A stretch of DNA of 64,000 nt from an uncultured Nonlabens sp. GTDB taxonomy: Bacteria > Bacteroidota > Bacteroidia > Flavobacteriales > Flavobacteriaceae. Both the position numbers and the translations under genes were made by a program. Shown here in pieces: positions 1 to 64,000 of this stretch. The notes below the pieces were generated by a model. That model was given only the letters and a program-made list of their open reading frames with translations. It made no database searches and was not told the DNA's origin. The stretch is from positions 27,103-91,102 of the forward strand of contig CANLKV010000005.1 in assembly GCA_947491755.1 (NCBI GenBank). The letters are read 5' to 3'. Each line of letters begins with the position of its first letter. Within the stretch, counting starts at the first letter, position 1.

Positions 1-1
1 A

Positions 2-253
2 ATTACAGGTCTTAAAAATGATATGGGATACTTGCTACAATTTCCCGAAGGCTATAATCCAGAAAAAATAACTGGTCGCATTTTTATGTACCGCCCGTCA
101 AATAAGCAATTGGATTTTGATCTACCGCTCAACATGACCGACTTGAATTTTTTAATTCCAGATCAACGCTTGCTAGAAGGCCGGTGGAATATAACCATCG
201 ACTGGGAATATGATGGTAAATCGTACCGATTCAAAAAGCAAATTACCTATTAA
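2..253 (+). CDS. fixH: FixH/CcoH family protein, 5'-truncated by the window edge
   Basis: Frame is open from base 2 (ITGLKNDMGY...). C-terminus YRPSNKQLDF...GRWNITIDWEYDGKSY fits Bacteroidota FixH; the neighbouring DsbD_2-type gene fits a cco maturation cluster. Confidence 0.7.
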   Translation: MTGLKNDMGYLLQFPEGYNPEKITGRIFMYRPSNKQLDFDLPLNMTDLNFLIPDQRLLEGRWNITIDWEYDGKSYRFKKQITY

Positions 254-255
254 TT

Positions 256-963
256 ATGTTGTTAACGGCGCTACTTTTTGGCCTACTGGGTAGTTTTCAC
301 TGCGTGGGAATGTGCGGCCCTATTGCTTTTTTACTTCCCGTAGATCGCAACAATCCTGTCAAAAGAGTACTGCAAGTTACAACCTATCACGCTGGAAGAT
401 TAACTACCTATGCCACTATAGGATTGCTTTTCGGCTTTTTAGGTAAGCGATTAGATGTATTTGGTTACCAGCAACAACTTTCTATAGCAATCGGACTATT
501 GATGATCCTGGTGGTGCTGCTTCCTTCTAAAGTTTTTCAGCGCTACAATGGCTCTCGATTCATGTATCAATGGGTAGGAAAGATTAAAAATGCATTAGGC
601 GCCCAACTTAAACATAAGTCCATGGATCGTTTTTTTGTCATTGGCTTTTTAAATGGTTTTCTTCCTTGCGGCCTGGTTTATATGGCAGTTTTTGGCAGTG
701 TGGCAGCCGGCAACTCTTTGCAGGGCGCTTTATATATGATATTTTTTGGGCTAGGGACCATACCGCTAATGACCACAGCTACCTATTTGGGAAATTTCTT
801 AAACACCTCTTTAAAAGAGCGTCTATTAAAAGCTATACCAGTAGCAGTTATTGTGATAGGGGCTTTGTTTATTTTAAGAGGACTGGGTCTGGGTATTCCC
901 TATATCTCTCCTACCCCTCAAGTAGCGGTAGAAAAAATCACCGCACAGCAGGTGTGCCATTAA
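256..963 (+). CDS. Sulfite exporter TauE/SafE-like (DsbD_2) membrane protein of the cbb3 maturation cluster
   Basis: GSFHCVGMCGPI and LNGFLPCGLVY motifs; multiple TM segments. Confidence 0.85.
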   Translation: MLLTALLFGLLGSFHCVGMCGPIAFLLPVDRNNPVKRVLQVTTYHAGRLTTYATIGLLFGFLGKRLDVFGYQQQLSIAIGLLMILVVLLPSKVFQRYNGSRFMYQWVGKIKNALGAQLKHKSMDRFFVIGFLNGFLPCGLVYMAVFGSVAAGNSLQGALYMIFFGLGTIPLMTTATYLGNFLNTSLKERLLKAIPVAVIVIGALFILRGLGLGIPYISPTPQVAVEKITAQQVCH

Positions 964-1104
964 AATAAGCACCCCTTGACAACAGTATCGTTATAGGATT
1001 TCTATAACAGTGTATATGATTGATAATTATTAAATTAAAAGATGACATGAGCAATTCAAGCAGCTGATGTAGCTATTTTTTTCATCATTAAAGATTTATG
1101 TATC

Positions 1105-1287
1105 ATGATAATATCCACCTATTTTCTACAAATGAGCCGGTATGTAGATGGCTGGCTAGCATACAGCCTGTACGCTTTAGTATTAATTGGCATTTTTGCC
1201 TTTATATTTGTGAAGCTGCGCAACGCAAAAAGACGGTCATCAAATAAACGATCTTCTACAAAGCGCAGGGACCATAACACGCCCTAA
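1105..1287 (+). CDS. Small single-pass membrane protein, hypothetical
   Basis: 60 aa, one hydrophobic stretch followed by a basic tail; stop is 3 nt before the hemJ ATG. Confidence 0.5.
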   Translation: MIISTYFLQMSRYVDGWLAYSLYALVLIGIFAFIFVKLRNAKRRSSNKRSSTKRRDHNTP

Positions 1288-1290
1288 AAC

Positions 1291-1824
1291 ATGATTTACC
1301 CCTACATAAAATCCTTGCACCTCATCTTTGTAGTGACCTGGTTTGCTGGTTTATTTTATGTACCCAGATTGCTAGTTTATCAAATTGAGACCTACAGCAA
1401 AAATGCTACTGAAAAGAAAATATTATTACCTCAACTGCGGTTAATGACCCAGCGCTTGTGGTACATCATTACATGGCCCAGTGCAATCCTAACTGTAACA
1501 TTTGCGATCTGGTTGCTTCTTCTCAACCCAGCCTGGTTATCGACGGGCTGGATGCAAGTAAAATTAGGCTTTGTTGCACTGCTCATTGTTTATCAATTTT
1601 ATACTCAAAAATTGTATCGCATCTCTAGTAAACAAGAGCTCACATGGACTTCTAATCGCATGCGATTGTACAATGAGGTGCCAACAGTAGTGCTATTTGC
1701 GGTAGTTTTTCTAGCGATTGTAAAAAATGCGGTCAACTGGATTTATGGTGTCGCTGGCATTTTTGCCCTCATTGTTTTATTGATGTTGTTATTTAAAATA
1801 TATCAGCGCACTCGTAAGGGATAA
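1291..1824 (+). CDS. hemJ: Protoporphyrinogen IX oxidase HemJ (CopD family)
   Basis: KSLHLIFVVTWFAGLFYVPRL, WMQVKL and YNEVPT motifs. Confidence 0.9.
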   Translation: MIYPYIKSLHLIFVVTWFAGLFYVPRLLVYQIETYSKNATEKKILLPQLRLMTQRLWYIITWPSAILTVTFAIWLLLLNPAWLSTGWMQVKLGFVALLIVYQFYTQKLYRISSKQELTWTSNRMRLYNEVPTVVLFAVVFLAIVKNAVNWIYGVAGIFALIVLLMLLFKIYQRTRKG

Positions 1825-1859
1825 AATTCTAACGGTCATATTCTGTTTTGAAAAAAATA

Positions 1860-1889
1860 AAAGAGCCATCGCTATTGCGATGGCTCTTT
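1860..1889. terminator. Bidirectional intrinsic terminator between convergent hemJ and hemN
   Basis: AAAGAGCCATCGC-tatt-GCGATGGCTCTTT perfect stem with A/T tails. Confidence 0.85.
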
Positions 1890-1912
1890 GTTTTGTTTTA
1901 AATTTTACCAGA

Positions 1913-3280
1913 TCACACAGTCATAGAAAATAGTCGTGTCTGTGGTTTTTTACGTTGCAACCTCAGGTCAAAGGGCAAACAAACGTTACGTACGTAGGGT
2001 TTACCAGCCTCAGTAACCGTTAAGCGGCCTTCCTCTAATTGTACCAGCCCATCTTGTTGCATTTCTTTCAGCTGGGTATGGATTGTATCTAGTGCCGGCA
2101 GGTATAGATCATCGGTCTCCCAGGATGTCTCAAACTGGCACATGATGTTTAAAATATGTTTTCTAACTATCAAATCTTCTTTATCTAATAAGTGCCCGCG
2201 TAGGAGTGGCAATTGATCTTCTTTGAGACACTCATAATATTCTTTAAGTGTTTTTACATTTTGCGCAAATCCATACCAGCTATCTCCTATGGCAGATACG
2301 CCCAGGCCTATCATGACATCTGTTTTTGAACTGCTATACCCCATAAAATTGCGATGTAATAGGCCGTTTTGCAAGGCTCGACACAGGTCATCTGTAGGTA
2401 AGGCAAAATGATCCATACCTATCTCTATATAACCTGCCTGCAGCAACATTTTTTTACCGGTTTCATATTGCAGCCGTTTTTGTTCTGGTGACGGTAGATG
2501 TTCCTCACTATACCCACGCTGCCCATTACCCTTGATCCACGGTACGTGTGCATAGCTATAGAACGCAATACGATCTGGCATAAGCCTTATGGTTTGTTCA
2601 ATCGTGTGAATTACGTGTTGATGCGTCTGGAAGGGTAGGCCGTAAATTATATCGTGTCCCACAGATGTAAAACCAAATTTTCTTGCCTGGATGGTTGCCT
2701 GCGCCACATTTTCAAAGGGTTGTACCCTATTGATTGCAATCTGGACGGTCTCGTTATAGTCCTGTACGCCATAACAAACTCTAGTAAATCCTTGATTGCT
2801 AAACATTTTTAAATGTGCCGGTGTCGTATTATTAGGATGGCCTTCAAAACTTAAGTCTGCGCTAGGGGTTTTAGGAACGATCCTAAATATCCCTGTAAGT
2901 AAATCATCTAGATTTTCAGCACTAAAAAATGTAGGTGTTCCACCGCCCAGATGCAATTGCTGGATTGCCAGACGATCGCCTATAAAATCTTTATATAATT
3001 GCAATTCTTTAAGCAGCGCTTTGATATAAGGACGCTCGACCAGATGATTTTTTGTGATCCGTTTAGTACAACCACAAAATGTACACATACTCTCACAAAA
3101 TGGGAGGTGAATGTACAAAGAGATAGCTGTGGTATGTTCGCTTTCGCGAAAGCGTAAACCCCTCAACAAACTATGCTTCCAACCGGCTGTGGTAAAAGAC
3201 GCCTCATCCCAGTATGGGACGGTAGGATAGCTGGTGTAACGAGGTCCAGGAACATTGTATTTACTAACCAATGCATCCAT
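1913..3280 (-). CDS. hemN: Oxygen-independent coproporphyrinogen III oxidase (radical SAM)
   Basis: KYNVPGPRYTSYPT, YIHLPFCESMCTFCGC (CxxxCxxC), HLGGGTPT, LHRNFMGY. Confidence 0.95.
   Translation of the reverse strand: MDALVSKYNVPGPRYTSYPTVPYWDEASFTTAGWKHSLLRGLRFRESEHTTAISLYIHLPFCESMCTFCGCTKRITKNHLVERPYIKALLKELQLYKDFIGDRLAIQQLHLGGGTPTFFSAENLDDLLTGIFRIVPKTPSADLSFEGHPNNTTPAHLKMFSNQGFTRVCYGVQDYNETVQIAINRVQPFENVAQATIQARKFGFTSVGHDIIYGLPFQTHQHVIHTIEQTIRLMPDRIAFYSYAHVPWIKGNGQRGYSEEHLPSPEQKRLQYETGKKMLLQAGYIEIGMDHFALPTDDLCRALQNGLLHRNFMGYSSSKTDVMIGLGVSAIGDSWYGFAQNVKTLKEYYECLKEDQLPLLRGHLLDKEDLIVRKHILNIMCQFETSWETDDLYLPALDTIHTQLKEMQQDGLVQLEEGRLTVTEAGKPYVRNVCLPFDLRLQRKKPQTRLFSMTV
3139..3154. repeat. 16-bp palindrome copy, perfect, inside hemN (RFRES)
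   Basis: CGCTTTCGCGAAAGCG. Confidence 0.95.
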
Positions 3281-3564
3281 TAAATGAAGAGACTTGCAAG
3301 TATAATGAGTGAATTCACGATGCTACTAGCGATAAGTAGATTGAGAATCATTTTAGGCTTTTGTACTGTCAATATTGCAGCGTTGTGAGTTGTACACAGG
3401 ATGACCGAAATCATTACAACTAGCATTTGCCACCAACCGTGGCCATAACTTAAGGTTTGCATTATTGCAAAACCGCCCAGGCAAGTAGAGACGATAATAC
3501 CTATCGCACTGTATCCCATGATGTTCTCTGTAAAGTCTTGTTCAAATTTTGCTAAGGTTGTCAT
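3280..3564 (-). CDS. Small 3-TM membrane protein co-transcribed with hemN
   Basis: Likely start MTTLAKFEQDF at 3564 (the ORF-track start lies in the promoter); stop overlaps the hemN start by 1 nt. Confidence 0.75.
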   Translation of the reverse strand: MTTLAKFEQDFTENIMGYSAIGIIVSTCLGGFAIMQTLSYGHGWWQMLVVMISVILCTTHNAAILTVQKPKMILNLLIASSIVNSLIILASLFI

Positions 3565-3588
3565 AACTTTAATTTTTAAATTATGAGA

Positions 3589-3633
3589 CAAAATTAGCCG
3601 GCGGGTCCGGGTCATTCTATGACTTTTGTCAGT
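3589..3633 (-). promoter_or_regulatory. FNR-like box (TGAC-N4-GTCA, 3620-3631) plus -7 element TAATTTTG (3589-3596) upstream of the hemN operon
   Basis: Palindromic core and a Bacteroidota -7 consensus match; 21-nt gap from the 16-bp box, identical to the three Crp/Fnr boxes downstream. Confidence 0.65.
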
Positions 3634-3771
3634 TTGCCAGATTTAACATTCTTAGATTAACAGATTTAATGATGTAAGAGCACTACCAGACTTCCTGTAC
3701 CAAGATTGAAATATTTAAATTACTGGACTTATTCCTAGAAAATAGGTTTAATTTGTTGCAAATACATCTTT

Positions 3772-5214
3772 GTGAAACAATACATTTCTTTACTAGTATC
3801 TGGTCTTATTTGCATCGCCGTTCATGCCCAACGTGAACTTAGTTCGATATCCTTCCAGCCAGAGCGCAATGCGAGCGAGGCGCTTATTATCGTGGGGCAA
3901 GACTCTGCATTACATCTTATGATCACCAATAAGAAAGAGATCCAGCGATTTGATTATAATCCCACTTTAAGTATAGCTGCTCGCAAAAATTATGAAGCAC
4001 CGCGATCTAAATACAGTGAGATGGCAGGTTATGAAGTGAAAGAAGATGGTTTGATCAACCTTTATTATTCTAATTCCAGGAAGAATAAATTTTGCATGGT
4101 TACACTATCGCCAGCAGCTAGCGAGTCTGTAATTAATGAGCTAGACTTTAAGCTTAAAAAAGAAACTTATTTACAAGGCATCAGTCATCAAAATAAGTTT
4201 TACATACTAACCATTGACTTTAAATCTGTAGTAAGGCTTTATGAGTTTAATGCTGGCAATCACGAGGTAACGGAATTCCCGTTGGCACAAGTAAAATTTG
4301 AACCTGGGCGCGATGGTTTACGCAACTACTTGCATGATCATGTAAAAACTGGTGGTAGCACCAGTGTGGGTACTTCACTGGTAGACCTAGTTGATAGCGA
4401 GAGCCCTAATTCTATCGAAACAGCCAGCGCTCACAATAAACTGTATGTAAAAAATGGTGTCTTACGGTTAACAGTTGACAAGGATAAAGAAAGTACACAA
4501 GTAATTGAGATTGCACTAGCAGATAAAGAGTTAACGCTCAAAAGCTTTGATCAACCGTTAGAGTCTTTTGATTTATCTGATCGTATAGATTCTAACTCTT
4601 ATTTATATGATGAGAAGTTATTTCAAGTATTAGTTTCAAAAAACAAATTAGTATTTACTGTAACTGATTATCACAATGGTGAAGTGATCAAGCAGATTGA
4701 GCTTTTAAAAGATGAAAATATCGACATAGCAAACAGTGCTATTATTCAAGAGGGCGGTGATTTTGCTAGCTATCGCGAGCTAGAAAAAACCAGCCAGCTG
4801 CTTAGAAAAATGACATCTGCAGTACCAGGGATACCTGTACATAAAACAAATGGCATATATGAAATAACCCTGGGAGGTTCTAAAGAAATTGCGACTGGTG
4901 GTCCTATGATGATGGGCGGTTTTGGGCTGGGTGGTGCAGTAGGTGGACTTATACTTACAGCAACCCTTAACCCTACCCTGGGCGCGTATAATTCATATAC
5001 CCGTACTAAATCAACTTATTTTATAAGTTTATTTGACGATGATTTTAATCATATAGATGGCGCCGTAACACCTAATGTTTTTGATAAAATCAGGGATTAT
5101 ACAGATCGTAAGTCAACGAGTATTGAGACTATTTTTAGATATCAAAAAAGTTTTGTCTACGGGTATTATGATAATGTTGATCAGCAATATAAACTTGTAT
5201 TATTTGAGGATTGA
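3772..5214 (+). CDS. Secreted hypothetical protein
   Basis: 480 aa, Sec signal peptide ending VHA-Q; Gly-rich hydrophobic segment near the C-terminus; no family recognised. Confidence 0.7.
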   Translation: MKQYISLLVSGLICIAVHAQRELSSISFQPERNASEALIIVGQDSALHLMITNKKEIQRFDYNPTLSIAARKNYEAPRSKYSEMAGYEVKEDGLINLYYSNSRKNKFCMVTLSPAASESVINELDFKLKKETYLQGISHQNKFYILTIDFKSVVRLYEFNAGNHEVTEFPLAQVKFEPGRDGLRNYLHDHVKTGGSTSVGTSLVDLVDSESPNSIETASAHNKLYVKNGVLRLTVDKDKESTQVIEIALADKELTLKSFDQPLESFDLSDRIDSNSYLYDEKLFQVLVSKNKLVFTVTDYHNGEVIKQIELLKDENIDIANSAIIQEGGDFASYRELEKTSQLLRKMTSAVPGIPVHKTNGIYEITLGGSKEIATGGPMMMGGFGLGGAVGGLILTATLNPTLGAYNSYTRTKSTYFISLFDDDFNHIDGAVTPNVFDKIRDYTDRKSTSIETIFRYQKSFVYGYYDNVDQQYKLVLFED

Positions 5215-5261
5215 TTGCTGGTTTTATAGAAAGCGATTGAGTGAAGTAAAAGGTAAGCATA

Positions 5262-5306
5262 TGTAACAAAGGTTACCGTGCGAGATGACTGGAGTGACTA
5301 CCTTAG
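5262..5306 (+). promoter_or_regulatory. Crp/Fnr-type box TGTAAC-AAAG-GTTACC plus -7-like TACCTTAG
   Basis: Box 5262-5277, -7-like element 5299-5306. Confidence 0.65.
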
Positions 5307-5322
5307 TATTAAAAATCGGCTT

Positions 5323-5721
5323 ATGAAAAACTCCATTTTGTACAGCATTCTATTTTTAAAATGTCCCCAATGCAGGCAAGGAGAGTTTTTAAAAGAAAAC
5401 CCTTACCACCTGTCACGCATGAATGCGGTGAGATCTAGATGTCCACGCTGTGATCTCAAATACAGCATAGAACCTAGTTTTTATACAGGGTCGATGTACG
5501 TTTCTTATGCGGTAGGTATTGCATTTGCGGTTGCTACTTATGTAGTGTTGTTAATTTTGGGTCATGCAGATGATCCACTCACTATATTTATATCAATTGT
5601 GGTTGTGCTTGCTCTAACCTTTCCTTACATTGGTGCTGTTTCTAAAGCAATATGGGCGCATTTATTTATAAAATATGATGCTGTTATTGCAAAACAGGCA
5701 AAAAATGAATCCCGAACTTAA
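5323..5721 (+). CDS. DUF983 family membrane protein
   Basis: CPQC...CPRC, EPSFYTGSMYVSY, two TM helices; start reassigned to ATG 5323, downstream of the promoter. Confidence 0.8.
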   Translation: MKNSILYSILFLKCPQCRQGEFLKENPYHLSRMNAVRSRCPRCDLKYSIEPSFYTGSMYVSYAVGIAFAVATYVVLLILGHADDPLTIFISIVVVLALTFPYIGAVSKAIWAHLFIKYDAVIAKQAKNESRT

Positions 5722-6331
5722 AAAACATTACGGTTCTCTATTTGAACCAGAATTGCTCCAGCAGATTGATGATGTGTCCACCCTTTTAACAGTAGTAGAA
5801 GGCACCGCTCTCATTAAACCTGGACAGTATATACGCTCCATGCCTTTATTACTATCTGGCAGTATAAAAATAATGCGAGCAGATGAGCAGGGTAATGAAT
5901 TGTTGCTTTACTACCTAGAAAAAGGTGATACCTGCGCAATGACCATGAGCTGTTGTATGGGAACGACAAAGAGTGAAATCCACGCTATTACAGAAACTCC
6001 TACCGAGGTATTGATGATCCCCATAATCAAAATGGAAGAGTGGTCTAGTAAATACAAAACCTGGCGTAATTTTGTCTTTTCCAGTTACCATGATCGCATG
6101 ATGGAGCTGCTGGAAAGTCTCGACAATATTGCTTTCAACAACATGAATGAACGCTTAGGCAATTACCTTAAAGATAAAGTTGCTGTTTTAGGAAGTCAGC
6201 ATATTCATGCTACACACCGGGAGATCGCTGCAGATCTGAATACAAGCAGGGTAGTCATATCACGCCTGCTTAAAAACATGGAAAACAATAATCTTATAGA
6301 ACTGCATCGCAATTTTATCAAGCTGCTGTAA
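5705..6331 (+). CDS. Crp/Fnr family transcriptional regulator
   Basis: cNMP-binding-like N-domain (LLSGSIKI, LYYLEKGDTCAMT) and C-terminal HTH (THREIAADLNTSRVVISRLLK); likely start MNPEL. Confidence 0.9.
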   Translation: MNPELKKHYGSLFEPELLQQIDDVSTLLTVVEGTALIKPGQYIRSMPLLLSGSIKIMRADEQGNELLLYYLEKGDTCAMTMSCCMGTTKSEIHAITETPTEVLMIPIIKMEEWSSKYKTWRNFVFSSYHDRMMELLESLDNIAFNNMNERLGNYLKDKVAVLGSQHIHATHREIAADLNTSRVVISRLLKNMENNNLIELHRNFIKLL

Positions 6332-6371
6332 CAAGAGTTACAAAAGGAGCTTTTGAGTTAAAATACCTTTG
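6327..6371 (+). promoter_or_regulatory. Crp/Fnr-type box TGTAAC-AAGA-GTTACA plus -7 TACCTTTG
   Basis: Perfect palindromic arms 6327-6342 overlapping the regulator stop codon; consensus -7 at 6364-6371. Confidence 0.75.
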
Positions 6372-6388
6372 TAAATGAAAGTAATTAC

Positions 6389-7177
6389 ATGGATATTTTA
6401 GGATACATAGGTTCACTTGTTATAGGTATTGTTTTAGGTCTTATAGGTGGTGGTGGCTCTATTCTTACCGTGCCCCTACTTGTCTATGCACTGGCACTAC
6501 ATCCAGTTATTGCAACAGCTTATTCCCTATTTATCGTAGGTACGACTGCACTGGTAGGTGCGGTTAGAAATATGGTAGCGGGCAAAGTTGACTATAAAAC
6601 AGCGGTAATATTTGCTATTCCTGCATTGATAGCCGTGTATGCTACTCGCGCTTTTCTTTTACCTGCGCTTCCTGACGTTCTATTCACCATAAGCGATGTA
6701 ATCATTACTAAAGAGCTAGGAATCATGTTATTTTTTTCAATCATCATGTTGCTGGCTGCAGTATCGATGATAAAACCGCAAACTAAAGCCATTGAAGACT
6801 CTACCCCTATCACCTACAACTATCCGCTCATACTGGTTGAAGGAATTCTGGTAGGGATCATAACAGGTATTGTAGGAGCTGGCGGCGGGTTTTTAATTAT
6901 CCCTGCACTGGTGCTATTGGCTAAATTACCTATGAAAAAAGCCGTAGCTACCAGCTTACTTATTATCGCAATCAAATCGTTAATAGGTTTTATAGGAGAT
7001 GTACAACAAATGGATATTGACTGGGGATTTTTAAGCTTATTCACCAGCCTATCTGTATGTGGAATCTTTATAGGTATCTGGCTGAACAAATTTATTGATG
7101 GAGGCAAACTCAAAGCTGCCTTTGGGTGGATGGTATTATTTATGGGTATTTATATAATTTATAAAGAGTTATTTTGA
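6389..7177 (+). CDS. Sulfite exporter TauE/SafE family protein
   Basis: GLIGGGGSILTVP and GIVGAGGGFLIIP repeats; about 8 TM. Confidence 0.9.
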   Translation: MDILGYIGSLVIGIVLGLIGGGGSILTVPLLVYALALHPVIATAYSLFIVGTTALVGAVRNMVAGKVDYKTAVIFAIPALIAVYATRAFLLPALPDVLFTISDVIITKELGIMLFFSIIMLLAAVSMIKPQTKAIEDSTPITYNYPLILVEGILVGIITGIVGAGGGFLIIPALVLLAKLPMKKAVATSLLIIAIKSLIGFIGDVQQMDIDWGFLSLFTSLSVCGIFIGIWLNKFIDGGKLKAAFGWMVLFMGIYIIYKELF

Positions 7178-7584
7178 TGAGAACAAGATTAATTATTATC
7201 GCTACATGTCTTTTAATTTATATGACCAGCCTTGTAGCCTGCGCACAAAATGACACTATAAAAAATGACCCACAGGTGCTTACTCCTATCGCGTTCAAAG
7301 AACAAATAGAAAAGCATACCGTACAGCTAATTGATGTGAGAACTCCTGCAGAGTATGAGTCCGGCCATATAAATGGGGCACGCCTGATCAACTTTTTCGA
7401 TACAACGGCCTTTCATTCAAAAATTGATAGGCTAGATAAAACAAAACCTGTGTATTTATACTGCCGTACGGGTAAACGCAGCCATCAAGCGGCAATCATT
7501 TTACGCGATAAAGGTTTTAAACACGTTTATGATTTAGCAGGCGGCTATAACAATTGGTTAAAGTATATGAAATCAAAAGATTGA
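7174..7584 (+). CDS. Exported rhodanese-like domain protein
   Basis: Signal peptide; LIDVRTPAEYESGHINGA and active-site loop YCRTGKRS. Confidence 0.88.
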   Translation: MMRTRLIIIATCLLIYMTSLVACAQNDTIKNDPQVLTPIAFKEQIEKHTVQLIDVRTPAEYESGHINGARLINFFDTTAFHSKIDRLDKTKPVYLYCRTGKRSHQAAIILRDKGFKHVYDLAGGYNNWLKYMKSKD

Positions 7585-7629
7585 AACTGGATAAACATGT
7601 TTGCAACAATTTGTTAAAAGTCCTGGTTG

Positions 7630-7674
7630 TGTATCAATAGTTACTGTAAAGATCTGTGACTCCTTTTAATTTTA
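7630..7674 (+). promoter_or_regulatory. Crp/Fnr-type box TGTATC-AATA-GTTACT plus -7-like TAATTTTA
   Basis: One mismatch to GTAAC-N4-GTTAC; same 21-nt gap to the -7-like element at 7667-7674. Confidence 0.6.
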
Positions 7675-7688
7675 TTAAAAATAATATT

Positions 7689-9017
7689 ATGAACATCAAA
7701 CAATTTGAATACAAACCATTAGCCCATTATTCCTACGCCATTGTTAGTGATGGCAAGATGGCAGTAATTGATCCAGAGCGCGATGCGTCTATATATTACG
7801 CTTTCGCGAAAGCGAACAAAGCACAAATCGTCGCGGTTATTCAAACACATCCACACGCAGATTTTGTAAGTTCTCACCTAGAGATCCATCACGAAACGGG
7901 AGCGACTATTTACAATAGTGAAAAATTAGGAGCAGACTACCCACATGCACCATTTGATGAAGGTGCAAGCATCAAAATGGGAGCAGTCACATTGAGAGCA
8001 ATCAACACGCCTGGACATAGTCCTGATAGTATTACCATCGTTGCACAGGAAGGCGACTCGACCGCACTATTTACAGGAGACACCTTGTTCATAGGCGATG
8101 TAGGGCGTCCTGATTTGAGGGAAACTGTGGGTAACATGACTGCAAAACGTGAAGAACTTGCAGAAATGATGTACCATACTATAAATAATAAATATAATGA
8201 TCTACCCGATGATGCTGTGGTTTATCCTGCTCATGGCGCTGGGTCATTGTGCGGTAAAAATTTGAGCGACGCAGCCAGCAGCACCCTGGGTGATGAGAGA
8301 CGCAATAACTGGGCGTTTACCACTACCCGTAAGGAAGACTTTATGAAAGAGCTACTGGATGGACAACCTTTCATTCCATCCTATTTTGTTTATGACGTTG
8401 ACCTCAATAAGCAAGGAGCACCTTCAATTAACCATACAAGAAATAAAATACCTTTTGAAAAAAAGGGAAGTCCATCAGGTTTGATCATAGATACCAGACC
8501 AGAGTCTGTTTTTAAAAAAGGGCATATTTCTGGTAGTTATAATATTCAAGCCGCCTATCCCACCTCCAAATTTGAGACGTGGCTAGGTGCTGTTGTACGT
8601 CCAGAAGAATCTTACACTCTAGTTATAGATCAAGAAGAAAACAAAGAATCTATTATTGATCGGGTATCAAAAATAGGATACGAGATAGCACTAGAGAAAA
8701 TAATCACTATTGCCGATCATTCTTTACAACAAACACCTATACTGGATCTAGCTCATTTTAAAGCTCATACAGATCAATATACTGTTGTGGATATACGCAA
8801 TCAAAGTGAAATAGACCAAGGTAAGTTTTTTGATAAGGCACTAGCACATCCATTGAACAACTTAAGAGACACAGCAAAAAATATCCCCACAGATCGACCC
8901 ATCGTGGTGCATTGTGCGGGTGGCTATCGTAGTGCTGCTGGCAGCAGTATTGTACAACAAATACATCCAGATGCACAGGTGTACGATTTGAGCGAGGCAG
9001 TAAAAGAATTCCAGTAA
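7689..9017 (+). CDS. MBL-fold hydrolase/persulfide dioxygenase fused to rhodanese domains (CstB-like)
   Basis: THPHADF, TPGHSP, FTGDTLFIGDVGRPDL, YPAHGAGSLCG; C-terminal rhodanese VHCAGGYRS; likely start MNIKQF. Confidence 0.88.
   Translation: MNIKQFEYKPLAHYSYAIVSDGKMAVIDPERDASIYYAFAKANKAQIVAVIQTHPHADFVSSHLEIHHETGATIYNSEKLGADYPHAPFDEGASIKMGAVTLRAINTPGHSPDSITIVAQEGDSTALFTGDTLFIGDVGRPDLRETVGNMTAKREELAEMMYHTINNKYNDLPDDAVVYPAHGAGSLCGKNLSDAASSTLGDERRNNWAFTTTRKEDFMKELLDGQPFIPSYFVYDVDLNKQGAPSINHTRNKIPFEKKGSPSGLIIDTRPESVFKKGHISGSYNIQAAYPTSKFETWLGAVVRPEESYTLVIDQEENKESIIDRVSKIGYEIALEKIITIADHSLQQTPILDLAHFKAHTDQYTVVDIRNQSEIDQGKFFDKALAHPLNNLRDTAKNIPTDRPIVVHCAGGYRSAAGSSIVQQIHPDAQVYDLSEAVKEFQ
7799..7814. 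repeat. 16-bp palindrome copy, perfect, inside the MBL gene (AFAKA)
   Basis: CGCTTTCGCGAAAGCG. Confidence 0.95.
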
Positions 9018-9064
9018 AAAAGACAACACCATCATACCAATTGATTTAAAAAACAAAATAAAAT

Positions 9065-9625
9065 ATGGAATACCTACTTAAAGAGCCATGGCCATGGTAC
9101 GCTGCAGGACCGCTTATTGCACTTACTTTAATGATATTATTATTATTGGGCAAGACCTTTGGCATGTCGTCTAATCTTAGGACAGCTTGTGCTGCAATGG
9201 GTGCCGGCAAGGCTTCTGACTTTTTTAAATTTGACTGGAAATCGCAACGCTGGAACTTACTTGTGGTACTGGGAGCGATAATCGGTGGCTGGATTGCTGC
9301 AACCTATATGAGTACTAGCACGGTCGCAATCAATCCACAAACTGCAGCACAGTTAGCTACAGATTATGGCATCACCAGCGCAGGGACCGCCTACCTACCT
9401 CCTGAAATTTTTGCATCTGTTAATTTAACAAGTCTTGAAAATTGGCTCATCTTAATAGGAGGTGGATTTCTGGTAGGTTTTGGCGCACGATACGCTGGTG
9501 GTTGCACCTCTGGTCATGCCATTACAGGATTGAGTAATCTACAACTGCCATCATTAGTTGCGGTCATCGGGTTTTTTATAGGTGGTTTAGTGATGATCAA
9601 CTGGATTTACCCACTAATTTTTTAA
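9065..9625 (+). CDS. YeeE/YedE family sulfur-compound transporter subunit
   Basis: PWPWYAAGPLI and GFGARYAGGCTSGHAI motifs. Confidence 0.9.
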   Translation: MEYLLKEPWPWYAAGPLIALTLMILLLLGKTFGMSSNLRTACAAMGAGKASDFFKFDWKSQRWNLLVVLGAIIGGWIAATYMSTSTVAINPQTAAQLATDYGITSAGTAYLPPEIFASVNLTSLENWLILIGGGFLVGFGARYAGGCTSGHAITGLSNLQLPSLVAVIGFFIGGLVMINWIYPLIF

Positions 9626-9627
9626 AC

Positions 9628-10041
9628 ATGAAAACATTATCTTATTTGATCACAGGAATATTTTTTGGCATTGTTATGTTTAAGTCAGAGGCTGCATCCT
9701 GGTTTCGTATTTACGAGATGTTTACTTTCGGTAGTTTTCATATGTACGGTATTATAGGTTCTGCTTTAATACTAGGAATTATTGGTATTCAGATTTTAAA
9801 AAAAACAAATAGTAAAGCCCTAGGTGGTCAGGAATTGCAACTAGCGGCAAAAGATCGTAGTTACCCTAGATACTTGCTAGGCGGAGTGATTTTTGGACTG
9901 GGCTGGGCACTTGCAGGCGCTTGTCCAGGCCCCATGTACGTGTTGCTAGGCGCCGGCTACGGCTCGATAGCTCTGGTTATTATAGGTGCGCTCATAGGCA
10001 CTTTTACTTATGGCGTTTTGAGAAATAAATTACCTCATTAA
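9628..10041 (+). CDS. YeeE/YedE family partner subunit (DUF6691-like)
   Basis: GGVIFGLGWALAGACPGP motif. Confidence 0.85.
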   Translation: MKTLSYLITGIFFGIVMFKSEAASWFRIYEMFTFGSFHMYGIIGSALILGIIGIQILKKTNSKALGGQELQLAAKDRSYPRYLLGGVIFGLGWALAGACPGPMYVLLGAGYGSIALVIIGALIGTFTYGVLRNKLPH

Positions 10042-10045
10042 TCCA

Positions 10046-11503
10046 TCACGCCATTCTATTGATCATGGAGTGGGCAGATAAAATACGTAAGGCCTCCCAT
10101 TGTACTTTAGGATTATTACGATAGGAATAAATGACGTCTGCAGCATGTTTTCTCGTCACTGCAATATCCACAATAGGTCTGGGGTAATCGATGCCATAAT
10201 TAAAATCATGGTATTCGTTTAATTCTTGTTCCAGCAGCCACGGTTCCCTAGCAAACCGGGCAGACAATGGCCTCAACTCTGGAATGTATTGCTTTATAAA
10301 CAAGGCATCGGGATCATGATCCTGTGCCCCTTTTACTGGATTGTAAATGCGCAAGGTGTTTGTGCCAGTTAGTCCTGCTTGCATCTGGAATTGCCCGTAA
10401 TGAATACCAGGTTCCCAATCTAGAAAGCAGGCTGCCAGATAGGCACTGCCTGTGGTAAAATGTTGGAACAGATGGTGGCATAAAAATGAGACTACTAGCG
10501 CACGCATCCTGAAGTTGATATAACCCGTTTCTCGCACGGCGCGCATCGCAGCATCAACTAGCGGGTATCCCGTTTTTCCCTCTTTCCACGCTTTTACATA
10601 ATCGGCATTGTAGGGGTATTTGAGCGATTGATATCCACGATTGATTGCTTCAAACTCGATGCGTGGTTCCTGTTCAAATTTTTGAATAAAATGGCTTTGC
10701 CATCGCAACCTGCTGCTAAAGGCACTGAGTGATTTTTTATAAGGAGTTTTAACTCTCTCATTTTCAGTACGCTGAAACACTTGCCGAATGGATACATTTC
10801 CCCAGGCGATGTATGGGGACAAACGACTACAGCTCATACGCGACAGTAAGGGTTTTGAAATATGGGCTGCATAAAACCTGGAGCGTTGTAAAAAAAATGA
10901 GTCCAACCATTGATGGGCCTGGCGTTCCCCACCTTGTTGAAATCTTTGTGAGCTAACTGTTAAATCAAGCGGTGTAAAGAGGTTTAAAAAGGAGTCCGCT
11001 TTCGCGAAAGCGAAATTACCCAAAGCTACATTACACAAGGGCTTGCACATATACTCATACCAATCTTGAGACCAGGTACTACGATTTTTTGCCCCACGAA
11101 CGACTCCATTGTTTTGAAATTCCTGCCAGATGACCTTATGGGTTTTACACCATTTTTTTACCTGCTTATCACGCGTGTAGGTGTGATCCAGTCCAGACTC
11201 TTCTGTGCTATGGATGCGCCCTATACCGTGGTGTCTATGTAGTTTTTCAAAAAAGGGAATCGCATCTTCTGTGACGGCCATGACCTGTGCGTTGTATCGC
11301 GCTAGGCTTGCATTCATATCTTCTAGCGACTGCTTTACAAAATTTAAATGCCGCTGTGAATAATGAGCATTACGCCATATGCTAGGTTCGTGCAAATAAA
11401 CCAATAAGACAGGATTATCTAAGGTTTGAAAGGCTTGTAATCCTTCTAGATCTGACAGTCGCAAATCTCTTTTGAACCAGTAAATATGAAGACCTGCCCC
11501 CAT
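10046..11503 (-). CDS. Cryptochrome/photolyase family protein
   Basis: YWFKRDLRLSD, SRLSPYIAWG, TGYPLVDAAMR, LRIYNPVK; -7 element TAAATTTG at 11524-11531. Confidence 0.88.
   Translation of the reverse strand: MGAGLHIYWFKRDLRLSDLEGLQAFQTLDNPVLLVYLHEPSIWRNAHYSQRHLNFVKQSLEDMNASLARYNAQVMAVTEDAIPFFEKLHRHHGIGRIHSTEESGLDHTYTRDKQVKKWCKTHKVIWQEFQNNGVVRGAKNRSTWSQDWYEYMCKPLCNVALGNFAFAKADSFLNLFTPLDLTVSSQRFQQGGERQAHQWLDSFFLQRSRFYAAHISKPLLSRMSCSRLSPYIAWGNVSIRQVFQRTENERVKTPYKKSLSAFSSRLRWQSHFIQKFEQEPRIEFEAINRGYQSLKYPYNADYVKAWKEGKTGYPLVDAAMRAVRETGYINFRMRALVVSFLCHHLFQHFTTGSAYLAACFLDWEPGIHYGQFQMQAGLTGTNTLRIYNPVKGAQDHDPDALFIKQYIPELRPLSARFAREPWLLEQELNEYHDFNYGIDYPRPIVDIAVTRKHAADVIYSYRNNPKVQWEALRILSAHSMINRMA
10997..11012. 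repeat. 16-bp palindrome copy, perfect, inside the photolyase-family gene (AFAKA)
   Basis: CGCTTTCGCGAAAGCG. Confidence 0.95.
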
Positions 11504-11700
11504 TTTGCTTGCTTTTGTCTACACAAATTTAAGCACTGGCCTCTGATTTTGATTTCTTGCGTTCTTTATACCATGAGTATCCTTGCCATACTACTTGTGC
11601 TACTGTCAAAATCCTGAATAACTTTTTCATTTTTATTTTAATATACAGCTATTAGTGCGATGATAAACAGTAGTTTGCGTTAGTTTAACGACATAAAAAG

Positions 11701-12237
11701 TTAAAGAAAGTCCAGGATCTCTGGTTGTAATTTTTCCTCTCCATTTTCTTGCGTGTGTAGGACGCTCACATCGCCAGTGCTTTCTAGCACGGCAGCCTTT
11801 ACTTGAGAGAATTGCAAGACGTTTGCCTCTCGCAATTTTGCCATTAATTCCGATCGATGCAAATTTGTTTTTGACAGATTTTCTTCTAAAATTTTACCAT
11901 CCTTCATCAACAAAACAGGCTCGTTTGTCGCACACTGCCGAAATTTATTAGATCGCCGCTGTACCACTGCAAAGCCTATTTGAAAACAAACGATAGTGAT
12001 CAATCCCACAGCACCATTGCCTATAGAAACCGTTGGATTGAGTGATATAGACCCTAGTATGGTTCCTATAGCAATGGTAGTTGCAAAATCAAAACTGGTC
12101 ATTTTTGCAAAAGTGCGCAGACCCGCTATCCTTGTGACTAGTATGAGTATAAGAAAAATAACCACCACACTTATTACAATAATAAGAGATGTATCAAAGC
12201 CTGGTAATAACCAGGTATCTATGTCAGAGAGTTTCAT
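11701..12237 (-). CDS. DUF421 (YetF-like) membrane protein
   Basis: GLRTFAKMTSFDF, PVLLMKDGKILEENL, AVLESTGDVSV. Confidence 0.88.
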   Translation of the reverse strand: MKLSDIDTWLLPGFDTSLIIVISVVVIFLILILVTRIAGLRTFAKMTSFDFATTIAIGTILGSISLNPTVSIGNGAVGLITIVCFQIGFAVVQRRSNKFRQCATNEPVLLMKDGKILEENLSKTNLHRSELMAKLREANVLQFSQVKAAVLESTGDVSVLHTQENGEEKLQPEILDFL

Positions 12238-12243
12238 AACTTA

Positions 12244-12879
12244 TTATTTTTCAGATTTTAGTAATTGATGTGCCGCATTAAACTGACTCTCGAGCGTTGA
12301 ATAATCTGTAAAGCCTCGAGTTACTACGGCGGCCTTATTATCGTCTACCAGCAATACAGTAGGAAACCCATTGACCTGCAGCTGGGCCGTTAATTTAAAA
12401 TCAGCCTCGGCTTTTTGACGGTATCGAGAGTCTTCCATCATTTGGGCAAATTGTTTGGTATCCAGCCCGTGAGCTGTTGCTAGATCAATATAGGTTTGTG
12501 ATTCAATGGGCTGGTGACCGTAGTAATAAATCGCCTTTTGTATATCTGCCGCAAATGCTAATTGACTGGCTGGACGCAACTCTTTAAAAGCAACCATTGC
12601 TATGGCAGCTGGTATGGAGGTAAAGATGGCACTTCCCTCTTCCAGTATATCGGTAAGAAATGATTCACCAAATTTTACTCCAGCGCGCTGTTCTACATCT
12701 TTATAAGCGCTAGAAATGTAGGCGGCAACTTCTCCAATAGGTCCTATACGATCACCAGTAATCATACCGCCAGACACGACCTCGCATTCTAATTTCTTAT
12801 CATTTACAAGCTGCTGGATCACGGGAGAAAAACCGTAACACCAGCCACATAAAGCATCATAAACATATATTATTTTCAT
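12244..12879 (-). CDS. DsbA/FrnE-family thioredoxin-fold protein, no signal peptide
   Basis: YVYDALCGWCYGF (CxxC) and cis-Pro loop GFPT. Confidence 0.88.
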   Translation of the reverse strand: MKIIYVYDALCGWCYGFSPVIQQLVNDKKLECEVVSGGMITGDRIGPIGEVAAYISSAYKDVEQRAGVKFGESFLTDILEEGSAIFTSIPAAIAMVAFKELRPASQLAFAADIQKAIYYYGHQPIESQTYIDLATAHGLDTKQFAQMMEDSRYRQKAEADFKLTAQLQVNGFPTVLLVDDNKAAVVTRGFTDYSTLESQFNAAHQLLKSEK

Positions 12880-12939
12880 AAGTAGGATTTTACAATTGTG
12901 ATTAGATCACAAATTCATTCACGTGTTAGTAGCTTATCA

Positions 12940-14103
12940 CTATAGATGTGTATCTTTTAATATGTTGAAACTTACGGGTACCTCGTGTTCCATAAGTATC
13001 TCAACGGCATTTGTAAGTGCTTTGTTAAGCACTGGGTCTTTACTCATATAATGATACATTTCTTTAAAACAATAACTTGCTAAAGTAGCGTTAGAAAGGT
13101 GCTGCACATATACAAAATGCTTACCGTCCATGCTATACGCATTATTGCCTTTTAAATCATTACGTTTGACCAGTAACTGGGTAATATAGTCAATAGCAGA
13201 TAAAGAGGTTCCTGGGTCATTTATTGCTGGAGAAGCGCCTTTTATAGCTACTTCTACCAGATGCTTAATTTCTGTCTCATTTAACTCCAGTGGAACCCGA
13301 GAATCAACAGAGACTTGTTTGCTAAAATTATGAGCCTGGTCGTCGATGGAAGAAGAAGTCCTGAGAAGCAATTGATTTTCCAACACAAACACGCCAGGCT
13401 GCACTTCTATTGAGATATGTGCCTGCTGCTTATAAGCAAGCTGTGCTAATGATTTTAATTCTGGTAGTTGTAGGTACCCACAATCTTTTGCTTTGATTGT
13501 ATCCCATGTTTTCATAGTTGTGGGCAACTGCTCTATAGTCCCATATTTTTCTAAATCCAGTAAGTCGTTTAAGTTTTTAAGCGAACGGTCATAACTTTTA
13601 CGCAGAATGTAATTGACGTGAATTGACTGTGAAACACTATGAATAAAATAGATAAACAGGAAAACACAGCAAATACTAAAAACTACACCTAAAAAAGCCC
13701 CAAATGGCGGAAATTCCCTGGTAGTATTACTGCTTACTGCTATGGACATAATCATAGCATATACAATAGTACCACTTGTAAAACCCAGTATAAGCTGGTG
13801 ATTGCGTTCTGATAGTATTAAAGGGATTAAACGTGGGGAGTAATTATTGATACTGCGATTGAGTACGTTCATTACCATAGTATAACTAAAAACAGTAAGA
13901 GTAAAAATACCACCGATGATAAAGGCAAAAATAAATTGCAATTCGGATGTACCTAAAATAACTACCGATTTAAAATATCCAGGCAGTAATTGATGGTCAA
14001 AAGGGAATATAATTTGAAGTACTGATAATAAAGCAAAAAATAGCGCTATGCCAGTAGGCAATAGCGCTATACTATTATAAATCCTGCGGATGATGGACAG
14101 CAA
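12940..14103 (-). CDS. DUF2254 family membrane protein
   Basis: YSPRLIP, AIKGASPAINDPGT motifs; N-terminal TM bundle; TTG start 1 nt after the ClR stop. Confidence 0.85.
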   Translation of the reverse strand: MLSIIRRIYNSIALLPTGIALFFALLSVLQIIFPFDHQLLPGYFKSVVILGTSELQFIFAFIIGGIFTLTVFSYTMVMNVLNRSINNYSPRLIPLILSERNHQLILGFTSGTIVYAMIMSIAVSSNTTREFPPFGAFLGVVFSICCVFLFIYFIHSVSQSIHVNYILRKSYDRSLKNLNDLLDLEKYGTIEQLPTTMKTWDTIKAKDCGYLQLPELKSLAQLAYKQQAHISIEVQPGVFVLENQLLLRTSSSIDDQAHNFSKQVSVDSRVPLELNETEIKHLVEVAIKGASPAINDPGTSLSAIDYITQLLVKRNDLKGNNAYSMDGKHFVYVQHLSNATLASYCFKEMYHYMSKDPVLNKALTNAVEILMEHEVPVSFNILKDTHL

Positions 14104-14104
14104 T

Positions 14105-14923
14105 TTAGGCTTCTTTAAATTCCATACCTAAACGACCCAGTGCTTGCTGGGCAGGCACATATCCTGCTGCGGCAGATTGCTTTATGGCTATGTAAGAAAT
14201 CATAAGTCCATAAACTACCTTACTAGAAATATCTGCAACAGTAAATAGAAATTGACGCAACACGACACCGTCTGCGGTATTCATAAAATAAGGAACCAGG
14301 TAAGCTATAGGATATAAAGTCCAGGCAAACATCATTAACCAGAAAACTTTTTTAATTGTGCTATCTGCACCTCCTAGCATGGTTGATCGTTGTGTAAAGA
14401 TTTTAGTTCCAACAATAAAGTTCATGATTACAAATAACACAGTACTTATTGCTCCCCATATCATGAGTTGACTTATATCTTCCACTTCATATAATTGACC
14501 TACATAACCAGTAATTATCATACCCCAGGCCGCAATAATCAACCATGTAGCGGTAGAAAATAACGATTTACCTTTAAGGTTGAGAACAATAAGCAATTGG
14601 GTTAATAAACAAGGAATTGTTGCCATCCAGTTGACATAACGGTAACCATTTGAAAAGGTTAAATCTTGCAATCTATATGCGCCATCTTTATAGGCAAAAG
14701 CATCAGTCCACATAGCTGCCTGGCTGTATAAAATAAGACCAGCACTTACCATTACTATACAAGATAGTGCGGTGGCCACTCTATATTTAGGAGCAACAAA
14801 TTGTGAAATGATTAGAAAGAAAAATAGCGCTGCAAAATGCACGCCTACTCCCATGGTTAATAAATGATCGATTAATTCAAATTGACCGGTTGTATAGTCA
14901 AAGAGATTTTCAATGTTATTCAT
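14105..14923 (-). CDS. Light-driven chloride pump rhodopsin, NTQ type (NM-R3/ClR-like)
   Basis: Helix C YRYVNWMATIPCLLTQL gives N-T-Q; retinal Lys in DISSKVVYG; 272 aa from MNNIENLF. Confidence 0.93.
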   Translation of the reverse strand: MNNIENLFDYTTGQFELIDHLLTMGVGVHFAALFFFLIISQFVAPKYRVATALSCIVMVSAGLILYSQAAMWTDAFAYKDGAYRLQDLTFSNGYRYVNWMATIPCLLTQLLIVLNLKGKSLFSTATWLIIAAWGMIITGYVGQLYEVEDISQLMIWGAISTVLFVIMNFIVGTKIFTQRSTMLGGADSTIKKVFWLMMFAWTLYPIAYLVPYFMNTADGVVLRQFLFTVADISSKVVYGLMISYIAIKQSAAAGYVPAQQALGRLGMEFKEA

Positions 14924-15152
14924 GTTGTTAATTTTGATTGTGTGTGCTAAATGTAGGACCGTGCCATTCATGACGGTGTGAACATTTCCTGAATTAGACT
15001 TTAATTAACGGAAAAAGACTCTTTTTAAGAGCTAATTATCTTAACAAAATGGATAATTGATAAAAATAAAGGGCTGAGAAAGATAATAACCTCTCAATTT
15101 TACAAAACAATTGCTAATGCTGATCGATGCTTTATCGGTAAAAAAGAGCACC

Positions 15153-15575
15153 TTATTTAGGATTGAGGTCACCCAGCAGTAAAAATGGCCTAAGCAGGCG
15201 TTGCATCTTGTCACTCACAGGATGCTTGTGGTTTGTAGCTAGAAATGTTTGTATTTGCTCCAGGTCTGCACCGGTTTTAACTACATTAAATTTTGAATCG
15301 TATTGATTGAATATAGGGTAATCAGTAGGTCCTTTGAATATTTCAAAAATTGAGTTGTGTCGCGGGTCTGCCTTGATCTTATCAAACAAAGTAGACACAT
15401 AGATCTCACTGCCCTCCAGCACTTGAAAAAAGTTCCCCTCGCTGTGCAATAATATTCCAGTAACATTAGCTTGAGTGTTATTCTGTACAGAGTAGGAAAA
15501 TAAATGCTCTAATATATCAGTGCTTAGATCTGTGGATGATTTACTGATATAACAAATGGAATAATACTGTTTCAT
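15153..15575 (-). CDS. Stand-alone BLUF domain protein 1
   Basis: CYIS (Tyr), NVTGILL, FFQVLEG (Gln), DPRH. Confidence 0.92.
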   Translation of the reverse strand: MKQYYSICYISKSSTDLSTDILEHLFSYSVQNNTQANVTGILLHSEGNFFQVLEGSEIYVSTLFDKIKADPRHNSIFEIFKGPTDYPIFNQYDSKFNVVKTGADLEQIQTFLATNHKHPVSDKMQRLLRPFLLLGDLNPK

Positions 15576-15731
15576 TAATGTAAAAAGGACAACTTTAAAT
15601 TTATCCTACAATATACGGCAAGATTTTTTTTATGATCAACTTTAATAATCAATTATATAAAAAAAGCTAGACAGGTTTTTAAGAAAATGTAGTTTTTATG
15701 GTTTGACCGCTTTTATTAAAAATCGCAGTAA

Positions 15732-16133
15732 CTATTCTAATCCTAGAAAGGATTCAATCTGGTGAACCATACCAGGTTTAACGGCGGTTTTCTTGCGGCG
15801 TTTTAAGTATTCTTTGATGACTATAACATCATATTCGGTAGAGATTAGGTTGAATTGCGAGCTGTATTCTTTAAAAACTGGATCTACCGTTCTCTCGTGA
15901 AACAATTCCACCAGGCTATCGTGACGACTATCTTCTTTGATTTTATTGTACAGTGACTCTACTGCCAGACGATCTCCTTCCAGTACCTGAAAGAAATTAC
16001 CCTCATTAAATAATAATAAACCATTGATGTTGCTAGAAACATTAGACCGACTGGAGTACTGTAGTAATTCTTGTATATCCTGTGTAGAAAGGTGATCTGC
16101 CGCTCTACTTATATAAGCAATAGTATATAACAT
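15732..16133 (-). CDS. Stand-alone BLUF domain protein 2
   Basis: AYIS, NINGLLL, FFQVLEG, DSRH. Confidence 0.92.
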   Translation of the reverse strand: MLYTIAYISRAADHLSTQDIQELLQYSSRSNVSSNINGLLLFNEGNFFQVLEGDRLAVESLYNKIKEDSRHDSLVELFHERTVDPVFKEYSSQFNLISTEYDVIVIKEYLKRRKKTAVKPGMVHQIESFLGLE

Positions 16134-16254
16134 ATTACTGTAAAAGTCCGAATAATTATGGACTCTACCTACTTCTTAGAGCACACACCGCTATCTTACC
16201 TAGATGGTGTGGACACCTTCACCTTATAGTTTTAAATAGGTAGGGTATTCAGTT

Positions 16255-16270
16255 CGCTTTCGCGAAAGCG
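16255..16270. repeat. 16-bp palindrome copy, perfect, intergenic; extends to a 24-bp palindrome at 16251-16274
   Basis: AGTTCGCTTTCGCGAAAGCGAACT in the divergent BLUF2/NaR intergenic region. Confidence 0.95.
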
Positions 16271-16465
16271 AACTCATCACCACAGCAGCATCACAATTTA
16301 CATTTTATTAAAAATATTATGAGATCTGTTATAAAATGGCTTATAAATAAAAGAATAAGTTAAAAATACAATGTATTTTATAATGTTTCATTAAAACGGA
16401 TCGTAAAATTTTTTAGACTAAAACTCTTGTCAGAACTTTAAAACAAATCGAAAAAACTTACAATC

Positions 16466-17305
16466 ATGCAACAATTAGGCGATGCAAATTTTGAAAATTA
16501 CATAGGAGCCACAGAGGGCTTTTCTGAGATGGCATATCAAATGACTTCTCACGTTCTTACATTAGGTTATGCTGTAATGCTAGCTGGTCTTTTATATTTT
16601 GTTCTTACGATAAAGAATGTAGATAAAAAGTTTCAAATGTCTAATATTTTGTCTGCCGTTGTTATGGTGTCTGCATTTTTATTGTTGTACGCACAAGCAG
16701 GCAACTGGACGGATAGCTTTACGTTTGATGCTTCTAGAGGAAAATATTTCTTGAATCCAGATGGGGATTTATTCAATAATGGTTATCGTTATCTCAACTG
16801 GCTGATTGATGTACCCATGCTGCTGTTTCAAATTTTGTTTGTAGTAACATTGACAAAATCAAAATTCAGCTCTATTCGTAATCAGTTTTGGTTTTCAGGT
16901 GCGATGATGATTATTACTGGATATATTGGACAATTTTATGAAGTGTCAGACAAGCCTCTCTTCTTCATATGGGGAGCAGTCTCTACCTTGTTCTTCTTCC
17001 ACATTTTATGGTTGATGAAAAAAGTAATCAACGAGGGTAAAGAGGGAATTTCTCCTAAAGGTCAGAAAATACTAAGTAATATCTGGGTTTTATTTTTAGT
17101 ATCGTGGTTCCTATATCCAGGAGCCTATTTAATGCCTTATCTAGGTGGCCTGGACGGGTTCTTGTATAATGAATCTGGTGTGGTAGGACGTCAAATCACT
17201 TACACGGTTGCTGATGTTTGCTCAAAAGTGATTTACGGTATTTTACTAGGTAATCTTGCAATGACTTTAAGCACTAAAAAGAATATCGAAAGTGTCAATG
17301 GATAA
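16466..17305 (+). CDS. Light-driven sodium pump rhodopsin, NDQ type (KR2/NaR-like)
   Basis: YRYLNWLIDVPMLLFQI gives N-D-Q; retinal Lys in DVCSKVIYG; KR2-like N-terminal helix NFENYIGATEG. Confidence 0.95.
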   Translation: MQQLGDANFENYIGATEGFSEMAYQMTSHVLTLGYAVMLAGLLYFVLTIKNVDKKFQMSNILSAVVMVSAFLLLYAQAGNWTDSFTFDASRGKYFLNPDGDLFNNGYRYLNWLIDVPMLLFQILFVVTLTKSKFSSIRNQFWFSGAMMIITGYIGQFYEVSDKPLFFIWGAVSTLFFFHILWLMKKVINEGKEGISPKGQKILSNIWVLFLVSWFLYPGAYLMPYLGGLDGFLYNESGVVGRQITYTVADVCSKVIYGILLGNLAMTLSTKKNIESVNG

Positions 17306-17321
17306 TTTTATCATCCAAGTT

Positions 17322-17354
17322 AAAAAAACCAGCGCAAGGCGCTGGTTTTTTTTT
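17322..17354 (+). terminator. Intrinsic terminator after the NaR gene
   Basis: AAAAACCAGCGC-aag-GCGCTGGTTTTT followed by a T-run. Confidence 0.85.
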
Positions 17355-17475
17355 TATTTAGGTGCAACCTGACAGCTTCAATAGTTTAAAATAACGATGA
17401 CCGTAAGTATTATCGAGAGATACCGGTAAATATGATAGGTACACACCATGGTAGCCATTGCTACAGAAGTTACAG

Positions 17476-18015
17476 CTAGACGAGTGAAAGGAATGACTCA
17501 CAACAATAATTGGGAATGGTTTTTTTATATTGAATCCATTTCTGACTTTGGTCAAAGCCTATGCCCTGTTACAGTAATGGACGACAATTAAGTTTTTACC
17601 TTTCCCACACAGTGCACTTGCTCACTTCGCACATCGATAGAGCCAATTGATAAGTATTTCTCAAGGTGGTGCGTAACGCATTTAGGCTTTCCCTATTGTA
17701 ACTATTGTCGAGAGCATAAAGTTCTTCGCCTTTATCTAGATTTTTAGAACTTAAAAATCCTTTAGAGTATTCTGATACTATTTATTTAAACCTTAACTAC
17801 ATATTTGCGGCATCAATGGGATAAAAATTAATTCTATGCCCATCCTCAAACAACTCAAATTTTAAGAATTGAATATTCCCTTTATCGTGTTTTTCAAGCA
17901 ATCTAAAATTACCATTAAGTGATTAGTTTAATTCCTGGATCATTGTAAGAGCGCCCTGATCCAAAAAAGCTACAATTTTATCAAGCTGTTTCTTTGGGAT
18001 ATCTATAATTTTTGT
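17476..18015 (-). pseudogene. Probable decayed ORF of unknown family
   Basis: One minus frame reads protein-like for about 180 codons (IPKKQLDKIVAFLDQGALTMIQELN*SLNGNFRLLEKHDKGNIQFLKFELFEDGHRINFY...) with only five TAA/TAG interruptions; boundaries approximate. Confidence 0.45.
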
Positions 18016-18152
18016 GGGATACACGTGTTAAAAACAGATATAATTATTTTTTGATCGTCATCCTTGTATTGATTTGAACAATAGTCAAGCACTATGTATT
18101 ATATTATACAAGTCCTGACTAACGAGTCAACTGTATCACAAGTGAATCAAAA

Positions 18153-18178
18153 AAAATCCAGCCTTAGGGCTGGATTTT
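18153..18178. terminator. Intrinsic terminator downstream of the PA2169-family gene
   Basis: AAAATCCAGCC-ttag-GGCTGGATTTT. Confidence 0.75.
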
Positions 18179-18203
18179 CACTAATTGAATAATTAATACC
18201 AGT

Positions 18204-18674
18204 CTAGATATCTTCCAATCTTTTTACGGTATTCAAAGTCTGTTCTATGGAAAGCATTTGTTTCTCAATAATTGGTTTAACTTCAGTAAGTATGGTTTCA
18301 GCCTTTAATGCTTCCTTATAATCCTCTAGACTGGCTTTCTCTCCACGTATACATTCTTCTAGTATCGCTTCCTCATTATCACTAGTAAATTTTGTTTTTA
18401 CATCCATCCAGGTTCTGTGCAAGGCTGCCGTGGTCGATCCCGTGGTTGTAGGCTCTTCATTTAATGAGTGTAATGCGTCATGCAATTCTGTAGCAAACTG
18501 GCTGCGTACTGCCGCACGATCTTGAAAAAATCGCTGCAGCCTGGTCGATTCGGTCTCTTTTATCGCTTGCTTATAACCTTTTTCGGCATCATAACTTTTT
18601 TCAAGCAATTGATTCAACTGATGGACCGTTTTATCGTGTAAATCTTTGTGTGCAGCTTCTCTCGTGGTTTCCAT
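18204..18674 (-). CDS. PA2169 family four-helix-bundle protein
   Basis: LNQLLEKSYDAEKGY, LHRTWMDVK, ILEECIRGEKASLEDY; likely start METTRE. Confidence 0.88.
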   Translation of the reverse strand: METTREAAHKDLHDKTVHQLNQLLEKSYDAEKGYKQAIKETESTRLQRFFQDRAAVRSQFATELHDALHSLNEEPTTTGSTTAALHRTWMDVKTKFTSDNEEAILEECIRGEKASLEDYKEALKAETILTEVKPIIEKQMLSIEQTLNTVKRLEDI

Positions 18675-18835
18675 ATATTGTTTTTCTTTTAATATACCCA
18701 CTTTGTTATGTGTACTAAGCCAATAAAAATCCAATTCACATGGCTTTAACCCTTTAACTCAACAGTGTATTGATTTTTGGAAATATTCCAAGTTTTAATT
18801 AGGATTATTTCCTTAAACTCATTTATTTTTGTACC

Positions 18836-20236
18836 ATGGATTTCTTAAAACAAGTGTATGCGGTGGTAGATGTCGAGACCACAGGAAAAGGTCTGGGCGG
18901 TAATCGCATTACAGAAATTTGCATCGTACGTATGCGCCAGGATAAGGTATTAGATAAATTTACAAGCCTGGTCAATCCACAACAGCCAATACCCGCCTTT
19001 ATCACTCAGCTTACTGGCATCGATGATCACATGGTCGCAGATGCACCTGTTTTTGAAGAGGTCGCACAGCAGGTTTTGGCTTACTTGAAGGATGCCATTT
19101 TTGTAGCTCATAATGTGGGGTTTGACTATAATGTCATACGCAATGAGTTTAAAAGACTGGATATAGATTATAACAGCAAAAAGCTGTGTACGGTTCGGCT
19201 TTCGCGTAAGCTATTACCCAATAAATCATCCTATAGCCTGGGACGACTGTGCTATTCTTTAAGCATACCGCTAGACAACCGCCACCGTGCAGAAGGGGAT
19301 ACTGATGCGACGGTTATTTTATTTAATCGTTTGTTGGCGCTAGATGATGACTATGAGGTGATCATAGATTTTCTAAAAGTAAAAAGTAAAGAAAGTACCC
19401 TGCCACCCCATGTGCCTAAGGAACAGTTTGATGAATTACCCAGTTCACCTGGAATTTATCTCTTTAAAAACAAGGCGCACCAGGTAATCTATGTAGGAAA
19501 AGCGATAAATATTAAAAAAAGAGTGCTTTCTCATTTCTACACAAAAAAAAGTAAGTCCTATCTCATGGGACAAGAAATGTTCTATATCGATTATGAAGAA
19601 ACGGGTAACGAGGCCGTCGCACTGCTGCGAGAGGCCGATTTAATACGCCACTATTACCCTAAATTTAATAGCGCACAGAAAAAGCCACGCAACACGTATC
19701 AAATTATTTCTTATAAGAACCAGCGTGGCGTTATACAACTGGCAGTTCAAGTATCAAAATCTTTTGATTACTCTGTAATTACATTCTATAACCGGTCGCA
19801 AGCAGTAGAGAAGTTAGAATGGATGTGTGAAGAATTTAATCTGTGCCCGCGGTATTGTTCTTTACAATTGACCACTGGTCGCTGCACTCATTACAAATTG
19901 CGCAATTGTGAGGGAATATGCGCTCATGAAGAAGATGTTGAAGACTATAACCAGAAGGTATTGAGCGCTATTGATGCCTTACAAAACGATAAACCCACTT
20001 TTATTATTAAAGAATCTGGACGCACGCCAGATGAGAATTGCGTCGTACTTATCAAAGAGGGGCGCTATCAAGGGTACGGTTATGTAGATCGTGAGATACC
20101 GGTCACCACTATTGATCAATGTGAAACCTACATAGAGCGGCGCACACCTAATTATCACACGCATCAAATCATCAATACCTACTTGCGTAAAAACGAGATG
20201 CGCAATGTGGTGGTGCTCGATCAATTAAGTGCCTAG
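18836..20236 (+). CDS. DEDDh 3'-5' exonuclease (DnaQ-like) fused to a GIY-YIG (UvrC-like) domain
   Basis: VDVETTG, FVAHNVGFDY, HRAEGD; PGIYLF...VIYVGKAINIKKRV. Confidence 0.9.
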   Translation: MDFLKQVYAVVDVETTGKGLGGNRITEICIVRMRQDKVLDKFTSLVNPQQPIPAFITQLTGIDDHMVADAPVFEEVAQQVLAYLKDAIFVAHNVGFDYNVIRNEFKRLDIDYNSKKLCTVRLSRKLLPNKSSYSLGRLCYSLSIPLDNRHRAEGDTDATVILFNRLLALDDDYEVIIDFLKVKSKESTLPPHVPKEQFDELPSSPGIYLFKNKAHQVIYVGKAINIKKRVLSHFYTKKSKSYLMGQEMFYIDYEETGNEAVALLREADLIRHYYPKFNSAQKKPRNTYQIISYKNQRGVIQLAVQVSKSFDYSVITFYNRSQAVEKLEWMCEEFNLCPRYCSLQLTTGRCTHYKLRNCEGICAHEEDVEDYNQKVLSAIDALQNDKPTFIIKESGRTPDENCVVLIKEGRYQGYGYVDREIPVTTIDQCETYIERRTPNYHTHQIINTYLRKNEMRNVVVLDQLSA

Positions 20237-21525
20237 GTTTTCTGTTTTTTCTTGCGCGCTGCCGGGAACAGCACGTTATTTAAAATAAGGCGGTAACCTG
20301 GCGAGTTGGGATGTAGACTTAATTCGGTTTTAGGATCTCCTACTCGATGTTGATAATCCTCTGGATCATGACCACCGTAAAAAGTAAAAAATCCCTTACC
20401 TCGTATGCCGTGAATATAACGGGCTTCTTTGTTCGTTTTATTTTCTCCTAAAACAAGAACATTTTTTTTAACCTGGCTCCTATCAAAGCTGGTTGTTTGC
20501 CCCATAAAACCTTTTACTAGACTGGTATGATTTTGATTGAGCATGGTCGGTATGGGGTCCCACTTTGCACTGAAATCCATGAGCGAAAAATAGTCACGTT
20601 CTTTATCAATACGCCTTTTTGAGGCCATGTCAATAGAGCTAAACTCATAGACCATAGGGGAACGTTCTAATATAAAATCTGTAAAAGCAAAAGTACGGGT
20701 ATAGTTAATCTTACTTTGATAATTCCCCTCTGATGGGTCACCGTCAAACATTGTTTCTGCAATATCTACTCCTTCTGCAGCCAGGGCAATATCAAAACTA
20801 TCTGTAGCGCTACACATGGCAAACATAAAACCGCCGCCCACTACATAGTCTCTTATTTTTAGTGCTACATCGCGCTTCTCTTCACTCACCTTGCTGTAAC
20901 CTAACTCTGCAGCAAGAGCCTCTGCATTTTGTTTTTCTTCTATATACCAGGGAGTTGCTCTATAATTGCGATAAAATTTACCGTACTGGCCGGTAAAATC
21001 TTCATGATGCAGGTGCAGCCAGTCGTACAGCAGTAACTCATCTGCTAGTACCTCTTTATCATATACTTTTTCATACGGTATCTCTGCATAGGTCAATACC
21101 AAAGTTACCGCATCATCCCACGGTGCTTTACCGGTAGGGGTATAAACCGCAATTTTTGGTGCTTTTTCTAGGAGCACCTCTTGCATATTTTGAGAGGGGC
21201 TAGAAATGTAATCCAACATAGAGAGCACCTCAGATTCAGTTTTGGGCTCATATGAGACTCCTCTTATAATCAATTCTTTTTCAAAACGCTCAGTTTGCGG
21301 GATGAGGAAAGAACCGCCGCGGTAATTAAGTAACCACTTTACTTTAGTTCCCTGTGACAGCACCCAGTAAGAGATTCCGTAGGCTTTTAAATGATCGCTT
21401 TGAGTTTCGGCATCCATGGGAATTAAAAGATACTGTGCATGCAAGGGAATACTCGCCAGCAAGGTTAACACCAGTACCAGCTGTAGACATAACTTTTTAA
21501 AAGGTAGAAAAGTTTTTACTTGCAT
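20233..21525 (-). CDS. Conserved exported Bacteroidota protein, often auto-labelled asparagine synthetase B; function unknown
   Basis: Signal peptide ending LHA-Q; DWLHLHHEDFTG, FMFAMCSATD, FYGGHDPED motifs; none of the N-terminal-Cys/ATP-pyrophosphatase motifs of true AsnB. Confidence 0.7.
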   Translation of the reverse strand: MQVKTFLPFKKLCLQLVLVLTLLASIPLHAQYLLIPMDAETQSDHLKAYGISYWVLSQGTKVKWLLNYRGGSFLIPQTERFEKELIIRGVSYEPKTESEVLSMLDYISSPSQNMQEVLLEKAPKIAVYTPTGKAPWDDAVTLVLTYAEIPYEKVYDKEVLADELLLYDWLHLHHEDFTGQYGKFYRNYRATPWYIEEKQNAEALAAELGYSKVSEEKRDVALKIRDYVVGGGFMFAMCSATDSFDIALAAEGVDIAETMFDGDPSEGNYQSKINYTRTFAFTDFILERSPMVYEFSSIDMASKRRIDKERDYFSLMDFSAKWDPIPTMLNQNHTSLVKGFMGQTTSFDRSQVKKNVLVLGENKTNKEARYIHGIRGKGFFTFYGGHDPEDYQHRVGDPKTELSLHPNSPGYRLILNNVLFPAARKKKQKT

Positions 21526-21550
21526 CGAGCTTTCATTAGGTCCATTAGTT

Positions 21551-21566
21551 CGCTTTCGCGTAAGCG
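21551..21566. repeat. 16-bp palindrome copy, 1 mismatch, upstream of the likely start at 21525
   Basis: CGCTTTCGCGTAAGCG. Confidence 0.9.
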
Positions 21567-21630
21567 GAAACGTACCACACATTACAGCAATATACAAACA
21601 GATCGTTTGATAGAGACCATTTGCATTGTT

Positions 21631-23172
21631 TTAAAAAGCAAGTCCATCATCATCACCTTGCGGCCCACCAAAGGCGTCTCCTGGCGTAGGGAATGATACA
21701 TTATCTGGCTTAAAGGTATCATCATTAGCACTGTTCATCTTTGACCCGTATTCCTGTGGTATTCCCCATTGCTGATCAAGATTATCAAACTTACCGAATT
21801 GCCCTAGGAATTTGAGACGTATGTTATCTGTAGCACCATTACGGTGCTTTGCTACGATAAATTCTGCCTGGTCCTTACAAGGTGATTGATCGTCGTCATC
21901 CCATTCTTCTAGTCCATAATATTCTGGCCTGTAGATAAATGAAACAATATCTGCATCTTGCTCGATAGCACCAGACTCACGCAGGTCGGATAGTAGTGGT
22001 CGCTTGCTACCGCCTCGAGTTTCTACAGCACGAGATAACTGTGATAAGGCAATTACAGGTACTTCTAGTTCTTTGGCTAGTGCCTTTAAATTACGAGAGA
22101 TTGTGGATATTTCCTGCTCGCGATTCCCTCCTTTATTACCTGTTTGTGCGGTCATCAATTGCAGGTAATCCACCATGATCAATTTAATACCATGCTGCGA
22201 GGCAAGGCGTCTACATTTGGCTCGCAGGTCAAAAATAGACAAAGACGGCGTGTCATCTATAAATATAGGGGCCTGCTCTAGATCTTTAACCTTTACATTT
22301 AATTGTTCCCACTCGTGGGCTTCTAGTTTTCCAGTACGTAGTTTTTCTGATGAAAGACCCGTCTCTGACGATATTAATCGAGTAATAAGCTGTACACTAC
22401 TCATCTCTAGTGAAAAGAATGCCACGGGTATATTGCTTCCTACTGCAATATTTCTGGCCATAGATAATGTAAAAGCGGTTTTACCCATACCTGGTCTTGC
22501 GGCCACAATTATCAAATCACTAGGCTGCCACCCACTGGTCAATCGATCTAGATCTGTAAATCCAGTAGGAATACCACTCAAACCATCCCTATTGGCAATT
22601 TCTTCAATACGCTGTTTTGCCTGGCGCACCAGATCCATGGCTGTTTCTGTGCTCTTGCGTATATTCCCCTGCGCCACTTCATACAACTTGGACTCTGCCA
22701 TGTCTAGCAGGTCAAAAACATCTGTAGATTCTTCATAAGAATCGTTAATAATTTCCGTAGAGATTTTGATTAAGCTGCGCTGAATAAATTTTTGCAGTAT
22801 GATGCGCGCGTGAAATTCTATATGCGCTGTAGAACTAACTAATTGGGACAATTGTACAAGATAATGGTCGCCACCTACAGCCTCCAACTTTTCATCACGG
22901 CGCAACTGGGCGCTTACCGTTAATAAGTCTACCGGACTGCCTCCCTTAAACAATTTATCGATCGCATCAAAAATATATTGATGCCGTTTTTCATAAAAAG
23001 CATCTGGCGACAGCAAATCGATAACCTCATCCACTCCTTTACCGTCAATCATGAGCGCACCTAGTACAACTTTCTCAAGATCAATTGCTTGTGGCGGTAT
23101 TTTACCCTTTTCTAATGATATGACCGGGCTGTTTCCAGACACGATTGATTTGCGTTCTTGTACTTTTTCCAT
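21631..23172 (-). CDS. dnaB: Replicative DNA helicase
   Basis: PPQAIDLE, AARPGMGKT (Walker A), IMVDYLQL, LRESGAIEQDAD; no intein. Confidence 0.97.
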   Translation of the reverse strand: MEKVQERKSIVSGNSPVISLEKGKIPPQAIDLEKVVLGALMIDGKGVDEVIDLLSPDAFYEKRHQYIFDAIDKLFKGGSPVDLLTVSAQLRRDEKLEAVGGDHYLVQLSQLVSSTAHIEFHARIILQKFIQRSLIKISTEIINDSYEESTDVFDLLDMAESKLYEVAQGNIRKSTETAMDLVRQAKQRIEEIANRDGLSGIPTGFTDLDRLTSGWQPSDLIIVAARPGMGKTAFTLSMARNIAVGSNIPVAFFSLEMSSVQLITRLISSETGLSSEKLRTGKLEAHEWEQLNVKVKDLEQAPIFIDDTPSLSIFDLRAKCRRLASQHGIKLIMVDYLQLMTAQTGNKGGNREQEISTISRNLKALAKELEVPVIALSQLSRAVETRGGSKRPLLSDLRESGAIEQDADIVSFIYRPEYYGLEEWDDDDQSPCKDQAEFIVAKHRNGATDNIRLKFLGQFGKFDNLDQQWGIPQEYGSKMNSANDDTFKPDNVSFPTPGDAFGGPQGDDDGLAF

Positions 23173-23389
23173 AGTTTCAAAAATAGCGGAAAGCCGCTAG
23201 ATATTAAGATTTCCTTGTCTTCAGTTATTCAACATTTGTGCCTTTTTTAAGGTTCACAACCTGTTGACAACCTCACTTCTTTTTGTAATGTGTTCGTAGC
23301 ACTTTGTTGAGCCATGTAGGAATCAACTTACTTATGGCCTGCACGGTTTTTATAAGTCACTCGCCGCTATTTTGACAGCTTTGATCATT

Positions 23390-23418
23390 AAAAAACCAGC
23401 CTTGCAGCTGGTTTTTTT
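23390..23418 (-). terminator. Intrinsic terminator after accA
   Basis: AAAAAACCAGC-cttgca-GCTGGTTTTTT. Confidence 0.75.
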
Positions 23419-23439
23419 ACTCTACAATAAATTGATCGG

Positions 23440-24393
23440 CTATCCCTTAAAGACACCCATATTTGCATATTTATCCATGCGTTGTGCCACTAGTTCTTCA
23501 GGAGATAAGTCTTTTAATTCATGATATTGACGGTCGATACATTTTGCTACTGACACAAATATCTCTTCTCGATTTTTGTGGGCACCGCCTTCTGGCTCGT
23601 CCAGGATTTCGTCTACCAGTTTCAACTTTTTCATGTCCTTACTGGTCAGTTTTAATGCCTCGGCAGCAGTCTCTTTGTATTCCCAGCTTCTCCACAGGAT
23701 TGAACTACAGGACTCTGGCGATATGACACTATACCAGGTGTTTTCTAGCATGATCACTTTATCACCTACACCTATACCTAGCGCCCCACCACTGGCACCT
23801 TCTCCTATGATCATTACAATAATAGGCACTTTAAGGCGGGTCATTTCTAAGATATTACGTGCAATGGCTTCTCCCTGACCGCGCTCCTCTGCCTCTAATC
23901 CTGGAAATGCTCCTGGTGTGTCTATTAAGGTCACTACAGGAATACCAAATTTTTCTGCGCTCTTCATTAAGCGCAGCGCCTTGCGGTAACCTTCTGGATT
24001 AGACATCCCAAAGTTGCGGTATTGACGGGTTTTTGTGTTGTATCCCTTTTGTTGACCTATGAACATATAGGTCTGATCACCTATTTTGCCCAGGCCACCA
24101 ATCATCGCCTTATCATCCTTTACATTGCGATCACCATGTAATTCTAGCCAGGTGTCGCCACAAATACTTTGTATGTAATCCAGTGTGTACGGCCGGTCTG
24201 GATGACGAGACATCTGCACACGCTGCCACGGTGTCAAATTACTATAGATTTGTTTGCGTGTTTGTTGCAGCTTTTTTTCAAGTTGTTTAATCGTTTTAGA
24301 AACGTCAACATTGTTCTCTGTTCCTATTGCTAGCGCTTGCTGGTATTGCTGCTCTAGCTCTTTAATGGGAGTTTCAAATTCTAGATATTCCAT
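23440..24393 (-). CDS. accA: Acetyl-CoA carboxylase carboxyltransferase alpha subunit
   Basis: [10 protein letters not shown] start, [31 protein letters not shown]. Confidence 0.97.
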
Positions 24394-24489
24394 AGTTGGG
24401 TATTCCAGTTGGGGCAACAAATATAGGAAAACATGAGACTGTGCGGCATTTGTATGGGCTCAATTATGCATTGAAATGTTGGCAGGTTA

Positions 24490-24505
24490 CGCTTCCGCGA
24501 AAGCG
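24490..24505. repeat. 16-bp palindrome copy, 1 mismatch, intergenic
   Basis: CGCTTCCGCGAAAGCG. Confidence 0.9.
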
Positions 24506-24530
24506 AGATACACCACCGCTCTATCAACAC

Positions 24531-25460
24531 CTATAAATCAACAGGCTGTAATTGTTTCTTTTTGCGACGGTTCTGATGTGTTTTAAGCAATCCATTTGCT
24601 ATAATAACAGCCAGTATAACGGCAGCGCCCACGTAAAATTCTTGGGTCATTTTTTCTACATCACCCAAGATAAAAAACGCTAAGAAAATACCATATACGG
24701 GTTCTAGATTTATGGTAAGCATGACGGTATAGGCACTTAAAACCCTCATTACTTTTACACTGGCTATAAAAGCATAGGCGGTGCAAAAACTAGCTAGGAT
24801 AGCAATCCACAGCCAGTCTGGTGCTGATAATTCCAGCGGACTTACAAATTGTGACGGGAAGATTAAAAAATAGATACTGATAAAAGCGACACCGCTGGCT
24901 AACTCATAAAAACTTATGGTTGATGGCGGGTGTTCTTTTGCCCATTTAACGTTGATGATTGAAAATGTAGCGCTAAGCAATGCACTAATTAATCCTAGTA
25001 CCATGCCCATCACATACTCTGTTTCTATCTGGAAGATATAATACAAGGCACCGATGATTATGATACCAAAAACTAACTCATAACCCACAAATTTTTTAGG
25101 AGTAAATAAAGGTTCTAATATAGCTGTAAAAAAAGCGCCTGTGCTTATCATGGCCAAAGTGACGGATACGTTGCTCGCTTTAATCGCACCAAAAAAAGTC
25201 ACCCAGTGCAGTGCGATCACAATCCCGGCACCTACAAAACCTAATATGCGTTTACGAGACAATGCCTGGGGTCCTGACCATTGTAGCGGTATGCGCATTA
25301 TTTTCATATACATAAATATGAGCAATACAGCGAGAAACATGCGCCACCATACCAGCGGTATGCTGTCAATAGAGATAAGCGCGCCTAGTACCGCGGTAAA
25401 TCCCCATATAAAAACAATAACATGTAAGTGTAGGTAATTGAGTAATCTATCGTCGTGCAT
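24531..25460 (-). CDS. DMT/EamA family transporter
   Basis: About 10 TM; LHWVTFFGAIK, INLEPVYGI. Confidence 0.88.
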   Translation of the reverse strand: MHDDRLLNYLHLHVIVFIWGFTAVLGALISIDSIPLVWWRMFLAVLLIFMYMKIMRIPLQWSGPQALSRKRILGFVGAGIVIALHWVTFFGAIKASNVSVTLAMISTGAFFTAILEPLFTPKKFVGYELVFGIIIIGALYYIFQIETEYVMGMVLGLISALLSATFSIINVKWAKEHPPSTISFYELASGVAFISIYFLIFPSQFVSPLELSAPDWLWIAILASFCTAYAFIASVKVMRVLSAYTVMLTINLEPVYGIFLAFFILGDVEKMTQEFYVGAAVILAVIIANGLLKTHQNRRKKKQLQPVDL

Positions 25461-26517
25461 TTTTCAAGAGGTATAAAGCTACCAAAGCAAAAAATATATT
25501 AGGGGCCCATACGGCGATCCATGGCGAGAATGTACTTTTCTCTGCTATAGTGCCAAAAACTTTATCCAGAAACATATAGGTCATCGCAATGACAATACCG
25601 ATGGCTAGGTTAACACCCATACCGCCTCGTTTTTTAACAGACGAGACCGCAACAGCTATAATGGTAAAAATGAATGCACTTACAGGAATAGAAATGCGCT
25701 TGTATTTTTCTACATAATATATATTCATATTGGCATTACCGCGTTTCTCTTCTTTGGCAATAAAATCGTTGAGTTTGTTAAAGGTCAAGGTTTCTGCAAT
25801 GTATTCATCGGGTGTGAGCTCATCGATATCGAAAGTAAAGACGGTATCCAGTACATTCTTTTTCTCAATAATCTCTCGGTCCTCCAGTATGGTTCTCTTC
25901 TTGTACTGGGTCAATGTATAAACACTGTCTTTAAAACTTATACGGTTTGCATAAATCTTATATTTCAACACATTATCTTCAAAATGCTCTAGGGTAAAGT
26001 CAAAGCCGCGCTTGCTGGATTTTTGATAATTGCTTACGTACACATAATCATTATCAGAAATCTGACGGAAAACATTTGTTGTGGCAGCCGCATTTCCCTT
26101 GCGAAAATATTTCTGTTGGAATTCATTAAATCCCTCTGCAGCCTGTGGTACAAAAATAGCACTGAGTAATAGAGCAACTAGACAAACCAGGGTAGCGCCT
26201 ATAATGTATGGACGTAAAAATCTATTGAAAGAAACCCCAGAACTTAAAAAAGCAATAACCTCTGTATTATTAGCCAGTTTTGAGGTAAAAAACATGGTAG
26301 AAATAAACAAGAAGATAGGAAACAAGAAATTTGTAAAATACATCGTAAAGTCTCCTAGATACACCATGGTTTCAAGGAAAGGAACTTCTTTTGCAATGAT
26401 CTTACCTATTTTTTCAGCAATATGAACCGTTACCATAATAGGTAAAAACAACAGCAGGAGCAGGAAAAAACTGCCCAGATATCGCTTTAATATGTAACGG
26501 TCTAGAATGCTTAACAC
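25447..26517 (-). CDS. LptF/LptG family LPS export permease
   Basis: ILDRYILKRY, NTEVIAFLSSGVSF, KKRGGMG, AVWAPN. Confidence 0.92.
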   Translation of the reverse strand: MLSILDRYILKRYLGSFFLLLLLFLPIMVTVHIAEKIGKIIAKEVPFLETMVYLGDFTMYFTNFLFPIFLFISTMFFTSKLANNTEVIAFLSSGVSFNRFLRPYIIGATLVCLVALLLSAIFVPQAAEGFNEFQQKYFRKGNAAATTNVFRQISDNDYVYVSNYQKSSKRGFDFTLEHFEDNVLKYKIYANRISFKDSVYTLTQYKKRTILEDREIIEKKNVLDTVFTFDIDELTPDEYIAETLTFNKLNDFIAKEEKRGNANMNIYYVEKYKRISIPVSAFIFTIIAVAVSSVKKRGGMGVNLAIGIVIAMTYMFLDKVFGTIAEKSTFSPWIAVWAPNIFFALVALYLLKNARR

Positions 26518-27654
26518 TTACAATCGATTATCCATTTGTTTAACCATCTTATCCTTCCAGGTTCTGAAATCTCCTGCAAGAATATGCTTACGAGCCTCGC
26601 GCATCAACCATAAATAAAACGCTAAATTATGTATGGTACAAATTTGTCGGCCCAGCATCTCATTTACTGTAAAGAGGTGTCTTACATAGGCTTTCGAATA
26701 CTCTGTATCTACCCAGGCATAAGCGGCCTCATCCAGCGGGCTGAAATCCATCTCCCACTTTTTATTCTTGATATTTATAGAGCCATGTGCGGTAAATATC
26801 ATCCCATTTCTACCATTACGAGTAGGCATCACACAATCAAACATGTCTATGCCTAGTGCTACATTCTCTAATAAATTAATAGGTGTCCCTACACCCATAA
26901 GATATCTAGGTTTGTCCTGTGGTAATACGGCAGTGACCACATCAGTCATGGCATACATTTCCTCTGCTGGTTCTCCTACAGAAAGTCCTCCTATAGCATT
27001 AGCATCCATATCGCATTCTGCCACAAATTCTGCACTTTGTTTCCTCAATTCTGGATAAGTACTTCCTTGAATAATTGGAAATAAAGTTTGTGTAAAACCG
27101 TATTTATCTGGTGTGTTATTAAAATGCTCAATACATCTCTTCAACCAGCGGTGTGTCATATGCATACTGCGTCTAGCATAATTGAACTCACAGGGATAAG
27201 GAGTACACTCGTCAAATGCCATTATAATATCTGCGCCTATACTGCGCTGGATATCCATAGCTCGTTCTGGTGTGAAAAAGTGAAAAGACCCATCGATATG
27301 CGATTTAAATTTTACACCTTCTTCTTTTATCTTCCTATTAGCACTAAGAGAATATACCTGATAGCCTCCAGAATCAGTCAAAATAGGCCGGTCCCAATTC
27401 ATAAATTGATGTAATCCGCCCGCTTTTTCCAGGACTTCTATACCAGGTCTCAAAAATAGGTGGTAGGTATTGGCCAGGATAATATCTGGATTAACTTCCT
27501 CTTTAAGCTCTCTCTGGTGTACGCCTTTAACGGTACCTAGAGTACCTACAGGCATAAAAATAGGGGTCTCGATAGCACCGTGATCTGTGTGTACTACTCC
27601 TGCTCTAGCCTGACTTTGTGCGTCTGTTTGTAAAAGGTCAAATTTCATTTTCAT
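26518..27654 (-). CDS. tgt: tRNA-guanine transglycosylase
   Basis: TPIFMPVGT, LTDSGGYQV, MAFDEC, DMFDCVMPTRNGRNG, Zn-site HNL. Confidence 0.97.
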   Translation of the reverse strand: MKMKFDLLQTDAQSQARAGVVHTDHGAIETPIFMPVGTLGTVKGVHQRELKEEVNPDIILANTYHLFLRPGIEVLEKAGGLHQFMNWDRPILTDSGGYQVYSLSANRKIKEEGVKFKSHIDGSFHFFTPERAMDIQRSIGADIIMAFDECTPYPCEFNYARRSMHMTHRWLKRCIEHFNNTPDKYGFTQTLFPIIQGSTYPELRKQSAEFVAECDMDANAIGGLSVGEPAEEMYAMTDVVTAVLPQDKPRYLMGVGTPINLLENVALGIDMFDCVMPTRNGRNGMIFTAHGSINIKNKKWEMDFSPLDEAAYAWVDTEYSKAYVRHLFTVNEMLGRQICTIHNLAFYLWLMREARKHILAGDFRTWKDKMVKQMDNRL

Positions 27655-27923
27655 GCGTGGCAAAGATACACAGATGGTTGTGACTTGTTACGTATGAGTT
27701 TTGATTTCAGGCCTGGTGATTATAGCTTAGGATTAATGACTATAAAATTGCAATTACCAATAGATATGCCGGTGTTTGCATCTATCAAAATTTGTCTGAA
27801 TTATCGTTCTTATCTCTAGTTTGTTCACAAAAACTTTAAAATCGTTAATAAGTCAAAAACCAGTGAAATGCCTATCCCGCATCAAGACATTACCTTTACC
27901 CGCATTAACAAACCTCAACAAAA

Positions 27924-28769
27924 ATGGCTGATATACAGCACTTAAAAGATTTAGTCACACAAGTACGTCGCGACATCGTACGTCAGGTTCACGCAGTAAG
28001 TAGCGGCCATCCCGGTGGTTCCCTAGGGTGTGCAGAGTTTATTGTAGCTCTCTATCATGAGATCATGGATCATAATCCTGATTTTAATATGGATGGTCAC
28101 AATGAAGATTTATTTTTTCTTTCAAATGGGCACATTTCGCCTGTTTTTTACAGCGTTTTAGCACATGCGGGTTATTTCCCTAAAGAGGAGTTATCTACCT
28201 TCCGCAAGCTCAATTCTAGACTGCAAGGTCACCCTACCACGCATGAAGGTCTTCCTGGAGTGCGTATAGCAAGTGGATCCCTAGGACAAGGTATGAGTGT
28301 AGGAATAGGTGCCGCCCTTTCAAAGAAATTAAATGGCGATGATAAAACAGTTTTTACCTTACACGGCGATGGCGAGCTGCAAGAAGGTCAAATATGGGAG
28401 TCTGCCATGTATGCCAGTGCAAATCATGTAGACAACCTTATAGCAACCATTGACGTCAATGGTCAACAAATTGATGGTAGCACTGACAGCGTTCTTGCGC
28501 TAGGTGATTTGCGCAAGAAGTTTGAAGCCTTTGGCTGGGAAGTATTGACCATAAACAAGGGGAACGATATGGAAGCTGTGGTGTCAGGAGTGAAAGAGGC
28601 GATCTCGCTTACGCGAAAGCGTAAACCCGTCTGCATATTGCTACACACAACCATGGGCCACGGTGTGGACTTTATGATGGGCTCTCACGAGTGGCATGGT
28701 ATTGCTCCTAACGATGAGCAACTAGCAGAAGCATTGAAACAAAATCCTGAAACCATAGGCGACTATTAA
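27924..28769 (+). CDS. Transketolase, N-terminal subunit
   Basis: SGHPGGSLG, LQGHP, GSLGQG, GDGELQEGQIWE (TPP motif). Confidence 0.93.
   Translation: MADIQHLKDLVTQVRRDIVRQVHAVSSGHPGGSLGCAEFIVALYHEIMDHNPDFNMDGHNEDLFFLSNGHISPVFYSVLAHAGYFPKEELSTFRKLNSRLQGHPTTHEGLPGVRIASGSLGQGMSVGIGAALSKKLNGDDKTVFTLHGDGELQEGQIWESAMYASANHVDNLIATIDVNGQQIDGSTDSVLALGDLRKKFEAFGWEVLTINKGNDMEAVVSGVKEAISLTRKRKPVCILLHTTMGHGVDFMMGSHEWHGIAPNDEQLAEALKQNPETIGDY
28606..28621. repeat. 16-bp palindrome copy, 1 mismatch, inside transketolase-N (SLTRKR)
   Basis: CGCTTACGCGAAAGCG. Confidence 0.9.
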
Positions 28770-28803
28770 TCAAAAAACGACCGCTATATGCGGTACGAAT
28801 TAT

Positions 28804-29757
28804 ATGAAAACATATACAAATACAGGAAATAAGGATACGCGCAGCGGTTTTGGTGCTGGGTTAGAAGAACTAGGTAAAACAAATGAAAATGTAGTCGCTT
28901 TGTGTGCTGATCTAACTGGGTCGCTCAAAATGAACGCCTTTGCAGATGCACATCCTGACCGATTTTTTCAAGTAGGAATTGCAGAGGCTAACATGATGGG
29001 GATTGCAGCTGGTATGACCATAGGTGGTAAAATACCGTTTACAGGTACTTTTGCTAACTTCTCTACAGGCCGCGTTTACGATCAAATACGTCAAAGCATT
29101 GCCTACTCCGACAAGAACGTAAAAATATGTGCCTCGCACTCTGGACTTACACTAGGAGAGGATGGTGCAACACACCAGATCCTAGAGGACCTAGGTCTTA
29201 TGAAAATGCTACCAGGCATGACTGTTATCAATACTTGTGATTACAATCAGACTAAAGCGGCAACACTAGCCATAGCAGATCACCATGGACCGGTCTATTT
29301 AAGATTTGGCCGTCCTAAAGTAGCCAACTTCACTCCAGAGAACGGAGATTTTCAAATCGGAAAAGCTGTGCACCTGCAGGAAGGTACTGATGTTACTATA
29401 GTTGCAACCGGCCATCTGGTATGGGAAGCACTAGAAGCAGCAAAAGCCTTGAACGAGAAAGGCATCAGTGCAGAGGTAATCAACATCCACACTATTAAAC
29501 CACTGGATGAAGAAGCTATTGTAGCGTCTGTTAAGAAAACCGGCTGCATCGTTACGGCGGAAGAGCACAATTATCTAGGTGGCCTGGGAGAAAGCGTCGC
29601 TAGAACCCTAGCACAACACCACCCAACACCGCAGGAATTTGTGGCGACACAAGATACGTTTGGTGAGAGTGGAACACCAGAGCAATTACTGGAAAAATAC
29701 GGCTTGAATGCAGCAAATATTGTTGCAAAGGCAGAACAGGTAATCAATCGCAAATAA
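28804..29757 (+). CDS. Transketolase, C-terminal subunit
   Basis: GIAEANM, GEDGATHQ, PVYLRFGR, IKPLD, TAEEH. Confidence 0.93.
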   Translation: MKTYTNTGNKDTRSGFGAGLEELGKTNENVVALCADLTGSLKMNAFADAHPDRFFQVGIAEANMMGIAAGMTIGGKIPFTGTFANFSTGRVYDQIRQSIAYSDKNVKICASHSGLTLGEDGATHQILEDLGLMKMLPGMTVINTCDYNQTKAATLAIADHHGPVYLRFGRPKVANFTPENGDFQIGKAVHLQEGTDVTIVATGHLVWEALEAAKALNEKGISAEVINIHTIKPLDEEAIVASVKKTGCIVTAEEHNYLGGLGESVARTLAQHHPTPQEFVATQDTFGESGTPEQLLEKYGLNAANIVAKAEQVINRK

Positions 29758-29782
29758 ACCAGTTGATCAACCTGTAAAAGGT

Positions 29783-29820
29783 AAAAAGCCCTGTTAGCAA
29801 TTGCTAACAGGGCTTTTTTT
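29783..29820. terminator. Bidirectional terminator
   Basis: AAAAAGCCCTGTTAGCAATTGCTAACAGGGCTTTTT perfect inverted repeat between convergent genes. Confidence 0.88.
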
Positions 29821-29858
29821 ATTGTGCTTTTATTCTAGTAAATCCGATTATAAGGTCT

Positions 29859-30773
29859 CTAGATTTCTGTACGGTTGTCCAGATAATCTGGAATCCCGTC
29901 ACCATCTGTATCTAGGGCATCCTCTGGATTACCATCACCGTTGGGATCTGCATTTTCATCACGGGTAGGTATACCGTCATTGTCATCATCGGCATCCACA
30001 TAATTAGGACTACCATCGCGGTCTGTGTCATCAACTGATTGAGGAGAATTTAAATCTTTATCGTCATTAAGATCTTCATAAATAGAAAGAATTCCATCGC
30101 CATCATGGTCTGTAACCTTGGCTCTTCTTAATTGGAAAGTAAATATAAGAGGAGCGTACTCTGGTATATCAAATGTAGGTGGCCTATTAAAATAAGCAAC
30201 CCCAGAAGGCATGAAGATAGCCCCTATACCTCCGTTTCTATAACTAATTGTCCCATCTGGATTAGGTATAATATCGGTAGCATCATTAAACCCACTTATT
30301 CCCTCTGCAAAACCATCAATGGTGGCAGGCAGGTTGAACCAGATTGAGTTGTTGCTATTATCAAATTCTGAACCATTTAATAGTGTCCCCCTATAGCTCA
30401 CTAACGTACTATCTGCAAAGGTAGGCTGGCGATCACCTAGACCTTGACGCACGTTTAAAACGTAAATAGTATAATCAATATCACCCCTGCGCAACGTGCG
30501 GGTCGTTACTTGCTGGCTTAAAGGCGTGCAGTCTGCATTTGATCCTGCAATGGTATCAAAAACAATATTAAAGTCCTCTCCTGCTGGCGTATTTTGAAAT
30601 TCTTCCTGGTTGTAAAAATGTGTTTGTAGGAAGCTGTTGATCTCAGCTAGATTCTCATCATATACTTCTTGTGCATCACGTACAACAATATCTGCAGAGT
30701 CATCATCGCTTGAACAAGATAACAGCACAGCAGATACAAGTAGAGGAAACAATAAATATTTTATATTTTTCAT
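29859..30773 (-). CDS. FKBP-type peptidyl-prolyl isomerase lipoprotein with C-terminal Asp-rich Ca-binding repeats
   Basis: Lipobox LLSC; VSYRGTLLNGSEFD, IFMPSGVAY, YAPLIFTFQL; DxDxDG repeats. Confidence 0.82.
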   Translation of the reverse strand: MKNIKYLLFPLLVSAVLLSCSSDDDSADIVVRDAQEVYDENLAEINSFLQTHFYNQEEFQNTPAGEDFNIVFDTIAGSNADCTPLSQQVTTRTLRRGDIDYTIYVLNVRQGLGDRQPTFADSTLVSYRGTLLNGSEFDNSNNSIWFNLPATIDGFAEGISGFNDATDIIPNPDGTISYRNGGIGAIFMPSGVAYFNRPPTFDIPEYAPLIFTFQLRRAKVTDHDGDGILSIYEDLNDDKDLNSPQSVDDTDRDGSPNYVDADDDNDGIPTRDENADPNGDGNPEDALDTDGDGIPDYLDNRTEI

Positions 30774-30847
30774 AATTCTTTTTCAGGCCTCAAAGATAGT
30801 ATTTTCGGCTATTTTTGTAGAGATAACGCTATTTTATACACCTTCTT

Positions 30848-31228
30848 ATGCGCATAGATAAATATTTATGGTCGGTACGATATTATAAAACGAGAAGTAA
30901 AGCGACTGATGCTGCAAAAAAAGGTCGTTTGCGCGTTAATGGTGATATTGTCAAACCGGCAAGAGACGTGTATCCCGGTGATCTTATAACACTGCGCAAA
31001 GATCAAATAGATTATACAGTAGAGGTGCTGGATTTGCCTCCTAATCGTGTAGGCAATAAGCTAGTTGATTTATATCGCGTTGATCGTACACCACGAGAAA
31101 ACTTTGAAGCACGCAAGATGATTGACATGAACCAAGATTACTACCGCCGCAAGGGAGAGGGTCGTCCTACTAAAAAGGATCGCCGGGACCTGGGCGAGGC
31201 GCTCAATAATTTAGGCGAAGAAGAATGA
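30848..31228 (+). CDS. hslR: S4-domain RNA-binding protein (Hsp15-like)
   Basis: MRIDKYLW, GRPTKKDRR. Confidence 0.9.
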   Translation: MRIDKYLWSVRYYKTRSKATDAAKKGRLRVNGDIVKPARDVYPGDLITLRKDQIDYTVEVLDLPPNRVGNKLVDLYRVDRTPRENFEARKMIDMNQDYYRRKGEGRPTKKDRRDLGEALNNLGEEE

Positions 31229-31260
31229 TGCATCTTTGCACTTGTTGTTGTGGTGTATCA

Positions 31261-31276
31261 CGCTTCCGCGGAAGCA
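31261..31276. repeat. 16-bp palindrome copy with compensatory 6/11 changes, probably intergenic
   Basis: CGCTTCCGCGGAAGCA. Confidence 0.75.
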
Positions 31277-31318
31277 AACTTTTCATCACCCTCTAACCAC
31301 CATTTAAAACGATTCTTT

Positions 31319-31807
31319 ATGCAGATATTAAATCACGAGCAGGTCAATCACAAAATAAGACGCATTGCCTATCAAATCGCAGAGGTTTATATGGAACATG
31401 ACCATATTATTCTAGCTGGAATAGCCGATGGCGGTTATGTTTTTGCACAACGACTGCAAGAATATCTGGAAAAAATAGGCAGCTTTGATGTAATGTTATG
31501 CCGCGTCGATATCAACAAAAAACAGCCGCTAGAACCCATTAAAACAAGTATAGAGCCTAGCGTTTATCAAAATAAGGGTATTGTATTGTGTGATGATGTC
31601 CTTAACTCTGGTACTACCTTAATATATGCAGTACGTCACTTTTTGAATGTCCCGCTGCGCAAATTCAAGACTGCAGTGTTGGTCAATCGCAATCACAAAA
31701 AATTCCCGGTAAAGGCAGATTTTAAAGGCATTTCACTATCTACCACAATAGAAGAGCATATCGATGTGGATCTCAATGAAGGAAAGTACCAGGTCACCTT
31801 ATCTTAA
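31319..31807 (+). CDS. Phosphoribosyltransferase family protein (PyrR-like)
   Basis: KIRRIAYQI, LCDDVLNSGTT PRPP loop; likely start MQILNH. Confidence 0.85.
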   Translation: MQILNHEQVNHKIRRIAYQIAEVYMEHDHIILAGIADGGYVFAQRLQEYLEKIGSFDVMLCRVDINKKQPLEPIKTSIEPSVYQNKGIVLCDDVLNSGTTLIYAVRHFLNVPLRKFKTAVLVNRNHKKFPVKADFKGISLSTTIEEHIDVDLNEGKYQVTLS

Positions 31808-32323
31808 CTCGTTAATCTCTTTAACCAGTTGGGCTACCGTTTTACCTTGTATATCAATCACAGCATCTGCTTGATCATAAAAGGAGGATCGCTCCAATAG
31901 ATGTTTTCCTATAAACTCTGCCAGCTCTTCTTTACTTTCAATCGCCGCTATAAGTGGACGCTTCGACTTTTTTGTATATAAGCGCTCTGTTAAGAATGGG
32001 ACATTCGCTCTTAAGTAAATAGAACGGCTTTGTGCAGTTTTGAGGATGGCGTCCATATTATTATAATAACAAGGTGTGCCACCGCCTAGTGATAAAACAT
32101 AAGAATTTGGAAGTTTGAGAAGCGTCTCTAGGTGTTTTTTTTCCACTTTTCTAAAGTAAATAATTCCTTTTTCTGCTATAAGTTGAGTGATCGACGCCCT
32201 TTCTTGCTGTTCAATGTAATAATCAAGGTCCATATGATCAAGCTGCAGCGATTTTGCAAGCGCCTGTCCTACAGTGCTTTTGCCGCATCCCATATAACCT
32301 AATAAAATAAATTTGAGCGCCAT
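31799..32323 (-). CDS. aroK: Shikimate kinase
   Basis: GYMGCGKS, DLDYYIE, SLGGGTPC, RPL. Confidence 0.92.
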   Translation of the reverse strand: MALKFILLGYMGCGKSTVGQALAKSLQLDHMDLDYYIEQQERASITQLIAEKGIIYFRKVEKKHLETLLKLPNSYVLSLGGGTPCYYNNMDAILKTAQSRSIYLRANVPFLTERLYTKKSKRPLIAAIESKEELAEFIGKHLLERSSFYDQADAVIDIQGKTVAQLVKEINELR

Positions 32324-32429
32324 ATGATTGAGATTCAATACCGTGGTAAATTTCTCTCAAATTTATAGCAAAAAGATTAGCAGGTTATCAAGTATACGTT
32401 TTATATTTGCACCCGCATTTAGAAATGAC

Positions 32430-32502
32430 GACTTGGTAGCTCAGCTGGTAGAGCATCACACTTTTAATGTGAGGGTCCTGGGTTCGAACCCCAGCCAAGT
32501 CA
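32430..32502 (+). tRNA. tRNA-Lys(TTT)
   Basis: Acceptor GACTTGG/CCAAGTC, anticodon arm TCACA-CTTTTAA-TGTGA, T-loop GTTCGAA; -7 TATATTTG at 32402-32409. Confidence 0.95.
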
Positions 32503-32552
32503 CAAAGAGCCGTAAGGCGTTTAAAGTCCTTATTTATAAGGACTTTTTTTAT

Positions 32553-32634
32553 ACCCGGGTGCTGAAATTGGTAGACAGGCACGGTTGAGGGCCGTGTGTA
32601 TTTATACGTGTGGGTTCAAGTCCCATCCCGGGTA
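32553..32634 (+). tRNA. tRNA-Leu(GAG)
   Basis: Acceptor ACCCGGG/CCCGGGT, anticodon arm CACGG-TTGAGGG-CCGTG, long variable arm, GTTCAAG T-loop. Confidence 0.93.
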
Positions 32635-32645
32635 CTGTTTTACCG

Positions 32646-32685
32646 AAAAACCAGTGATTGTTGCAATAAACATTCACTGGTTTTT
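32646..32685. terminator. Bidirectional terminator between tRNA-Leu and the epimerase gene
   Basis: AAAAACCAGTGA...TCACTGGTTTTT. Confidence 0.7.
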
Positions 32686-32708
32686 TCGTTGTAGGTGTCT
32701 AATTGCAC

Positions 32709-33653
32709 CTAGTTGCGCTGCAATTTTTTACACCAGTCGATTTGCTCTTGCACTCCTTGTTCTAGAGTGGTCGTAGGTTGATAGTCCAATAAACGCTGGG
32801 CTTTTGTAATAACAGCCTTAGTACGCAATTGATCGCCGCATCTCGCCGGCTTTTTCTCTATAGCTATAGAGGTGTTGAGCAGTTTCTCTACCATTTGAAT
32901 ACCGTCCTGGGTAGAATATTCTTTATCAGTACCTAGATTGATCACCTCACCATTGCAATCTTTCTCTTTATTTATGACGCTAACAATACCATCAACTATA
33001 TCAGATATATGTGTAAAGCTGCGCTTGTGCTGCAAACTACCCTCAAATAAAGGAAATACAGTTCCCTGCAATCCACAGTTAATAAGCTGACTGAACATCT
33101 TATCTGGTCGCTCTCTAGAGCCATAAACCGAATAAAGTCTGAGTGAACATGCCATAAGCGTACCAATTCTAGATCTAGAAAGTACCAGCTGCTCTGCTGA
33201 TAATTTTGTAACCCCATAGTTAGAGATAGGCTTTGCCATTTGCTCCTCATCACAGTACACGTCCCTTCCATAAATGGATGAGGTCCCTATGTTAACAAAC
33301 ATTTTGATTGCAGTGGTTTCCTCAAGATGATCGACTAATTGATGGGTAGCGATCAGGTTGTTAGTCAAATAGTCTTGAAAACTACAAGTACTCGCAATAC
33401 CTGGCTGGGCAGCACAATGAAAAACATACTCAATACCTTCCGGCAATGCAGTAAGACTATTTTTATCACGTAAGTCAAGGTCATAAATCTTAATTCCGGC
33501 AGATTTAAGCACGGCTGCGTTTGCTCTTTTAAGGGCAACATCATAATAAGGATTAAAATTATCCAGCCCAATTACCTCGTGGCCCATAGCATGCAATCGC
33601 TCTGTAAGATGTGAACCTATAAATCCTGCAGCTCCTGTGACTAATATTTTCAT
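32709..33653 (-). CDS. NAD-dependent epimerase/dehydratase, UDP-glucuronate 4-epimerase-like
   Basis: MKILVTGAAGFIGS, YGVTK (YxxxK), VYGSRERPD, RSFTHISDIV. Confidence 0.8.
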   Translation of the reverse strand: MKILVTGAAGFIGSHLTERLHAMGHEVIGLDNFNPYYDVALKRANAAVLKSAGIKIYDLDLRDKNSLTALPEGIEYVFHCAAQPGIASTCSFQDYLTNNLIATHQLVDHLEETTAIKMFVNIGTSSIYGRDVYCDEEQMAKPISNYGVTKLSAEQLVLSRSRIGTLMACSLRLYSVYGSRERPDKMFSQLINCGLQGTVFPLFEGSLQHKRSFTHISDIVDGIVSVINKEKDCNGEVINLGTDKEYSTQDGIQMVEKLLNTSIAIEKKPARCGDQLRTKAVITKAQRLLDYQPTTTLEQGVQEQIDWCKKLQRN

Positions 33654-33802
33654 TAAGTTTGCCTCGTTTCCATTAAAGAAATACAATAAATGCCAACCTT
33701 TATAGGTGCTACCGCTAGAAATAAATACGGTACAACTTAAAAAGTTACTATAGATCGTTGTATTAAAAATGCAAATTAAACCCTTTTTCCTTAACACGCA
33801 TA

Positions 33803-34516
33803 ATGAGCGATTCCTTAACTATAGTTGTACCCGTTTATAATGAAGCCGACAACCTAAACCGAGTGGAGAAAGAGCTTGCAGCTTATATGCGACAGGCCTC
33901 CATTCCTACCTCTGTACTACTGGTTAATGATGGATCCACAGACCGTAGCCTCTCTATTATAAAAGATATTTGTAATAATAGCGACAAGTTTAATTACCTC
34001 AACTTTGATCAAAATTATGGACTTAGTGCAGCTATAAAAGCTGGTTTTGACCATACAACTAGTACCCTAGTAGGCTATATCGATTCTGATTTACAAACAA
34101 GCCCCCAGGACTTTGATCTACTATTAGAACATATACCTAATTATGACCTAGTCACTGGAGTACGCTCTAAACGTAAAGATAGTTTTGTAAAAAACATGTC
34201 GTCTACCATCGCAAACAGCATACGTCGTAGTTTTACACATGACGGCATGGATGATACTGGTTGCCCACTTAAAATCATACGCGCTAGTTATGCAAAGCGT
34301 ATTCCTATGTTTAAAGGCTTACATCGGTTTTTACCAGCAATGATTTTATTACAAGAAGGACGTATCAAGCAAGTGCCAGTGCAACATTTTGAGCGGGTTG
34401 CAGGCACTGCAAAATTTGGATTGTGGAACAGACTACTTGGCCCTCTTATGGATTGCTTTGCCTACTTGTGGATGAAAAAAAAATATATCAATTACAAAGT
34501 GGCAGATAAGGGATGA
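33803..34516 (+). CDS. GT2 polyprenyl-phosphate glycosyltransferase
   Basis: VVPVYNE, NDGSTD, IDSDLQ, DTGCPLK, HRFLP. Confidence 0.88.
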   Translation: MSDSLTIVVPVYNEADNLNRVEKELAAYMRQASIPTSVLLVNDGSTDRSLSIIKDICNNSDKFNYLNFDQNYGLSAAIKAGFDHTTSTLVGYIDSDLQTSPQDFDLLLEHIPNYDLVTGVRSKRKDSFVKNMSSTIANSIRRSFTHDGMDDTGCPLKIIRASYAKRIPMFKGLHRFLPAMILLQEGRIKQVPVQHFERVAGTAKFGLWNRLLGPLMDCFAYLWMKKKYINYKVADKG

Positions 34517-35133
34517 GTGCCTGGTTGATCTATTCCATAGGTTTTATTGCGCAACTTCTTTTTTCTGGTAGATCTATTTTACAATGGATCGTATCAGAGA
34601 AGAATAAGAAGGTTTTAACCCCCATCTTATTCTGGCAACTCAGTCTACTCGCGTCGTTTTTATTATTTATTTATGGTTACTTGCGCAACGATTTTGCCAT
34701 CATGCTAGGGCAAATTTTAACCTATTTCATTTATATACGCAACATGCATTTGCAGGGACAATGGACCCGCCTGCCGTGGATTGCACGCTGGTTTCTATAT
34801 CTATTTCCCTTAATAATACTGTATATAGGTTATAACAACCAGATCTATGATAGAGTATTGTTATTTCAAAACGAGGCAATTCCTGGATGGCTGCTTGCCC
34901 TAGGAATCACTGCGCAGGTGGTTTTTACCTTGCGGTTTGTCTACCAATGGATTTATAGCGAAAAACAAAAAGAATCCTCCCTTCCTCTAGGGTTCTGGAC
35001 ACTCAGCCTGCTAGGTTCTACGTTAATATTGTGCTATGCAATCTTTAGAAAAGATCCTGTATTGCTGGCTGGGCATGGACTAGGACTTACCTTGTATGTG
35101 CGCAACATTATGATTTTGAGAAAACAACAATGA
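34513..35133 (+). CDS. Lipid-A-disaccharide synthase N-terminal (LAB_N) domain membrane protein, two repeats
   Basis: GFIAQLLFSGR..LQW..SEK and GITAQVVFTLRFVYQW..SEK repeats. Confidence 0.88.
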   Translation: MSAWLIYSIGFIAQLLFSGRSILQWIVSEKNKKVLTPILFWQLSLLASFLLFIYGYLRNDFAIMLGQILTYFIYIRNMHLQGQWTRLPWIARWFLYLFPLIILYIGYNNQIYDRVLLFQNEAIPGWLLALGITAQVVFTLRFVYQWIYSEKQKESSLPLGFWTLSLLGSTLILCYAIFRKDPVLLAGHGLGLTLYVRNIMILRKQQ

Positions 35134-36773
35134 ATAACTTTATTGATAAACGGCCGTACCTCTCCATCTTTATAATGTGGTTATTCATATATATACCTCA
35201 TTTACAGGTACTCTACCCTAATATTATGGAGGCACGCAATTTTGTGACTGCTAGAGAGATGCTTACAGATGGTAACTGGGTATTGACCACCATGAATGGA
35301 TTACCACGCTATCAAAAACCCCCATTACCCACCTGGTTCAGCGCTGCAACTGGTGAACTATTTGGCATAGAAAACTTGTTTGCCCTGCGACTACCTGCCG
35401 CATTGATCACTCTGGTATTGCTGTTTGTGATGTATTCGCTTTCGCGAAAGCTAACTCAAAACACACTCCATGCATTTCTATCTACTGCCGTAGCCGCAAC
35501 ATCCTTCTACATCATTTTTGCTGGACGCAACGGTACCTGGGATATTTTTGCTCATAGCTTTATGCTAGTCGGTATTTATTTCTTGTACCAATTATTTAAA
35601 CAGGACAAGAAGGTGTATTCTAATGCATTGTGGGCGGGAGTTTTTATAGGCTTATCCTTTATGAGTAAAGGTCCCGTATCGCATTATGCACTTTTACTGC
35701 CATTTTTAATAGCTTATGGTGTGGTATACAAATTTTCAAGCTGGAAGATAAAAATATGGCCCTTATTGCTAACGATAACCGTTGCTGTGCTCTTATCGTC
35801 ATGGTGGGCTGTTTACATATATTACCAAGATACTGCAGAGGCTACTCGCATCGCTCAAGTCGAGTCCGGCAGGTGGGTAGGCTATGAGCTTAAGCCCTTT
35901 TATTACTACTGGAGCTTTTTTACACAGTCTGGATTATGGACTATACCTGCCTTTATCGCCTTGCTCTACCCCTATTTAAAATCAAGAGTTTCAAATTTAA
36001 AGGCCTATCAATTTGTATGGTTGTGGACGATACTAGCAGTAATTCTGCTGTCCCTTATTCCTACTAAAAAGTCCCGATATTTATTACCCGTGTTGATTCC
36101 CCTGGCATTTACAACAGCCTTTTACATAGAATATTTATTTAAAAACTTTAAACAAATCACTAACAGGTGGGAACTGTGGCCCGTGTATTTAAATTACGGT
36201 CTAATTAGCCTTATCGGGATCATGTTTCCATTAGGTGCTTATTTGTTTATAGGAGACTCGCTGGATATTTTAAATATCAATTATTTGCTCACCGCTGCGG
36301 GCCTGCTTGCCGCAGGCATCTCGATAGGTTATTATCTGATCTTAAAAAAGATAAAGCCTGTGGTATATGCAAGCCTCTTTTTTATTTTAATAGTCATTAC
36401 ACTAGGGTTTCCTTTATCTAATGCCCTACTAGTAAACCCAGATTATAAATCTATCGCCCTGGTAAAAGATCAATCCATTCCCATTTATGCGATTGACGAT
36501 CTAGCCCCAGAACTTATATGGGATCTAGGTGAACGCACCACTTTTAAAACAATCGATCAACTAAAAGAATATAGGGGGAATGAAATGCTGGGTGTACTCA
36601 CTTATTACTCTACTAATAAAGAAGCATTGCGCGAACTAAAAGATGTGTATCACATACAAGATGTCATTACCTATGACCTTAATCCCGTGGACCGCACACG
36701 TCGTTCTTATAAAGATCGATTGAAGGCAGATTTATACATCTTAAAACGTAAATCAACGGAAGCCAATAAATAA
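35130..36773 (+). CDS. ArnT-like (GT-C) glycosyltransferase
   Basis: MEARNFVTAREM, RYQKPPLPTW, MSKGPV, KKSRYLLP; many TM. Confidence 0.88.
   Translation: MNNFIDKRPYLSIFIMWLFIYIPHLQVLYPNIMEARNFVTAREMLTDGNWVLTTMNGLPRYQKPPLPTWFSAATGELFGIENLFALRLPAALITLVLLFVMYSLSRKLTQNTLHAFLSTAVAATSFYIIFAGRNGTWDIFAHSFMLVGIYFLYQLFKQDKKVYSNALWAGVFIGLSFMSKGPVSHYALLLPFLIAYGVVYKFSSWKIKIWPLLLTITVAVLLSSWWAVYIYYQDTAEATRIAQVESGRWVGYELKPFYYYWSFFTQSGLWTIPAFIALLYPYLKSRVSNLKAYQFVWLWTILAVILLSLIPTKKSRYLLPVLIPLAFTTAFYIEYLFKNFKQITNRWELWPVYLNYGLISLIGIMFPLGAYLFIGDSLDILNINYLLTAAGLLAAGISIGYYLILKKIKPVVYASLFFILIVITLGFPLSNALLVNPDYKSIALVKDQSIPIYAIDDLAPELIWDLGERTTFKTIDQLKEYRGNEMLGVLTYYSTNKEALRELKDVYHIQDVITYDLNPVDRTRRSYKDRLKADLYILKRKSTEANK
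35437..35452. repeat. 16-bp palindrome copy, 1 mismatch, inside the ArnT-like gene (SLSRK)
   Basis: CGCTTTCGCGAAAGCT. Confidence 0.9.
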
Positions 36774-36879
36774 GTCAAGGCACTAAGACAACTGTACTAT
36801 CTTATGCACCTCATTACCTGCTTTAAAAACAGAAGACTTACAAGGGCCTTGAACTGCAAAATTAATTGCTATTAAATTT

Positions 36880-36908
36880 ATTTATAATCATTACAGATAA
36901 TACCTTTG
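36880..36908 (+). promoter_or_regulatory. Fur-like box ATTTATAATCATTACAGAT abutting -7 TACCTTTG
   Basis: AT-rich 9-1-9 imperfect palindrome at 36880-36898; -7 at 36901-36908 upstream of the PepSY gene. Confidence 0.55.
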
Positions 36909-36931
36909 CAGCCGCTACCAAATAGCGGGTT

Positions 36932-38059
36932 ATGAATCGAGAGGTATCTATTAAAAAACAATCCCGCAGTATGTTTAAACGTACAGCTGCCATTCTGCAT
37001 TTGTGGTTAGGTATGCTGTCAGGAGTGATCGTTCTGGTCATTGCAGCCACAGGATGTCTTTTTGTATTTCATGACGAGATCAAAGATATCGTGTATGACT
37101 GGAGACATGTAGAACCACAAACAGCAGATTTTGTTCCACCCTCTGTATTACTACAAAAGGTTAAAGAGTCCTACCCTACTGCAACACCTAGCATGGTTGT
37201 ATATCAAGATGCTTCACGCCCAGCCGCCATTGCCATAGAAATTGACCAGATACCACACGAGGTTTACCTCAATCCATATGATGGCACTATTATCCATGTT
37301 CAGAATATGGAAACGGAATTTTTCATGGTGGTCGAACGATTGCACCGATTTTTACTACTGCCAGAAGAAATAGGCAAGCAAATTACAGGTATAGCAACCA
37401 TTGTATTCATCATCATGATGCTTACTGGACTGGTTCTTTGGTGGCCTAAAAAACGTAAACATACCTTGCAACATTTAAAGGTAAAATGGAATGCACGATG
37501 GCGACGTAAAAATTATGACTGGCATAGAGCTACTGGTTTTTATTTGATTTTTCCAGCATTACTTATTTCCATAACAGGAATAAGCTTTACGTACGAATGG
37601 CTTAATCATCAGCTTTTTGATTTAGGAAATATAGGTATTGAGGCAGCTGCAGAAGAACTACCCTCGTTTCAACCTACTGACAAGGTCACGCAGTTGACCG
37701 CCATGGACAAAGCGATGGCAGGCACATTTGAAGTAATGAATGATAGCGGCATGTATTTTGTCTGGGATCAAGGCGATGGTTTACCTATCGTAACAGGCGC
37801 TTATCCTGAATCTTACCATTTTGACCATCAATCTAACTTTTATTTCGATCCAGAGAGTGGCGTCCTACTTCATACCCAGCTCTATGCCTCAAAACCACCA
37901 GGACTGAAACTGCAAGAAATGATCTATGGATTACATACAGGTCAGTTTTTCAGCTTGACTGGAAAAGTTCTTGCTTTTATAGCTAGCGCGCTTATCGCAG
38001 CTCTACCTATCACTGGATTTTTAATCTGGATAGGACGCAGAAAAAAAGCGAAAAAATAA
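36932..38059 (+). CDS. PepSY-associated TM helix protein (siderophore reductase-like)
   Basis: LHLWLG, RLHRFLLL, GLVLWWP, YDWHR, LHTG His motifs. Confidence 0.9.
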   Translation: MNREVSIKKQSRSMFKRTAAILHLWLGMLSGVIVLVIAATGCLFVFHDEIKDIVYDWRHVEPQTADFVPPSVLLQKVKESYPTATPSMVVYQDASRPAAIAIEIDQIPHEVYLNPYDGTIIHVQNMETEFFMVVERLHRFLLLPEEIGKQITGIATIVFIIMMLTGLVLWWPKKRKHTLQHLKVKWNARWRRKNYDWHRATGFYLIFPALLISITGISFTYEWLNHQLFDLGNIGIEAAAEELPSFQPTDKVTQLTAMDKAMAGTFEVMNDSGMYFVWDQGDGLPIVTGAYPESYHFDHQSNFYFDPESGVLLHTQLYASKPPGLKLQEMIYGLHTGQFFSLTGKVLAFIASALIAALPITGFLIWIGRRKKAKK

Positions 38060-38094
38060 CTGGTTTTCCCTTTTTCAAATCCAAATACAGCAAT

Positions 38095-38127
38095 TACATT
38101 TGCACTTAATTTTTATTTATTCTAAAT
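38095..38127 (+). promoter_or_regulatory. -7 TACATTTG followed by Fur-like box ATTTTTATTTATTCTAAAT
   Basis: -7 at 38095-38102; box 38109-38127 contains the ATTCTAAAT half-site. Confidence 0.5.
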
Positions 38128-38136
38128 AAATACGAT

Positions 38137-40539
38137 TTGCAATTTAGAACTGTTTTATTTCTTCTAGTTACCTGTTTCCTTTCACTTAGTGCGCTAGCAC
38201 AAAACAGTAAAATTACATTAAACGGCAGTGTAACTGATGTATATGGGACGCCTTTAATGGGAGCAAACATTACTATTGCAACCTTAAATATAGGCACTAC
38301 CGCTGGCCTGGATGGAACATATCAATTAGTGGTACCTCAACCTGGTATTTATCAAGTCACTTTTTCTTATGTAGGGTTTAAGAGCCAGGTACAGCGCATT
38401 GATTTTACCACAGGTTCATCAGTCGTCCAAAATATAAAATTGAAAGAAGATGCAGCAGCCCTGGACGCCATAAGCATACAGACAAAAAGCCAGATACGCC
38501 AGAAAAGAGAAGAAGCATATGCTATAAATGTTATTGACGCAGCCCAATTGTACAATACGAGCGCAGATATCAATGAGGTATTAGATCGTACCAGCGGCGT
38601 GCGCGTCAGGCAAAATGGTGGATTAGGATCTGATTTCACCTTCTCCCTTAACGGGTTCTCTGGTAGACAGGTTAAGTTTTTTTTAGACGGTATACCTATC
38701 GATAATTTTGGATCTTCATTAACGCTCAATAATTATCCTGTCAATCTAGCAGATCGTATCGAGATCTACAAGGGCGTCCTCCCTATAGAACTGGGTAGTG
38801 ATGCATTAGGGGGCGCGGTAAATATTATTACTCGTGACGATGCAAATTACCTAGACGCCTCGTACGGTTATGGATCTTTTAATACGCATCGCGCCAGTTT
38901 AAATGCCGCTTATACGCATCCTGTTAATGGTTTTACTGCACGACTTATTTCTTTCTATAATTTTTCAAACAATAATTATAAGGTTCGTGTACGACCCATT
39001 GATTTACAAACTAATCAGCGCTTACCAGAACAAGAGGTTGAACGCTTTCATGACGATTATGAGTCTGCAACCGCCCAGGTAGAAATAGGAGTGCGCGGTA
39101 AGTCATATGCAGATGAATTGCTCATAGGCTTTATTGCATCTGGTAACGACCGGGATATTCAAACCGGTGTGACCCAGGATCAAGTATTTGGTGCGCGTAC
39201 CGCCAGCGCTAGTGCTTTCATTCCTACTCTTAAATACCGTAAGAAAGATTTATTTACAGACGGCCTGGATATCAATTTCTATGGAGCTTATAACAACAAT
39301 CGTAATCAATTCATTGACACAACCAGGGTACGATTTAACTGGCTGGGGCAAAGTATACCCAGTACACAGGCAGAGTTTTTTAGAACACAATTACAAAACA
39401 AGGATCGCGAGGCGGTAACTACCACAAATCTAGCTTATAAGATAGATGAGCGCCAGGGTCTATCGATCAATCACAGCTTTTCTAACTTTAAACGCACTTC
39501 TAGCGATATAGAAAATCCTGAATCTCCTACCCTACAATTCCCCCAATCGCTCATTAAAAATATTGTGGGTGTTGCATACCAGTACCAGCGTGAGCGATTT
39601 AAAGCAACCGCATTTACCAAAGCCTATTTTTTAAATGCAAGAGCTTTTGTCAACAACTTTGGTCAGTCAGGGGATCAAGCGTTTACTGCAACACAGTCCA
39701 GCTCTACAAATTACGGTTATGGTGCTGCGGCATCATATTTTATTAAACCACGCTGGCAAATCAAAGCATCTTATGAGCAGGCATATCGACTGCCGCAAGC
39801 AGTAGAGTTACTAGGTGATGGATTGTTCACTACACGCAATGCAAACTTGCGACCAGAGTCCAGTGATAACTTTAATCTAGGTATGAAATATGAGTTTGTA
39901 CCTGCAGATGAGCATCGCATACAATTAGAGGCCACTTATTTATTGAGACTTACAAATAATTTTATCCAATTAAATCAAGCAAGCTCTCAACCTGTAGCGC
40001 GTCAATTTCTCAATATAGGCCAGGTAACTACTAATGGTTTAGAGCTCAACATTCAATACGACTGGAAACAACAGCTTACCGCTGGCATCAACCTGACCTA
40101 TCAGGATATCGTGGATAATCAGGAATTCATAACCAATACAAATCTGGGCGGCACGGTGCAATCTCCTAATTTTAACTTTGGCTTCCGCGTGCCTAACATT
40201 CCTTATTTGTACGGAAATGTAAATGTGGATTACGCTTTCGCGAAAGCGAACCCCTCATCAACATTGTCCAATAATTTTAAAATAGGCTACTCACTTAACT
40301 ATGTGCAAGAATATTTCTTGACGCCTAATCAATTAGGAGCTAATAATCAAGATAATATTCCTACCCAGCTATCTCATAGCCTGCGTGCCACATACAGCCT
40401 GGTTGATGGCAAGTTTAATATAGGGCTAGAATTAGACAACATCACAGATGAAGAATTATTTGATAATTACCTATTGCAGCGACCAGGTCGCGCATTCTTC
40501 CTTAACCTAAGATATTACATTGATAAACCTTTTAATTAA
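38137..40539 (+). CDS. TonB-dependent receptor
   Basis: Signal peptide, carboxypeptidase-regulatory-like N-domain, plug (GVRVRQNGGLGS, RIEIYKG, ALGGAVNIIT), C-terminal PGRAFFLNLRY. Confidence 0.92.
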   Translation: MQFRTVLFLLVTCFLSLSALAQNSKITLNGSVTDVYGTPLMGANITIATLNIGTTAGLDGTYQLVVPQPGIYQVTFSYVGFKSQVQRIDFTTGSSVVQNIKLKEDAAALDAISIQTKSQIRQKREEAYAINVIDAAQLYNTSADINEVLDRTSGVRVRQNGGLGSDFTFSLNGFSGRQVKFFLDGIPIDNFGSSLTLNNYPVNLADRIEIYKGVLPIELGSDALGGAVNIITRDDANYLDASYGYGSFNTHRASLNAAYTHPVNGFTARLISFYNFSNNNYKVRVRPIDLQTNQRLPEQEVERFHDDYESATAQVEIGVRGKSYADELLIGFIASGNDRDIQTGVTQDQVFGARTASASAFIPTLKYRKKDLFTDGLDINFYGAYNNNRNQFIDTTRVRFNWLGQSIPSTQAEFFRTQLQNKDREAVTTTNLAYKIDERQGLSINHSFSNFKRTSSDIENPESPTLQFPQSLIKNIVGVAYQYQRERFKATAFTKAYFLNARAFVNNFGQSGDQAFTATQSSSTNYGYGAAASYFIKPRWQIKASYEQAYRLPQAVELLGDGLFTTRNANLRPESSDNFNLGMKYEFVPADEHRIQLEATYLLRLTNNFIQLNQASSQPVARQFLNIGQVTTNGLELNIQYDWKQQLTAGINLTYQDIVDNQEFITNTNLGGTVQSPNFNFGFRVPNIPYLYGNVNVDYAFAKANPSSTLSNNFKIGYSLNYVQEYFLTPNQLGANNQDNIPTQLSHSLRATYSLVDGKFNIGLELDNITDEELFDNYLLQRPGRAFFLNLRYYIDKPFN
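40233..40248. repeat. 16-bp palindrome copy, perfect, inside the TonB receptor (AFAKA)
   Basis: CGCTTTCGCGAAAGCG. Confidence 0.95.
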
Positions 40540-40545
40540 AAAAAC

Positions 40546-41799
40546 ATGAAAACGATTTTAAAATCTGTATTTGCAGCTAGTTTGCTATTATTAAACAGTT
40601 GTAGTGATGATGATGACAACGCACCAGTCGCACCAGCAGCAAGTAATTTTGTACTGGGTGTAGGAGTAACTGATTCAAATTTTAACACGTCCAACTTTGT
40701 CCTGGCAACAGATAATGTGATGTCAGGAACTATCTCTTTACAGGGCCAAGGTATCCTGCAAGACGGTTACCGCGATTATGCTACTGGAGGCAACACGTTT
40801 TACAGTATAGGCGGTCTGGGTGTAACTGATGTAAATGCCTACAGCATTGCAGCAGACAGCACATTGCAGGTGCGTAATAATCTTACATTTCCCTTACAAA
40901 TTGATGGATTTAGAGAGGTAGATGATACAGGAAACACAATGGTAGGGATTTCTGTGCCACAGGATCAAACTGCAAATGCTGCGATTCTTTTTTACACAGT
41001 TGATATAGCTACAAATACTATTGAAACTACTGGACAAGTACCTTTCTCTAGTGTTAATCCAGATGTAGCCAACAGCCGTATTTTTACAACAGGAATGCAG
41101 GTAAGTGGTGATAAATTATACCAGACCTTTTATCTAATCAATCGTAATGATTTCAATACACCTAATACAGATACCCAGTATGTAGCGATTTATAATTATC
41201 CAGAATTTACGCTAGATACGGTGATTAGCGATACAAGATTTGGCCCAGCGGGAGCTTTTAATACTCGTAGCGGAATTTTTACAACAGCAAATGGAGATCT
41301 TTATACGGTTTCTAATAGCAACTTTGGGTTTACACAAGCAACAAAACCTGCTGGTATTTTAAGAATCCCTGCTGGTACCACATCGTTTGACCCTAACTAT
41401 ACATTTAATACAGAAACTACAGCAAATGGTGGAAAAATAATACACGCTATTTCGATAGGTAACGGTCGATTGTTTGCTGCTGTATCAAGCAAGGTACTAG
41501 AAGGGCCTGATGGAACAAACGGTTTCGGTAACGTTTACAGTGATACAAACCTACGTCTTGCCATTGTCGATTTACTTAATCAAACCATTACACCTGTATC
41601 TGGTGCTCCAGAATATACGGGCAACGGTGGTCGCAGTTTTGCCGCATTCCAGGATGGCAACCTGGTGTATTCTTCTATAGCAGATGATAATGGAGTGGTA
41701 AATATCTACCGCACAAATATCAATACTGCTACTGCAACTAAAGGCGCTGTAGTAGAAGGTACTTTTGTAGGTGGTATCGCAAAAATTGAATTGAATTAA
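40546..41799 (+). CDS. DUF4374-like surface lipoprotein
   Basis: Lipobox LNSC-SDDDD; beta-rich; SFDPNYTFN and GGIAKI motifs; PepSY-TBDT-lipoprotein context. Confidence 0.75.
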   Translation: MKTILKSVFAASLLLLNSCSDDDDNAPVAPAASNFVLGVGVTDSNFNTSNFVLATDNVMSGTISLQGQGILQDGYRDYATGGNTFYSIGGLGVTDVNAYSIAADSTLQVRNNLTFPLQIDGFREVDDTGNTMVGISVPQDQTANAAILFYTVDIATNTIETTGQVPFSSVNPDVANSRIFTTGMQVSGDKLYQTFYLINRNDFNTPNTDTQYVAIYNYPEFTLDTVISDTRFGPAGAFNTRSGIFTTANGDLYTVSNSNFGFTQATKPAGILRIPAGTTSFDPNYTFNTETTANGGKIIHAISIGNGRLFAAVSSKVLEGPDGTNGFGNVYSDTNLRLAIVDLLNQTITPVSGAPEYTGNGGRSFAAFQDGNLVYSSIADDNGVVNIYRTNINTATATKGAVVEGTFVGGIAKIELN

Positions 41800-41820
41800 A
41801 GATCATCAATACCTTATTGC

Positions 41821-41851
41821 AAAAGCCGTGACCCTGTGTCACGGCTTTTTT
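41821..41851 (+). terminator. Intrinsic terminator
   Basis: AAAAGCCGTGAC-cctgt-GTCACGGCTTTT. Confidence 0.85.
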
Positions 41852-41971
41852 ATTTCCTCAAACAAGGCGTAATGATCAACATACCCAAGAAAAGAATGTT
41901 TTACCAGACCGCTGGAAAAAGCATGATATATTAATGTTGTGATAAAAAGTCAAAATAAAGCGTTGACAGTT

Positions 41972-42015
41972 TTAGTTTTGTATAAGTTTATCTTTTATTT
42001 GTTAAACAAAACTAA
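41972..42015. promoter_or_regulatory. Candidate operator upstream of the CarH/LitR-type gene
   Basis: 10-bp inverted repeat TTAGTTTTGT...ACAAAACTAA with a nested TTTGTT-A-AACAAA palindrome. Confidence 0.4.
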
Positions 42016-42033
42016 GTCTAAAGGAGGATCTCT

Positions 42034-42948
42034 GTGATACGCACTACTTTTTCTATTAAAGATCTCGAAAATTTGAGCGGTATAAAAGCGCATACCATTC
42101 GTATATGGGAAAAGCGCTACGATCTACTCACACCCATGCGCAGCGATACGAACATACGCTATTATGACCTACAATCCTTACAAAAAATACTGAATGTAAG
42201 TTATTTAAAAAGTACGGGAAGTAAGATAAGTGCTATCGCAGCTTTATCTGATAAAGAGATTGAACAAGAGGTACGCAAGCTGGCACAAAAAACTCATCAG
42301 TCAAATCATTTACTGCAGGAGTTGAAGCTTGCAATGGTCAACTTTGATCAAGAATTGTTTAATAGTATTTATGACCGTGAAATGGAAAAAGGAGATTTTT
42401 CAACGGTTTTTCATAATTTATTAATTCCATTTTTAGAGGAATTAGGTAGACTCTGGCACTCAAACACGATCAATATAGCCCATGAACATTTTATTAGTAG
42501 CTTGATCAAACAAAAATTACTAGTAGAAATAGAACATGCAGCCTTACCATTTGAGAAAAAAAATGAGGAGCCTTTCATTCTATTCTTACCAGAGAATGAA
42601 ATGCATGATATAGGCTTATTATTTTTAAATTATAAATTGTTGAAATCTGGATACAACACGATCTATTTAGGGGCAAGTATGTTGTTAGACTCTCTTACTT
42701 TTTTTCAACGCAACGGACAGAGACCCATTTTTATGACATTCATAACTGTGGAGCCCACACCTAAAAAAATACCACGATTCCTAGAACAGTTTAATAAAAA
42801 AATGGATCATGCGCACCTTATTCTTATGGGGCGTGCCATGTCTCAAGTAAGTCACAAGCATTTGAGTGCTAACCATCACGTGATCAATAGCTATGATCAA
42901 ATTGAGAAATTTATACAGCAACAACTGGAAGAGCCTGCTATGGTATAA
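42034..42948 (+). CDS. MerR-family, B12-binding CarH/LitR-type regulator
   Basis: MerR HTH (FSIKDLENLSGIKAHTIRIWEKRY); W-x9-EH (WHSNTINIAHEH) and E-x-H-x-x-G (EMHDIG); heads the crt cluster. Confidence 0.85.
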   Translation: MIRTTFSIKDLENLSGIKAHTIRIWEKRYDLLTPMRSDTNIRYYDLQSLQKILNVSYLKSTGSKISAIAALSDKEIEQEVRKLAQKTHQSNHLLQELKLAMVNFDQELFNSIYDREMEKGDFSTVFHNLLIPFLEELGRLWHSNTINIAHEHFISSLIKQKLLVEIEHAALPFEKKNEEPFILFLPENEMHDIGLLFLNYKLLKSGYNTIYLGASMLLDSLTFFQRNGQRPIFMTFITVEPTPKKIPRFLEQFNKKMDHAHLILMGRAMSQVSHKHLSANHHVINSYDQIEKFIQQQLEEPAMV

Positions 42949-43083
42949 ATAGATGTAAACCTTAATCGAGATAACAACTGACTTTAAATAACTGAATTAA
43001 TTAAGCGATCTGCTAGAAGAACCATACCATTAACAAAACCTATCTTGCATGATCACCAATGACCCAACCAATCCTGAGTATTT

Positions 43084-44547
43084 ATGAATCAAAAAATTGC
43101 CATTATAGGATCTGGCTTCTCATCTCTAGCTGCAGCATCATACCTAGCGCAATCTGGGCATCAAGTAACTATTTATGAAAAGAATGATACCGTGGGCGGA
43201 CGTGCTAGACGTCTGGAGAAACAAGGGTTTACATTTGACATAGGTCCATCATGGTACTGGATGCCTGATATCTTTGAAAGATTTTTTGCTGATTTTGGTA
43301 AAAAGCCATCAGATTACTACCAGTTAGATAAACTAAACCCTGCTTATTCCGTTTATTTTAAAAACGACCGTATTAAAATAGGGGATAATCTAGAGTCTAT
43401 CAAAAAAACCTTTGAATCGATCGAGCCAGGCAGCGCACGTAAGTTGCAAGCGTTTATGGATAAGTCCAGTGAGAACTATGACATAGCTATTAAAAACCTA
43501 GTGTACCGCCCAGGAGAATCTCCATTAGAGCTAGTAACTCCGCAAACGGTAAAAAAGCTAGGCGCTTTTGTTAGTAACGTATCTAGGGATGTACGCAAAC
43601 AATTTAAGGACCCACGATTAGTATCAATACTTGAATTTCCAGTGCTTTTTTTAGGAGCTACTCCAGGTAATACACCCAGCTTTTATAATTTTATGAACCA
43701 TGCAGATTTTGGCTTGGGAACATGGCATCCTAAAGGCGGTATGTATGAGGTCATACTGGCCATGAAAAAATTAGCCGAGGAATTAGGGGTGGTTATAAAA
43801 ACAAATGCTCCAGTAACTGAAATATTAGTGAATGAAAAAGGAGCAGCACATGGTATATCACTAGACGGAGAGGTTCATCTTTTTGACACCGTACTTTCTG
43901 GGGCAGATTATCACCATTCTGAAACCTTGTTGCCTAAACAATACCGCCAATATTCCGAAGGTTATTGGGAGAAAAAAACCTTTGCTCCTAGTTCACTTAT
44001 ATTTTATGTAGGCTTTGATAAAAAGCTCAAAAATGTAGATCACCATAATCTATTTTTTGACACAGATTTTACAAAACACGCCAATGAAATTTATGAAGAC
44101 CCTCAATGGCCAGAGGATCCATTATTTTATGCAAACTTTACTTCAATTACTGACAATACAGCACCAGAAGGATGCGAGAACGGTTTTTTCCTTATTCCAC
44201 TAGCACCAGGATTAGAGGACACGCAGGAGCTGCGAGAAGAATACTTCAAAAAGATCATGGATAGGTTTGAAAAATTAACCGACCAAAATGTGACCGATCA
44301 TATTCTTTTTAAAGAATCTTTTTGCGTGAATGATTTTAAAGAAGCCTATAACAGTTATAAAGGAAACGCTTACGGTATGGCAAACACACTGTTACAAACA
44401 GCTTTTCTTAGACCCAATTTAAGAAGTAGAAAGGTAAAAAGTCTTTACTTTACAGGGCAATTAACCGTACCAGGACCAGGTGTACCTCCCTCGTTAATTT
44501 CTGGAAAGTTAGCAGCACAATTGATTAATAAACACTTGAGCAAATGA
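43084..44547 (+). CDS. crtI: Phytoene desaturase
   Basis: IIGSGFSSL, FDIGPSWYWMP, GQLTVPGPGVPPSLISG. Confidence 0.92.
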   Translation: MNQKIAIIGSGFSSLAAASYLAQSGHQVTIYEKNDTVGGRARRLEKQGFTFDIGPSWYWMPDIFERFFADFGKKPSDYYQLDKLNPAYSVYFKNDRIKIGDNLESIKKTFESIEPGSARKLQAFMDKSSENYDIAIKNLVYRPGESPLELVTPQTVKKLGAFVSNVSRDVRKQFKDPRLVSILEFPVLFLGATPGNTPSFYNFMNHADFGLGTWHPKGGMYEVILAMKKLAEELGVVIKTNAPVTEILVNEKGAAHGISLDGEVHLFDTVLSGADYHHSETLLPKQYRQYSEGYWEKKTFAPSSLIFYVGFDKKLKNVDHHNLFFDTDFTKHANEIYEDPQWPEDPLFYANFTSITDNTAPEGCENGFFLIPLAPGLEDTQELREEYFKKIMDRFEKLTDQNVTDHILFKESFCVNDFKEAYNSYKGNAYGMANTLLQTAFLRPNLRSRKVKSLYFTGQLTVPGPGVPPSLISGKLAAQLINKHLSK

Positions 44548-45383
44548 AAAGTCTCTTCGACCAGGTTTCCAGACAATGCAGTAAGACAGTAACTAATAAT
44601 TACAGCACGTCTTTCTCACTAGCAAGTAAAATGTTAGGACCTTCTATACGGCAGGACATCCATAACATTTATGGCTTTGTAAGATTTGCAGACGAGATCG
44701 TGGATACCTTTCACGATTATGATAAACGCAGCCTCCTAGATCGTTTTGAAGAAGACCTTAAACGAGCTATAGAAGAAAAAATCAGCCTCAATCCTATCTT
44801 GAATTCCTTCCAAGAGACCGTCAATAAATACAATATCACACCAGATATGTATGGCGCTTTCATTCACAGTATGCGACTGGATCTGGATAAAAGTGTTTAT
44901 CTAACAGAAGAGGAATATAAAAACTACATATACGGCAGTGCTGATGTAGTGGGGCTTATGTCTTTAAAGGTTTTTGTCAAAGGTGACCAGCAAAAGTATG
45001 ACGACTTGAAGGAAGATGCCATGAGACTAGGGAGCGCTTTTCAAAAAGTGAATTTTTTGAGGGACTTAAAAGCAGACCTAGACATCCTAGAACGCAGTTA
45101 TTTTCCTAATACCGATTTACAGGATTTGAAGGAAGAAGACAAAGCACGTCTTATTGAAGAGATAAAAGCAGATTTTGATGCAGGTCTTAATGGTATTCAA
45201 CGGTTACCTGTAGAGGCAAAACTAGGTGTATATACAGCTTATATTTATTACAGACGTTTATTAACCAGACTAGAACGCACACCATCTGCAGAAATACGCA
45301 ATACAAGAATACGAGTGCCTAATTATGAAAAAATTGGTTTACTAGCTAAGGGCTACGTAAGCTATAGACTCAATCTGATTTAA
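44544..45383 (+). CDS. crtB: Phytoene synthase
   Basis: YSTSF, RFADEIVD, YIYGSADVVG, FQKVNFLRD. Confidence 0.93.
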   Translation: MKSLFDQVSRQCSKTVTNNYSTSFSLASKMLGPSIRQDIHNIYGFVRFADEIVDTFHDYDKRSLLDRFEEDLKRAIEEKISLNPILNSFQETVNKYNITPDMYGAFIHSMRLDLDKSVYLTEEEYKNYIYGSADVVGLMSLKVFVKGDQQKYDDLKEDAMRLGSAFQKVNFLRDLKADLDILERSYFPNTDLQDLKEEDKARLIEEIKADFDAGLNGIQRLPVEAKLGVYTAYIYYRRLLTRLERTPSAEIRNTRIRVPNYEKIGLLAKGYVSYRLNLI

Positions 45384-45385
45384 TT

Positions 45386-47899
<2,514 letters not shown>

Positions 47900-47924
<25 letters not shown>

Positions 47925-49045
47925 CTATTGTAGGCATGGGTTGCGCTGGCAGTCATGTATTGCTGCAGTTACTGGATAACCCGTCCACGCGGGATATAAA
48001 GATCTTGGTGCTGGACGATTTTCAAGCAGATAGTCAGGAAAAAACTTGGAGCTACTGGGAGAAAGGAAATGGCAAGTGGGATCATTTAACATCACATATC
48101 TGGCCGCATGGCGCGTTTTATACCAATCGAGTCTCCATAGAATTTGATTTGCACCCTTATCAATATAAAACGATAGAAAGTCGTGATTTTATCGCTTTCG
48201 CGAAAGCGAAATTACAACAACATCCCAATTGCACTTATGTCAATGCCCGTGTTGAAGCGCATGTGGCAGGCACACCCGTTGTTCTCAAAACTAAAGAAAT
48301 GGAATACCAGGCAGATCTAGTTCTAGACAGCCGGGTACCCACTGCGTTTTATCAGGACGATCAGGCCACCACCCTGAAGCAACACTTTTTAGGTTGGAAA
48401 ATTAAAACAGCTGTAGCTTCATTTGACCCATCATCATTTGTAATGATGGATTATCGGATACAGGATCAAGGTACAACTAGCTTTATCTATATCTTACCCA
48501 CTAGTGAACGGGAAGCGCTGGTAGAATTTACTTACTTCTCGCCAGAAATTGTGAGTAACAAACGTTATGAGGATTTTATAAGGGAGTATCTATCGACACA
48601 TACAAATATCAAGGATTTTGAGATTATAGGACAAGAGCAAGGCATTGTACCCATGTCCACATACAGATTTGACCAGCATCATGAGGGCAATCTTTATAAA
48701 ATTGGTACAGCAGGTGGATGGGTAAAAGCCAGTACTGGATACAGTTTTAAAATGAGTGAAAAACGTGCAAAAATACTGGTAGCAAACTATGTGGCAAATC
48801 GCGATCTTGATAGTGGTATGCAAAAGAAGAGATTCCAGCTATATGACGAAATCATGTTGGATGTGCTGTCAGATCATAATGATCGCGGGCATTTGCTTTT
48901 TGAAAACTTGTACAAAAACAATCCTATCACACGTATTTTATCATTTTTAGATGAGGAAACAAGTTTTTCTCAGGAACTTAAAATCATGTTCCCATTAACA
49001 TCAATGCCCTTTATTAAAGGTTTTTTCCGCAGGATCTTGCAATAA
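47900..49045 (+). CDS. crtY: Lycopene beta-cyclase
   Basis: Likely start MDHHKYDIAIVGMGCAG; KTWSYWE, FIYILP, EQGIVPM, IGTAGG..KASTGY. Confidence 0.88.
48193..48208. repeat. 16-bp palindrome copy, perfect, inside crtY (AFAKA)
   Basis: CGCTTTCGCGAAAGCG. Confidence 0.95.
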
Positions 49046-49741
49046 CTCAGGAATTTCAAATCCTGGCCATGAGCCCGTAATTTTATAGGGCTGGAATCGA
49101 TTAAACATTTCTTCTTTGTACCACTGCAGTGCCTGTGTTTGCTGTACGGCATGACGATGATTTTGACCGCGATAGGCAAATTTTCTAAGTGCATTTTTAT
49201 CATCCCATAGACTGAAAGTTGCCATTTGCGTTACAGGCCGCTCGCCTACACCTGCTGTAAATAGTAAATGTGGGTTGTTGATTAGATCTAACTGAGAGGT
49301 AGGTACATAATCCCAAAATTTCTTAAGCATGGATAACTTGATGGTAGCCCTAGTTATAACAGCAATATACGGGTTGTTGTCATCGATTTGTTCGTGAGAC
49401 TCAAAAGGATTTTGTGCCGACCATTGACCGTGTGATTTAATATTTTTAAGATAAAAACACAATTGGTGAGAACTATTTTTTAGATAGCGCTGGTGTAATG
49501 GATGGTTTTTAAAATATGCTTGAGCTGCACTGAGGGAGTCCCATACTTGTAGCAATCCATAAACTGTAAAATCAGGTTTAGGATCAAAGTGTTCCTTACC
49601 GCTACCTAAAAGTTTGTAAAACTGAATACCTTCAACTTTTCTAAGCGGTTTTTTAGCAAACTGCATCATACTAAACGCCCATAGCTGTGTCGATAACTGG
49701 GAATATTTGAAAAAAGTAAGGGTTGTAATTTGCTGAGACAT
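49001..49741 (-). CDS. crtA: Spheroidene monooxygenase-like CrtA (probable carotenoid 2'-hydroxylase)
   Basis: FYKLLGSG, AVITRATIK, GVGERP..QMATFSLW, FAYR..H, WYKEEMFNRF; -7 TACCTTTG at 49751-49758. Confidence 0.8.
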   Translation of the reverse strand: MSQQITTLTFFKYSQLSTQLWAFSMMQFAKKPLRKVEGIQFYKLLGSGKEHFDPKPDFTVYGLLQVWDSLSAAQAYFKNHPLHQRYLKNSSHQLCFYLKNIKSHGQWSAQNPFESHEQIDDNNPYIAVITRATIKLSMLKKFWDYVPTSQLDLINNPHLLFTAGVGERPVTQMATFSLWDDKNALRKFAYRGQNHRHAVQQTQALQWYKEEMFNRFQPYKITGSWPGFEIPELLQDPAEKTFNKGH

Positions 49742-49839
49742 ACGTAAAATCAAAGGTAGCGATACCACAACAACACTAACAACTATAAATGGTATTAAGT
49801 AATGTATAAGGTCGTATCTTTTTGATCAAATTTTCCAGT

Positions 49840-51519
49840 ATGAAGATGATCAGGTATTTCTTATTTCCATTTCTAATATTTAGTAGTGCTACGATTTGTG
49901 CACAAACATATGCTCGACAAGGCATGGTCGTATCAGACAATACCCTAGCCAGTAAGGCTGGTGTAGATATCATGAAAGCTGGCGGCAATGCAATTGATGC
50001 ATCAATTGCCACAGCCTTTGCCCTAGCCGTGACCCATCCAGCGGCAGGAAATATAGGTGGTGGTGGTTTTATGGTGTATGTTCCTAAAAATGATACCGCT
50101 ACAACCATAGACTTTAGAGAAAAAGCACCACTAGCAGCTAGTTCTACTCTATTTTTAGATAAAGATGGGAAGTTACTTGCTAATAAAAACCATGAATCAA
50201 CACTTGCAATAGGTGTGCCTGGAACGGTGGCAGGACTCTATCTAGCACATCAAAAATATGGCTCCATGCCATGGAGGCGTGTATTACAACCAGCTATCGA
50301 TCTCGCACGAGAAGGTTTCCCTCTTACATGGGCTTTATTTAAAGACAGTGAGCGATTGCGACAGTCTGCAGCATCTGACTTTATAGCCTCATACTTTTTA
50401 AATTCTTCTGGAAAACCAACCCAATTTGAGGAGCTATGGAAACAGCCTGCGCTTGCTCAAACATTAGAGATCATTGCCCAGCAAGGAAAGGACGGCTTTT
50501 ACAAAGGAGTGGTAGCAGAAAAGATCGTGGAATTTATGCAAGAAAATCAAGGCATCATTACAAAAGAAGATCTTATAAAATACGAGGCTGTAGAACGTTT
50601 ACCTATAGTAACTACGTTTAAAGATTATACCATCTATAGTATGCCGCCACCTAGCTCTGGAGGTGTAACTATGGCTGCAATGCTCAATCTTTTTGAATTA
50701 GTGGATGTAAATGATGTACCTTTTAATTCTGCTGCCTATGTCCATATGCTTATCGAGTCTATGCGCCGTGGCTTTGCAGATCGTGCAGAATTTCTAGGCG
50801 ATCCCGATTTTAATCCAGATATGCCCGTTGCTCGCTTGATTTCAAAAGAACGAGCGGCGCAAAGATTTGCGGCCATTGATATTAAAAAAGCATCTGTAAG
50901 TGATTCTAGCGCATACGGTCATCCTTATGATGGTAAAAACACCACTCATTTTTCTGTAGTAGACCCATCGGGAAATGCAGTGAGCATTACCTATACTCTA
51001 GAGCAATCTTATGGCTCAAAATTAGGCAGCAAAGAGTTAGGATTCATTTTTAATAATGAAATGGGGGATTTTAATCCAGTACCCGGCATGACAAATTCGA
51101 CCGGTATGATAGGGTCTGATCCTAATACCATAGCACCAGAAAAACGCATGCTCTCTTCTATGAACCCGGTGGTAATCACTAAGGATGACACATTACACAT
51201 GGTCATGGGAAGTCCAGGCGGTCGAACAATTATTAATACGGTATTTCAAACTGTTTTAAACAGTATGCTGTATGATATGGACGTAGCTGAATCTATTGAG
51301 GCTCCAAAAATTCATCATCAATGGTTACCCGATGTAACTTATTACGAGAAAAATAAATTATCTCCTGATACTATTGAAAAGCTAAAACGAATGGGACATA
51401 AAATGAGACCTGTTGGTCAATTAGGGCGTCTTATGGGAATTCAATACAATCCACAAAACAATATTTTATCAGGCGCAGCGGACAGCTCTAGTCCTGATGG
51501 AGGAGCCGTAGGGTTTTGA
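49840..51519 (+). CDS. ggt: Gamma-glutamyltransferase
   Basis: GGNAIDA, NIGGGGF, DFREKAP, autocleavage site NTTHFS, LSSM, GSPGG. Confidence 0.93.
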   Translation: MKMIRYFLFPFLIFSSATICAQTYARQGMVVSDNTLASKAGVDIMKAGGNAIDASIATAFALAVTHPAAGNIGGGGFMVYVPKNDTATTIDFREKAPLAASSTLFLDKDGKLLANKNHESTLAIGVPGTVAGLYLAHQKYGSMPWRRVLQPAIDLAREGFPLTWALFKDSERLRQSAASDFIASYFLNSSGKPTQFEELWKQPALAQTLEIIAQQGKDGFYKGVVAEKIVEFMQENQGIITKEDLIKYEAVERLPIVTTFKDYTIYSMPPPSSGGVTMAAMLNLFELVDVNDVPFNSAAYVHMLIESMRRGFADRAEFLGDPDFNPDMPVARLISKERAAQRFAAIDIKKASVSDSSAYGHPYDGKNTTHFSVVDPSGNAVSITYTLEQSYGSKLGSKELGFIFNNEMGDFNPVPGMTNSTGMIGSDPNTIAPEKRMLSSMNPVVITKDDTLHMVMGSPGGRTIINTVFQTVLNSMLYDMDVAESIEAPKIHHQWLPDVTYYEKNKLSPDTIEKLKRMGHKMRPVGQLGRLMGIQYNPQNNILSGAADSSSPDGGAVGF

Positions 51520-51634
51520 TACCATCTAATTGAAAGAAAAACAGGACCATTGCAATTTATGTAGTCAACAAAACATTTTCAATAAAATAGCTCACTAAAT
51601 AATCTAGTCAAAAACAGCTGTACATATTAAATGT

Positions 51635-51670
51635 AAAAAGAGCGATACAACAGTGCGTATCGCTCTTTTT
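51635..51670. terminator. Bidirectional terminator between ggt and aconitase
   Basis: AAAAAGAGCGATAC...GTATCGCTCTTTTT. Confidence 0.85.
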
Positions 51671-51689
51671 GTGTACAAAAACAGTCTAA

Positions 51690-53957
51690 TTAAGCTGCGT
51701 TTTCTTCCTTAATTAAGTTGAGTGCACTACCCTTACGGTACCACATTATTTGTGCATCGTTGTAAGTGTGGTTTACTTTAATAGTGTCCTTAGACCCATC
51801 TTTATGTACCAGTTCTACAGTCAATTGCTTGTCTGGCGCAAAGTCTTCTAGGTCAATAAAGTTAAATGTATCATCTTCCTGAATCAGATCGTAGTCTGAC
51901 TCGTTTGCAAATGTTACCCCTAGCATTCCTTGCTTTTTGAGATTAGTCTCATGGATGCGAGCAAAAGATTTTACGATAACCACGTAAACACCCAGGTGTC
52001 TAGGCTCCATCGCAGCATGCTCTCTTGACGACCCTTCTCCATAATTATGATCCCCTACAACTACTGTAGGTATGCCAGCTGCCTTATAAGCACGCTGTGT
52101 TTTAGGCACGGCATCATACTCGCCATCAATCTGACTTTTTACAAGATTAGTTTGCTTGTTAAATGCATTTACTGCGCCTATCAAACAGTTGTTAGAAATA
52201 TTATCTAGGTGACCGCGGTACTTCAACCATGGTCCCGCCATAGAAATATGGTCCGTAGTACATTTACCGTAAGCCTTTATTAGGAGTTTTGCTCCCATTA
52301 AATTCTTACCGTCCCACGGCTCAAAAGGAGTGAGAAGTTGTAAGCGGTCGCTGTCTGGAGATACACTTACTTTTACATTGCTACCGTCTGCGACTGGCGC
52401 CTCATAACCTGCATCTTCTACCTCAAAACCTTTAGGAGGCAATTCAATACCAGATGGCTCTTCCAACATGACTTCCTCGCCATCCTCGTTGATCAATTTA
52501 TCGGTCATAGGATTGAAGTCCAAACGACCAGATATCGCAATAGCAGCAACCATCTCTGGTGAGCCTACAAAAGCATGCGTGTTAGGGTTACCATCAGCAC
52601 GCTTTGAAAAATTACGGTTAAAGGAGTGTACGATCGTATTTTTCTCGTCGCCCTTCATATCGCTACGATCCCATTGACCTATACAAGGTCCACAGGCATT
52701 TGTGAATATAGTGGCATCTAGATCTTCAAAGATCTTTAAGATTCCATCACGCTCTGCAGTGTATCTTATTTGCTCAGAACCTGGATTGATACCAAAATCA
52801 GATTTTGGCTTAATATTTTTCTTTACTGCTTGCTCTGCAATAGATGCTGCTCTCGTTAAATCTTCATAGGAAGAGTTCGTACAAGAACCTATCAGACCCC
52901 AGTCTACCTTAAGTGGCCAGTCGTGTTTTGCTGCCTTCTCTCCTAGCTGTCCTACCGGCGTTGCTAGATCTGGAGTAAAAGGTCCATTTAAATGTGGTAC
53001 TAGCTCGTCCAGGTTGATTTCAATTACTTGATCAAAATACTGCTCTGGATTTGCATACACCTCATCATCTGCGGTTAGATATTCTGCAATTTTATCTGCT
53101 TCATCAGCTATTTCTGCACGATCTGTTGCTCGCAAATATCTGGACATCGACTCATCATACCCAAAGGTAGAAGTCGTCGCTCCTATCTCTGCACCCATGT
53201 TACAAATAGTACCTTTACCTGTACAAGATAGGTTTTTTGCACCTTCGCCAAAGTATTCTACAATAGCTCCAGTACCACCTTTTACAGTAAGAATTCCTGC
53301 CACCTTCAAAATGACATCCTTTGCACTAGTCCAGCCGTTTATTTTACCTGTTAATTTTACACCTATCAATTTAGGAAACTTCAATTCCCATGGCATGCCC
53401 GCCATCACATCAACGGCGTCTGCACCGCCCACACCTACAGCGACCATTCCTAGACCACCAGCATTAACGGTGTGCGAGTCTGTACCAATCATCATTCCAC
53501 CAGGGAAAGCATAATTTTCTAGTACTACCTGGTGGATAATTCCAGCGCCAGGTTTCCAAAAACCTATACCGTATTTGTTACTGACAGATCCTAAAAATTC
53601 AAAAACCTCGTTGCTTACGTCATTTGCACGTGCAAGATCTTGTGCCGCACCTTGTTTTGCTTGAATCAAGTGATCACAATGCACTGTGGTAGGCACAGCA
53701 ACTTTACTCTTTCCAGCTTGCATAAATTGCAACAATGCCATTTGTGCAGTAGCATCTTGACAAGCAATACGATCTGGCGCAAAATCAACATAATCTTTAC
53801 CTCTGGTAAAAGGCTTATCGGTTGTTTCATCCCACAAGTGAGCATAAAGAATTTTTTCTGAAAGTGTAAGTGGTTTCCCTACTACCTCGCGCGCTTTATC
53901 AACGCGGGATGGCATGGTTTTATACACTTTTTTGATCATGTCAATATCAAAGGCCAT
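51690..53957 (-). CDS. Aconitate hydratase (mitochondrial-type, as in Bacteroidota)
   Basis: [46 protein letters not shown]. Confidence 0.95.
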
Positions 53958-54157
53958 ATGTTGTAATTATTAATTAATTCTTGGGTAGCGAATTTACGAA
54001 ATACAGAGGCTATTCTAAAATATGCCTTGCTCTAAAGCGGTGGGAGCTATTTATTTGCCATTTAAACAATCCTGAGAGGTCTAAATTTCATATCCACAGC
54101 CTAGCATAGTAATTTTTGCCGAATTCTCAACAAAACTTACTTTATCCAGTTTTAGTT

Positions 54158-54173
54158 CGCTTTCGCGAAAGCG
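54158..54173. repeat. 16-bp palindrome copy, perfect, intergenic (20-bp with TT/AA flanks)
   Basis: TTCGCTTTCGCGAAAGCGAA. Confidence 0.95.
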
Positions 54174-54187
54174 AATTTATAAGCCAC

Positions 54188-54373
54188 TTAAGACTCTCTA
54201 CGGCGTTTTACCCAGATTTTAACGGCAAGAAGAAGACCTAAAGTGTCGATTGCATAGCCTGTAAAAAACAAAATGGTAGAGACTAACGGACTGGCTTGCC
54301 TCAATACTGCACTCACGCCTATAAGCATCCCGCCTATAAATAATAGCAGCAATGGTGTGACGTAATGAGCCAT
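54188..54373 (-). CDS. Small 2-TM hypothetical protein at the end of the surA-moxR operon
   Basis: 61 aa; ATG is 2 nt after the moxR stop. Confidence 0.55.
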   Translation of the reverse strand: MAHYVTPLLLLFIGGMLIGVSAVLRQASPLVSTILFFTGYAIDTLGLLLAVKIWVKRRRES

Positions 54374-54375
54374 AT

Positions 54376-55329
54376 TTATAATATCTGAGAAATCAGACTA
54401 TCCTCTGTAAAACCCTCTGCCTCGGCTTTATAATTTTTTATAATCCGGTGGCGCAAGATGCCCGTTGAGACTGCTTTTACATCCTCAATATCTGGACTGT
54501 ATTTGCCGTGAATTGCTGCATGCGTTTTTGCAGCGAGGATCAAATTTTGTGAGGCTCTAGGTCCTGCACCCCAATCTATGTACTGCTTGATTACATCTGG
54601 CGCTTGATCGCTGGCAGGCCTTGTTTTACCCACCAGGCGTACCGCATATTCAACCACATTATCTGCCACTGGAATACGACGTACTAACTGTTGTAAATCT
54701 ATTATTTGCTGCGCATTAAATAGTGCATTAACTTGTGGTTTATGATCTGATGTGGTTGCTTTTACCACCGCTACCTCTTCTTCATAAGAAGGATATTCTA
54801 GATTGATAGCAAACATAAAACGATCCAGTTGAGCCTCTGGTAACGGGTAGGTACCTTCCTGCTCGATTGGATTTTGAGTGGCCAAAACAAAATATGGATT
54901 AGAAAGCTCATAACGCTGCCCTGCAACTGTTACAGACCTTTCTTGCATGGCTTCTAGTAGCGCTGCCTGAGTTTTGGGTGGGGTACGATTGATCTCGTCT
55001 GCTAGTATAATATTAGCAAATACAGGCCCTTTCAAAAATTTGAATTTACGATCCTGATCCAGGATTTCACTACCTAATATATCAGAGGGCATAAGATCTG
55101 GAGTAAACTGAATGCGCTTAAAATCCAGACCCAGTGCTGCAGCAATGGTATTAACCATTAAGGTTTTTGCAAGTCCTGGTACTCCCACTAGCAAGGAATG
55201 CCCACCAGAAAAAATACTGATCAAAATCTGATCTATCACTTTTTCTTGACCGACGATAACTTTGGCAATCTCCTTTTTTAATTCTTGGTGTCTGACTACC
55301 AGTTGATCAATCGCAGCAACATCTGACAT
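54376..55329 (-). CDS. MoxR family AAA+ ATPase
   Basis: GVPGLAKT, RIQFTPDLMPSD, LADEINRTPPKTQ, ATQNPIEQEGTYPLPEAQLDRF. Confidence 0.95.
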   Translation of the reverse strand: MSDVAAIDQLVVRHQELKKEIAKVIVGQEKVIDQILISIFSGGHSLLVGVPGLAKTLMVNTIAAALGLDFKRIQFTPDLMPSDILGSEILDQDRKFKFLKGPVFANIILADEINRTPPKTQAALLEAMQERSVTVAGQRYELSNPYFVLATQNPIEQEGTYPLPEAQLDRFMFAINLEYPSYEEEVAVVKATTSDHKPQVNALFNAQQIIDLQQLVRRIPVADNVVEYAVRLVGKTRPASDQAPDVIKQYIDWGAGPRASQNLILAAKTHAAIHGKYSPDIEDVKAVSTGILRHRIIKNYKAEAEGFTEDSLISQIL

Positions 55330-55340
55330 AGGTAATTTTA

Positions 55341-56819
55341 TTATTTAGTCCACTCTTGTAAAAGCTCACAATCCTTAAAGTCTTCACCTATTTTAATGTA
55401 GGTATCTTTAATTTTTTCATCACGCCATTCTGCAATGCGCCTTACTTGTTTATCGCGCAGTGCTAGATCTTTTATCTTACCATAGTCTGAGGCATAATTT
55501 GCCTCGTGATCTCCTACTTTCCTGATTAAATTTACAATGGTAAATGATGTTGCGCCTGTCCCACGCGGGTCCTTTTCTTCTATAATTCCGCTTACATCAC
55601 CTTCTTGCAAAAATTGTACAGAAGAGACAATGCTGGATGATATAAATCGCGGAGCAATTTTTGAAAGGTCTAGCAAGTTTTCACCTGTGATAGGATTTAC
55701 AAACAACCCACCTTTTTCTGCAGTTTCTTTTTCATCACTTATGGCTCTTGCGGCATCTGCAAATGTGGTGTCACCTTGAACGATTTTGTCTCTCATAGCG
55801 TCTAGCTTTGCACGAGCTTTCGCCTCTTGAGCACGGCTTATGTAAGGGTATTGCAATATGTGTCGCACATCACGCACTTGACCACGCACTTTTTCTACAT
55901 AAAGTATATGCCAACCAAATGCGGTTTCAAATGGTTTGCTTATTTCACCCTCGTTTAATGAGAAGGCTTGTTCTTTAAATTCTTTAGCATATGGATCGGA
56001 TCGTCGCATGGATAACACTCCACCTGATCTCTCTGTTCCTATATCTTCAGAAAAAAGAGTTGCTTTTGCGGCAAAGTCGGCACCATTGTACAGTACATCA
56101 TCGCGGTATTCATTTAACTTATCAATAGTTTGCTGCACTGACTCCTCACTGGGCTTTGATTTGACCACGATACGCGCTATTTCAACTTCAGAGTTGATAA
56201 GAGGGCGTTGATCTTCTGGTATTTTTGAGAAAAACTGACGTACTTCTTCTGGTGTGATTTGAATGTCTTGTGTAAGACGTTCTTGCATGCGAGAGGCTAG
56301 CAATTCATCGCGATTAATGACATTCAACTCGTCCCGCAATTGTTGGATATTATCCTTACGGTAGAAACGTGCAAGGTCTTCATCGCTTGCGCCATTTAGT
56401 TCGTTTTTCAAGAATTCAATACGTTGCGTAGTGGCATTCTCAATCTCTGCATCACTTACGGTTATACTGTCCTGTATGGCGTGGTGGGCATAAAGTTTTG
56501 AGCCTAGTAAAGACTCCATGATATCACATTTTGTAAGGTCATTTAATTGTCCCCTGCGCTTTAATTCATTGAGTTGAGCACTAATATCAGAATCCAAAAC
56601 GACATAATCGCCTATCACTCCTGATACACCATCTATTTTATACCGCATTGCTTTAGGCTTAACGGTATCTTTAAGTGCGGCAAGCACCTCGTTTTTAATG
56701 GCCTCGTCCTGGGTTGTAGTTGCAGTTTGTGCGATCATCGCTTCCGCGAAAGCGAACATTACTAAAACACTGAGCCAACTACGGATAGATTTTGAGTTTA
56801 TTGCTTTCAATTGCATCAT
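55341..56819 (-). CDS. SurA-like chaperone/parvulin PPIase
   Basis: KIDGVSGVIG..VLDSD SurA N-domain; two rotamase domains (FSEDIG..., ETAFGWHI, ISDEKET). Confidence 0.85.
   Translation of the reverse strand: MMQLKAINSKSIRSWLSVLVMFAFAEAMIAQTATTTQDEAIKNEVLAALKDTVKPKAMRYKIDGVSGVIGDYVVLDSDISAQLNELKRRGQLNDLTKCDIMESLLGSKLYAHHAIQDSITVSDAEIENATTQRIEFLKNELNGASDEDLARFYRKDNIQQLRDELNVINRDELLASRMQERLTQDIQITPEEVRQFFSKIPEDQRPLINSEVEIARIVVKSKPSEESVQQTIDKLNEYRDDVLYNGADFAAKATLFSEDIGTERSGGVLSMRRSDPYAKEFKEQAFSLNEGEISKPFETAFGWHILYVEKVRGQVRDVRHILQYPYISRAQEAKARAKLDAMRDKIVQGDTTFADAARAISDEKETAEKGGLFVNPITGENLLDLSKIAPRFISSSIVSSVQFLQEGDVSGIIEEKDPRGTGATSFTIVNLIRKVGDHEANYASDYGKIKDLALRDKQVRRIAEWRDEKIKDTYIKIGEDFKDCELLQEWTK
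56739..56754. repeat. 16-bp palindrome copy, 1 mismatch, in the SurA signal peptide (AFAEA)
   Basis: CGCTTCCGCGAAAGCG. Confidence 0.9.
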
Positions 56820-57645
56820 TTAATAAATCCTTTTCTATTTTTTTTATAAAAGCCAGCTTGCGCTGATTAAGTAAAATCTGTTTTATGGTAGGGTTGACGT
56901 AAGATAAAGGCGCCGGTTCACCGCGACGTAGCACGTCTTTAAAGCGCACCAAATATACATCAAGACTATCTTGTAATCGCCAGGTTTGACCAGGTATTAC
57001 ATACTGCGACTCGTTTGCTGCGGTAATGGGCGCTACTCGTTCTAACAATATGTTCTTTTTGACCCATACGGTATCATTTAATAAAGAAGATTTAAAACTT
57101 AAAGAAAGGCTGTCTAGATTTTTTAAGCTTTCCTTGCTTCCTTTATCAAACCACTTGCTGATGTTTTCCAGTTGAGAGTAAGTTTGATCTACATGAACGT
57201 ATCTAAATTTAATTAAATCTTCGTTTAAAATAAACTCGTCACGATGTGCTTCAAAATAATCTTCTATCTCTTGTGCAGGAATGGTGGTATCCAGGCTTTG
57301 TTTGATCAATTCTTGAAGATAGGCCTGACTATATAACTCCGTTTTATAACGTTCTATAAGTAGATTTAGACTGGCTTGTTTATCACTATCTATGTTTTGA
57401 AAAGCATTGCGCATCAACATGCGGTTTGTCGCCCAGGTATCGATGTATTTTTGAACAATAAGAGCAGAGTCTGCCTTTGTATAATCTGCTGGTAATAGTG
57501 CTAGAACCTCTGCCCTAGACAAATAACTATCTTCTAGTTGTGCAACTGTATCTATAGGTTGTTCTTGATTAAAATAAGAACAAGACACCAGTAGGTGCAC
57601 TACTATCAGGCTATAAAAGATCTTATGCGCGCTTTTTTTGTTCAA
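56779..57645 (-). CDS. Peptidyl-prolyl isomerase-associated lipoprotein (SurA-like)
   Basis: Lipobox LVSC; EIEDYFEAH and PLSYVNPTIKQILLNQRK helical SurA-type segments. Confidence 0.75.
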   Translation of the reverse strand: MNKKSAHKIFYSLIVVHLLVSCSYFNQEQPIDTVAQLEDSYLSRAEVLALLPADYTKADSALIVQKYIDTWATNRMLMRNAFQNIDSDKQASLNLLIERYKTELYSQAYLQELIKQSLDTTIPAQEIEDYFEAHRDEFILNEDLIKFRYVHVDQTYSQLENISKWFDKGSKESLKNLDSLSLSFKSSLLNDTVWVKKNILLERVAPITAANESQYVIPGQTWRLQDSLDVYLVRFKDVLRRGEPAPLSYVNPTIKQILLNQRKLAFIKKIEKDLLNDAIESNKLKIYP

Positions 57646-59605
57646 TTTCTTTTTTTAATCGATTCAAGACTTTTTCATTTATTGAAATAGTACGTCCCTC
57701 TCGTAAACCATCCAGCCATTGTTTTTCTAAAACTTGCTGGTAATCGTTAATCACGGCACCACGAGCCTCCTCAAATTCTTTGATAGCTGGTGGTAATATT
57801 TGTTTTACACGTATAACTTTATAAAAACCATTTCCTTCTTTTTCAAATACTCTAGACACTCCTAGCGCAACTTCAAATTCCTGCGGCAATCTGGAGTAGG
57901 TATCTTCTACCACACCGCTAGATACCATGACCTTTGTATCTCCTTTATCATTAATGGCTGTCTTTATTTGTTCTATCGTAGCATCCTCTTTTAACATGGT
58001 AACGACTTCCTCTGCTGCTTGTGCCGTGGTGATTTGAAATAAATCTAAATCTAGACGGCGCTTCCATTTGTACTGCTCCTTATTAATGTCATAATATTTT
58101 TTTTGACCCAGGCTGTCTTTTTTGGCGGCTTCCCATACTTTTTGTTCCATTAATTCAAAGAGAAGCAAGCCTTCTTTATATTCTTGATATAGAAATGCAA
58201 AATCTTCATTATCTCTTTCTAGGTGCTCGTCGTAATAATCTATGATCGTTTTGCCTACAAACTCTTTATAGTATTGATTTAGTTTTTCCTCAAGACCACT
58301 ATACTGCCGCGCATCCTTTAACTGTTTCTGCCCAGCAAATTCATAGAAGTCCATTGTAGTTACAGGACGATTTTCAATAGCAAATAATTCATTCTTATTA
58401 AAGTCTGCTGCCTCCATCTTCCATGTACCAGTTAGTAAAGAATCATTCACTGCGTTAAAACGCTGGGTAAAGGATCTTATAACTGGTAATTGGACTTCAT
58501 ATGTGCTTAAAAGTTTATTTGTAAAAGCCTCTGTAATTTTTCTAGAACGTTCTGATTTCTTTATCTGCTCTCTTAGTCCTTTTTCTGCCTCTTCAAAAGT
58601 CGGTATTGGAAATTTCTCTAATAGCTGTATAATGTGGTAGCCAAAATTTGTTTTAATTGGTTTTGAAAAACTTCCTATCTCAGTAAGTTCAAATGCTGCT
58701 TGCTCAAATTCTGGAGAGTTCAAACCACCTGTACCAAAACGTGGCAGTTTACCGCCATTACTTGCGCTATTTATATCCTCAGAAAACTCTCGCGCCATCT
58801 GATCAAATTCTTTTCCTTCTTGCAGTTGCTCATAAATCTGATAAATACGCTCCCTAGCATCCATGGTGCTATCTGGACGTTTATCATAGGTCATAATATG
58901 TGCCACTACTACATCTTGCGGTGTTTTACGTGTAGCGTTTACTTTAAGAATATGGTAACCAAAATCAGTCCTGAAAATATCTGACACTTGTCCCACTGGG
59001 GTAGCATATGCTGCAGTCTCAAAATCAAAAACCATTTTAAAAGGCCCGAACCAGCCCAGAGCACCGTTAGTTGCAGCACTGGGTCCCTCACTCTCATTAC
59101 GAGCTATTGATTCAAAATCTGCACCCGCATCAATACGTTTTTTTATAGCTTCTATCTTGCGGTAAGCGGCTAGTGTATCTACAGGTGTGGCAGCGCGATC
59201 CACTTTAATGAGAATATGACTCGCATTAACCTCATTATTCATTCGATAATATGCCTCTTTTACTAAGGCGTCTGTAACTTCATTATCTGTTAAATAAGCT
59301 TTTGATAAACTCTCGCGGTAGGATTGCAATTCGTTTCTGTACCCCTCATTATTTTGCAATCCTAATTCAATTGCTTGTAATAATTTAAGACGGTAATCAA
59401 TGTATAATTGCAAGTAGTTGTCTAGATCTTTCTGGGATTCGTCCTGGACGATGTCTAGATTTTTAGAATAAACCTTTATAAAAGTACCTGCATCGTAATC
59501 ATTCCCGTCAATGGTGAGCAGCGTCTCCTGTTTTAAGTCTTGCGCTACACATACATGCATTTGACAAAAAAGTAGAAGACTTAAAAACTTAATAAATCGA
59601 TTCAT
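57623..59605 (-). CDS. Multi-domain parvulin-type peptidylprolyl isomerase
   Basis: VNASHILIK, GALGWFG..MVFDFETAAY, TDFGYHIL, second rotamase domain SEDINSASNGGKL. Confidence 0.88.
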   Translation of the reverse strand: MNRFIKFLSLLLFCQMHVCVAQDLKQETLLTIDGNDYDAGTFIKVYSKNLDIVQDESQKDLDNYLQLYIDYRLKLLQAIELGLQNNEGYRNELQSYRESLSKAYLTDNEVTDALVKEAYYRMNNEVNASHILIKVDRAATPVDTLAAYRKIEAIKKRIDAGADFESIARNESEGPSAATNGALGWFGPFKMVFDFETAAYATPVGQVSDIFRTDFGYHILKVNATRKTPQDVVVAHIMTYDKRPDSTMDARERIYQIYEQLQEGKEFDQMAREFSEDINSASNGGKLPRFGTGGLNSPEFEQAAFELTEIGSFSKPIKTNFGYHIIQLLEKFPIPTFEEAEKGLREQIKKSERSRKITEAFTNKLLSTYEVQLPVIRSFTQRFNAVNDSLLTGTWKMEAADFNKNELFAIENRPVTTMDFYEFAGQKQLKDARQYSGLEEKLNQYYKEFVGKTIIDYYDEHLERDNEDFAFLYQEYKEGLLLFELMEQKVWEAAKKDSLGQKKYYDINKEQYKWKRRLDLDLFQITTAQAAEEVVTMLKEDATIEQIKTAINDKGDTKVMVSSGVVEDTYSRLPQEFEVALGVSRVFEKEGNGFYKVIRVKQILPPAIKEFEEARGAVINDYQQVLEKQWLDGLREGRTISINEKVLNRLKKEIEQKKRA

Positions 59606-59727
59606 AGGCTATATTTAACCGCAATGCCCAAAAATAGACAAAAGCAATAGGGGAACAAAACGCTACAACTTTGCAATTAGTATGAAAATGTTGTCAATTA
59701 AGCGACCTATTTACGAACTTACTTTAT

Positions 59728-60201
59728 ATGACAAATCAGCACAAGATCACGATCAATCAGCCTATTAAAAGAGTCATGGAATTATTTGATAATCCAGAGA
59801 ATTTTAAGCACTGGCAACAAGGTCTTATTTCTACACAGAATATTACCTCTAGCGTGGGTAAAGTGGGTAGTAAACGTCGCATGAAAATCAAAACCAGTGT
59901 TGCCGTGATCACTATGGTTGAAGAAATCACGGCTAGGGACTTACCACATTTATGGGAAGCCACTTATCGCACAAAGGGAGTAGTGAATTACCAGAAAAAT
60001 CGCTTCCGCGAAAGCGAAATAAATAAAGAAGGCACCATACAAAAACAGACGATATGGGAGGCGACTACTGTATTTAAATTCACAGGGATGATGCGGCTGG
60101 TAGCTCGAGCTAGACCTCAAGTTTTTGAATCGCAGACATTGCAATTCATGAAAGATTTTAAAAGATTTGCAGAGGAAGGTATCTCTGTGGCTGAATCATA
60201 A
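59728..60201 (+). CDS. SRPBCC/START-like family protein
   Basis: ITINQPIKRVMELFDNPENFKHWQ; C-terminal amphipathic helix FKRFAE. Confidence 0.8.
   Translation: MTNQHKITINQPIKRVMELFDNPENFKHWQQGLISTQNITSSVGKVGSKRRMKIKTSVAVITMVEEITARDLPHLWEATYRTKGVVNYQKNRFRESEINKEGTIQKQTIWEATTVFKFTGMMRLVARARPQVFESQTLQFMKDFKRFAEEGISVAES
60001..60016. repeat. 16-bp palindrome copy, 1 mismatch, inside the SRPBCC gene (RFRES)
   Basis: CGCTTCCGCGAAAGCG. Confidence 0.9.
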
Positions 60202-60202
60202 A

Positions 60203-60225
60203 AAAACCGCCTCGCAGGCGGTTTT
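60203..60225. terminator. Bidirectional terminator
   Basis: AAAACCGCCT-cgc-AGGCGGTTTT between convergent genes. Confidence 0.75.
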
Positions 60226-60250
60226 CTAAAATTTTTCCGAGCTCGATCCT

Positions 60251-60889
60251 TTAGGAGTCTAATGTTTCTTGTTCAAGCGCTTTGCTGATTAATTGATCGC
60301 CACTAAGTATTTCAAACGTACTGCGATTTGCAACAGTATCGTGCAATACCCTAGTTAGCACTTGTGCAACATCTTCTCTAGGAATTTCACCTTTTTGATT
60401 GAGGGTATCTGTAAGGGTGATATGGTCTGTGGCTTTTTCGTTATTTAAAGTTCCAGGCCTTACGATGGTATAATTTAATGCAGATCGCTTTAAATGCTCA
60501 TCGGCGCGATGTTTTGCTTTTAAATAATCTTGCAATTGATCTGCTTTTTCTGGTTGATCTGCGCCACGAGAGCTGAGCATGACAAACTTTTTAACGCGAT
60601 TTGCGCCAGCTGCATCGATCATTTTGATCGCACCATTCTGGTCTACAGCCTCTACTTTTTTACCACCAGATCCAGCGGCAAAAACAACCTTGTCTATATT
60701 ATTAAAAGCTGGGTACACGTCCCCTTCTAGATCTGCAAGAACCGTTTCAATGTGACGTGATTCAAATTGCTGTCTTTGCTCCTCTTTGCGCACCATTGCA
60801 ATAGGTTTAAAGTATTGCGATGATTCTAATAGATTAACAACTATATTTCCTGTGGTGCCCGTTGCACCTGCGACTAAAATTCTTTCCAT
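60251..60889 (-). CDS. Atypical SDR / NAD(P)H-binding protein
   Basis: LVAGATGTTG, VVFAAGSGG, YLKAK, YTIVRPG. Confidence 0.88.
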   Translation of the reverse strand: MERILVAGATGTTGNIVVNLLESSQYFKPIAMVRKEEQRQQFESRHIETVLADLEGDVYPAFNNIDKVVFAAGSGGKKVEAVDQNGAIKMIDAAGANRVKKFVMLSSRGADQPEKADQLQDYLKAKHRADEHLKRSALNYTIVRPGTLNNEKATDHITLTDTLNQKGEIPREDVAQVLTRVLHDTVANRSTFEILSGDQLISKALEQETLDS

Positions 60890-60978
60890 ATTTTAAAATA
60901 ACGTATTGATTGACTAATTGTGTGAATACTATGTTGTTTAACGCCGCTTTAATACAGGCTGTTTCTTAAATTTAGGCC

Positions 60979-61215
60979 ATGAGAAAGCTTAAACTAATAT
61001 GGGACTTTAAAGGTCCAGACGGTCTTAAAACCGCACAGCATCATCTAATTCATCTGGAAGAGTATGCGGTAGCACAGCAATTAAACTGCCTAGGGAAAGG
61101 AGTAGAAAAAATAAGCGATCACCACCACGTATGCTATCTTGCCGTCAATGAGGAAGATATGCCTATTGTGAGAGATCAATTAAAGCCTCATCGCGGTCAA
61201 TTATGGACAGACTAG
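60979..61215 (+). CDS. Small conserved hypothetical protein
   Basis: 78 aa, MRKLKLIWDF...LKPHRG; overlaps the next start by 13 nt. Confidence 0.7.
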   Translation: MRKLKLIWDFKGPDGLKTAQHHLIHLEEYAVAQQLNCLGKGVEKISDHHHVCYLAVNEEDMPIVRDQLKPHRGQLWTD

Positions 61216-62594
61216 ACTTAATAAATAATTTAAAGCAACTCCTGCCAGAAGGTGCCTTTTTAAGTGGTGAGCATATACAATCCCGCTATGATCACATCTG
61301 GAGAATGGACCAGCCCACCGCGGCTATAGGTGTAGCGCTACCTAAAAGTACAGATGAAGTAAGTTCTATATTACAATATTGCAACAAACACCAGTTACCC
61401 GTGGTGATACATGGCGGATTGACCAATCTAGTGGGTGGGACAAAAACCAGTAATGACCAGGTCGTAATCTCTCTGGAAAGAATGAATCATATTGAAGAGA
61501 TAGATACTCACAGCCGCACGGTGACCATACAGTCTGGTGTAATTCTAGAACATCTGCATACCGCCCTAGAAGAACATCAACTTTCTTTCCCACTCAACTT
61601 TGGAGCGCGAGGCTCTGCCCAATTGGGAGGCATTATATCGTCTAATGCGGGTGGGTTGCGAGTTTTAAAATACGGGATGACCAGACAATTAATTCTGGGG
61701 CTAGAGGCTGTTCTAGCAAACGGTACCGTCATTAACTCTATGAAAAAAATCATTAAAGATAATTCTGGCTATGATCTCAAACAGCTATTTATAGGGTCTG
61801 AAGGCACCCTGGGAGTCATCACACGTGCCGTATTAAAATTAGAAGAAGCACCTAGCAGCCGTAATGCTGCTTATCTAGCGGTAAACGATTATTCTAGCGT
61901 GGTGCGTTTGCTCAAATTTTTTGACGCTCGTCTAGCGGGTAAGTTGAGTGGTTTTGAACTTATATGGAATAATACATACCGCCAGATGACCAGTACGAGT
62001 GATGCGGTAAGACCGCCACTGCCCTATGATTATGAATATTATATTTTAATTGAGTCTCTAGGGAATCAACCAGAGCAAGACCGGGCAGAATTTGAAAAAT
62101 TACTTGTAGAAACCATTGAGAAGGAAATGACACAGGATGCCGTTATGGCGCAATCTCCCAGTGAGGTAGAATGGTTTTTTAGAATAAGAGAGGATGTGAA
62201 TAACCTTACCGATAGTATGAATCACGATCAACATTTTGATATAAGCCTCCCGGTATCCTTAATAGGGGATTACATTTCTAATTGTTACGAGCAACTATAT
62301 AAAATCCAGGGTGTAGAGCAAGTATACGCCTTCGGTCATGTGGCAGATGGCAACATACACTTTATGATAGGTAAAATAAATCTAGATGATTCCCTACGGT
62401 TAGAGATAAATGATATCGTGTATAATGGATTAAAATCTATAGGAGGCTCCATCAGTGCAGAGCATGGTATTGGACTGGACAAAAAGGCCTATTTGTCTAT
62501 AAGCCGCACTCCTGCAGAAATTTCTTTAATGCAACAATTAAAGAATACCATGGATCCACTGCGCATACTCAATCCTGGTCGTATTGTAAATTAG
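61203..62594 (+). CDS. FAD-linked oxidase (D-2-hydroxyacid dehydrogenase-like)
   Basis: HGGLTNLVGG, SNAGG, GSEGTLGVIT, GHVADGNIH, ISAEHGIG, LNPG. Confidence 0.9.
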   Translation: MDRLDLINNLKQLLPEGAFLSGEHIQSRYDHIWRMDQPTAAIGVALPKSTDEVSSILQYCNKHQLPVVIHGGLTNLVGGTKTSNDQVVISLERMNHIEEIDTHSRTVTIQSGVILEHLHTALEEHQLSFPLNFGARGSAQLGGIISSNAGGLRVLKYGMTRQLILGLEAVLANGTVINSMKKIIKDNSGYDLKQLFIGSEGTLGVITRAVLKLEEAPSSRNAAYLAVNDYSSVVRLLKFFDARLAGKLSGFELIWNNTYRQMTSTSDAVRPPLPYDYEYYILIESLGNQPEQDRAEFEKLLVETIEKEMTQDAVMAQSPSEVEWFFRIREDVNNLTDSMNHDQHFDISLPVSLIGDYISNCYEQLYKIQGVEQVYAFGHVADGNIHFMIGKINLDDSLRLEINDIVYNGLKSIGGSISAEHGIGLDKKAYLSISRTPAEISLMQQLKNTMDPLRILNPGRIVN

Positions 62595-62608
62595 ATAATG
62601 AATGTGTT

Positions 62609-62624
62609 CGCTTTCGCGAAAGCG
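62609..62624. repeat. 16-bp palindrome copy, perfect, between convergent genes
   Basis: CGCTTTCGCGAAAGCG. Confidence 0.95.
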
Positions 62625-62656
62625 TAACTCCATACCTAACGATTGCATTTACGTTG

Positions 62657-63412
62657 CTATTGAGTAATTTTTATATAATCAATCTTAAACTCCTGAGGAA
62701 ATATAGTATCGTCTACCTGATCACCGCCGAAGGTGCCACCAACGGCAGTATTCAAAATAAGATAAAATGGCTGATCGTAAGGCCATATGTCTGAGGTGCG
62801 TTGCTCTGGATTAAATGTATAAACTAGGGCATCGTCTATATAAAACGCTATTTTTTCCTTATTCCAAACGGTTTTAAAAATGTGATAAGCATCAGAGAGG
62901 TTATTGACCTTGGTAACAGCTGTGTTTTTACTATTTCCATGGCTATCTGCAGTGTGCATGGTGGTATGGATTTGATCAGGATTTTTACCGGCAAATTCCA
63001 TCATATCGATTTCTCCTGCCTGCGGCCAGCCTACCTCGTCAATATTACTTCCTAACAACCAGATGGCAGGCCAGATACCCGTACCACTAGGTAACATCGC
63101 TTTTACCTCAATAGTTCCATATTGAAACTCTAGTTTGTCTTTTGTCTGAATTTTGGCAGAATAGTACGTGTTATTCTCCCTCGTAGTGGTAATAATTAAG
63201 TTGCTATCCTCAATCCGCAAATTTTCAGGGCGATAGGTTTGTAGCTCGTTGTTGCCCCAGCCACATAGATCTGGACAACCATCACCATTTTGAAAACTCC
63301 ACACCTTATTATTGAGTTCTGTAGAATCAAAATCATCAAAATAGATGATCTCTTGCGCTGTTGTCACAATAGGAAGAGACAGCAACAATAAAAGAAAGGT
63401 TAGTTTTTTCAT
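62657..63412 (-). CDS. GH16 beta-glucanase/laminarinase-like, secreted
   Basis: Signal peptide; WGNNELQ, WPAIWLL, catalytic EIDMME (ExDxxE). Confidence 0.9.
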   Translation of the reverse strand: MKKLTFLLLLLSLPIVTTAQEIIYFDDFDSTELNNKVWSFQNGDGCPDLCGWGNNELQTYRPENLRIEDSNLIITTTRENNTYYSAKIQTKDKLEFQYGTIEVKAMLPSGTGIWPAIWLLGSNIDEVGWPQAGEIDMMEFAGKNPDQIHTTMHTADSHGNSKNTAVTKVNNLSDAYHIFKTVWNKEKIAFYIDDALVYTFNPEQRTSDIWPYDQPFYLILNTAVGGTFGGDQVDDTIFPQEFKIDYIKITQ

Positions 63413-64000
63413 CTACTGCTGTAATTCAAACTGAGTTTGTAGGGTGGCCTTTGACGATCCTCCTATCCATACATTAAAAGAACCATCCTCAACCAACCAA
63501 TTACCCTGATTATCGTAAAAGCCTAACTGCTCACGGGTCAATTCAAACGTAAGTTCTTTGCTTTCTCCAGGTTTGAGGTATACTTTTTTAAAGCCTTTAA
63601 GTTCTCTAATGGGTCTTATGACAGATGCAAATTGATCTTGAATATATAATTGAGCTACCTCTTCTCCTGCTACCTCTCCTGTGTTCTTGAGAGTAACATT
63701 TACTTTTACCGTAGCATCTGTATTATAGGTATTGTCCACCTTTAAGTCTTTATAATCAAAGGTTGTATAACTCAATCCATGACCAAAATGCCACAGTGGC
63801 TCATTAGGAGCATCTTGATAATGAGACCAGAATACAACATCTTTACCGGGTAGCGTAGGTCTTCCAGTGCTTTTTCTATTATAATAAACTGGGGCTTGTC
63901 CTGCATTGACTGGGAAACTCATGGGTAATTTACCTGACGGATTGTAGTCACCATGCAACACCTGAGCAATAGCATGACCTGACTGCGCACCTAGCTGCCA
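63413..64000 (-). CDS. GH3 beta-glucosidase, C-terminal part (5'-truncated by the window edge)
   Basis: NPSGKLPMSFP, FGHGLSYTTF, Fn3-like EVAQLY...ELKGF. Confidence 0.9.
   Translation of the reverse strand, partial: WQLGAQSGHAIAQVLHGDYNPSGKLPMSFPVNAGQAPVYYNRKSTGRPTLPGKDVVFWSHYQDAPNEPLWHFGHGLSYTTFDYKDLKVDNTYNTDATVKVNVTLKNTGEVAGEEVAQLYIQDQFASVIRPIRELKGFKKVYLKPGESKELTFELTREQLGFYDNQGNWLVEDGSFNVWIGGSSKATLQTQFELQQ

Follow-up and report, generated by a model that had tools for sequence, protein, structure and literature searches.

A dispersed 16-bp palindrome maintained at the DNA level in Nonlabens and Dokdonia: a candidate self-DNA tag

The window, a 64-kb stretch of DNA from an uncultured Nonlabens sp. 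that was analysed at its full length, contained nine perfect copies of the 16-bp palindrome CGCTTTCGCGAAAGCG and eight imperfect copies with one to three mismatches, giving a total of 17. The original prediction had placed 16 of these, all with the correct coordinates and mismatch classes (nine perfect, six with one mismatch and one with three); a further copy with three mismatches, at 19197-19212, had been overlooked. This copy was accepted as a real member because the ortholog in N. antarcticus (L321) bears a two-mismatch copy at the same site. The true core was found to be the 14-mer GCTTTCGCGAAAGC, usually flanked by an outer C and G, and the perfect dyad symmetry of the motif takes in the central CGCG.

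Most of the copies in the window lay within genes. Perfect copies were read as AFAKA in a metallo-beta-lactamase-fold/rhodanese gene (7656-9017, plus strand; copy at 7799-7814), a photolyase/cryptochrome gene (10046-11503, minus; 10997-11012), a TonB-dependent receptor gene (38137-40539, plus; 40233-40248) and the lycopene cyclase gene crtY (47783-49045, plus; 48193-48208). The reading RFRES was encoded by perfect copies in a HemN-like radical-SAM gene (1913-3280, minus; 3139-3154), just 5' of its LYIHLPFC motif, and in a CrtI-type desaturase gene (45835-47301, plus; 46561-46576), and by a one-mismatch copy in a variable-length loop of an SRPBCC/polyketide-cyclase-like gene (59728-60201, plus; 60001-60016). 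The decayed three-mismatch copy GGCTTTCGCGTAAGCT at 19197-19212, in an exonuclease/GIY-YIG gene (18836-20236, plus), and a one-mismatch copy at 35437-35452, after a transmembrane segment in a PMT-family glycosyltransferase gene (35130-36773, plus), were both read as LSRK. Single mismatches were also present in the copies read as LTRKR in the gene for the transketolase N-terminal subunit (27924-28769, plus; 28606-28621) and as AFAEA in a PPIase gene (55341-56819, minus; 56739-56754), where the copy falls within the signal-peptide region.

Perfect intergenic copies were located between the divergent BLUF (15732-16133, minus) and rhodopsin (16466-17305, plus) genes at 16255-16270, where the extended palindrome is AGTTCGCTTTCGCGAAAGCGAACT; between the aconitase (51690-53957, minus) and MoxR AAA ATPase (54376-55329, minus) genes at 54158-54173; and at 62609-62624, where the FAD-linked oxidase gene (61203-62594, plus) converges on the GH16 gene (62657-63412, minus). 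One-mismatch copies were found at 24490-24505, in the gap that separates accA (23440-24420, minus) from an EamA transporter gene (24531-25460, minus), and just downstream of dnaB (21631-23172, minus) at 21551-21566; the latter is either intergenic or at the extreme 5' end of the ORF at 20233-21597, and most Nonlabens loci have a copy directly after dnaB (locus positions ~11610-11850). The three-mismatch copy CGCTTCCGCGGAAGCA at 31261-31276, where an S4-domain gene (30848-31228) is followed by a phosphoribosyltransferase gene (31250-31807), has two symmetric changes among its three, and these two preserve the palindrome. It probably lies upstream of the true phosphoribosyltransferase start; the Pfam match begins at residue 25.

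Dinucleotide shuffles of the window gave an expectation of 0.00 perfect copies and 0.12 copies with up to three mismatches. A synonymous-codon shuffle, which holds every amino-acid sequence and the codon usage fixed, gave 0.013 perfect copies and 0.15 with no more than one mismatch in the coding sequences, compared to six and 11 observed. Consistent with the original prediction, for which the chance of such a motif in 64 kb was near nil, both shuffles therefore expected far fewer copies than were present. Since the count far exceeded the codon-level null, agreement with such a null, which had been named as a finding that would tell against novelty, was not seen. The motif had no match in an Rfam search, and no earlier description was found in the searchable literature, in keeping with the earlier statement that no functional description was known in Flavobacteriaceae.

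Orthologous sites were compared across species. The copies in crtI, crtY and the transketolase gene replaced sequence of equal length, with gapless alignment against dozens of orthologs, which indicates that the comparable sites arose in place by substitution and not by insertion. The crtI copy was present in 14 of 14 Nonlabens-clade loci, and comparison with more than 60 outgroups revealed a change from FKFNEx to FRFRES and no indel; its third-position conservation (0.956, compared to 0.59) was the highest of 438 windows. The crtY copy was orthologous in Nonlabens and Dokdonia (present in L013 and in L031, a Dokdonia locus), at a site where outgroups already encode FYA(F/Y/H)AK. At the transketolase site, the motif was perfect in N. 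tegetincola and N. antarcticus and absent from other Nonlabens (LTRKG or LTGKG, six to 10 mismatches), and protein-guided alignment revealed no indel; by these alignments the copy at 28606 is a lineage-specific gain. New copies thus appeared where the protein sequence was already close, some of them as lineage-specific gains, and uptake sequences are reported to have risen in the same way in one study. Within the motif, third codon positions were frozen across species, and the PPIase copy at 56739 was retained in six Nonlabens orthologs despite indels in its flanks. The motif is under constraint at the DNA level.

These alignments bear directly on the suggestion that a small mobile element of the MITE, REP/BIME or Rickettsia-palindromic-element type, inserted in frame, left the copies behind. 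The motif is a dispersed palindromic repeat, and length differences of two to eight codons were seen near it at two sites: in HemN (3139), where the related genome L029 has FKES and a two-codon difference adjoins the motif, and in the SRPBCC gene (60001), where outgroups are three to eight codons shorter; at the latter, as the sole site of its kind, a small insertion is conceivable. Against this explanation are the equal-length replacements at the other three genes, the near-matches already encoded by outgroup crtY proteins, and the flanks, in which neither terminal repeats nor target duplications were found and complementarity was no more than composition predicts. No transposase was present anywhere in the 64-kb window, which extends the earlier observation that none adjoined the copies. 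The mobile-element explanation is largely refuted and is barely credible as an account of the motif.

Exact searches with the 16-mer returned matches almost only from Dokdonia, Nonlabens and related metagenome-assembled genomes of uncultured Flavobacteriaceae. At loci picked irrespective of the motif there were 83 copies in 336 kb and 68 copies in 265 kb, so that the density of about one per 4 kb claimed for the window held across ~600 kb of Nonlabens-clade DNA; two regions of many genomes other than that of the window had the same density, and hundreds of copies per genome is an extrapolation from this locus density. Outgroup DNA from other Flavobacteriaceae and Bacteroidota (~1.9 Mb in all) yielded no copies with two or fewer mismatches in 1.17 Mb and, in a further 0.72 Mb, six three-mismatch matches, which is the chance level. 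Mapped across the Flavobacteriaceae, as the original prediction had proposed, the motif was thus confined to Nonlabens, Dokdonia and related uncultured members of the family. This clade restriction, together with the substitution origin, the synonymous constancy and the excess over the codon null, agrees with the prediction of a DNA-level signal comparable to DUS or HIP1 rather than a mobile element.

Among 244 copies, 90 were read as AFAKA, 47 as RFRES and 29 as LSRK, and 78 were intergenic. About 68% were therefore inside long ORFs, in three reading frames and, as had been claimed, in unrelated genes; the density of the motif in intergenic DNA was nevertheless ~4-5 times that in coding DNA. 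Uptake sequences (USS and DUS) are likewise reported to be denser between genes (PMC7811141). An RNA-level hairpin, acting as a bidirectional terminator, mRNA stabiliser or processing site, would draw on the intergenic third of the copies, one of which lies between convergent genes, and on the 22-nt extended palindrome, which folds into a 9-bp hairpin (-9.8 kcal/mol). The coding location of ~68% of the copies does not suit such a role, nor does the loop CGCG, which is invariant and palindromic. It was the sequence rather than the structure that was conserved, with almost no compensatory pairs, and Rfam offered no match. The motif did not fit an intrinsic terminator: the stem is followed by an A/C-rich 3' flank and no T-run, and a terminator scan flagged one of the six copies between 46 and 64 kb, that one being intragenic. 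A function in RNA is highly improbable.

The conserved signal extended beyond the palindrome. Each side of the core carried a signature of ~20-30 bp, in which (GNT)n precedes the core on the 5' side of each strand and is mirrored as (ANC)n on the 3' side, the 5' ~20-30 nt of each strand being nearly free of C. The signature was equal in intergenic and coding copies and ~2 times stronger in motif-bearing than in motif-lacking orthologs; the ingroup being one clade, the statistics of this second comparison are inflated. At flank position -1, Dokdonia had A and Nonlabens T or C, which amounts to small lineage dialects. The core itself followed an all-or-none hierarchy: every TTCGCGAA in ingroup DNA fell within a copy of at least 12 matching positions, and outside the motif TCGCGA and CGCG were neither enriched nor avoided.

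Such a hierarchy, together with the emergence of copies in place from near-matches, would also be produced by biased mutation or repair that leaves a functionless motif, for instance if an orphan methyltransferase and a mismatch-specific nuclease turned near-matches into matches, or by some other selfish conversion. A methyltransferase-linked conversion model has reportedly been put forward for HIP1. The phage data may be read in the same way, since the motif is acquired by resident temperate phages but not by the two cultured phages, in which no integrase is annotated. To our knowledge, however, very-short-patch repair systems read 4-6 bp, compared to the 14-16 bp plus 20-30 bp flanks required here, and the indifference to TCGCGA and CGCG elsewhere counts against a process of this kind. 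Mutated copies persisted at orthologous sites, so any conversion is not efficient. Purely local conversion, moreover, predicts neither even spacing nor an exclusion zone, both of which are described below, and no methyltransferase gene was present in the window. Biased repair is an improbable source of the motif.

The 17 sites were spread evenly over the 64 kb, with a coefficient of variation of spacing of 0.36, compared to ~0.92 for random placement (P ~2e-5). This regularity exceeds that described in the original prediction. An exclusion zone of 1-3 kb between copies was apparent at 98 independent loci and in both genera. Coverage is not tightly enforced, since in the two lineages that had lost the crtY copy a nearby replacement was sought and none was seen. 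Two cultured Nonlabens phages had no copies in 35.7 kb each, where ~9 were expected; being close relatives, they count as one observation. Both encode their own ERF/YqaJ recombination module and have no annotated integrase. Temperate phage contigs had two to three copies per 11-14 kb, at conserved positions.

The main alternative to the self-DNA tag proposed below is a chromosome-wide lattice of binding or loading sites, far denser than those of Noc, SlmA, MatP or ParB but, like them, served by a dimeric protein that associates with the nucleoid or organises the chromosome. Selection would then keep about one site in every 4 kb, with the exclusion zone set by the reach of the bound or spreading complex. 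A dyad that stays perfect through the central CGCG, beyond what a simple hairpin needs, the strict conservation of sequence over structure, and the even spacing with its exclusion zone all accord with such an array. The inner TTTC..GAAA also resembles what we take to be the half-sites of ParB parS and Noc NBS, which serves as a lead only. The site-specific nucleoid proteins known to us have tens of sites per genome, whereas hundreds are extrapolated here; the strand-specific, triplet-periodic flank of ~20-30 bp is no known feature of such sites; and retention at conserved positions in temperate phages is difficult to explain through the architecture of the host chromosome. The analysis yielded no candidate protein. 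The periodic distribution of HIP1 has been interpreted as a nucleoid-structure signal (PMC5861425), which counts in favour of the lattice. On balance this arrangement is rather unlikely.

The reading that we prefer, tentatively and at somewhat less than even chances, is that the motif is a clade-specific self-DNA tag of the DUS, USS or HIP1 kind, used in uptake, recombination or both. It builds on the DNA-level constraint, in-place origin, clade restriction, flank signature, exclusion zone and phage pattern observed above. A two-fold symmetric protein would recognise the 14-16 bp palindromic core as double-stranded DNA, with the flanks forming part of the signal, and the tag may promote the uptake of conspecific DNA, its RecA-mediated recombination, or both. 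Copies would build up where the protein tolerates them, through point substitution coupled to biased uptake or recombination (molecular drive), selection, or both; if one copy serves ~2 kb, a close second copy would add little and even spacing would follow. Fairly even USS spacing is an expected result of uptake-driven drive (PMC7811141), natural competence with preference for own DNA has been described in Riemerella columbina, also of the Flavobacteriales (PMC7965970), and transformation is reportedly increased by the palindromic HIP1, in a manner like that of an uptake sequence or of Chi (bioRxiv 10.1101/2024.09.10.611283, 10.64898/2026.06.24.733823). The established uptake sequences DUS and USS, by comparison, are asymmetric, shorter and ~4 times denser, and perfect dyad symmetry is found more often where a dimeric protein binds DNA; both points count against the self-tag, as do the unreplaced crtY losses. 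Conservation, even spacing, clade restriction and absence from virulent phages are also expected for a structural array of binding sites. No candidate receptor (e.g. a ComP minor pilin) was encoded within the 64-kb window.

RecA engages DNA three nucleotides at a time, with a preference for GT-rich sequence, and the GNT track could, by analogy with this behaviour, act as a loading or pairing track on the strand that ends 3' at the site. The fuller version, a composite bidirectional signal in which a dimer-bound palindrome marks self DNA and ~12-20 nt of triplet-phased (GNT)n give RecA or DprA a track on which to nucleate or pair, is doubtful. If true, the element would combine an uptake sequence and a Chi site in one palindrome, the first signal of this type in Bacteroidota, and its spacing would depend on how much DNA each site serves.

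Several known classes of element share features with the motif. REP/BIME elements, MITEs and RPEs are dispersed palindromic repeats, and RPEs also occur in frame within genes, but they are discrete insertions with a length change, whereas the motif copies are of equal length and derive from near-matches. REPs lie outside genes and are associated with RAYT transposases, in contrast to the ~68% of motif copies inside long ORFs; lengths are unchanged at crtI, crtY and transketolase and the window has no transposase, so the motif does not belong to this class. The sites of Noc (NBS), SlmA (SBS), MatP (matS) and ParB (parS) are also 12-16 bp palindromes that can be intragenic, and are bound by dimers in those systems. 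They number from a few to ~70 per genome and are regionally restricted, whereas the motif extrapolates to hundreds, is evenly spread in the window and has long strand-specific flanks. Seventeen sites in 64 kb, with the same density in two other regions, differ from a pattern of few to tens of sites in one chromosomal region.

Chi occurs about once per 4.5 kb in E. coli, a density similar to that of the motif. The strand that would end 3' at the motif is GT-rich, reminiscent of Chi and of sequences favoured by RecA, and absence from phages that encode their own recombinases is a Chi-like trait. Chi, however, is 5-8 nt long, asymmetric, co-oriented with replication and read as single-stranded DNA by RecBCD/AddAB. 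The motif is a long, perfect palindrome and therefore has no polarity, which sets it apart from Chi.

The cyanobacterial HIP1 (GCGATCGC) is closer, being palindromic, hyper-abundant, kept at orthologous sites in and between genes and non-randomly spaced; its function was long obscure, and recent reports tie it to natural transformation. Its sequence is unrelated and its periodicity is reported at 10-90 kb, whereas the motif, at least 4-10 times sparser, has double the length and an extensive flank signature and stands out for its 1-3 kb exclusion zone. HIP1 has the cognate methyltransferases DmtA and DmtC, and none is known for the motif. With sequence, length and phylum all different, the motif is an analogue of HIP1 and not a member.

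The DUS of Neisseriaceae and USS of Pasteurellaceae have asymmetric cores of 9-12 bp flanked by AT-tracts and occur about once per kb, whereas the 14-16 bp of the motif form a perfect palindrome, its flanks show a strand-symmetric triplet pattern and its density is about four times lower. It also occurs in another phylum, the Bacteroidota. Like DUS and USS, the motif is short, clade-specific and present in very many copies, far above chance. It lies in several reading frames within genes and, more densely, between them, and arises by substitution where proteins tolerate it, being scarcer in coding sequence and foreign DNA. It shares with them, finally, a weaker extended flanking consensus, rather even spacing and small lineage dialects.

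The palindrome CGCTTTCGCGAAAGCG occurred 17 times in the window, as nine perfect copies and eight copies with one to three mismatches. The 16 coordinates of the original prediction were all exact, and one further copy was found, at 19197. The G+C content of the window was approximately 40%, and dinucleotide-preserving shuffles yielded 0.00 perfect copies and 0.12 copies with three or fewer mismatches. A stricter null model was obtained by reshuffling synonymous codons, which left the protein sequences and overall codon usage unchanged. This codon-preserving null, which had been proposed with the original prediction, was clearly exceeded in coding sequence, with 6 perfect copies observed compared to 0.013 expected and 11 copies with no more than one mismatch compared to 0.15. 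These results showed that the motif is real and is a by-product of neither composition nor codon use; a codon-usage artefact was ruled out by the synonymous shuffle. Six consecutive copies (19197-35452) were all imperfect, with one to three mismatches, and were flanked by perfect copies (P ~0.02 under random ordering); the 19-36 kb stretch concerned contains dnaB, accA, lptG, tgt and transketolase genes. In the copy at 31261-31276, CGCTTCCGCGGAAGCA, two symmetric substitutions (T6 to C, A11 to G) leave the palindrome intact, and the change of T to C at position 6 alone was also seen in the copies at 24490, 56739 and 60001.

Analysis of 336 kb of unbiased DNA from the Nonlabens clade (the ingroup) revealed 66 occurrences of TTCGCGAA, every one of which lay within the 12-mer CTTTCGCGAAAG; of these, 64 contained the complete 14-mer GCTTTCGCGAAAGC, and the 16-mer was complete in 45. 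Mismatches clustered at positions 1, 2 and 16 and at the symmetric pair 6/11. Outside the motif TCGCGA and CGCG were present at ordinary frequency, so there was no sign of restriction avoidance and a restriction-site effect was ruled out. The top strand 5' of the core was nearly free of C for approximately 20-30 nt (5-14%, compared to a background of 20%) and the 3' side was nearly free of G, a signature that was strand-symmetric. Preferences extended to at least position -12, with T at -2, -3, -6, -9 and -12 and G at -5, -8, -11, -14/-15 and -17, which gave an overall pattern of (GNT)n-TA-core-TA-(ANC)n; on either side, the strand that ends 3' at the core was GT-rich with a 3-nt period. Position -1 showed a mild dialect, being A in Dokdonia and T or C in Nonlabens.

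Since the flank profile was alike in 78 intergenic and 166 coding copies, the signature was not a codon effect. Disfavoured flank bases were less frequent in motif-bearing than in motif-lacking orthologs of crtI (0.089 vs 0.166) and crtY (0.065 vs 0.117), comparisons that are phylogenetically non-independent. The amino acids encoded by the crtI flank were VTxINH in the ingroup and VERIxVE in the outgroup (other Flavobacteriaceae and Bacteroidota loci); judging from these alignments, the flank signature has cost amino-acid changes in this gene. The flanks of a given copy were complementary to no greater extent than composition predicts, so that no long hairpin is formed; a longer hairpin or MITE was rejected on these grounds, folds beyond the core being unexceptional. 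A terminator function also was ruled out, as the 3' side of the motif lacks a T-run and the copies are mostly inside genes. The perfect dyad symmetry, which includes the centre, the fact that sequence and not base pairing is conserved, the absence of a following T-run and the mostly genic location together favour a symmetric protein that would read double-stranded DNA, a candidate reader, over an RNA hairpin or terminator.

The placement of the window copies was determined by six-frame translation and Pfam scans. Ten or eleven of the 17 copies were located within bona fide genes of unrelated function, which encode a HemN-like radical-SAM enzyme, a metallo-beta-lactamase/rhodanese protein, a photolyase/cryptochrome, an exonuclease/GIY-YIG protein, a transketolase N-terminal subunit, a PMT-family glycosyltransferase, a TonB-dependent receptor, a CrtI-type desaturase, a lycopene cyclase, a peptidyl-prolyl isomerase (PPIase; copy within the signal peptide) and an SRPBCC protein. 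Genic copies were read in all three frames, as RFRES, AFAKA and LSRKR, and the other copies lay between genes that were arranged divergently, in tandem or convergently. Of 244 distinct copies collected from many genomes, 90 were read as AFAKA, 47 as RFRES and 29 as LSRK, and 78 (32%) were intergenic or in short ORFs, which corresponds to a non-coding density some 4-5 times the coding density. A protein-level motif, a signal-peptidase A-x-A site (AFA|KA) after a hydrophobic stretch, was first suspected; it was rejected because of the three frames, the cytoplasmic hosts (HemN, CrtI and transketolase) and the intergenic copies with the same flanks.

The Pfam scans detected no transposase, competence gene or methyltransferase in the window, and the earlier description of the copies as lying in unrelated genes with no adjacent transposase held across it. 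No partner gene for the motif was found in the window, which instead encodes ordinary core genes and a light-sensing and carotenoid cluster. The light-related neighbourhood (10046-17305 and 42034-49045) comprises the photolyase/cryptochrome gene (10046-11503), two microbial rhodopsin genes (14105-14971, minus strand; 16466-17305, plus strand), two BLUF blue-light sensor genes (15153-15575 and 15732-16133), a gene for a CarH-like MerR regulator with a B12-binding domain (42034-42948) and, extending up to 49045, a carotenoid cluster that encodes two CrtI-type desaturases, a phytoene synthase, a Caroten_synth protein and the lycopene cyclase. The gene at 18836-20236, which carries the decayed copy at 19197, fuses a DnaQ/RNase T-type 3'-5' exonuclease domain to a GIY-YIG nuclease domain. 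At 27924-29757 transketolase is split into two genes, for N-terminal TPP-binding and C-terminal pyrimidine-binding subunits. Three tandem genes occupy 55341-59605 on the minus strand, two of which encode multi-domain PPIC-type (SurA/PpiD-like) isomerases; the ORF between these two (56779-57645) had no Pfam match. An Rfam search of the window identified two tRNAs, the adjoining tRNA-Lys(TTT) and tRNA-Leu(GAG) genes at 32430-32635, and no other known RNA family. A search for public sequencing runs of this organism that might reveal RNA ends or methylation listed none. Because the longest ORF of the lycopene cyclase gene (47783-49045) overlaps the previous gene by approximately 140 nt (region 47298-49045) and matches Pfam only from residue 46 onwards, the true start is probably further downstream. 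The longest-ORF starts of 20233-21597 and 31250-31807 also are probably too long, and such starts bear on the coding versus intergenic calls for nearby copies.

Window sites were mapped onto relatives at the nucleotide level, which worked within conserved genes only. In a codon-level alignment the crtI copy (FRFRES in the ingroup) shared columns, gap-free, with F(K/H)F(N/D)xx of more than 60 outgroup sequences. The crtY copy was found in Nonlabens and also in Dokdonia, and since the outgroups already encode FYA(F/Y/H)AK at this site, the copy evolved from a near-match. The transketolase copy was shared by the window, N. antarcticus and N. tegetincola and by no other Nonlabens, in which LTRKG or LTGKG occupies the site; the site was gap-free in a protein-guided alignment, and the copy is, on this comparison, a lineage-specific gain. 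The copy in the PPIase signal peptide was kept although indels scramble its surroundings. The HemN and SRPBCC copies adjoin small loop indels of variable size, so a small insertion is possible at these two sites. No discrete constant-length element was seen at any site compared. The in-place origin, the equal-length replacement and the non-complementary flanks ruled out a MITE, REP or RPE.

Third positions of the six crtI motif codons were 96% conserved, compared to 59% in the rest of the gene (15 ingroup genes, ~70% protein identity), and the motif was the most conserved six-codon run of 438. The corresponding values for crtY were 86% and 58%, with a rank of 9th of 368. These frozen third positions indicate that a force on the DNA itself maintains the motif. 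The crtY copy was lost in two lineages and no compensatory gain was seen nearby in either, so if coverage is selected for, the selection is not stringent.

The 17 window copies were more evenly spaced than random placement predicts (coefficient of variation 0.36 vs ~0.92, P ~2e-5), with gaps of 1.6 kb to 6.3 kb. Independent support for this even spacing came from a pair correlation across 98 motif-anchored 8-kb loci from other regions of many genomes, in which some pairs were counted twice. The number of neighbours per kb was 0.008 at 0-0.5 kb from a copy, 0.032 at 0.5-1 kb, 0.071 at 1-1.5 kb and 0.114 at 1.5-2 kb, and reached a plateau of ~0.2-0.25 beyond 2-2.5 kb; the first kilobase contained 5 neighbours compared to ~51 expected at plateau density, again with some pairs counted twice. 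Both genera showed the exclusion zone, which spanned ~1-2 kb in Dokdonia and was wider, 2-3 kb, in Nonlabens. It is not predicted by a biased-repair process without function, which we regard as improbable.

A scan for the exact 16-mer in one genome per species detected it almost only in Dokdonia, Nonlabens and related uncultured Flavobacteriaceae, with about a dozen single chance matches elsewhere. Densities were compared at loci chosen irrespective of the motif, around crtI and dnaB. Every Nonlabens-clade crtI locus had 2-6 copies with two or fewer mismatches, whereas none was found in 65 outgroup loci (1.17 Mb) from Maribacter, Winogradskyella, Aquimarina, Polaribacter, Psychroflexus and others; nor did these 65 loci contain other iterated palindromes. 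Around dnaB there were 68 copies in 265 kb of ingroup DNA (1 per 3.9 kb), compared to six 3-mismatch matches, which is chance level, in 0.72 Mb of outgroup DNA. The distribution across Flavobacteriaceae, left as a check by the original prediction, is therefore clade-restricted. Within the genome collection, the nearest relatives of the window were N. antarcticus and a Flavobacteriales MAG (DnaB 91-94% identical, CrtI 76%). Extrapolation from the sampled loci gave a genome-wide total of roughly 800 copies for a 3.3 Mb genome.

Most matches to the 14-mer in a viral collection were isolated and no more numerous than chance predicts. The exceptions were several low-G+C contigs, in which 2-3 copies were found per 11-14 kb and the flanks were typical. 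The motif-carrying contigs were temperate phages, one with an integrase and a tape-measure protein and another the prophage of an isolate, with its copy within the head-maturation protease gene. Related temperate phages from different metagenomes had a copy at a common site with identical flanks (contigs L236 at 6841, L240 at 2312 and L254 at 6376), so the motif is inherited within the phage lineage. As a marker the motif is highly specific, both for binning and for assigning temperate phages to their hosts, and the copies shared within a phage lineage could serve this second purpose too. The cultured Nonlabens (Persicivirga) phages P12024S and P12024L (L320 and L380; 35.7 kb each) had zero copies at three or fewer mismatches, compared to ~9 predicted at host density, an absence that is effectively one observation because the two are close relatives. 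They have no annotated integrase and carry their own ERF/YqaJ recombination module. Each encodes an ERF-family annealing protein, a YqaJ-like exonuclease, a VRR-NUC nuclease and a DNA methyltransferase, and in P12024L a 2OG-Fe dioxygenase gene adjoins the methyltransferase gene.

Full-text literature searches with the 16-mer, the inner 10-mer and combinations of genus and keyword returned no description of the motif, which is best classed as a genome-wide iterated signal, the first in Bacteroidota. It is distinguished by its long palindromic core, triplet-periodic flank grammar and kilobase-scale exclusion zone. To our knowledge, few lineages, namely Neisseriaceae, Pasteurellaceae and cyanobacteria, are known to have genome-wide iterated motifs. 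There is continuing debate over whether such motifs are signals under selection or a side effect of biased uptake, and the role of HIP1, the iterated palindrome of cyanobacteria, is only now emerging. The motif would be an independent case in another phylum, in culturable marine bacteria, Dokdonia and Nonlabens, that are models for rhodopsin phototrophy, and it demonstrates that core enzymes can be made to change amino acids by a signal that acts on the DNA. The long perfect palindrome, the measurable flank grammar and the sharp exclusion zone are unusually informative, as each yields a quantitative prediction that can distinguish models based on uptake, recombination or chromosome structure. 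Should the motif promote uptake or recombination, its addition to constructs could open poorly tractable flavobacteria to genetics.

The best explanation, which we hold tentatively and at less than even confidence, is that the motif may be a self-DNA tag for uptake and/or recombination, a reading chosen for its match to the uptake-sequence pattern, the parallel with HIP1 and the precedent for competence in Flavobacteriales. The main rival, a dense site lattice for a nucleoid or chromosome-organising dimer, accounts equally well for the symmetry, conservation and spacing; we consider it rather unlikely. No lattice of such density has a precedent, and neither the flanks nor the copies in temperate phages follow from it in any obvious way. 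Under the self-DNA tag reading, the GT-rich flank strand that ends 3' at the core would suit a loading or pairing track for RecA or DprA, an idea drawn from general knowledge of RecA rather than from these results. Like uptake sequences, the motif is clade-restricted and, by extrapolation, present in hundreds of copies; it is denser between genes than within them, has grown from near-matches, is surrounded by an extended weak flank consensus, is relatively evenly spaced and is absent from non-resident DNA. This combination is documented for uptake sequences and is what molecular drive through biased uptake should produce (PMC7811141). Natural competence that prefers own DNA exists in Flavobacteriales (PMC7965970). 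Like the motif, HIP1 is palindromic, conserved and non-randomly spaced (PMC5861425), and recent work reports that it increases natural transformation in a way that resembles both uptake sequences and Chi, and that it co-varies with genes for DNA transfer (bioRxiv 10.1101/2024.09.10.611283, 10.64898/2026.06.24.733823).

Follow-up and report, generated by a model that had tools for sequence, protein, structure and literature searches.

The 64,000-nucleotide stretch of Nonlabens DNA analyzed here, referred to as the window, raises the question of how a 16-base palindrome, CGCTTTCGCGAAAGCG, came to be written into unrelated peptides, and what keeps it there. In Nonlabens it recurs about once per 3.7 kb, mostly within genes.

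Copies of the palindrome in genes and spacers

The 14-base form of the motif, GCTTTCGCGAAAGC, has 17 copies in the window: ten are exact, six carry one mismatch, and one is a variant with two symmetric mismatches (GCTTCCGCGGAAGC, at 31262); 100 shuffles gave no copy at zero or one mismatch. The 16-mer is the real consensus, its outer bases (-1 C, +1 G) being shared by ~87-92% of copies, and is present in the window as nine exact and six one-mismatch copies, approximately none being expected for each class. Eleven copies are intragenic and six intergenic (Table 1), the copies at 21552 and 31262 being assigned to the second group because, although within long open reading frames, they lie upstream of likely true starts. 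Open reading frames of 100 aa or more account for 90.4% of the window, which puts the enrichment of copies in intergenic DNA at about 3-fold.

The intragenic copies use all three frames, as an earlier note on this DNA had claimed. That note listed ten in-gene copies, read as AFAKA/AFAEA (MBL-rhodanese 7800, photolyase 10998, TonB receptor 40234, crtY 48194, SurA-like 56740), as RFRES (HemN 3140, crtD-like 46562, SRPBCC 60002) or as SLSRK/SLTRK (ArnT-like 35438, transketolase 28607). All ten were correctly described, and the tally fell one short, missing the exonuclease copy at 19198 (RLSRKL).

Table 1. The 17 copies of the palindrome in the window, with their gene context and reading
Position	Match	Context	Reading or remark
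3139..3154	exact 16-mer	HemN-like radical-SAM gene 1913-3280, minus	RFRES
7799..7814	exact 16-mer	MBL-rhodanese gene, plus	AFAKA
10997..11012	exact 16-mer	photolyase gene 10046-11503, minus, inter-domain linker	AFAKA
16255..16270	exact 16-mer	intergenic, divergent BLUF / rhodopsin genes	extends to 22-bp perfect palindrome GTTCGCTTTCGCGAAAGCGAAC
19197..19212	one mismatch in 14-mer, GCTTTCGCGTAAGC	RNase T/GIY-YIG exonuclease gene, plus	RLSRKL
21551..21566	one mismatch	5' of likely start of minus-strand gene 20233-21597; effectively intergenic, adjoins dnaB	signal peptide MQVKTF... at the likely start
24490..24505	one mismatch, GCTTCCGCGAAAGC	intergenic, accA / EamA	
28606..28621	one mismatch, GCTTACGCGAAAGC	transketolase N-terminal subunit gene, plus	SLTRKRKP
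31261..31276	two mismatches, GCTTCCGCGGAAGC, still a perfect palindrome	upstream of pyrR/PRTase-like gene	likely start ATG 31319
35437..35452	exact 14-mer	ArnT-like PMT_2 glycosyltransferase gene, plus	SLSRKL after transmembrane helix
40233..40248	exact 16-mer	TonB-dependent receptor gene, plus	AFAKAN
46561..46576	exact 16-mer	crtD-like desaturase gene, plus	RFRESV
48193..48208	exact 16-mer	lycopene cyclase crtY, plus	AFAKAK
54158..54173	exact 16-mer	intergenic, aconitase / MoxR	
56739..56754	one mismatch	SurA-like PPIase gene 55341-56819, minus	AFAEA, signal-peptide end
60001..60016	one mismatch	SRPBCC/polyketide-cyclase-like gene, plus	RFRES
62609..62624	exact 16-mer	intergenic, between convergent genes ending 62594 and 62657	

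Origin by substitution in place

The proposal that the motif arose by substitution rather than insertion is borne out by alignment with motif-free homologues at nine of the eleven gene sites: all nine are ungapped or align residue by residue, with no 5-8 aa insertion and no target duplication. RFRESV of the crtD-like protein stands opposite KFNEKV or KFGEAV, and AFAKAE of crtY opposite TEAKAQ or NYAKSE, in both cases ungapped. There is likewise no gap in the MBL-rhodanese protein against PDB 3tp9 and 3r2u, in the photolyase against 2e0i, or in the exonuclease, where LSRK aligns with LAKS or LARY (8zef, 2p1j, 9qpc), and among 27 representatives of the ArnT-like protein SLSRK aligns ungapped with SLAIR, TLSRK or LLSRK. 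In HemN, RFRES falls on FKES or FNES of motif-free relatives, within a variable linker that has a 2-aa indel upstream; in the TonB receptor AFAKAN aligns to TFKKSE or TFSKVN, and loop length differs downstream.

The transketolase gives the most detailed view. Its homologues are all 281 aa long, and xTGKGKP of the outgroup becomes LSRKRKP without a gap; the GKGKP that the note gave for homologues is correct, TGKGKP being seen in outgroups. Other Nonlabens species have LTRKGKP and LSGKEKP, with stepwise states visible in the codons, and the site has 0, 1, 6, 6, 8, 9 and 9 mismatches across species. The alignments show that the copies formed in situ through base substitution, codons included.

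Several copies had been thought to occupy constrained positions. This stands for the GKGKP loop of the transketolase, the one motif site with clear conservation beyond the genus, but not for most others, which are pre-adapted or variable, HemN among them. LSRK-like loops are present in ArnT-like and exonuclease homologues, and signal peptides usually end in A-x-A, a pattern that AFA of the SurA-like protein fits.

Conservation within Nonlabens and taxonomic range

That selection on DNA shapes these sites had also been suggested, and DNA-level constraint is found: across nine species, third-codon identity in the crtD-like gene is 0.455 gene-wide and 0.91 within the motif, whose 14-nt window ranks 3rd of 888 for conservation. 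This copy has zero or one mismatch in all eight other Nonlabens loci aligned at the site and is missing in L207, which reads HLGEKV. The crtY copy is exact in L001-L006 and L207 and has one mismatch in L007, with proteins just 44-57% identical. In the closest relative, L201 has site-matched copies that are exact in HemN and the photolyase and one mismatch away in MBL-rhodanese, and L207 retains the ArnT-like copy and that of the TonB receptor, the latter being present in the flavobacterium L206 too. Of seven sites shared with the closest relative, five are exact and one differs at a single base; at its nucleotide identity of 70-74%, an unchanged 14-mer would be expected ~1% of the time. Copies occupy the same codons even between species with nearly saturated synonymous sites. 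These comparisons show that the motif, once formed, is maintained over long time and in near-perfect form, under a constraint acting on DNA rather than protein, whether through natural selection or molecular drive.

The spectrum of mismatches is abrupt. In 260 kb of Nonlabens DNA the 16-mer is found 40, 22, 1, 5 and 4 times at zero to four mismatches; the corresponding counts in 1.46 Mb from other genera are 0, 0, 0, 3 and 35. A lost copy also tends to be offset by another close by. The intergenic copy between accA and EamA has an exact orthologous copy at L204:6557, and L205 has a copy within EamA instead. A copy at L204:3498 (N. ulvanivorans) and another at L205:3552 each lie at or close to the start of a gene that gene order, though no blastn alignment, suggests is the one at 20233-21597.

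The motif is present in all seven Nonlabens loci of the genome scan (L001-L007 all cover one region, which makes their counts interdependent), as in every Nonlabens locus examined. The 73 loci (1.46 Mb) taken from other genera of the Flavobacteriaceae have no copy. At least 120 metagenomic loci contain the 20-mer; they total 827 kb and carry 239 copies, and their density and gap figures are biased because the loci were chosen by motif and truncated. Two cultured Nonlabens phages have no copies, and contigs of similar GC with phage structural genes have them at host-like density, consistent with copies building up slowly in DNA that resides in the chromosome.

Spacing, arms and candidate functions

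The copies are maintained ~2-6 kb apart. Their spacing in the window has a CV of 0.37 against ~0.95 for random placement (P ~2e-5), no gap is under 1632 bp, and the even spacing recurs in other loci. Each core is flanked by two 30-nt arms, the 5' side of each strand being G/T-rich and C-poor, so that core and arms form a dyad-symmetric unit of ~74 bp. In the window 5'-arm C plus 3'-arm G amounts to 64 against 134.5 expected (z = -6.4). This skew ends at -30; 231 independent metagenomic copies show it again, and chance motif copies in unrelated viral contigs lack it. It is statistical rather than universal, the transketolase copy being no more skewed than its motif-free orthologues.

We infer, with a probability of roughly 0.45, that a dimeric protein working in DNA uptake or recombination recognizes the motif as a double-stranded site. 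A homodimeric sequence-specific protein would read the core as double-stranded DNA, and the process it serves would handle chromosomal DNA as segments several kb long, most likely preferential uptake and/or recombination of conspecific DNA in natural transformation. Such a bias would propagate the motif and keep it in place, with the proteins having to tolerate it. The arms could be the extended footprint of the protein or, more speculatively, tracts favoring the loading of recombination proteins. The motif resembles both the DNA uptake sequences of Haemophilus and Neisseria and the cyanobacterial HIP1 (highly iterated palindrome 1, GCGATCGC), to which it seems a new counterpart; elements of this kind are already known, and the motif, host phylum and architecture appear new to the literature. 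Natural competence with a preference for its own DNA has been described in one member of the Flavobacteriaceae, Riemerella columbina (PMC7965970).

The USS of Pasteurellaceae and DUS of Neisseriaceae lie largely in open reading frames, where they occupy residues of low conservation and build up through point mutation (PMC2817400, PMC1939737); their share within open reading frames is 65%, 49% and 34.5% in three species (PMC2817400, PMC1939737, PMC3458573). The likeness, seen here at the level of DNA sequence, extends to hundreds to thousands of copies, poorly conserved residues, point mutation instead of insertion, intergenic enrichment and even spacing, and weaker preferences in the flanks are known for USS too (PMC2817400, PMC1939737, PMC3458573). 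Counter to an uptake function, USS and DUS are non-palindromic, being asymmetric 9-12-mers, whereas the Nonlabens motif is a perfect palindrome; their flanks have A/T tracts rather than a G/T-rich skew. The mismatch spectrum in Nonlabens is also far sharper than the graded one of USS and DUS (PMC1939737), which is better matched by strong site-specific selection, or by a copy-and-replace process, than by weak drive.

HIP1 shares with the Nonlabens motif a palindromic, taxon-specific and hugely over-represented sequence, found mostly in genes and in all frames, with conservation at orthologous positions beyond coding need, inside open reading frames, and a non-random chromosomal distribution (PMC5861425). 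Its function, long obscure, has lately been tied to natural transformation, the efficiency of which it increases (bioRxiv 10.1101/2024.09.10.611283). The Nonlabens motif differs in belonging to Bacteroidota and essentially to one genus in the sample examined, in its 30-nt arms, in being ~3-10 times sparser, in a regular spacing of ~3-4 kb as opposed to periodicity at 10-90 kb, and in its 16 bp against 8 bp, which gives it about double the information.

It is somewhat unlikely, in our estimation, that the motif is instead the site of a Nonlabens-specific nucleoid or chromosome-organizing protein comparable to Noc, SlmA, ParB or a loop anchor, in which case natural selection would preserve a site every few kb without any role for transformation. 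The regular spacing and 74-bp symmetric footprint suit such a protein equally well, and the all-or-none mismatch spectrum, the offsetting of loss by nearby gain and the palindrome of the core, typical of sites bound by protein dimers, also favor it; HIP1 periodicity has likewise been read as chromosome organization (PMC5861425). The motif resembles parS (ParB), NBS (Noc) and SBS (SlmA) as a perfect palindrome of 14-16 bp with TTTC...GAAA half-sites, although the gap between these is 2 nt in Nonlabens and 4 nt in parS and NBS. NBS sites are also found within genes. Numbers weigh against this function: one copy per 3.7 kb in a genome of ~3 Mb gives several hundred or more sites, whereas the known palindromic chromosome sites (parS, NBS, SBS, matS) number from a few to tens per genome, the copy number here being one to two orders of magnitude above that of parS, NBS and SBS. 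Copies are spread evenly through the window, unlike clustered sites, and no candidate protein has been identified; the cultured phages are neutral evidence.

An improbable alternative is a templated short-patch process (gene conversion, oligonucleotide-like repair or homing) that would overwrite ~16 bp or more in one step. It would account for the near absence of copies with 2-4 mismatches beside 62 with zero or one and for the range of transketolase states, and ungapped alignments fit it as well as they fit point mutation. However, the protein intermediates of the transketolase exist, flanking codons remain homologous to outgroups, and the arms of different copies are alike in composition only, with no sequence similarity beyond it. 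No enzyme of this kind was seen here, and we know of none for templated short-patch motif writing.

A link to methylation, in which CGCG or TCGCGA at the center is the target of a resident methyltransferase and modification favors the palindrome, for example through self-marking or methyl-directed processing, seems quite improbable. Its precedent is HIP1, which two methyltransferases recognize and whose effect on transformation is methylation-dependent (PMC4390886; bioRxiv 10.1101/2024.09.10.611283); none is known for the Nonlabens motif. In the Nonlabens phage P12024S both CGCG (9 occurrences where 43 were expected) and GGCC (0 where 32 were) are avoided, which suggests that the host restricts those sites. 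In the host outside the motif, however, TCGCGA is neither avoided nor favored (6 against 6.5 expected) and CGCG is mildly low, and a target of 4-6 bp leaves the 16 conserved bases and the arms unexplained.

A role for RNA or peptide, as an mRNA hairpin, terminator, processing site or favored peptide, is very improbable. The core can fold as a 5-bp hairpin and one intergenic copy sits between convergent genes, but the hairpin is weak (-1.9 kcal/mol), folding with real flanks is no better than with random flanks, and at the copies there is neither a following T-run nor an Rfam match. Three frames yield unrelated peptides, and six copies are intergenic. Six-frame translation of the window finds every AFAKA and RFRES encoded by the motif itself and, two LxRKR excepted, no motif peptide written by other codons.

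Rickettsia palindromic elements (RPE), like the Nonlabens motif, are palindromic repeats in intact protein-coding genes; they are insertions of ~100-150 bp that add a peptide segment. Miniature mobile elements of this sort (RPE, MITE, REP) inserted in frame are extremely improbable in Nonlabens: the copies are palindromic, repeated and dispersed, and the flanks at first sight suggested longer inverted arms, but insertion is contradicted by the absence of added length at every tested site, the two arms of a copy complement each other no better than arms taken from different copies and bring no extra folding energy, transposition would not give even spacing, and intergenic spacers have the same length with a copy as without (135 and 143 nt).

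The palindromic core and its flanking arms

The 14-mer GCTTTCGCGAAAGC is present in the 64-kb window as 10 exact and six one-mismatch copies, against no match at zero or one mismatch in 100 dinucleotide-preserving shuffles. A seventeenth copy, at 31262-31275, reads GCTTCCGCGGAAGC; here positions 5 and 10 of the 14-mer are both changed, and the sequence is still a perfect palindrome. This symmetric pair (6 and 11 in the 16-mer) forms the soft positions of the motif, the commonest single variant being T to C at position 5, found at 24491, 56740 and 60002. In about 90% of copies the 14-mer is preceded by C and followed by G, so that the 16-mer CGCTTTCGCGAAAGCG, which the earlier note had already given, is the true core. 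With 17 copies against none in the shuffles, this perfect palindrome is over-represented by more than the 15-fold or so that defines HIP-type elements.

The motif contains no stop codon in any frame, and 11 copies are intragenic and six intergenic. Open reading frames make up 90.4% of the window, and the intergenic enrichment is about three-fold (P ~0.01 by our own Poisson approximation). Pfam matches and the ORF map recover all ten genes and peptides named in the earlier note, and add an in-gene copy that it had missed, in an RNase T/GIY-YIG exonuclease. The copies at 21552 and 31262 are reassigned outside genes, as they lie upstream of probable true start codons.

On either strand, the 30 nucleotides 5' of the core are poor in C and rich in G and T. 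Across the window, C in the 5' arms plus G in the 3' arms amount to 64 against 134.5 expected (z = -6.4), while G in the 5' arms plus C in the 3' arms amount to 207 against 134 (z = +6.7), with a T/A z of +1.6. Deamination of C to T is rejected as the source of the skew, in which mostly G takes the place of C and T/A is nearly unmoved. Within -11 to -20 the GC skew is near +0.5, within -21 to -30 it is about +0.2 to +0.3, and further out it falls to zero. The pattern recurs in 231 unique metagenomic copies, including copies outside the query selection, and is missing at chance 14-mer occurrences in unrelated viral contigs. Core and arms together form a symmetric unit of about 74 bp, in which TGTGG, GTTGG and TGTTG are enriched about four-fold in the 5' arms.

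Complementarity between the arms is no higher within copies than between them, and the arms contribute no extra folding energy (MFE -13.7 with real flanks vs -12.9 with random flanks), so the arms are a compositional footprint and not a stem. The same measurements dispose of a MITE or longer hairpin, which the resemblance of the flanks to degenerate inverted repeats had brought into consideration. An intrinsic terminator, with its G+C-rich hairpin and T run, is likewise rejected: most copies are intragenic, their 3' flank is GAA or A/C-rich, and the single copy to match in a terminator scan, 60002, does so on the non-coding strand. Rfam, the terminator scan and folding gave no RNA or hairpin signature for the motif, and no Rfam family, terminator or promoter role was found for the copies in the window.

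Origin by substitution and maintenance of the motif

The earlier note had proposed that the in-gene copies arose by substitution in place rather than by insertion, and had named orthologue alignment as the test, which proves decisive. Alignments with homologues, covering nine gene sites (all in-gene copies but the SurA-like and SRPBCC ones), bear this out at all nine. At none of the nine does the alignment show an insertion of 5-8 aa or a duplicated target, and in-frame insertion of the RPE, MITE or REP type is ruled out by the lack of an indel relative to orthologues. Motif copies therefore originate in place, with length unchanged. In transketolase, all 25 inspected homologues, from Nonlabens and other genera, align ungapped; 23 are 281 aa long, and P0176 and P0211 reach 283 aa through an N-terminal difference. 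Elsewhere in Nonlabens the same site also reads LTRKGKP, LSGKEKP or STGKGQP, and codon comparison identifies the changes as base substitutions. For an intergenic spacer, the length is 143 nt with a copy and 135 nt in the counterpart without one.

Gene sites aligned with homologues (position is the start of the 14-mer in the window)
Gene	Position	Peptide at motif	Peptide in homologues	Alignment
HemN	3140	RFRES	FKES, FNES	2-aa indel immediately upstream, in a family-wide length-variable linker
MBL-rhodanese	7800	AFAKAN	LLTAKRE (3tp9)	no gap at motif
Photolyase	10998	FAFAKADS	GSFDVTDS (2e0i)	no gap at motif
Exonuclease	19198	LSRK	LAKS, LARY	no gap at motif
Transketolase	28607	SLSRKRKP	xTGKGKPV (motif-free)	no gap at motif
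ArnT-like	35438	SLSRK	SLAIR, TLSRK, LLSRK	no gap at motif
TonB receptor	40234	AFAKAN	TFKKSE, TFSKVN	loop length varies immediately downstream
crtD-like	46562	RFRESV	KFNEKV, KFGEAV, HFSEKV (motif-free)	no gap at motif
crtY	48194	AFAKAE	TEAKAQ, NYAKSE (motif-free)	no gap at motif

The suggestion that several copies occupy constrained protein positions stands in part. In the transketolase loop a conserved peptide has clearly been overridden, and the GKGKP that the earlier note gave for homologues is indeed what the outgroups carry (xTGKGKPV). Most sites, on the other hand, are either pre-adapted, with the patterns x-x-A-K-A, F-x-E-S or L-S/A-R-K, or lie in variable segments. USS and DUS have likewise been reported at pre-adapted or variable sites (PMC2817400).

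The motif is maintained at the DNA level, a constraint that the earlier note had ascribed to selection on DNA. Among nine Nonlabens species, third-codon identity in the crtD-like gene is 45.5% gene-wide and 91% inside the motif, whose 14-nt window ranks 3 of 888 for conservation. The crtY copy is exact in six loci of the genus (L001-L006) and in L207, and has one mismatch in L007, despite proteins merely 44-57% identical to that of the window. The closest relative, a metagenome-assembled genome represented by loci L201 and L207, shares 70-74% nucleotide identity with the window; of seven sites in common, five are exact copies and a sixth carries one mismatch, against an expected survival of about 1% for an unconstrained 14-mer. 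Selection at the peptide level is rejected, since AFAKA and RFRES are encoded in the window always by motif codons and never by others.

At the crtD-like site the motif is present in nine other aligned Nonlabens loci and missing in L207. There the crtD-like gene (13470-14933) reads CAT TTG GGA GAA AAA GTA, or HLGEKV, at the place of the window's motif site (46561-46576), a peptide similar to that of motif-free outgroups, as though the protein had relaxed back after the DNA copy was no longer kept. A skew in the arms that follows acquisition of the motif is supported at the crtD-like 3' arm, where Nonlabens has 2.2 G and 6.4 C per 24 nt against 5.0 and 2.8 in outgroups, and is unsupported at crtY and transketolase, where the 3' arm of Nonlabens is no different from that of outgroups. 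Because the skew tracks the motif at the first site but not at the other two, the arms are in part pre-existing context.

Taxonomic range, phage contigs and spacing

When one genome per species was scanned with CrtI of the window as query, the closest matches were seven Nonlabens loci (80-82% amino acid identity), followed by 73 loci from other Flavobacteriaceae genera. The Nonlabens loci each have 2-5 exact copies, although these counts are not independent of one another, as all seven loci cover a single orthologous region; the other 73 loci (1.46 Mb) have no copy with fewer than two mismatches. Matches to the 16-mer at 0, 1, 2, 3 and 4 mismatches number 40, 22, 1, 5 and 4 in 260 kb of Nonlabens DNA and 0, 0, 0, 3 and 35 in the 1.46 Mb of other genera, so that the density at 0-1 mismatch is about 238 per Mb against zero. 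The Nonlabens spectrum is bimodal, with few half-formed copies, and the distribution of the motif is genus-wide. The window's transketolase subunit shares 90% identity with its N. marinus and N. agnitus counterparts.

A metagenome scan with the 20-mer TTCGCTTTCGCGAAAGCGAA gave at least 120 loci that together hold 239 copies in 827 kb, although density and gap figures from these loci are biased, as they were chosen by the motif and are incomplete in extent. Organism names are those of the sequence records. Two motif-bearing records fall, by their labels, outside Nonlabens. One genome labelled Leeuwenhoekiella sp. A16 (CP172313, locus L202) has two exact copies in 21 kb. Its HemN-cbb3 oxidase cluster (8415-21377) adjoins a phage-type integrase and has an exact copy at the HemN codon used in the window; an ATPase gene of the same locus holds a two-mismatch remnant, GTTTTCGCGAAAGT, which lies, judged by position, roughly where the syntenic ATPase gene of L201 has an exact copy. 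The cluster may be a transferred island, or the range of the motif may exceed Nonlabens. The second, a flavobacterial contig (L206), carries the TonB receptor copy as the only one in its 17.7 kb.

Hits in the viral collection are mostly single chance matches. Fifteen viral_contigs loci with 36-47% GC carry 2-3 copies each, some 3-6 kb apart; L171, with portal, capsid and connector genes, has them at 191, 6705 and 11185, and L134, with a depolymerase and an S49 protease, at 4210, 7851 and 10955. The 5' arms on contigs with phage genes are weakly C-poor (0.12 vs 0.20 in the background). These contigs are probably prophages of Nonlabens-like hosts, and the 14-mer could thus be used to identify such hosts. 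Neither of the two Nonlabens phages in culture, P12024S and P12024L (each 35.7 kb), contains a copy even at two mismatches. P12024S strongly avoids GGCC (0 vs 32 expected) and CGCG (9 vs 43), and CGCG is similarly low in P12024L (10), which suggests that their host restricts GGCC and CGCG sites; CGCG is also the centre of the palindrome.

The spacing of the motif is regular, with compensating turnover. The 16 gaps between the 17 copies in the window average 3717 bp (SD 1371, CV 0.37, smallest 1632 bp); the CV expected for random placement is about 0.95, and equal regularity was reached in 2 of 100,000 simulations (P ~2e-5). Gaps in ten other Nonlabens loci range from 1.2 to 7.9 kb, and in the motif-selected metagenome loci 62 of 119 fall within 2-4 kb. 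A copy inside transketolase is found in the window and L006 only, and four other Nonlabens loci (L003, L004, L005 and L205) have one instead about 165-180 bp upstream of the transketolase start. The intergenic accA/EamA copy of the window and of N. ulvanivorans (L204) is replaced in L205 by a copy within EamA, and the closest relative, without the crtD copy, has one in the MerR/crtI spacer that is missing from the window. A conserved copy is common to seven other Nonlabens loci (L001, L003-L007 and L204), and in L204 it is located inside a TPMT methyltransferase gene that is apparently missing from the window.

Relation to known signals and possible function

The element behaves like HIP1 and like USS/DUS yet belongs to neither family, as it differs in sequence, length, symmetry (from USS/DUS), phylum, arms and mismatch spectrum. 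DNA carrying USS or DUS is preferentially taken up by competent cells. With these the Nonlabens motif shares taxon specificity, construction within genes by point substitution and a spacing evener than random; however, the over-representation of USS/DUS falls gradually with mismatches, whereas the Nonlabens spectrum is not graded. With HIP1 it shares a perfect palindrome conserved at orthologous ORF positions beyond coding need, although HIP1 proper, GCGATCGC, is cyanobacterial and differs in sequence and length. HIP-type palindromes are associated with a methyltransferase, often an orphan, whose recognition sequence lies within the palindrome, and the one hint of such an enzyme here is the avoidance of CGCG by a Nonlabens phage. 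A search of the accessible literature found neither the 14-mer nor any iterated palindrome described for Nonlabens or Bacteroidetes.

We favour the reading that the motif is an uptake or recombination signal, with a probability of about 45%, a figure that includes its general statement. Three known systems have such population genetics, USS, DUS and HIP1, and each has been linked, firmly or provisionally, with natural transformation and recombination (PMC2817400, PMC1939737, bioRxiv 10.1101/2024.09.10.611283). Riemerella columbina, of the same family, is competent and prefers its own DNA (PMC7965970). Besides this precedent and the self-preferring competence within the family, the preference rests on the palindrome and its spacing. 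A perfect palindrome with symmetric flanks would be recognised in duplex DNA by a homodimeric protein, and a spacing of one site in every few kb, at which a further site close by brings no benefit, suggests a process that would handle DNA in segments of a few kb.

A bolder form, which we regard as doubtful, would make the 74-bp unit the first sequence-specific uptake and recombination signal known in Bacteroidota, combining uptake-sequence and Chi-like roles. The 16-bp palindromic core would be recognised irrespective of strand by a dimeric receptor, and on the entering strand the G/T-rich 5' arm would promote RecA or DprA loading. Some 25 codons' worth of composition would then be imposed on hundreds of proteins. 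Chi is read by RecBCD or AddAB, which it switches to RecA loading, and is 5-8 nt long, asymmetric and oriented with replication; the Nonlabens motif is 14-16 bp and, being a perfect palindrome, has no orientation. As a Chi-like feature the TGTGG, GTTGG and TGTTG words of the 5' arms are only suggestive.

The binding site of a chromosome-organising protein ranks next to the uptake or recombination signal and is, in our view, rather unlikely. The parS/NBS sites number few to tens per genome and have the form TTTC-N4-GAAA, whereas in the Nonlabens motif, which occurs once per 3.7 kb, 2 nt separate TTTC from GAAA. What both of these readings explain poorly is above all the sharp mismatch spectrum, and it leaves room for a templated process that replaces sequence in place, which we consider improbable. 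RPE, MITE and REP elements show presence or absence as an indel, with copy-specific inverted arms or a stable hairpin, and the motif has neither; mobile-element, RNA and peptide explanations can in effect be discarded.

Marine Flavobacteriia play a major part in degrading algal organic matter and, to our knowledge, little is known of their DNA exchange. A genus-wide, selectively maintained 16-bp signal makes sequence-specific uptake, recombination or nucleoid organisation directly accessible to experiment in this class, and a third independent, much longer case beside USS/DUS and HIP1 allows shared function to be tested. It is also a DNA-level signal that overrides a conserved protein loop (GKGKP to SRKRKP in transketolase) and skews the codons around it over about 60 nt. 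A practical use of the 14-mer is as a marker of Nonlabens-type DNA in metagenomes, prophages and transferred islands, and the motif could be tried as a means of raising transformation efficiency when genetic tools are built for these bacteria.

Other features of the window concern its gene content. Between a pyrR-like/tRNA region and the MerR-crt cluster, a block at about 32700-42000 encodes a GT2 glycosyltransferase, the ArnT-like protein, PepSY_TM, the TonB receptor and XusB, and holds two evenly spaced motif copies. The block is also present in the closest relative (L207); in other species of the genus transketolase and the crt cluster are no more than about 7-9 kb apart, and those loci yielded no ArnT-like or TonB-receptor homologue. 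Two adjacent tRNA genes on the plus strand (32430-32502 and 32553-32634) are the sole Rfam matches in the window. Light-related genes cluster at 10046-17305 (photolyase, BLUF sensor and rhodopsin) and at 42034-49045, where a MerR/B12-binding regulator accompanies the carotenoid genes crtI, crtB, a hydroxylase, the crtD-like gene and crtY.

Follow-up and report, generated by a model that had tools for sequence, protein, structure and literature searches.

Genes and candidate sites in the window

The stretch of DNA analysed here (the window, 64,000 nt of an uncultured Nonlabens sp., CANLKV010000005.1 positions 27,103-91,102, forward strand) carries the gene of a Crp/Fnr-family regulator, preceded by that of a small DUF983 protein and followed by genes for an exporter, a rhodanese, an MBL-rhodanese fusion and the two halves of a sulfur transporter (Table 1). 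These are the genes that the original prediction had placed behind three regulatory boxes, and the Pfam assignments (DUF983, Crp/Fnr, TauE, rhodanese, MBL plus rhodanese, and two YeeE/Sulf_transp halves) agree with it. The DUF983 reading frame, the conserved first gene of the presumed autoregulated unit, overlaps the start of the regulator gene (crp) by 17 nt. Residues 3-424 of the 442 of the MBL-rhodanese protein match PDB 3r2u (E 3e-47), which we take to be the S. aureus CstB-type protein, while 3tp9 is matched with E 4e-56 and ETHE1 and BpPRF more weakly. As an MBL-rhodanese fusion with near-full-length similarity, the product of 7689-9017 is, by homology, a CstB-type protein.

Table 1. Genes and predicted regulatory sites, with coordinates in the window
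Feature	Position	Strand	Description
Box 1	5263..5276	+	GTAACAAAGGTTAC, GTAAC-N4-GTTAC; predicted activator site, DUF983-crp promoter (autoregulation)
-7 element, P(DUF983-crp)	5299..5306	+	TACCTTAG; predicted transcription start ~5311, leader ~12 nt
DUF983 small membrane protein, CxxC...CxxC	5323..5721	+	Pfam PF06170, E 2e-4, just under cutoff
Crp/Fnr-family regulator, 208 aa	5705..6331	+	Pfam cNMP_binding (PF00027) and HTH_Crp_2 (PF13545), above cutoffs
Box 2	6328..6341	+	GTAACAAGAGTTAC, GTAAC-N4-GTTAC; predicted activator site, tauE promoter
-7 element, P(tauE)	6364..6371	+	TACCTTTG; predicted transcription start ~6376, leader ~13 nt
TauE/SafE-family anion (sulfite-type) exporter, predicted	6389..7177	+	Pfam PF01925, E 9e-42
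Single-domain rhodanese, signal/lipoprotein-like N-terminus	7177..7584	+	Pfam PF00581, E 2e-23
Box 3	7631..7644	+	GTATCAATAGTTAC, GTATC-N4-GTTAC; predicted activator site, cstB-like promoter
-7 element, P(cstB-like)	7667..7674	+	TAATTTTA; predicted transcription start ~7679, leader ~10 nt
MBL-fold plus rhodanese, CstB type (putative persulfide dioxygenase-sulfurtransferase)	7689..9017	+	Pfam Lactamase_B and Rhodanese
YeeE/YedE-type sulfur transporter, first half	9065..9625	+	Pfam Sulf_transp; weak NCBIfam TsuA match
YeeE/YedE-type sulfur transporter, second half (DUF6691)	9628..10041	+	Pfam DUF6691 and Sulf_transp

The boxes, seen as the 16-mers TGTAACAAAGGTTACC (5262-5277), TGTAACAAGAGTTACA (6327-6342) and TGTATCAATAGTTACT (7630-7645), were located correctly to the base in the original prediction, as were the -7 elements and the stop codon of the regulator (TAA, 6329-6331), which lies inside box 2. 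The reading of all three as GTAAC-N4-GTTAC holds for boxes 1 and 2, whereas box 3 has a single mismatch, with GTATC in its first half-site. At each of the three sites the 14-mer box is followed, after a gap of 22 nt, by a -7 element of the form TAnnTT(T/A)(G/A), which thus begins 37 nt from the first base of the 16-mer and 36 nt from that of the 14-mer.

Within the window, the 14-mer with at most one mismatch occurs four times against 1.6 expected, which is weak when taken alone; the fourth occurrence (48555) is attributed to chance, lying inside the reading frame 47783-49045 and being without a -7 element. For the composite of box, 22 nt and TAnnTT, allowing up to two mismatches, there are six matches against 0.72 expected, a number reached in none of 100 shuffles, although boxes 1 and 2, being palindromes, are each counted a second time on the reverse strand, so that four distinct places remain. 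The three forward sites have 0, 0 and 1 mismatches, and the fourth place (12835) was rejected as a chance match, its second half-site reading GCCAC instead of GTTAC, which accounts for both of its mismatches. A scan of promoters and terminators with a sigma-70 model, which is not applicable to Bacteroidota, gave chance-level results only.

Conservation of the sites and layout of the promoters

The decisive support for the sites is comparative, coming from 870 kb around 75 loci with orthologs of the regulator, for which the reversed sequence served as the null. Exact boxes number 150 around these orthologs versus 3 in the reversed sequence, and composites of box and -7 element 179 versus 1, the composites being present in 65 of the 75 loci. 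When the window is included, 182 of 208 boxes are followed at offset 36 by at least five of six matches to TAnnTTTG, while none of the other offsets of these 208 boxes shows any enrichment of the element. Judged by these counts, the composites are far beyond chance and their spacing, as originally claimed, is rigid, being fixed to the base.

The arrangement around the regulator gene is conserved as well. In 47 of the 75 loci, crp ends with the TAA of the box, and a box stands ahead of DUF983 in 23 loci and directly ahead of crp in five, so that the earlier claim of a regulator whose own promoter is among the sites, with a further box over its stop codon, also applies to relatives. With a box ahead of its own operon and another over its stop codon in so many loci, the regulator gene is physically tied to the motif. 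The commonest target at the regulator loci is tauE (52 sites). The GTATC half-site recurs at the cstB-like promoter in 13 of 15 loci; that of box 3 is, on this comparison, a conserved variant and not decay.

Beyond the genes found in the window, box targets in relatives include a type II SQR (E 2e-101 to human SQOR), a 1-Cys peroxiredoxin, thioredoxin, small rhodaneses and RND efflux, and furthermore an HMA-domain protein and cytochrome c/Tll0287-like proteins, which refines the original reading in that the regulon predicted for relatives is larger than that of the window. SQR, CstB-like proteins, TauE, YeeE and rhodaneses are the kinds of genes that make up the regulons of CstR and SqrR/BigR. 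Across the Flavobacteriia, then, the site, the regulator and genes predicted to detoxify sulfide and persulfide recur together. At the loci of about ten more distant orthologs (roughly 50% identity, Crocinitomicaceae/Fluviicola) neither boxes nor sulfur genes were found nearby, which means that the linkage between regulator and targets is not universal in the wider family.

In the transcription-start map of Flavobacterium (PMC9723704) the TAnnTTTG -7 element occupies -12 to -5, which puts the centre of the box at -41.5, i.e. at a class II position; this placement uses the consensus position of the -7 element and not starts mapped in the Nonlabens genome. The predicted starts in Table 1 are placed 12 nt after the T of TA. 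The logo of the aligned sites contains no TTG at the -33 position, and the promoters therefore look activator-dependent. By their predicted geometry, with a site near -41.5 at a fixed distance from a -10-like element, the promoters have a class II layout, and the boxes stand where a -33 element would otherwise be, as had been proposed from the window.

No RNA sequencing run was found for the Nonlabens genome. In two relatives, RNA contigs begin 0 and 8 nt from the predicted DUF983-crp start, which is weak evidence: the assemblies are of low depth, and in at least one run this promoter is read through. The RNA runs of L. blandensis consist of only ~4-5 Mb of assembled contigs, while three large RNA runs of 2026 listed for the N. 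ulvanivorans locus yielded zero reads and a single contig of doubtful RNA origin ('RNA?') covers DUF983-crp only. The RNA of relatives is thus suggestive for the DUF983-crp promoter and of no use for the other promoters or for induction.

The regulator among known systems

The regulator belongs to the Crp/Fnr superfamily: its AF2 model (pLDDT 87.6) has the CRP fold, and CAP, FNR, DNR and NtcA are its top Foldseek matches. Its only cysteines are C77, C83 and C84, with none before residue 77, and they are conserved in 74, 72 and 72 of 74 sequences, respectively, so that the cysteine cluster noted originally is near-invariant among orthologs. In alignments with NtcA and CRP the three fall in the segment of the ligand pocket, in a loop that is the least confident region of the model (pLDDT 60-66). 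The recognition helix reads TSRVVISR, with Val at the position of CRP E181 invariant in 43 orthologs. Sister proteins with Glu at this position adjoin GTGAT-type half-sites at the same spacing, and the helix residue thus seems to co-vary with the half-site, although the sample is small.

The box motif is not new as a sequence, having already been published for HcpR2 (Rodionov et al. 2005, PMC1274295), a branch of regulators predicted to control hcp in Bacteroides, Clostridium, Thermotogales and Treponema. The core motif GTAACnnnnGTTAC is identical, and the same geometry of box, 22 nt and TAnnTTTG is found for HcpR2 in Bacteroidota metagenome contigs. Nevertheless, HcpR2 has only ~22% identity to the window regulator and lies on a different branch, the HcpR2 proteins adjoining hcp have Pro at the CRP-E181 position (TRPSLGR) where the window regulator has Val (SRVVISR), and their regulon consists of hcp and ferredoxin-like genes (nitrosative stress) rather than of sulfur genes.

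The layout also matches promoters of NtcA, the cyanobacterial nitrogen regulator: the box is a subset of its site GTA-N8-TAC, which at class II promoters is likewise centred at -41.5 and separated by 22 nt from the -10 box (PMC3898017). The two also have an R-V-x-V-x-R-like recognition helix in common (RVVISR in the window regulator), with Val at the CRP-E181 position in both, and NtcA is among the best PDB and NCBIfam sequence matches of the regulator. However, the score of 42 bits is far from the TIGR03697 equivalog cutoff of 245, three cysteines take the place of the 2-oxoglutarate-binding residues in the pocket, and the two proteins are set apart by phylum, by the type of sigma factor promoter and by regulon. 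With E. coli FNR and CRP the regulator would have in common a Crp-fold dimeric activator which stands in for the upstream promoter element by binding a 5-4-5 palindrome centred at -41.5, but it is predicted to work with the sigma-A of Bacteroidota, whose promoters are of the -7/-33 type; moreover, it is without the N-terminal cysteine cluster that in FNR, together with a central cysteine, ligates [4Fe-4S], and it reaches 48 bits against a CRP equivalog cutoff of 266 (NF008732). Filing the regulator as HcpR2, NtcA, FNR or CRP was therefore rejected, as each fails a defining feature. The best match among solved structures is an uncharacterised Crp/Fnr protein of Eubacterium rectale (PDB 3dv8, E 4.5e-14), which shares two pocket cysteines with it, the equivalents of C77 and C83, but retains Glu in the recognition helix.

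In terms of targets the likeness is with the known dedicated sulfane-sulfur sensors, i.e. CstR (CsoR family), SqrR/BigR (ArsR family) and FisR (a sigma-54 activator) (PMC13467558). The regulon is of the same kind (SQR, a CstB/Blh-type persulfide dioxygenase-rhodanese, a TauE-type exporter, rhodaneses and YeeE), and conserved cysteines are the presumed sensor in the window regulator too. On the other hand, the Crp fold is unrelated to the CsoR, ArsR and Fis/sigma-54 families, and the window regulator is predicted to activate sigma-A promoters, being neither a repressor nor a sigma-54 enhancer-binding protein. It could thus work like these sensors, though outside their families. No paper describing a Crp/Fnr-type sensor of sulfide or persulfide, or such a sulfur regulon, was found, in a search outside which most subscription journals fell, so that this absence is unproven.

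Proposed activation, its signal and rival explanations

Among the major consumers of organic matter are heterotrophic marine Flavobacteriia, which encounter sulfide in particles, in sediments and in algal mats. In the literature searched, no description was found of the way in which these bacteria induce sulfide oxidation (SQR, persulfide dioxygenase). The findings point to a sulfur-stress regulator from a protein family without an earlier report in such a role. The adjacent Crp/Fnr protein is the predicted binder and activator of the boxes, a prediction that is well supported: a dimer of the 208-aa protein would bind (T)GTAAC-N4-GTTAC, centred at ~-41.5 with 22 nt between it and the sigma-A -7 element (TAnnTTTG) downstream, in the absence of a -33 element, and would activate in class II fashion the promoters of its own operon (DUF983-crp), of tauE-rhodanese and of cstB-like-yeeE-yeeE. 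Together, these would form a regulon for the detoxification and export of sulfide and persulfide (reactive sulfur species). We infer that the signal is sulfane sulfur, most likely persulfide or polysulfide made from sulfide, which would be sensed through C77, C83 and C84 lining the effector pocket, their modification leading to the DNA-binding, activating dimer. This agrees with the original reading of a local Crp/Fnr protein that activates three promoters and may respond to a sulfur or redox species. Taken as a whole, this proposal of a Crp/Fnr class II activator that senses sulfane sulfur through a cysteine triad is considered probable.

A more far-reaching version is put forward only tentatively, and we would sooner expect it to fail than to hold: the branch of Crp/Fnr proteins with a cysteine pocket may be a dedicated sulfide/persulfide sensor of a fourth structural type, beside CstR, SqrR/BigR and FisR, and the main one in Flavobacteriia, in which per- or polysulfidation, or a Cys-Sn-Cys bridge of C77 with C83/C84, would fill the pocket (as cAMP does in CRP and 2-oxoglutarate in NtcA) and convert the dimer into a class II activator acting on the sigma-A holoenzyme of Bacteroidota. 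Should the proposal of a sulfur-sensing Crp/Fnr activator be confirmed, the short list of bacterial sulfane-sulfur sensors would gain a new protein scaffold, and the unusual -7/-33 promoter of the Bacteroidota sigma-A a clean and portable example of class II activation. The rule of a box, 22 nt and TAnnTTTG could then serve to annotate regulons for sulfur stress across thousands of genomes and metagenomes of Bacteroidota, while the motif in common with HcpR2 raises the question of how, with one operator and two regulators, nitrosative and sulfur responses are kept apart.

The signal may also be a different one, with regulator and sites as proposed. In that case the protein would respond to O2, NO, general thiol/redox stress or a thiophilic metal by way of an Fe-S cluster, heme or a metal ion bound to the cysteine triad, or else the pocket would bind a small sulfur oxyanion, for instance thiosulfate or sulfite. 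Relatives in the Crp/Fnr superfamily do sense by means of Fe-S (FNR) or heme (HcpR, PMC12750200), three cysteines in a poorly modelled loop could bind any of these cofactors, and the wider regulon of relatives, from the 1-Cys peroxiredoxin and thioredoxin to the HMA-domain, cytochrome c/Tll0287-like and RND efflux proteins, would suit such signals. Nevertheless, the most conserved core targets are the sulfide-oxidation set (SQR, the CstB-type dioxygenase, TauE, YeeE and rhodaneses), and there are only three conserved cysteines per protomer with no FNR-type N-terminal cluster, for which reasons another signal is regarded as rather unlikely, though to be taken seriously.

Alternatively, the boxes may be operators of a repressor, with the Crp/Fnr protein occluding the upstream part of the promoters until the signal releases it, as in CstR and SqrR. 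Repressors that are relieved by sulfane sulfur make up most of the known sensors of this signal, with FisR as the activator exception (2026 review, PMC13467558), NtcA represses too at some promoters, and a box over -48 to -35 could block RNA polymerase. However, repressor sites usually lie at varying distances and cover the -7 element or the transcription start, whereas a spacing to -41.5 that is rigid to one base over ~180 promoters, along with the missing -33 element, is the signature of class II activation, and repressor operators are accordingly thought improbable.

Finally, HcpR2-type regulators use the same core and geometry at hcp promoters, so that a Crp/Fnr paralog at another locus of the genome could bind the boxes too or compete for them, but that such a paralog is their actual reader, with the adjacent regulator gene merely a target, is very hard to credit, given that neither the window nor the 75 regulator loci contain hcp, that the window has no second Crp-like gene, that the boxes track the regulator gene down to its stop codon, and that the helix residue co-varies with the half-site in the small sample available. 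In a scan of metagenomes by motif only, ~55% of 129 composites stand ahead of the same sulfur gene families, and the sites of this sulfur type are adjoined by the family of the window regulator and not by HcpR2.

Composite sites and genes in the window

The original prediction placed three boxes (GTAAC-N4-GTTAC) at a fixed distance from -7 elements, and upon re-reading of the window sequence all of these coordinates proved correct, as did the location of the stop codon of ORF 5705-6331 (TAA, 6329-6331) inside the middle box. Pfam likewise returned the downstream genes that had been claimed, i.e. DUF983-crp/fnr, tauE-rhodanese and MBL-yeeE-yeeE.

Coordinates of the boxes, -7 elements and downstream genes in the window
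Feature	Position	Strand	Basis
Box 1, 16-mer TGTAACAAAGGTTACC	5262-5277	+	sequence read directly
Box 2, 16-mer TGTAACAAGAGTTACA	6327-6342	+	sequence read directly
Box 3, 16-mer TGTATCAATAGTTACT	7630-7645	+	sequence read directly
-7 element after box 1 TACCTTAG	starts 5299	+	37 nt from first base of 16-mer
-7 element after box 2 TACCTTTG	starts 6364	+	37 nt from first base of 16-mer
-7 element after box 3 TAATTTTA	starts 7667	+	37 nt from first base of 16-mer
DUF983	5323-5721	+	Pfam, slightly below cutoff
Crp/Fnr protein	5705-6331	+	Pfam cNMP_binding + HTH_Crp_2
TauE	6389-7177	+	Pfam
Rhodanese	7177-7584	+	Pfam
MBL + rhodanese protein	7689-9017	+	Pfam
Two YeeE/YedE halves	9065-9625 and 9628-10041	+	Pfam

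Taken by itself, the 14-mer box shows no more than a mild excess in the window (4 matches with at most one mismatch versus 1.6 expected), and the fourth match, at 48555, was discarded as it lies inside ORF 47783-49045 and lacks a -7 element. The count of the composite (box, 22 nt, TAnnTT; at most two mismatches) is beyond chance expectation, with 6 matches versus 0.72 expected and none of 100 shuffles reaching 6. Two of these six are the palindromic boxes 1 and 2 read on the reverse strand, while the three true sites deviate from the pattern at 0, 0 and 1 positions. As for the surroundings, an ORF of 480 aa immediately upstream of box 1 (3772-5214) has no Pfam family, and no terminator-like hairpin was found between the yeeE pair and the photolyase/cryptochrome-family gene (DNA_photolyase + FAD_binding_7; 10046-11503, minus strand) that converges on its end.

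Conservation and promoter geometry

The comparison covered 75 loci in which the regulator has an ortholog (49-75% identity; 870 kb), mostly from Flavobacteriaceae, plus some from Saprospiraceae and Crocinitomicaceae. Exact boxes number 150, versus 3 in the reversed-sequence control, and composites with the -7 element 179 versus 1, the latter being found in 65 of the 75 loci. With the window included, 182 of the 208 boxes (at most one mismatch) have TAnnTTTG (at least 5/6 match) at offset 36, counted from the G of GTAAC, 89 of them exactly, whereas the next best offset reaches 23 against a background of 0-20; the sites and their geometry are therefore real. In the logo of the aligned sites (positions -15 to +17 relative to the box), the pattern is asymmetric: the promoter-distal half-site has a T in front of it in 81% of cases, without a mirrored A after the proximal one. 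Further upstream, 10-14 nt from the box, there is a tract rich in A/T, which could be an UP-element-like contact.

In the transcription-start map of Flavobacterium psychrophilum, the sigma-A consensus TAnnTTTG occupies -12 to -5 (PMC9723704). Taking the T of TA as -12, the 14-mer covers -48 to -35, which puts its centre at -41.5; the predicted starts in the window are ~5311, 6376 and 7679, with predicted leaders of 12, 13 and 10 nt. The logo contains no TTG at the position of the -33 element; with the centre and the rigid offset, this agrees with the earlier proposal of class II-type sites replacing this element. In canonical promoters activated by NtcA, the GTA-N8-TAC site is centred at ~-41.5, with a 22-nt gap from the class II site to the -10 box (PMC3898017); the gap is the same here, and GTAAC-N4-GTTAC falls within the GTA-N8-TAC pattern.

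A search for sequencing runs from this genome found none. Transcripts of relatives weakly back one of the promoters, that of DUF983-crp, and do not bear on regulation. The L. blandensis locus (L015) has one RNA-seq contig starting at 5605, the exact predicted +1, with further low-depth contigs beginning within the gene or crossing the promoter, and in L014, a near-identical relative of N. ulvanivorans, a single contig (5618-6720) covers only DUF983-crp and begins 8 nt past the predicted +1.

In 47 of the 75 loci the reading frame of the regulator stops at the TAA within the tauE-promoter box, and the last codon (NTG) and the operator therefore constrain each other. One may speculate that an activator bound there, over the end of its own gene, might also stop transcription that reads through from the upstream promoter. 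Together, the autoregulatory box and the stop-codon box track the regulator gene across loci, which agrees with the proposal that the local Crp/Fnr protein acts on these promoters, its own included. The Crocinitomicaceae/Fluviicola orthologs L057, L063-L066, L068, L069 and L074 (~50% identity, helix and Cys as in the window regulator) have within 6 kb neither boxes nor regulon-family genes, except for TolC/RND efflux in L057.

The regulator and its predicted operator

The closest solved sequences are the uncharacterised Eubacterium rectale Crp/Fnr protein 3dv8 (E 4.5e-14), followed by NtcA and CRP. An identity as CRP or NtcA was rejected on NCBIfam scores (48 versus an equivalog cutoff of 266, and 42 versus 245, respectively), and close relatives are publicly named merely 'Crp/Fnr family transcriptional regulator'. 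The AF2 model has the CRP fold (pLDDT 87.6), with the lowest confidence (60-66) at residues 71-90, a stretch that lines up with the segment where NtcA and CRP bind their effectors. It contains C77, C83 and C84, which are conserved in 74/74, 72/74 and 72/74 orthologs and are invariant or near-invariant in a 43-sequence alignment, in which the recognition helix S181-R-V-V-x-S-R187 is invariant.

Where CRP has Glu-181, the regulator has Val, like NtcA (RVTVTR). When 1.84 billion representatives were searched with a profile, 415 clusters matched at E <=1e-30, and among the best 150 of these, Val occupies this position in 49 and Glu in 90, while 146 have C77 and 56 the full Cys triad. Contigs of six Glu-type members were fetched, of which three (L196, L197 and L201) carry GTGAT-type half-sites (TGTGAT-N4-GTCACA, TGTAAC-N4-ATCACA) near rhodanese, SQR-like and Tll0287-like genes (L196:4616, L196:5757, L197:1442, L201:2105 and L201:3071), the other three having unrelated contexts. 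Both L201 sites are followed by a 22-nt gap and an exact TAnnTTTG, those of L196 and L197 by partial -7 matches only. In this small sample of three loci, Glu/GTGAT versus Val/GTAAC looks like the covariation expected if the family proteins read the boxes.

The DNA word itself was already known, because Rodionov et al. published exactly the same motif for HcpR2, together with a Glu-181 to Pro change (PMC1274295). When metagenome contigs were scanned for exact TGTAAC-N4-GTTAC-N22-TAnnTTTG irrespective of the regulator, at least 129 sites in at least 120 stretches were found. Among the matches listed, a regulon-family gene comes first downstream at 71 of 129 sites, and a second group adjoins hcp (hybrid cluster protein) and a 4Fe-4S ferredoxin-like gene (at least 16 and at least 11 ORFs, mostly as first gene; Hcp assigned by size and sequence recognition, the ferredoxin-like protein by Pfam), with composite promoters of the hcp type at L093, L097, L105, L164, L167, L077 and other loci. 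The Crp-like proteins near these sites (~22% identity to the window protein) are the HcpR2 branch. Box and geometry are common to both systems, whereas the helix (TRPSLGR) and the hcp/ferredoxin-like neighbours differ; the window regulator and its regulon form a different branch, and two Crp/Fnr branches would share operator word and geometry in Bacteroidota.

The rigid placement at -41.5, the missing -33 element, the NtcA-like helix and box, the boxes that track the regulator gene and the helix/half-site covariation argue for the adjacent Crp/Fnr protein being a class II activator of the adjoining box promoters.

Predicted regulon and candidate signal

For every oriented site the gene that follows first was determined: tauE (52 sites), DUF983(-crp) (23), MBL-rhodanese of 460-480 aa (20) and of 440-445 aa (15), small rhodaneses (17), 1-Cys peroxiredoxin (12), yeeE (11), a flavoprotein identified as type II SQR (7; E 2e-101 to human SQOR structures) and crp directly (5). 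The operons also encode HMA-domain proteins, thioredoxin, cytochrome c/Tll0287-like proteins, cupin, YgaP-like membrane proteins, a fatty-acid-hydroxylase-like protein, SulP and TolC/RND efflux; elsewhere in the 64-kb window, no gene for any of these additional families of relatives was found. Residues 3-424 of 442 of the window MBL-rhodanese match PDB 3tp9 (E 4e-56) and 3r2u (E 3e-47), the latter being the S. aureus CstB-type protein. By sequence, this gene content is a putative sulfide-to-sulfite/thiosulfate detoxification set, of a kind that CstR, SqrR/BigR and FisR control in other organisms.

Given this gene content, the most economical hypothesis is that the pocket cysteines would sense sulfane sulfur, by analogy with these three regulators. 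The signal may instead be a different sulfur ligand or act via a cofactor (metal, heme or Fe-S); an FNR-type Cys cluster was ruled out because no cysteine precedes residue 77. A 2026 review names no dedicated sensors outside the CsoR, ArsR and Fis classes (PMC13467558), and our search of the accessible literature for a Crp/Fnr-type sulfide/persulfide sensor, or for this regulon, found none. The system is best described as a Cys-pocket Crp/Fnr branch with an HcpR2/NtcA-type operator at the class II position and predicted control of sulfide/persulfide detoxification genes in Flavobacteriia.

The GTATC half-site of the box 3 type (one mismatch) recurs specifically in the promoter region of the 440-445-aa cstB-type gene, in 13 of the 15 loci (e.g. 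L001:3630, L019:8424 and L042:7516), so it is not decay, which points to a site that is weaker, or tuned differently, by design. The DUF983 protein, small, membrane-located and with two CxxC pairs, is encoded by a gene that overlaps the regulator start by 17 nt; as this gene opens the autoregulated unit in 23 loci, the protein may work as a functional partner of the regulator.

Follow-up and report, generated by a model that had tools for sequence, protein, structure and literature searches.

Genes and features of the locus

The window, i.e., the whole 64-kb stretch of Nonlabens DNA that was analysed, carries between positions 14105 and 17305 two rhodopsin genes with two BLUF genes between them, in the confirmed order ClR (−), BLUF1 (−), BLUF2 (−) and NaR (+). 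This order and orientation had been given in the initial annotation, together with the pump types (NTQ for ClR, NDQ for NaR) and the lack of an output domain in either BLUF; all of these points were upheld by open reading frames with Pfam and PDB matches, by alignment of the motifs to the chloride pump of N. marinus and to KR2, and by Pfam, which gives BLUF alone in each of the two small proteins. The gene identities are far above chance. The features are as follows:

12940..14103, minus strand: DUF2254 membrane protein, encoded after ClR in the same operon (Pfam PF10011, E 1e-59)
14105..14923, minus strand: ClR, NTQ chloride-pumping rhodopsin (Pfam Bac_rhodopsin; 272 aa from the likely start)
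14948-14955, minus strand: -7-like box TACATTTA, 21 nt past the ClR promoter motif
14977..15009, minus strand: ClR promoter/operator motif GTTAAT-N7-TAATT-N9-TTCACA, conserved across relatives
15153..15575, minus strand: BLUF1, stand-alone BLUF, 140 aa (Pfam BLUF, 77 bits)
15732..16133, minus strand: BLUF2, stand-alone BLUF, 133 aa (Pfam BLUF, 84 bits)
16251..16274, no strand: perfect 24-bp palindrome AGTTCGCTTTCGCGAAAGCGAACT between BLUF2 and NaR, a copy of a genome-wide REP-like element
16466..17305, plus strand: NaR, NDQ sodium-pumping rhodopsin, 279 aa (Pfam Bac_rhodopsin, E 4.5e-54)
17322..17352, plus strand: intrinsic-terminator-like hairpin (14-bp stem and T run), directly 3' of NaR

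Besides the two rhodopsins and DUF2254, the neighbours are genes for DsbA-like and YetF-like proteins, a photolyase, DUF2383 and an exonuclease; a response regulator, an EAL/PDE protein and a MerR-type protein were sought among them, and no partner or regulator gene was found in the BLUF locus. A search of public sequencing runs for the locus gave no match.

The gaps between the genes had been described as short. They measure 229 bp between ClR and BLUF1 (181 bp from the longest ClR reading frame), 156 bp between BLUF1 and BLUF2 and 332 bp between BLUF2 and NaR, which leaves 156–332 bp of upstream DNA for each BLUF gene; since every gap could hold a promoter of its own, the description is inaccurate. 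The sole truly tight junction is that of ClR and DUF2254, which begins at a TTG 1 nt past the ClR stop. Terminator prediction gave none between BLUF2, BLUF1 and ClR, and thus read-through into ClR would be possible; NaR is apparently monocistronic. An Rfam scan yielded only terminator-like chance matches. A sigma-70 promoter scan was uninformative, since promoters of Bacteroidota use -33/-7 elements, and a hand scan for TAnnTTTG found weak boxes only, near the BLUF genes and NaR.

Membership in the NTQ class is judged by Asn-Thr-Gln at the positions of D85, T89 and D96 of bacteriorhodopsin (BR) and by the retinal-binding Lys of helix G. In ClR the three residues are found in 'NWMATIPCLLTQ' and the Lys in 'DISSKV', in a residue-for-residue alignment with the N. 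marinus pump, which is also its best PDB match (6ab9/5g28/5b2n, ~520 bits, ~85% identity). The longest ClR reading frame spans 14105-14971 on the minus strand (Bac_rhodopsin, E 4.5e-50); translation most likely begins at Met17 (14923), because all relatives have 272–274 aa and the ATG at 14971 falls inside the conserved promoter. NaR matches KR2 best (3x3b/4xtl, ~510 bits, ~85% identity), with N-D-Q in 'NWLIDVPMLLFQ' and the aligned Asp and Lys in 'ADVCSKV'. From these identities to characterised pumps, ClR is predicted to be a light-driven inward transporter of Cl- and NaR a light-driven outward transporter of Na+. In green light ClR moves Cl- in and NaR moves Na+ out, and both render the inside more negative; the earlier wording of a "complementary charge movement" is therefore misleading.

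Both BLUF proteins lie above the Pfam gathering cut-off of 25 bits (PF04940). They are 41% identical to each other and are old paralogues in a family of short BLUFs widespread among Flavobacteriaceae, in which tandems are common at other loci too. BLUFs bind flavin and sense blue light via a Tyr-Gln pair, which we take to be Y21/Q63 in AppA and Y8/Q50 in PixD; those without output domain work by binding partner proteins. The pair is kept in BLUF1 (Y9, Q51; alignment with BlrP1) and in BLUF2 (Y7, Q49; alignment with bPAC). At the Trp position there is Tyr (Y92 and Y90, respectively), and at the position of the beta5 Met, presumably the signal relay at M106 of AppA and M93 of PixD, there is Ser (S94 and S92).

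Judged from the sequence alignment, none of the 92 family members has Met at this beta5 position; 72 have Ser or Thr there, and 89 have Tyr at the Trp position. Such substitutions would suit proteins that are not classical photoswitches, i.e., which bind flavin and report, e.g., redox state, or which photocycle without the canonical beta5 output; their position beside the pumps would then be irrelevant to light control. This explanation is unlikely. The photochemical core is conserved (the flavin-pocket residues Gln, Asn and His do not vary, and 91 of the 92 members have the Tyr), and Met mutants of studied BLUFs keep the red-shifted photocycle. The fold with its C-terminal helices likewise matches BlrP1 and PixD: the AF2 model of BLUF1 (pLDDT 82) has the BLUF domain of BlrP1 as top match (TM 0.72), and the top Foldseek matches are all BLUFs (E 3e-10, TM 0.6–0.7), in agreement with a beta-alpha-beta-beta-alpha-beta-beta fold.

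The ClR operon and the promoters of the pumps

DUF2254, a conserved partner of ClR which the initial annotation had not mentioned, directly follows ClR, in the same orientation, in 33 of the 46 species-representative ClR loci and in every one of ten additional ClR loci examined. The pairing spans two classes of Bacteroidota, often with blh as the next gene, and a metagenome scan with ClR returned three loci, each with ClR-DUF2254, two of them then with blh and all without BLUF. ClR-DUF2254 is thus a broadly conserved unit, and DUF2254 is translationally coupled to ClR. Its AF2 model (pLDDT 89) consists of four transmembrane helices and an alpha/beta domain; searches found neither a fold match (best E 0.36) nor a sequence match in the PDB, nothing in NCBIfam and no Pfam family besides PF10011. 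In the literature, searches found no paper connecting DUF2254 to rhodopsin and none connecting BLUF to NaR or ClR. The blh gene was found neither at the locus of the window and its relative L207 nor anywhere in the 64-kb window, where its position is taken by the DsbA-like, YetF-like and photolyase genes.

The ClR promoter motif occurs once in the 64-kb window. Its end lies 46–53 nt upstream of the ClR ATG in the window and in L207, L209, L081, L210, L211, L082 and L218/L220, and motif and spacing are the same whether a BLUF gene adjoins or not.

Upstream of NaR, about 120 nt are conserved with L207, the NaR of which is 97% identical. At NaR loci of Dokdonia, Gillisia, Winogradskyella and N. 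tegetincola the upstream region contains the dyad TGTTTAA-N16-TTAAACA; in contrast, the window has none there, and a search of the window found no dyad near NaR, ClR or the BLUF genes. The dyad is present in 18 of the 20 closest NaR loci and is missing from all three loci in which NaR is linked to BLUF2. The same kind of dyad stands at 41979-42008 of the window, ahead of its CarH/LitR-type gene, which spans 42034-42948. We infer that it is an operator for LitR, and its presence at both NaR promoters and the CarH/LitR-type gene suggests a B12-dependent light control of sodium pumps.

Two further elements were considered as operators and rejected. The 9-mer TTAATGAAA, which stands upstream of both ClR and NaR in the window and in L207, is not conserved at NaR of the cultured Nonlabens sp. 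YIK11 or at ClR of L218; no motif common to the NaR and ClR promoters was found. The palindrome in the BLUF2-NaR gap is one copy of a REP-like element that recurs across the genome; the 16-nt core has 15 copies in the 64-kb window (0 expected), and the element also stands upstream of ClR in L210, L082, L211 and L081. The region is plastic, as seen from the REP copies, from a stretch of 800 bp in the window that is missing from L207 and from the flanks in YIK11, which differ from those in the window.

Distribution of the BLUF-pump linkage

The initial annotation had proposed a self-contained module in which BLUFs tune both pumps, and had named a lack of conservation of the arrangement as speaking against it. 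Synteny across NTQ/NDQ-bearing Bacteroidota showed no conservation of the arrangement. Among species-representative loci, a BLUF gene (searched by HMM) is found no more than 8 kb from ClR in one of 46 and no more than 8 kb from NaR in one of 80. Conversely, a rhodopsin of any kind is near BLUF in one of 80 BLUF loci; the usual context there is rpoD-BLUF-rpe (rpe in 63 and rpoD in 49 of the 80). Given a few BLUF genes per genome of 3–5 Mb, about 1–2% would be expected by chance, and the proximity of BLUF and rhodopsin in species-representative genomes is at chance level. ClR and NaR were not found within 8 kb of each other at any locus of these genomes; at least 19 genomes carry both, at distances of 47 kb to 1.4 Mb when on the same contig.

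This distribution bears on the idea that the BLUFs bind the cytoplasmic face of ClR or NaR and adjust its pumping activity under blue light. Adjacency, and the general mode of action of short BLUFs by protein-protein contacts (PixD-PixE, PapB-PapA), would be compatible with such gating, but most pump-bearing genomes have no linked BLUFs, ClR and NaR of relatives function alone in heterologous hosts, and the PDB holds many crystal structures of isolated pumps. Between the window and L207 the pumps are 92–97% and the BLUFs 67–70% conserved, a difference that gives no hint of a close interface under co-evolution. We regard gating as highly improbable.

The linkage is kept in a single Nonlabens subclade, comprising the window, a MAG contig, YIK11 and three metagenomic lineages; the linked set (window, L207, YIK11, L218-220 and L221/222, with L226 as an intermediate) forms one clade. 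L207 is collinear with the window across 18 kb, and its identical arrangement may therefore be due to mere common descent. Elsewhere the flanks are replaced, and still each BLUF type keeps its neighbour, BLUF1 the ClR operon and BLUF2 the NaR gene. In YIK11, L218-220 and L221/222 the BLUF1 orthologue lies beyond blh at the opposite end of the ClR operon, to which it is convergent; at rearranged loci the BLUF2 orthologue remains divergent beside NaR (as it is in L207 and YIK11), while all remaining neighbours have changed. In YIK11, light induced NaR ~2,600-fold and ClR ~200-fold under nutrient limitation; PR, at a separate locus, was light-induced as well (PMC4831467). Since the NaR of YIK11 responds so strongly without a dyad, another photoreceptor must act there. 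Linkage surviving the change of flanks, loss of the dyad and light induction in YIK11 together make a lineage-specific BLUF input plausible.

A clade-specific control of transcription in blue light could thus be considered, of NaR by BLUF2 and of the ClR operon by BLUF1, with a DNA-binding partner encoded elsewhere, as in BlsA-Fur or BluF-BluR; it would replace the dyad-operator control of NaR in other genera. We treat this as a tentative alternative. The pairing of BLUF1 with the ClR operon and of BLUF2 with NaR occurs in two or three configurations with changing flanks, exactly the BLUF2-linked NaR loci are without the dyad, and the light responses of NaR and ClR in YIK11 and the conserved flavin pockets are in accordance with it. 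The readable BLUF1 homologues of at least 53% identity adjoin the ClR operon (in L207, L209, L218-220 and L221/222), except for one, L226, which is in a BLUF tandem resembling that of the window. However, all of this goes back to a single evolutionary origin in a single clade, and the statistics are weak; a BLUF1-like gene of 51% identity (L223-225, contigs of 2 kb) does not adjoin ClR. The induction of PR in YIK11 from a separate locus, and light-induced rhodopsins in genera without linked BLUFs, also speak against it, as do the identical ClR promoter motif in BLUF-less relatives, the lack of a partner gene in the locus and the lack of a motif shared by the two pump promoters.

Interpretation and comparison with known systems

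What remains of the earlier interpretation are the pump types, the output-less BLUFs and their order, but not the conserved module. The best explanation, to which we assign a probability of about 0.5, is a lineage-specific island of light-related genes in separate transcription units. ClR heads the ClR-DUF2254 operon under its own conserved promoter motif, and NaR stands by itself, with a strong terminator. The pumps should be independent of adjacent BLUFs, since nearly all genomes with ClR or NaR do without them. BLUF1 and BLUF2 would most likely be general sensors of blue light (or of flavin or redox state), with partners encoded outside the locus, and could have been placed between the pumps in a single event, before one Nonlabens subclade diversified; the region often undergoes rearrangement. 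Any BLUF control of the pumps would then be a secondary, clade-specific addition. The island reading is favoured by the negative broad synteny, the BLUF-independent ClR motif, the conserved ClR-DUF2254 pair, the plastic region and the lack of a local regulator; against it stand the subclade linkage that outlives rearrangement, the missing dyad at BLUF2-linked NaR and the missing terminator from BLUF2 through BLUF1 to ClR.

The locus bears on the light sensing behind the induction of rhodopsin pumps in marine flavobacteria via a cultured relative, in which each pump has a clade-specific BLUF paralogue as its neighbour and a widely conserved dyad has been lost from the NaR promoter. It is conceivable, though doubtful, that in one subclade BLUF2 (for NaR) and BLUF1 (for ClR-DUF2254) took over light control from the dyad operator, which was probably under B12-dependent control by CarH/LitR. 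Such regulation of retinal-based ion pumps by a flavin photoreceptor would be the first of its kind, and the BLUF responsible would be a variant with Ser for the canonical signalling Met. Two leads are perhaps weightier than the BLUF idea, namely, the DUF2254 coupled to ClR and the dyad common to NaR and the CarH/LitR-type gene. Should no reading hold, the locus would be an ordinary juxtaposition of known genes.

Comparison with known systems shows the following. With the short BLUFs PixD/Slr1694/Tll0078, BlrB, BlsA and PapB, and with the BLUF domain of BlrP1, the BLUFs of the window share the fold and two C-terminal helices (23–31% identity to solved BLUFs in fold alignments), as well as the flavin-pocket Tyr-Gln-Asn-His and the lack of an output domain; they differ from canonical short BLUFs by the beta5 Ser for Met and Tyr for Trp and, unlike PixD-PixE, PapB-PapA and BluF-BluR, they are not adjoined by a pixE-, papA- or regulator-like gene. 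The ClR operon of relatives resembles marine rhodopsin-blh operons (retinal synthesis) in having blh (PF15461) last, as in PR-blh pairs, but has DUF2254 between rhodopsin and blh. The window ClR is ~85% identical over 273 residues to ClR/NM-R3 of Nonlabens marinus S1-08 (PDB 5B2N, 5G28, 6AB9), a different species, and has in common with it the N-T-Q motif, the retinal Lys and the C-terminal tail. NaR has the equivalents of N112/D116/Q123, D251 and K255 of KR2 from Krokinobacter (Dokdonia) eikastus (3X3B, 4XTL); unlike KR2, it has a BLUF gene divergently upstream. Similar to the B12-dependent, light-responsive repressors CarH/LitR, the window encodes a protein with MerR-HTH and B12-binding domains beside a crtI-like gene.

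Genes at the locus

Gene content and order were as proposed in the initial annotation, namely ClR (the NTQ chloride-pumping rhodopsin, - strand), BLUF1 (-), BLUF2 (-) and NaR (the NDQ sodium-pumping rhodopsin, +). By its nearest relatives, the source of the window is a Nonlabens-like flavobacterium. Pfam assigned the outer genes to Bac_rhodopsin (E 4.5e-50 for ClR and 4.5e-54 for NaR) and the inner two to BLUF (77 bits for BLUF1, 84 bits for BLUF2; cut-off 25); in both of the latter the BLUF domain stands alone, and the reported lack of an output domain was thus confirmed. ClR is about 85% identical over 273 residues to the Nonlabens marinus chloride pump, and alignment to this protein showed N-T-Q and the retinal Lys to be present. 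NaR is about 85% identical to the sodium pump KR2, with N-D-Q, Asp and Lys present. Both pumps add new members to families already known.

Since all relatives have 272–274 amino acids and the ATG of the longer ClR ORF (14971) lies within a conserved promoter, Met17 at 14923 is the most probable start of ClR. The BLUF1-ClR spacer, with this start, measures 229 bp; BLUF2-BLUF1 is separated by 156 bp and the divergent pair BLUF2-NaR by 332 bp, so that the gaps, contrary to what had been thought, are not short. No terminator was predicted between BLUF2, BLUF1 and ClR. The stretch from 14 to 18 kb is slightly AT-richer than the whole window (GC 0.35 versus about 0.40). Neighbouring features were:

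12940-14103, - strand, DUF2254 membrane protein, starting 1 nt past the ClR stop
17322-17352, strong terminator-like hairpin at the 3' end of NaR

ClR and DUF2254 are, judging from the 1-nt gap, predicted to be translationally coupled. DUF2254 was located directly 3' of ClR, with the same orientation, in 33/46 species loci ranging from Flavobacteriaceae to Saprospiraceae/Lewinellaceae, and in each of the 10 additional ClR loci inspected; blh (PF15461) followed it in 12/46 species loci and in most close relatives. An AF2 model (pLDDT 89) contained four TM helices and an alpha/beta domain, for which the PDB held neither a fold relative nor a sequence relative; no link between DUF2254 and rhodopsins was found in the literature searched. 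A second subfamily, sharing about 30% identity with this one, occurs just upstream of ClR, usually divergently, in eight loci (L084, L086, L087, L090, L092, L094, L096, L122), also in L216, and downstream of NaR in four (L146, L151-L153). Because it is also found beside NaR, the family seems tied to rhodopsin pumps generally and not to chloride.

Distribution of the pump-BLUF linkage

A collection with a single genome for each species gave 80 loci surrounding homologues of BLUF1, 46 surrounding those of ClR and 80 surrounding those of NaR, which were scanned by tblastn, phmmer and a BLUF HMM; close relatives of the window are under-represented in this collection. A BLUF gene was present within 8 kb of ClR in 1/46 loci (L085) and of NaR in 1/80 (L148), about 1.7 kb away in each case, which does not agree with the self-contained module that had been proposed, with synteny as a check. 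A rhodopsin was near one of the 80 BLUF loci. NTQ and NDQ pumps shared none of the species-level loci; both occurred in at least 19 genomes, 47 kb to 1.4 Mb apart when on a shared contig. Chance adjacency was estimated at about 1–2%, from a few BLUF genes per 3–5 Mb genome, and outside the window's own clade BLUF-pump adjacency is not enriched over chance. Tandem BLUFs are also common at other loci. The flavobacterial short BLUF usually lies between rpoD, the gene of the primary sigma factor, and rpe (rpe in 63/80 loci, rpoD in 49/80), a conserved position which might hint at a partner. Examples, with single or multiple BLUFs, are L005, L007, L009, L013, L014, L016 and about 40 more.

The closest relative, a 37-kb MAG contig (L207), has the same gene arrangement (amino-acid identities: NaR 97%, ClR 92%, BLUFs 67–70%), and adds little, since it is collinear with the window across the whole 18 kb compared. 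Nonlabens sp. YIK11 has the order NaR<- / BLUF-> / two sugar-nucleotide/glycosyltransferase genes / ClR-> DUF2254-> blh-> <-BLUF. The BLUF gene that adjoins NaR there is orthologous to BLUF2 (identity 45% to BLUF2 versus 37% to BLUF1), and the one after blh is orthologous to BLUF1 (53% to BLUF1 versus 36% to BLUF2). L218-220 and L221/222, two more lineages from metagenomes, share the layout ClR-DUF2254-blh followed by a convergent BLUF1-type gene. Another metagenomic lineage, L226, is an intermediate form: BLUF2-type and BLUF1-type genes stand in tandem, and after them comes a stretch on the reverse strand which, by eye, is like the YIK11 NTP-transferase gene at the same position.

Across the subclade, NaR, BLUF2, BLUF1, ClR and DUF2254 remain linked while flanking genes are exchanged for others. 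The identity of DUF2254 to the window copy is 65–72% inside the subclade and 44–59% in BLUF-less Nonlabens loci; ClR-DUF2254-blh without BLUF or NaR was present in N. ponticola, N. antarcticus, N. spongiae and loci L081 and L211. A BLUF1-like gene of 51% identity was found on 2-kb contigs, with ClR not adjacent. The linkage is limited to one clade and probably had one origin there. As evidence for selection on linkage this synteny is real, albeit weak, since it comes from one clade. The locus is read here, with a probability of about one half, as a light-gene island specific to this lineage and made up of independent units, in which the adjacency of pumps and BLUFs would have arisen once.

Promoters, candidate operators and flanks

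Promoters and operators were assigned by conservation:

14977-15009, - strand, ClR upstream motif GTTAAT-N7-TAATT-N9-TTCACA
41979-42008, sole intergenic copy in the window of the NaR dyad TGTTTAA-N16-TTAAACA, 26 nt upstream of the following gene
42034-42948, + strand, MerR-HTH and B12-binding gene, CarH/LitR-type, adjoining a crtI-like gene

The ClR motif ends about 50 nt 5' of the ATG, at a fixed distance, and a -7-like box comes after it. It occurs in Nonlabens-type ClR loci with and without BLUF neighbours, and its conservation points to a putative regulator of the ClR operon. The dyad, about 55 nt upstream of NaR, was present in 28/81 NaR loci versus about 1 expected. Of the 20 loci nearest to the NaR of the window, 18 had it (Dokdonia, Gillisia, Winogradskyella, N. 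tegetincola and others); ClR loci never did. The full dyad preceded 15/79 homologues of the MerR-B12 gene, and in most of those inspected a half-site was fused to the -7 box. We infer a putative CarH/LitR operator; NaR would then fall in a B12-dependent light regulon, predicted for most Flavobacteriaceae.

The dyad is missing from all three BLUF2-linked NaR loci, including that of the window. In YIK11, light induces NaR more strongly than any other rhodopsin gene (PMC4831467), yet this NaR is without the dyad. In the main rival explanation, the BLUFs of the subclade would relay a blue-light signal to the transcription of NaR and ClR. This is considered possible but less likely than the island of independent units.

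A perfect 24-bp palindrome in the BLUF2-NaR spacer was ruled out as a specific operator, being one of 15 copies in the window (about 1 per 4 kb) of a REP-like palindrome with the core CGCTTTCGCGAAAGCG, at 3139, 7799, 10997, 16255, 21551, 24490, 28606, 35437, 40233, 46561, 48193, 54158, 56739, 60001 and 62609. The copy at 10997-11012 is in frame within the photolyase ORF and encodes FAFAKA.

Between the NaR terminator and DUF2383, 17353-18150 (about 800 bp) contained no convincing ORF and no Rfam match; L207, collinear elsewhere, lacks this stretch and has about 270 bp at the corresponding point. Downstream of DUF2254, 10046-12879 (-) carries genes for a DsbA-like thioredoxin-fold protein, a YetF/DUF421 membrane protein and a photolyase/cryptochrome-family protein, which in the window and L207 occupy the position of blh in relatives. 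No blh, proteorhodopsin or third BLUF was found within the 64-kb window. The region 5675-10041 (+), collinear with L207, resembles a gene cluster for sulphur handling. It begins with a Crp-family regulator, after which come TauE, a rhodanese, a metallo-beta-lactamase that carries rhodanese domains, and split sulphur-transport genes of the YeeE/YedE type.

BLUF proteins and possible mechanism

Both proteins have the BLUF fold and, C-terminal to it, two helices; the AF2 model (pLDDT 82) matched the fold of the BlrP1 BLUF best (TM 0.72). The flavin-pocket Gln, Asn and His were present in 92/92 family members and Tyr in 91/92. Sequence alignments to BlrP1 and bPAC, from which the beta5 residues were assigned, gave Tyr instead of Trp in 89/92 and, at the signalling Met position, Ser or Thr in 72/92 and Met in 0/92. 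Both replacements are a trait of the flavobacterial short-BLUF family (window 15153-15575 and 15732-16133; L001-L080). By these alignments the window BLUFs would belong to a hitherto undescribed Ser-for-Met variant family. That they are not classical photoswitches is regarded as unlikely.

With the locus read as an island of independent units, the pumps would act as in characterised relatives; because both would hyperpolarise the cell, their charge movements, contrary to what had been suggested, would add and not complement each other. On the same reading, the BLUFs would be blue-light sensors for partners whose genes lie elsewhere. Direct gating of the pumps by the BLUFs is regarded as very improbable. 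Pump-BLUF linkage was not reported in the literature searched, and a functional tie is a plausible candidate. Near the BLUFs at this locus there is no gene of a PixE-, PapA- or BluR-like partner type.
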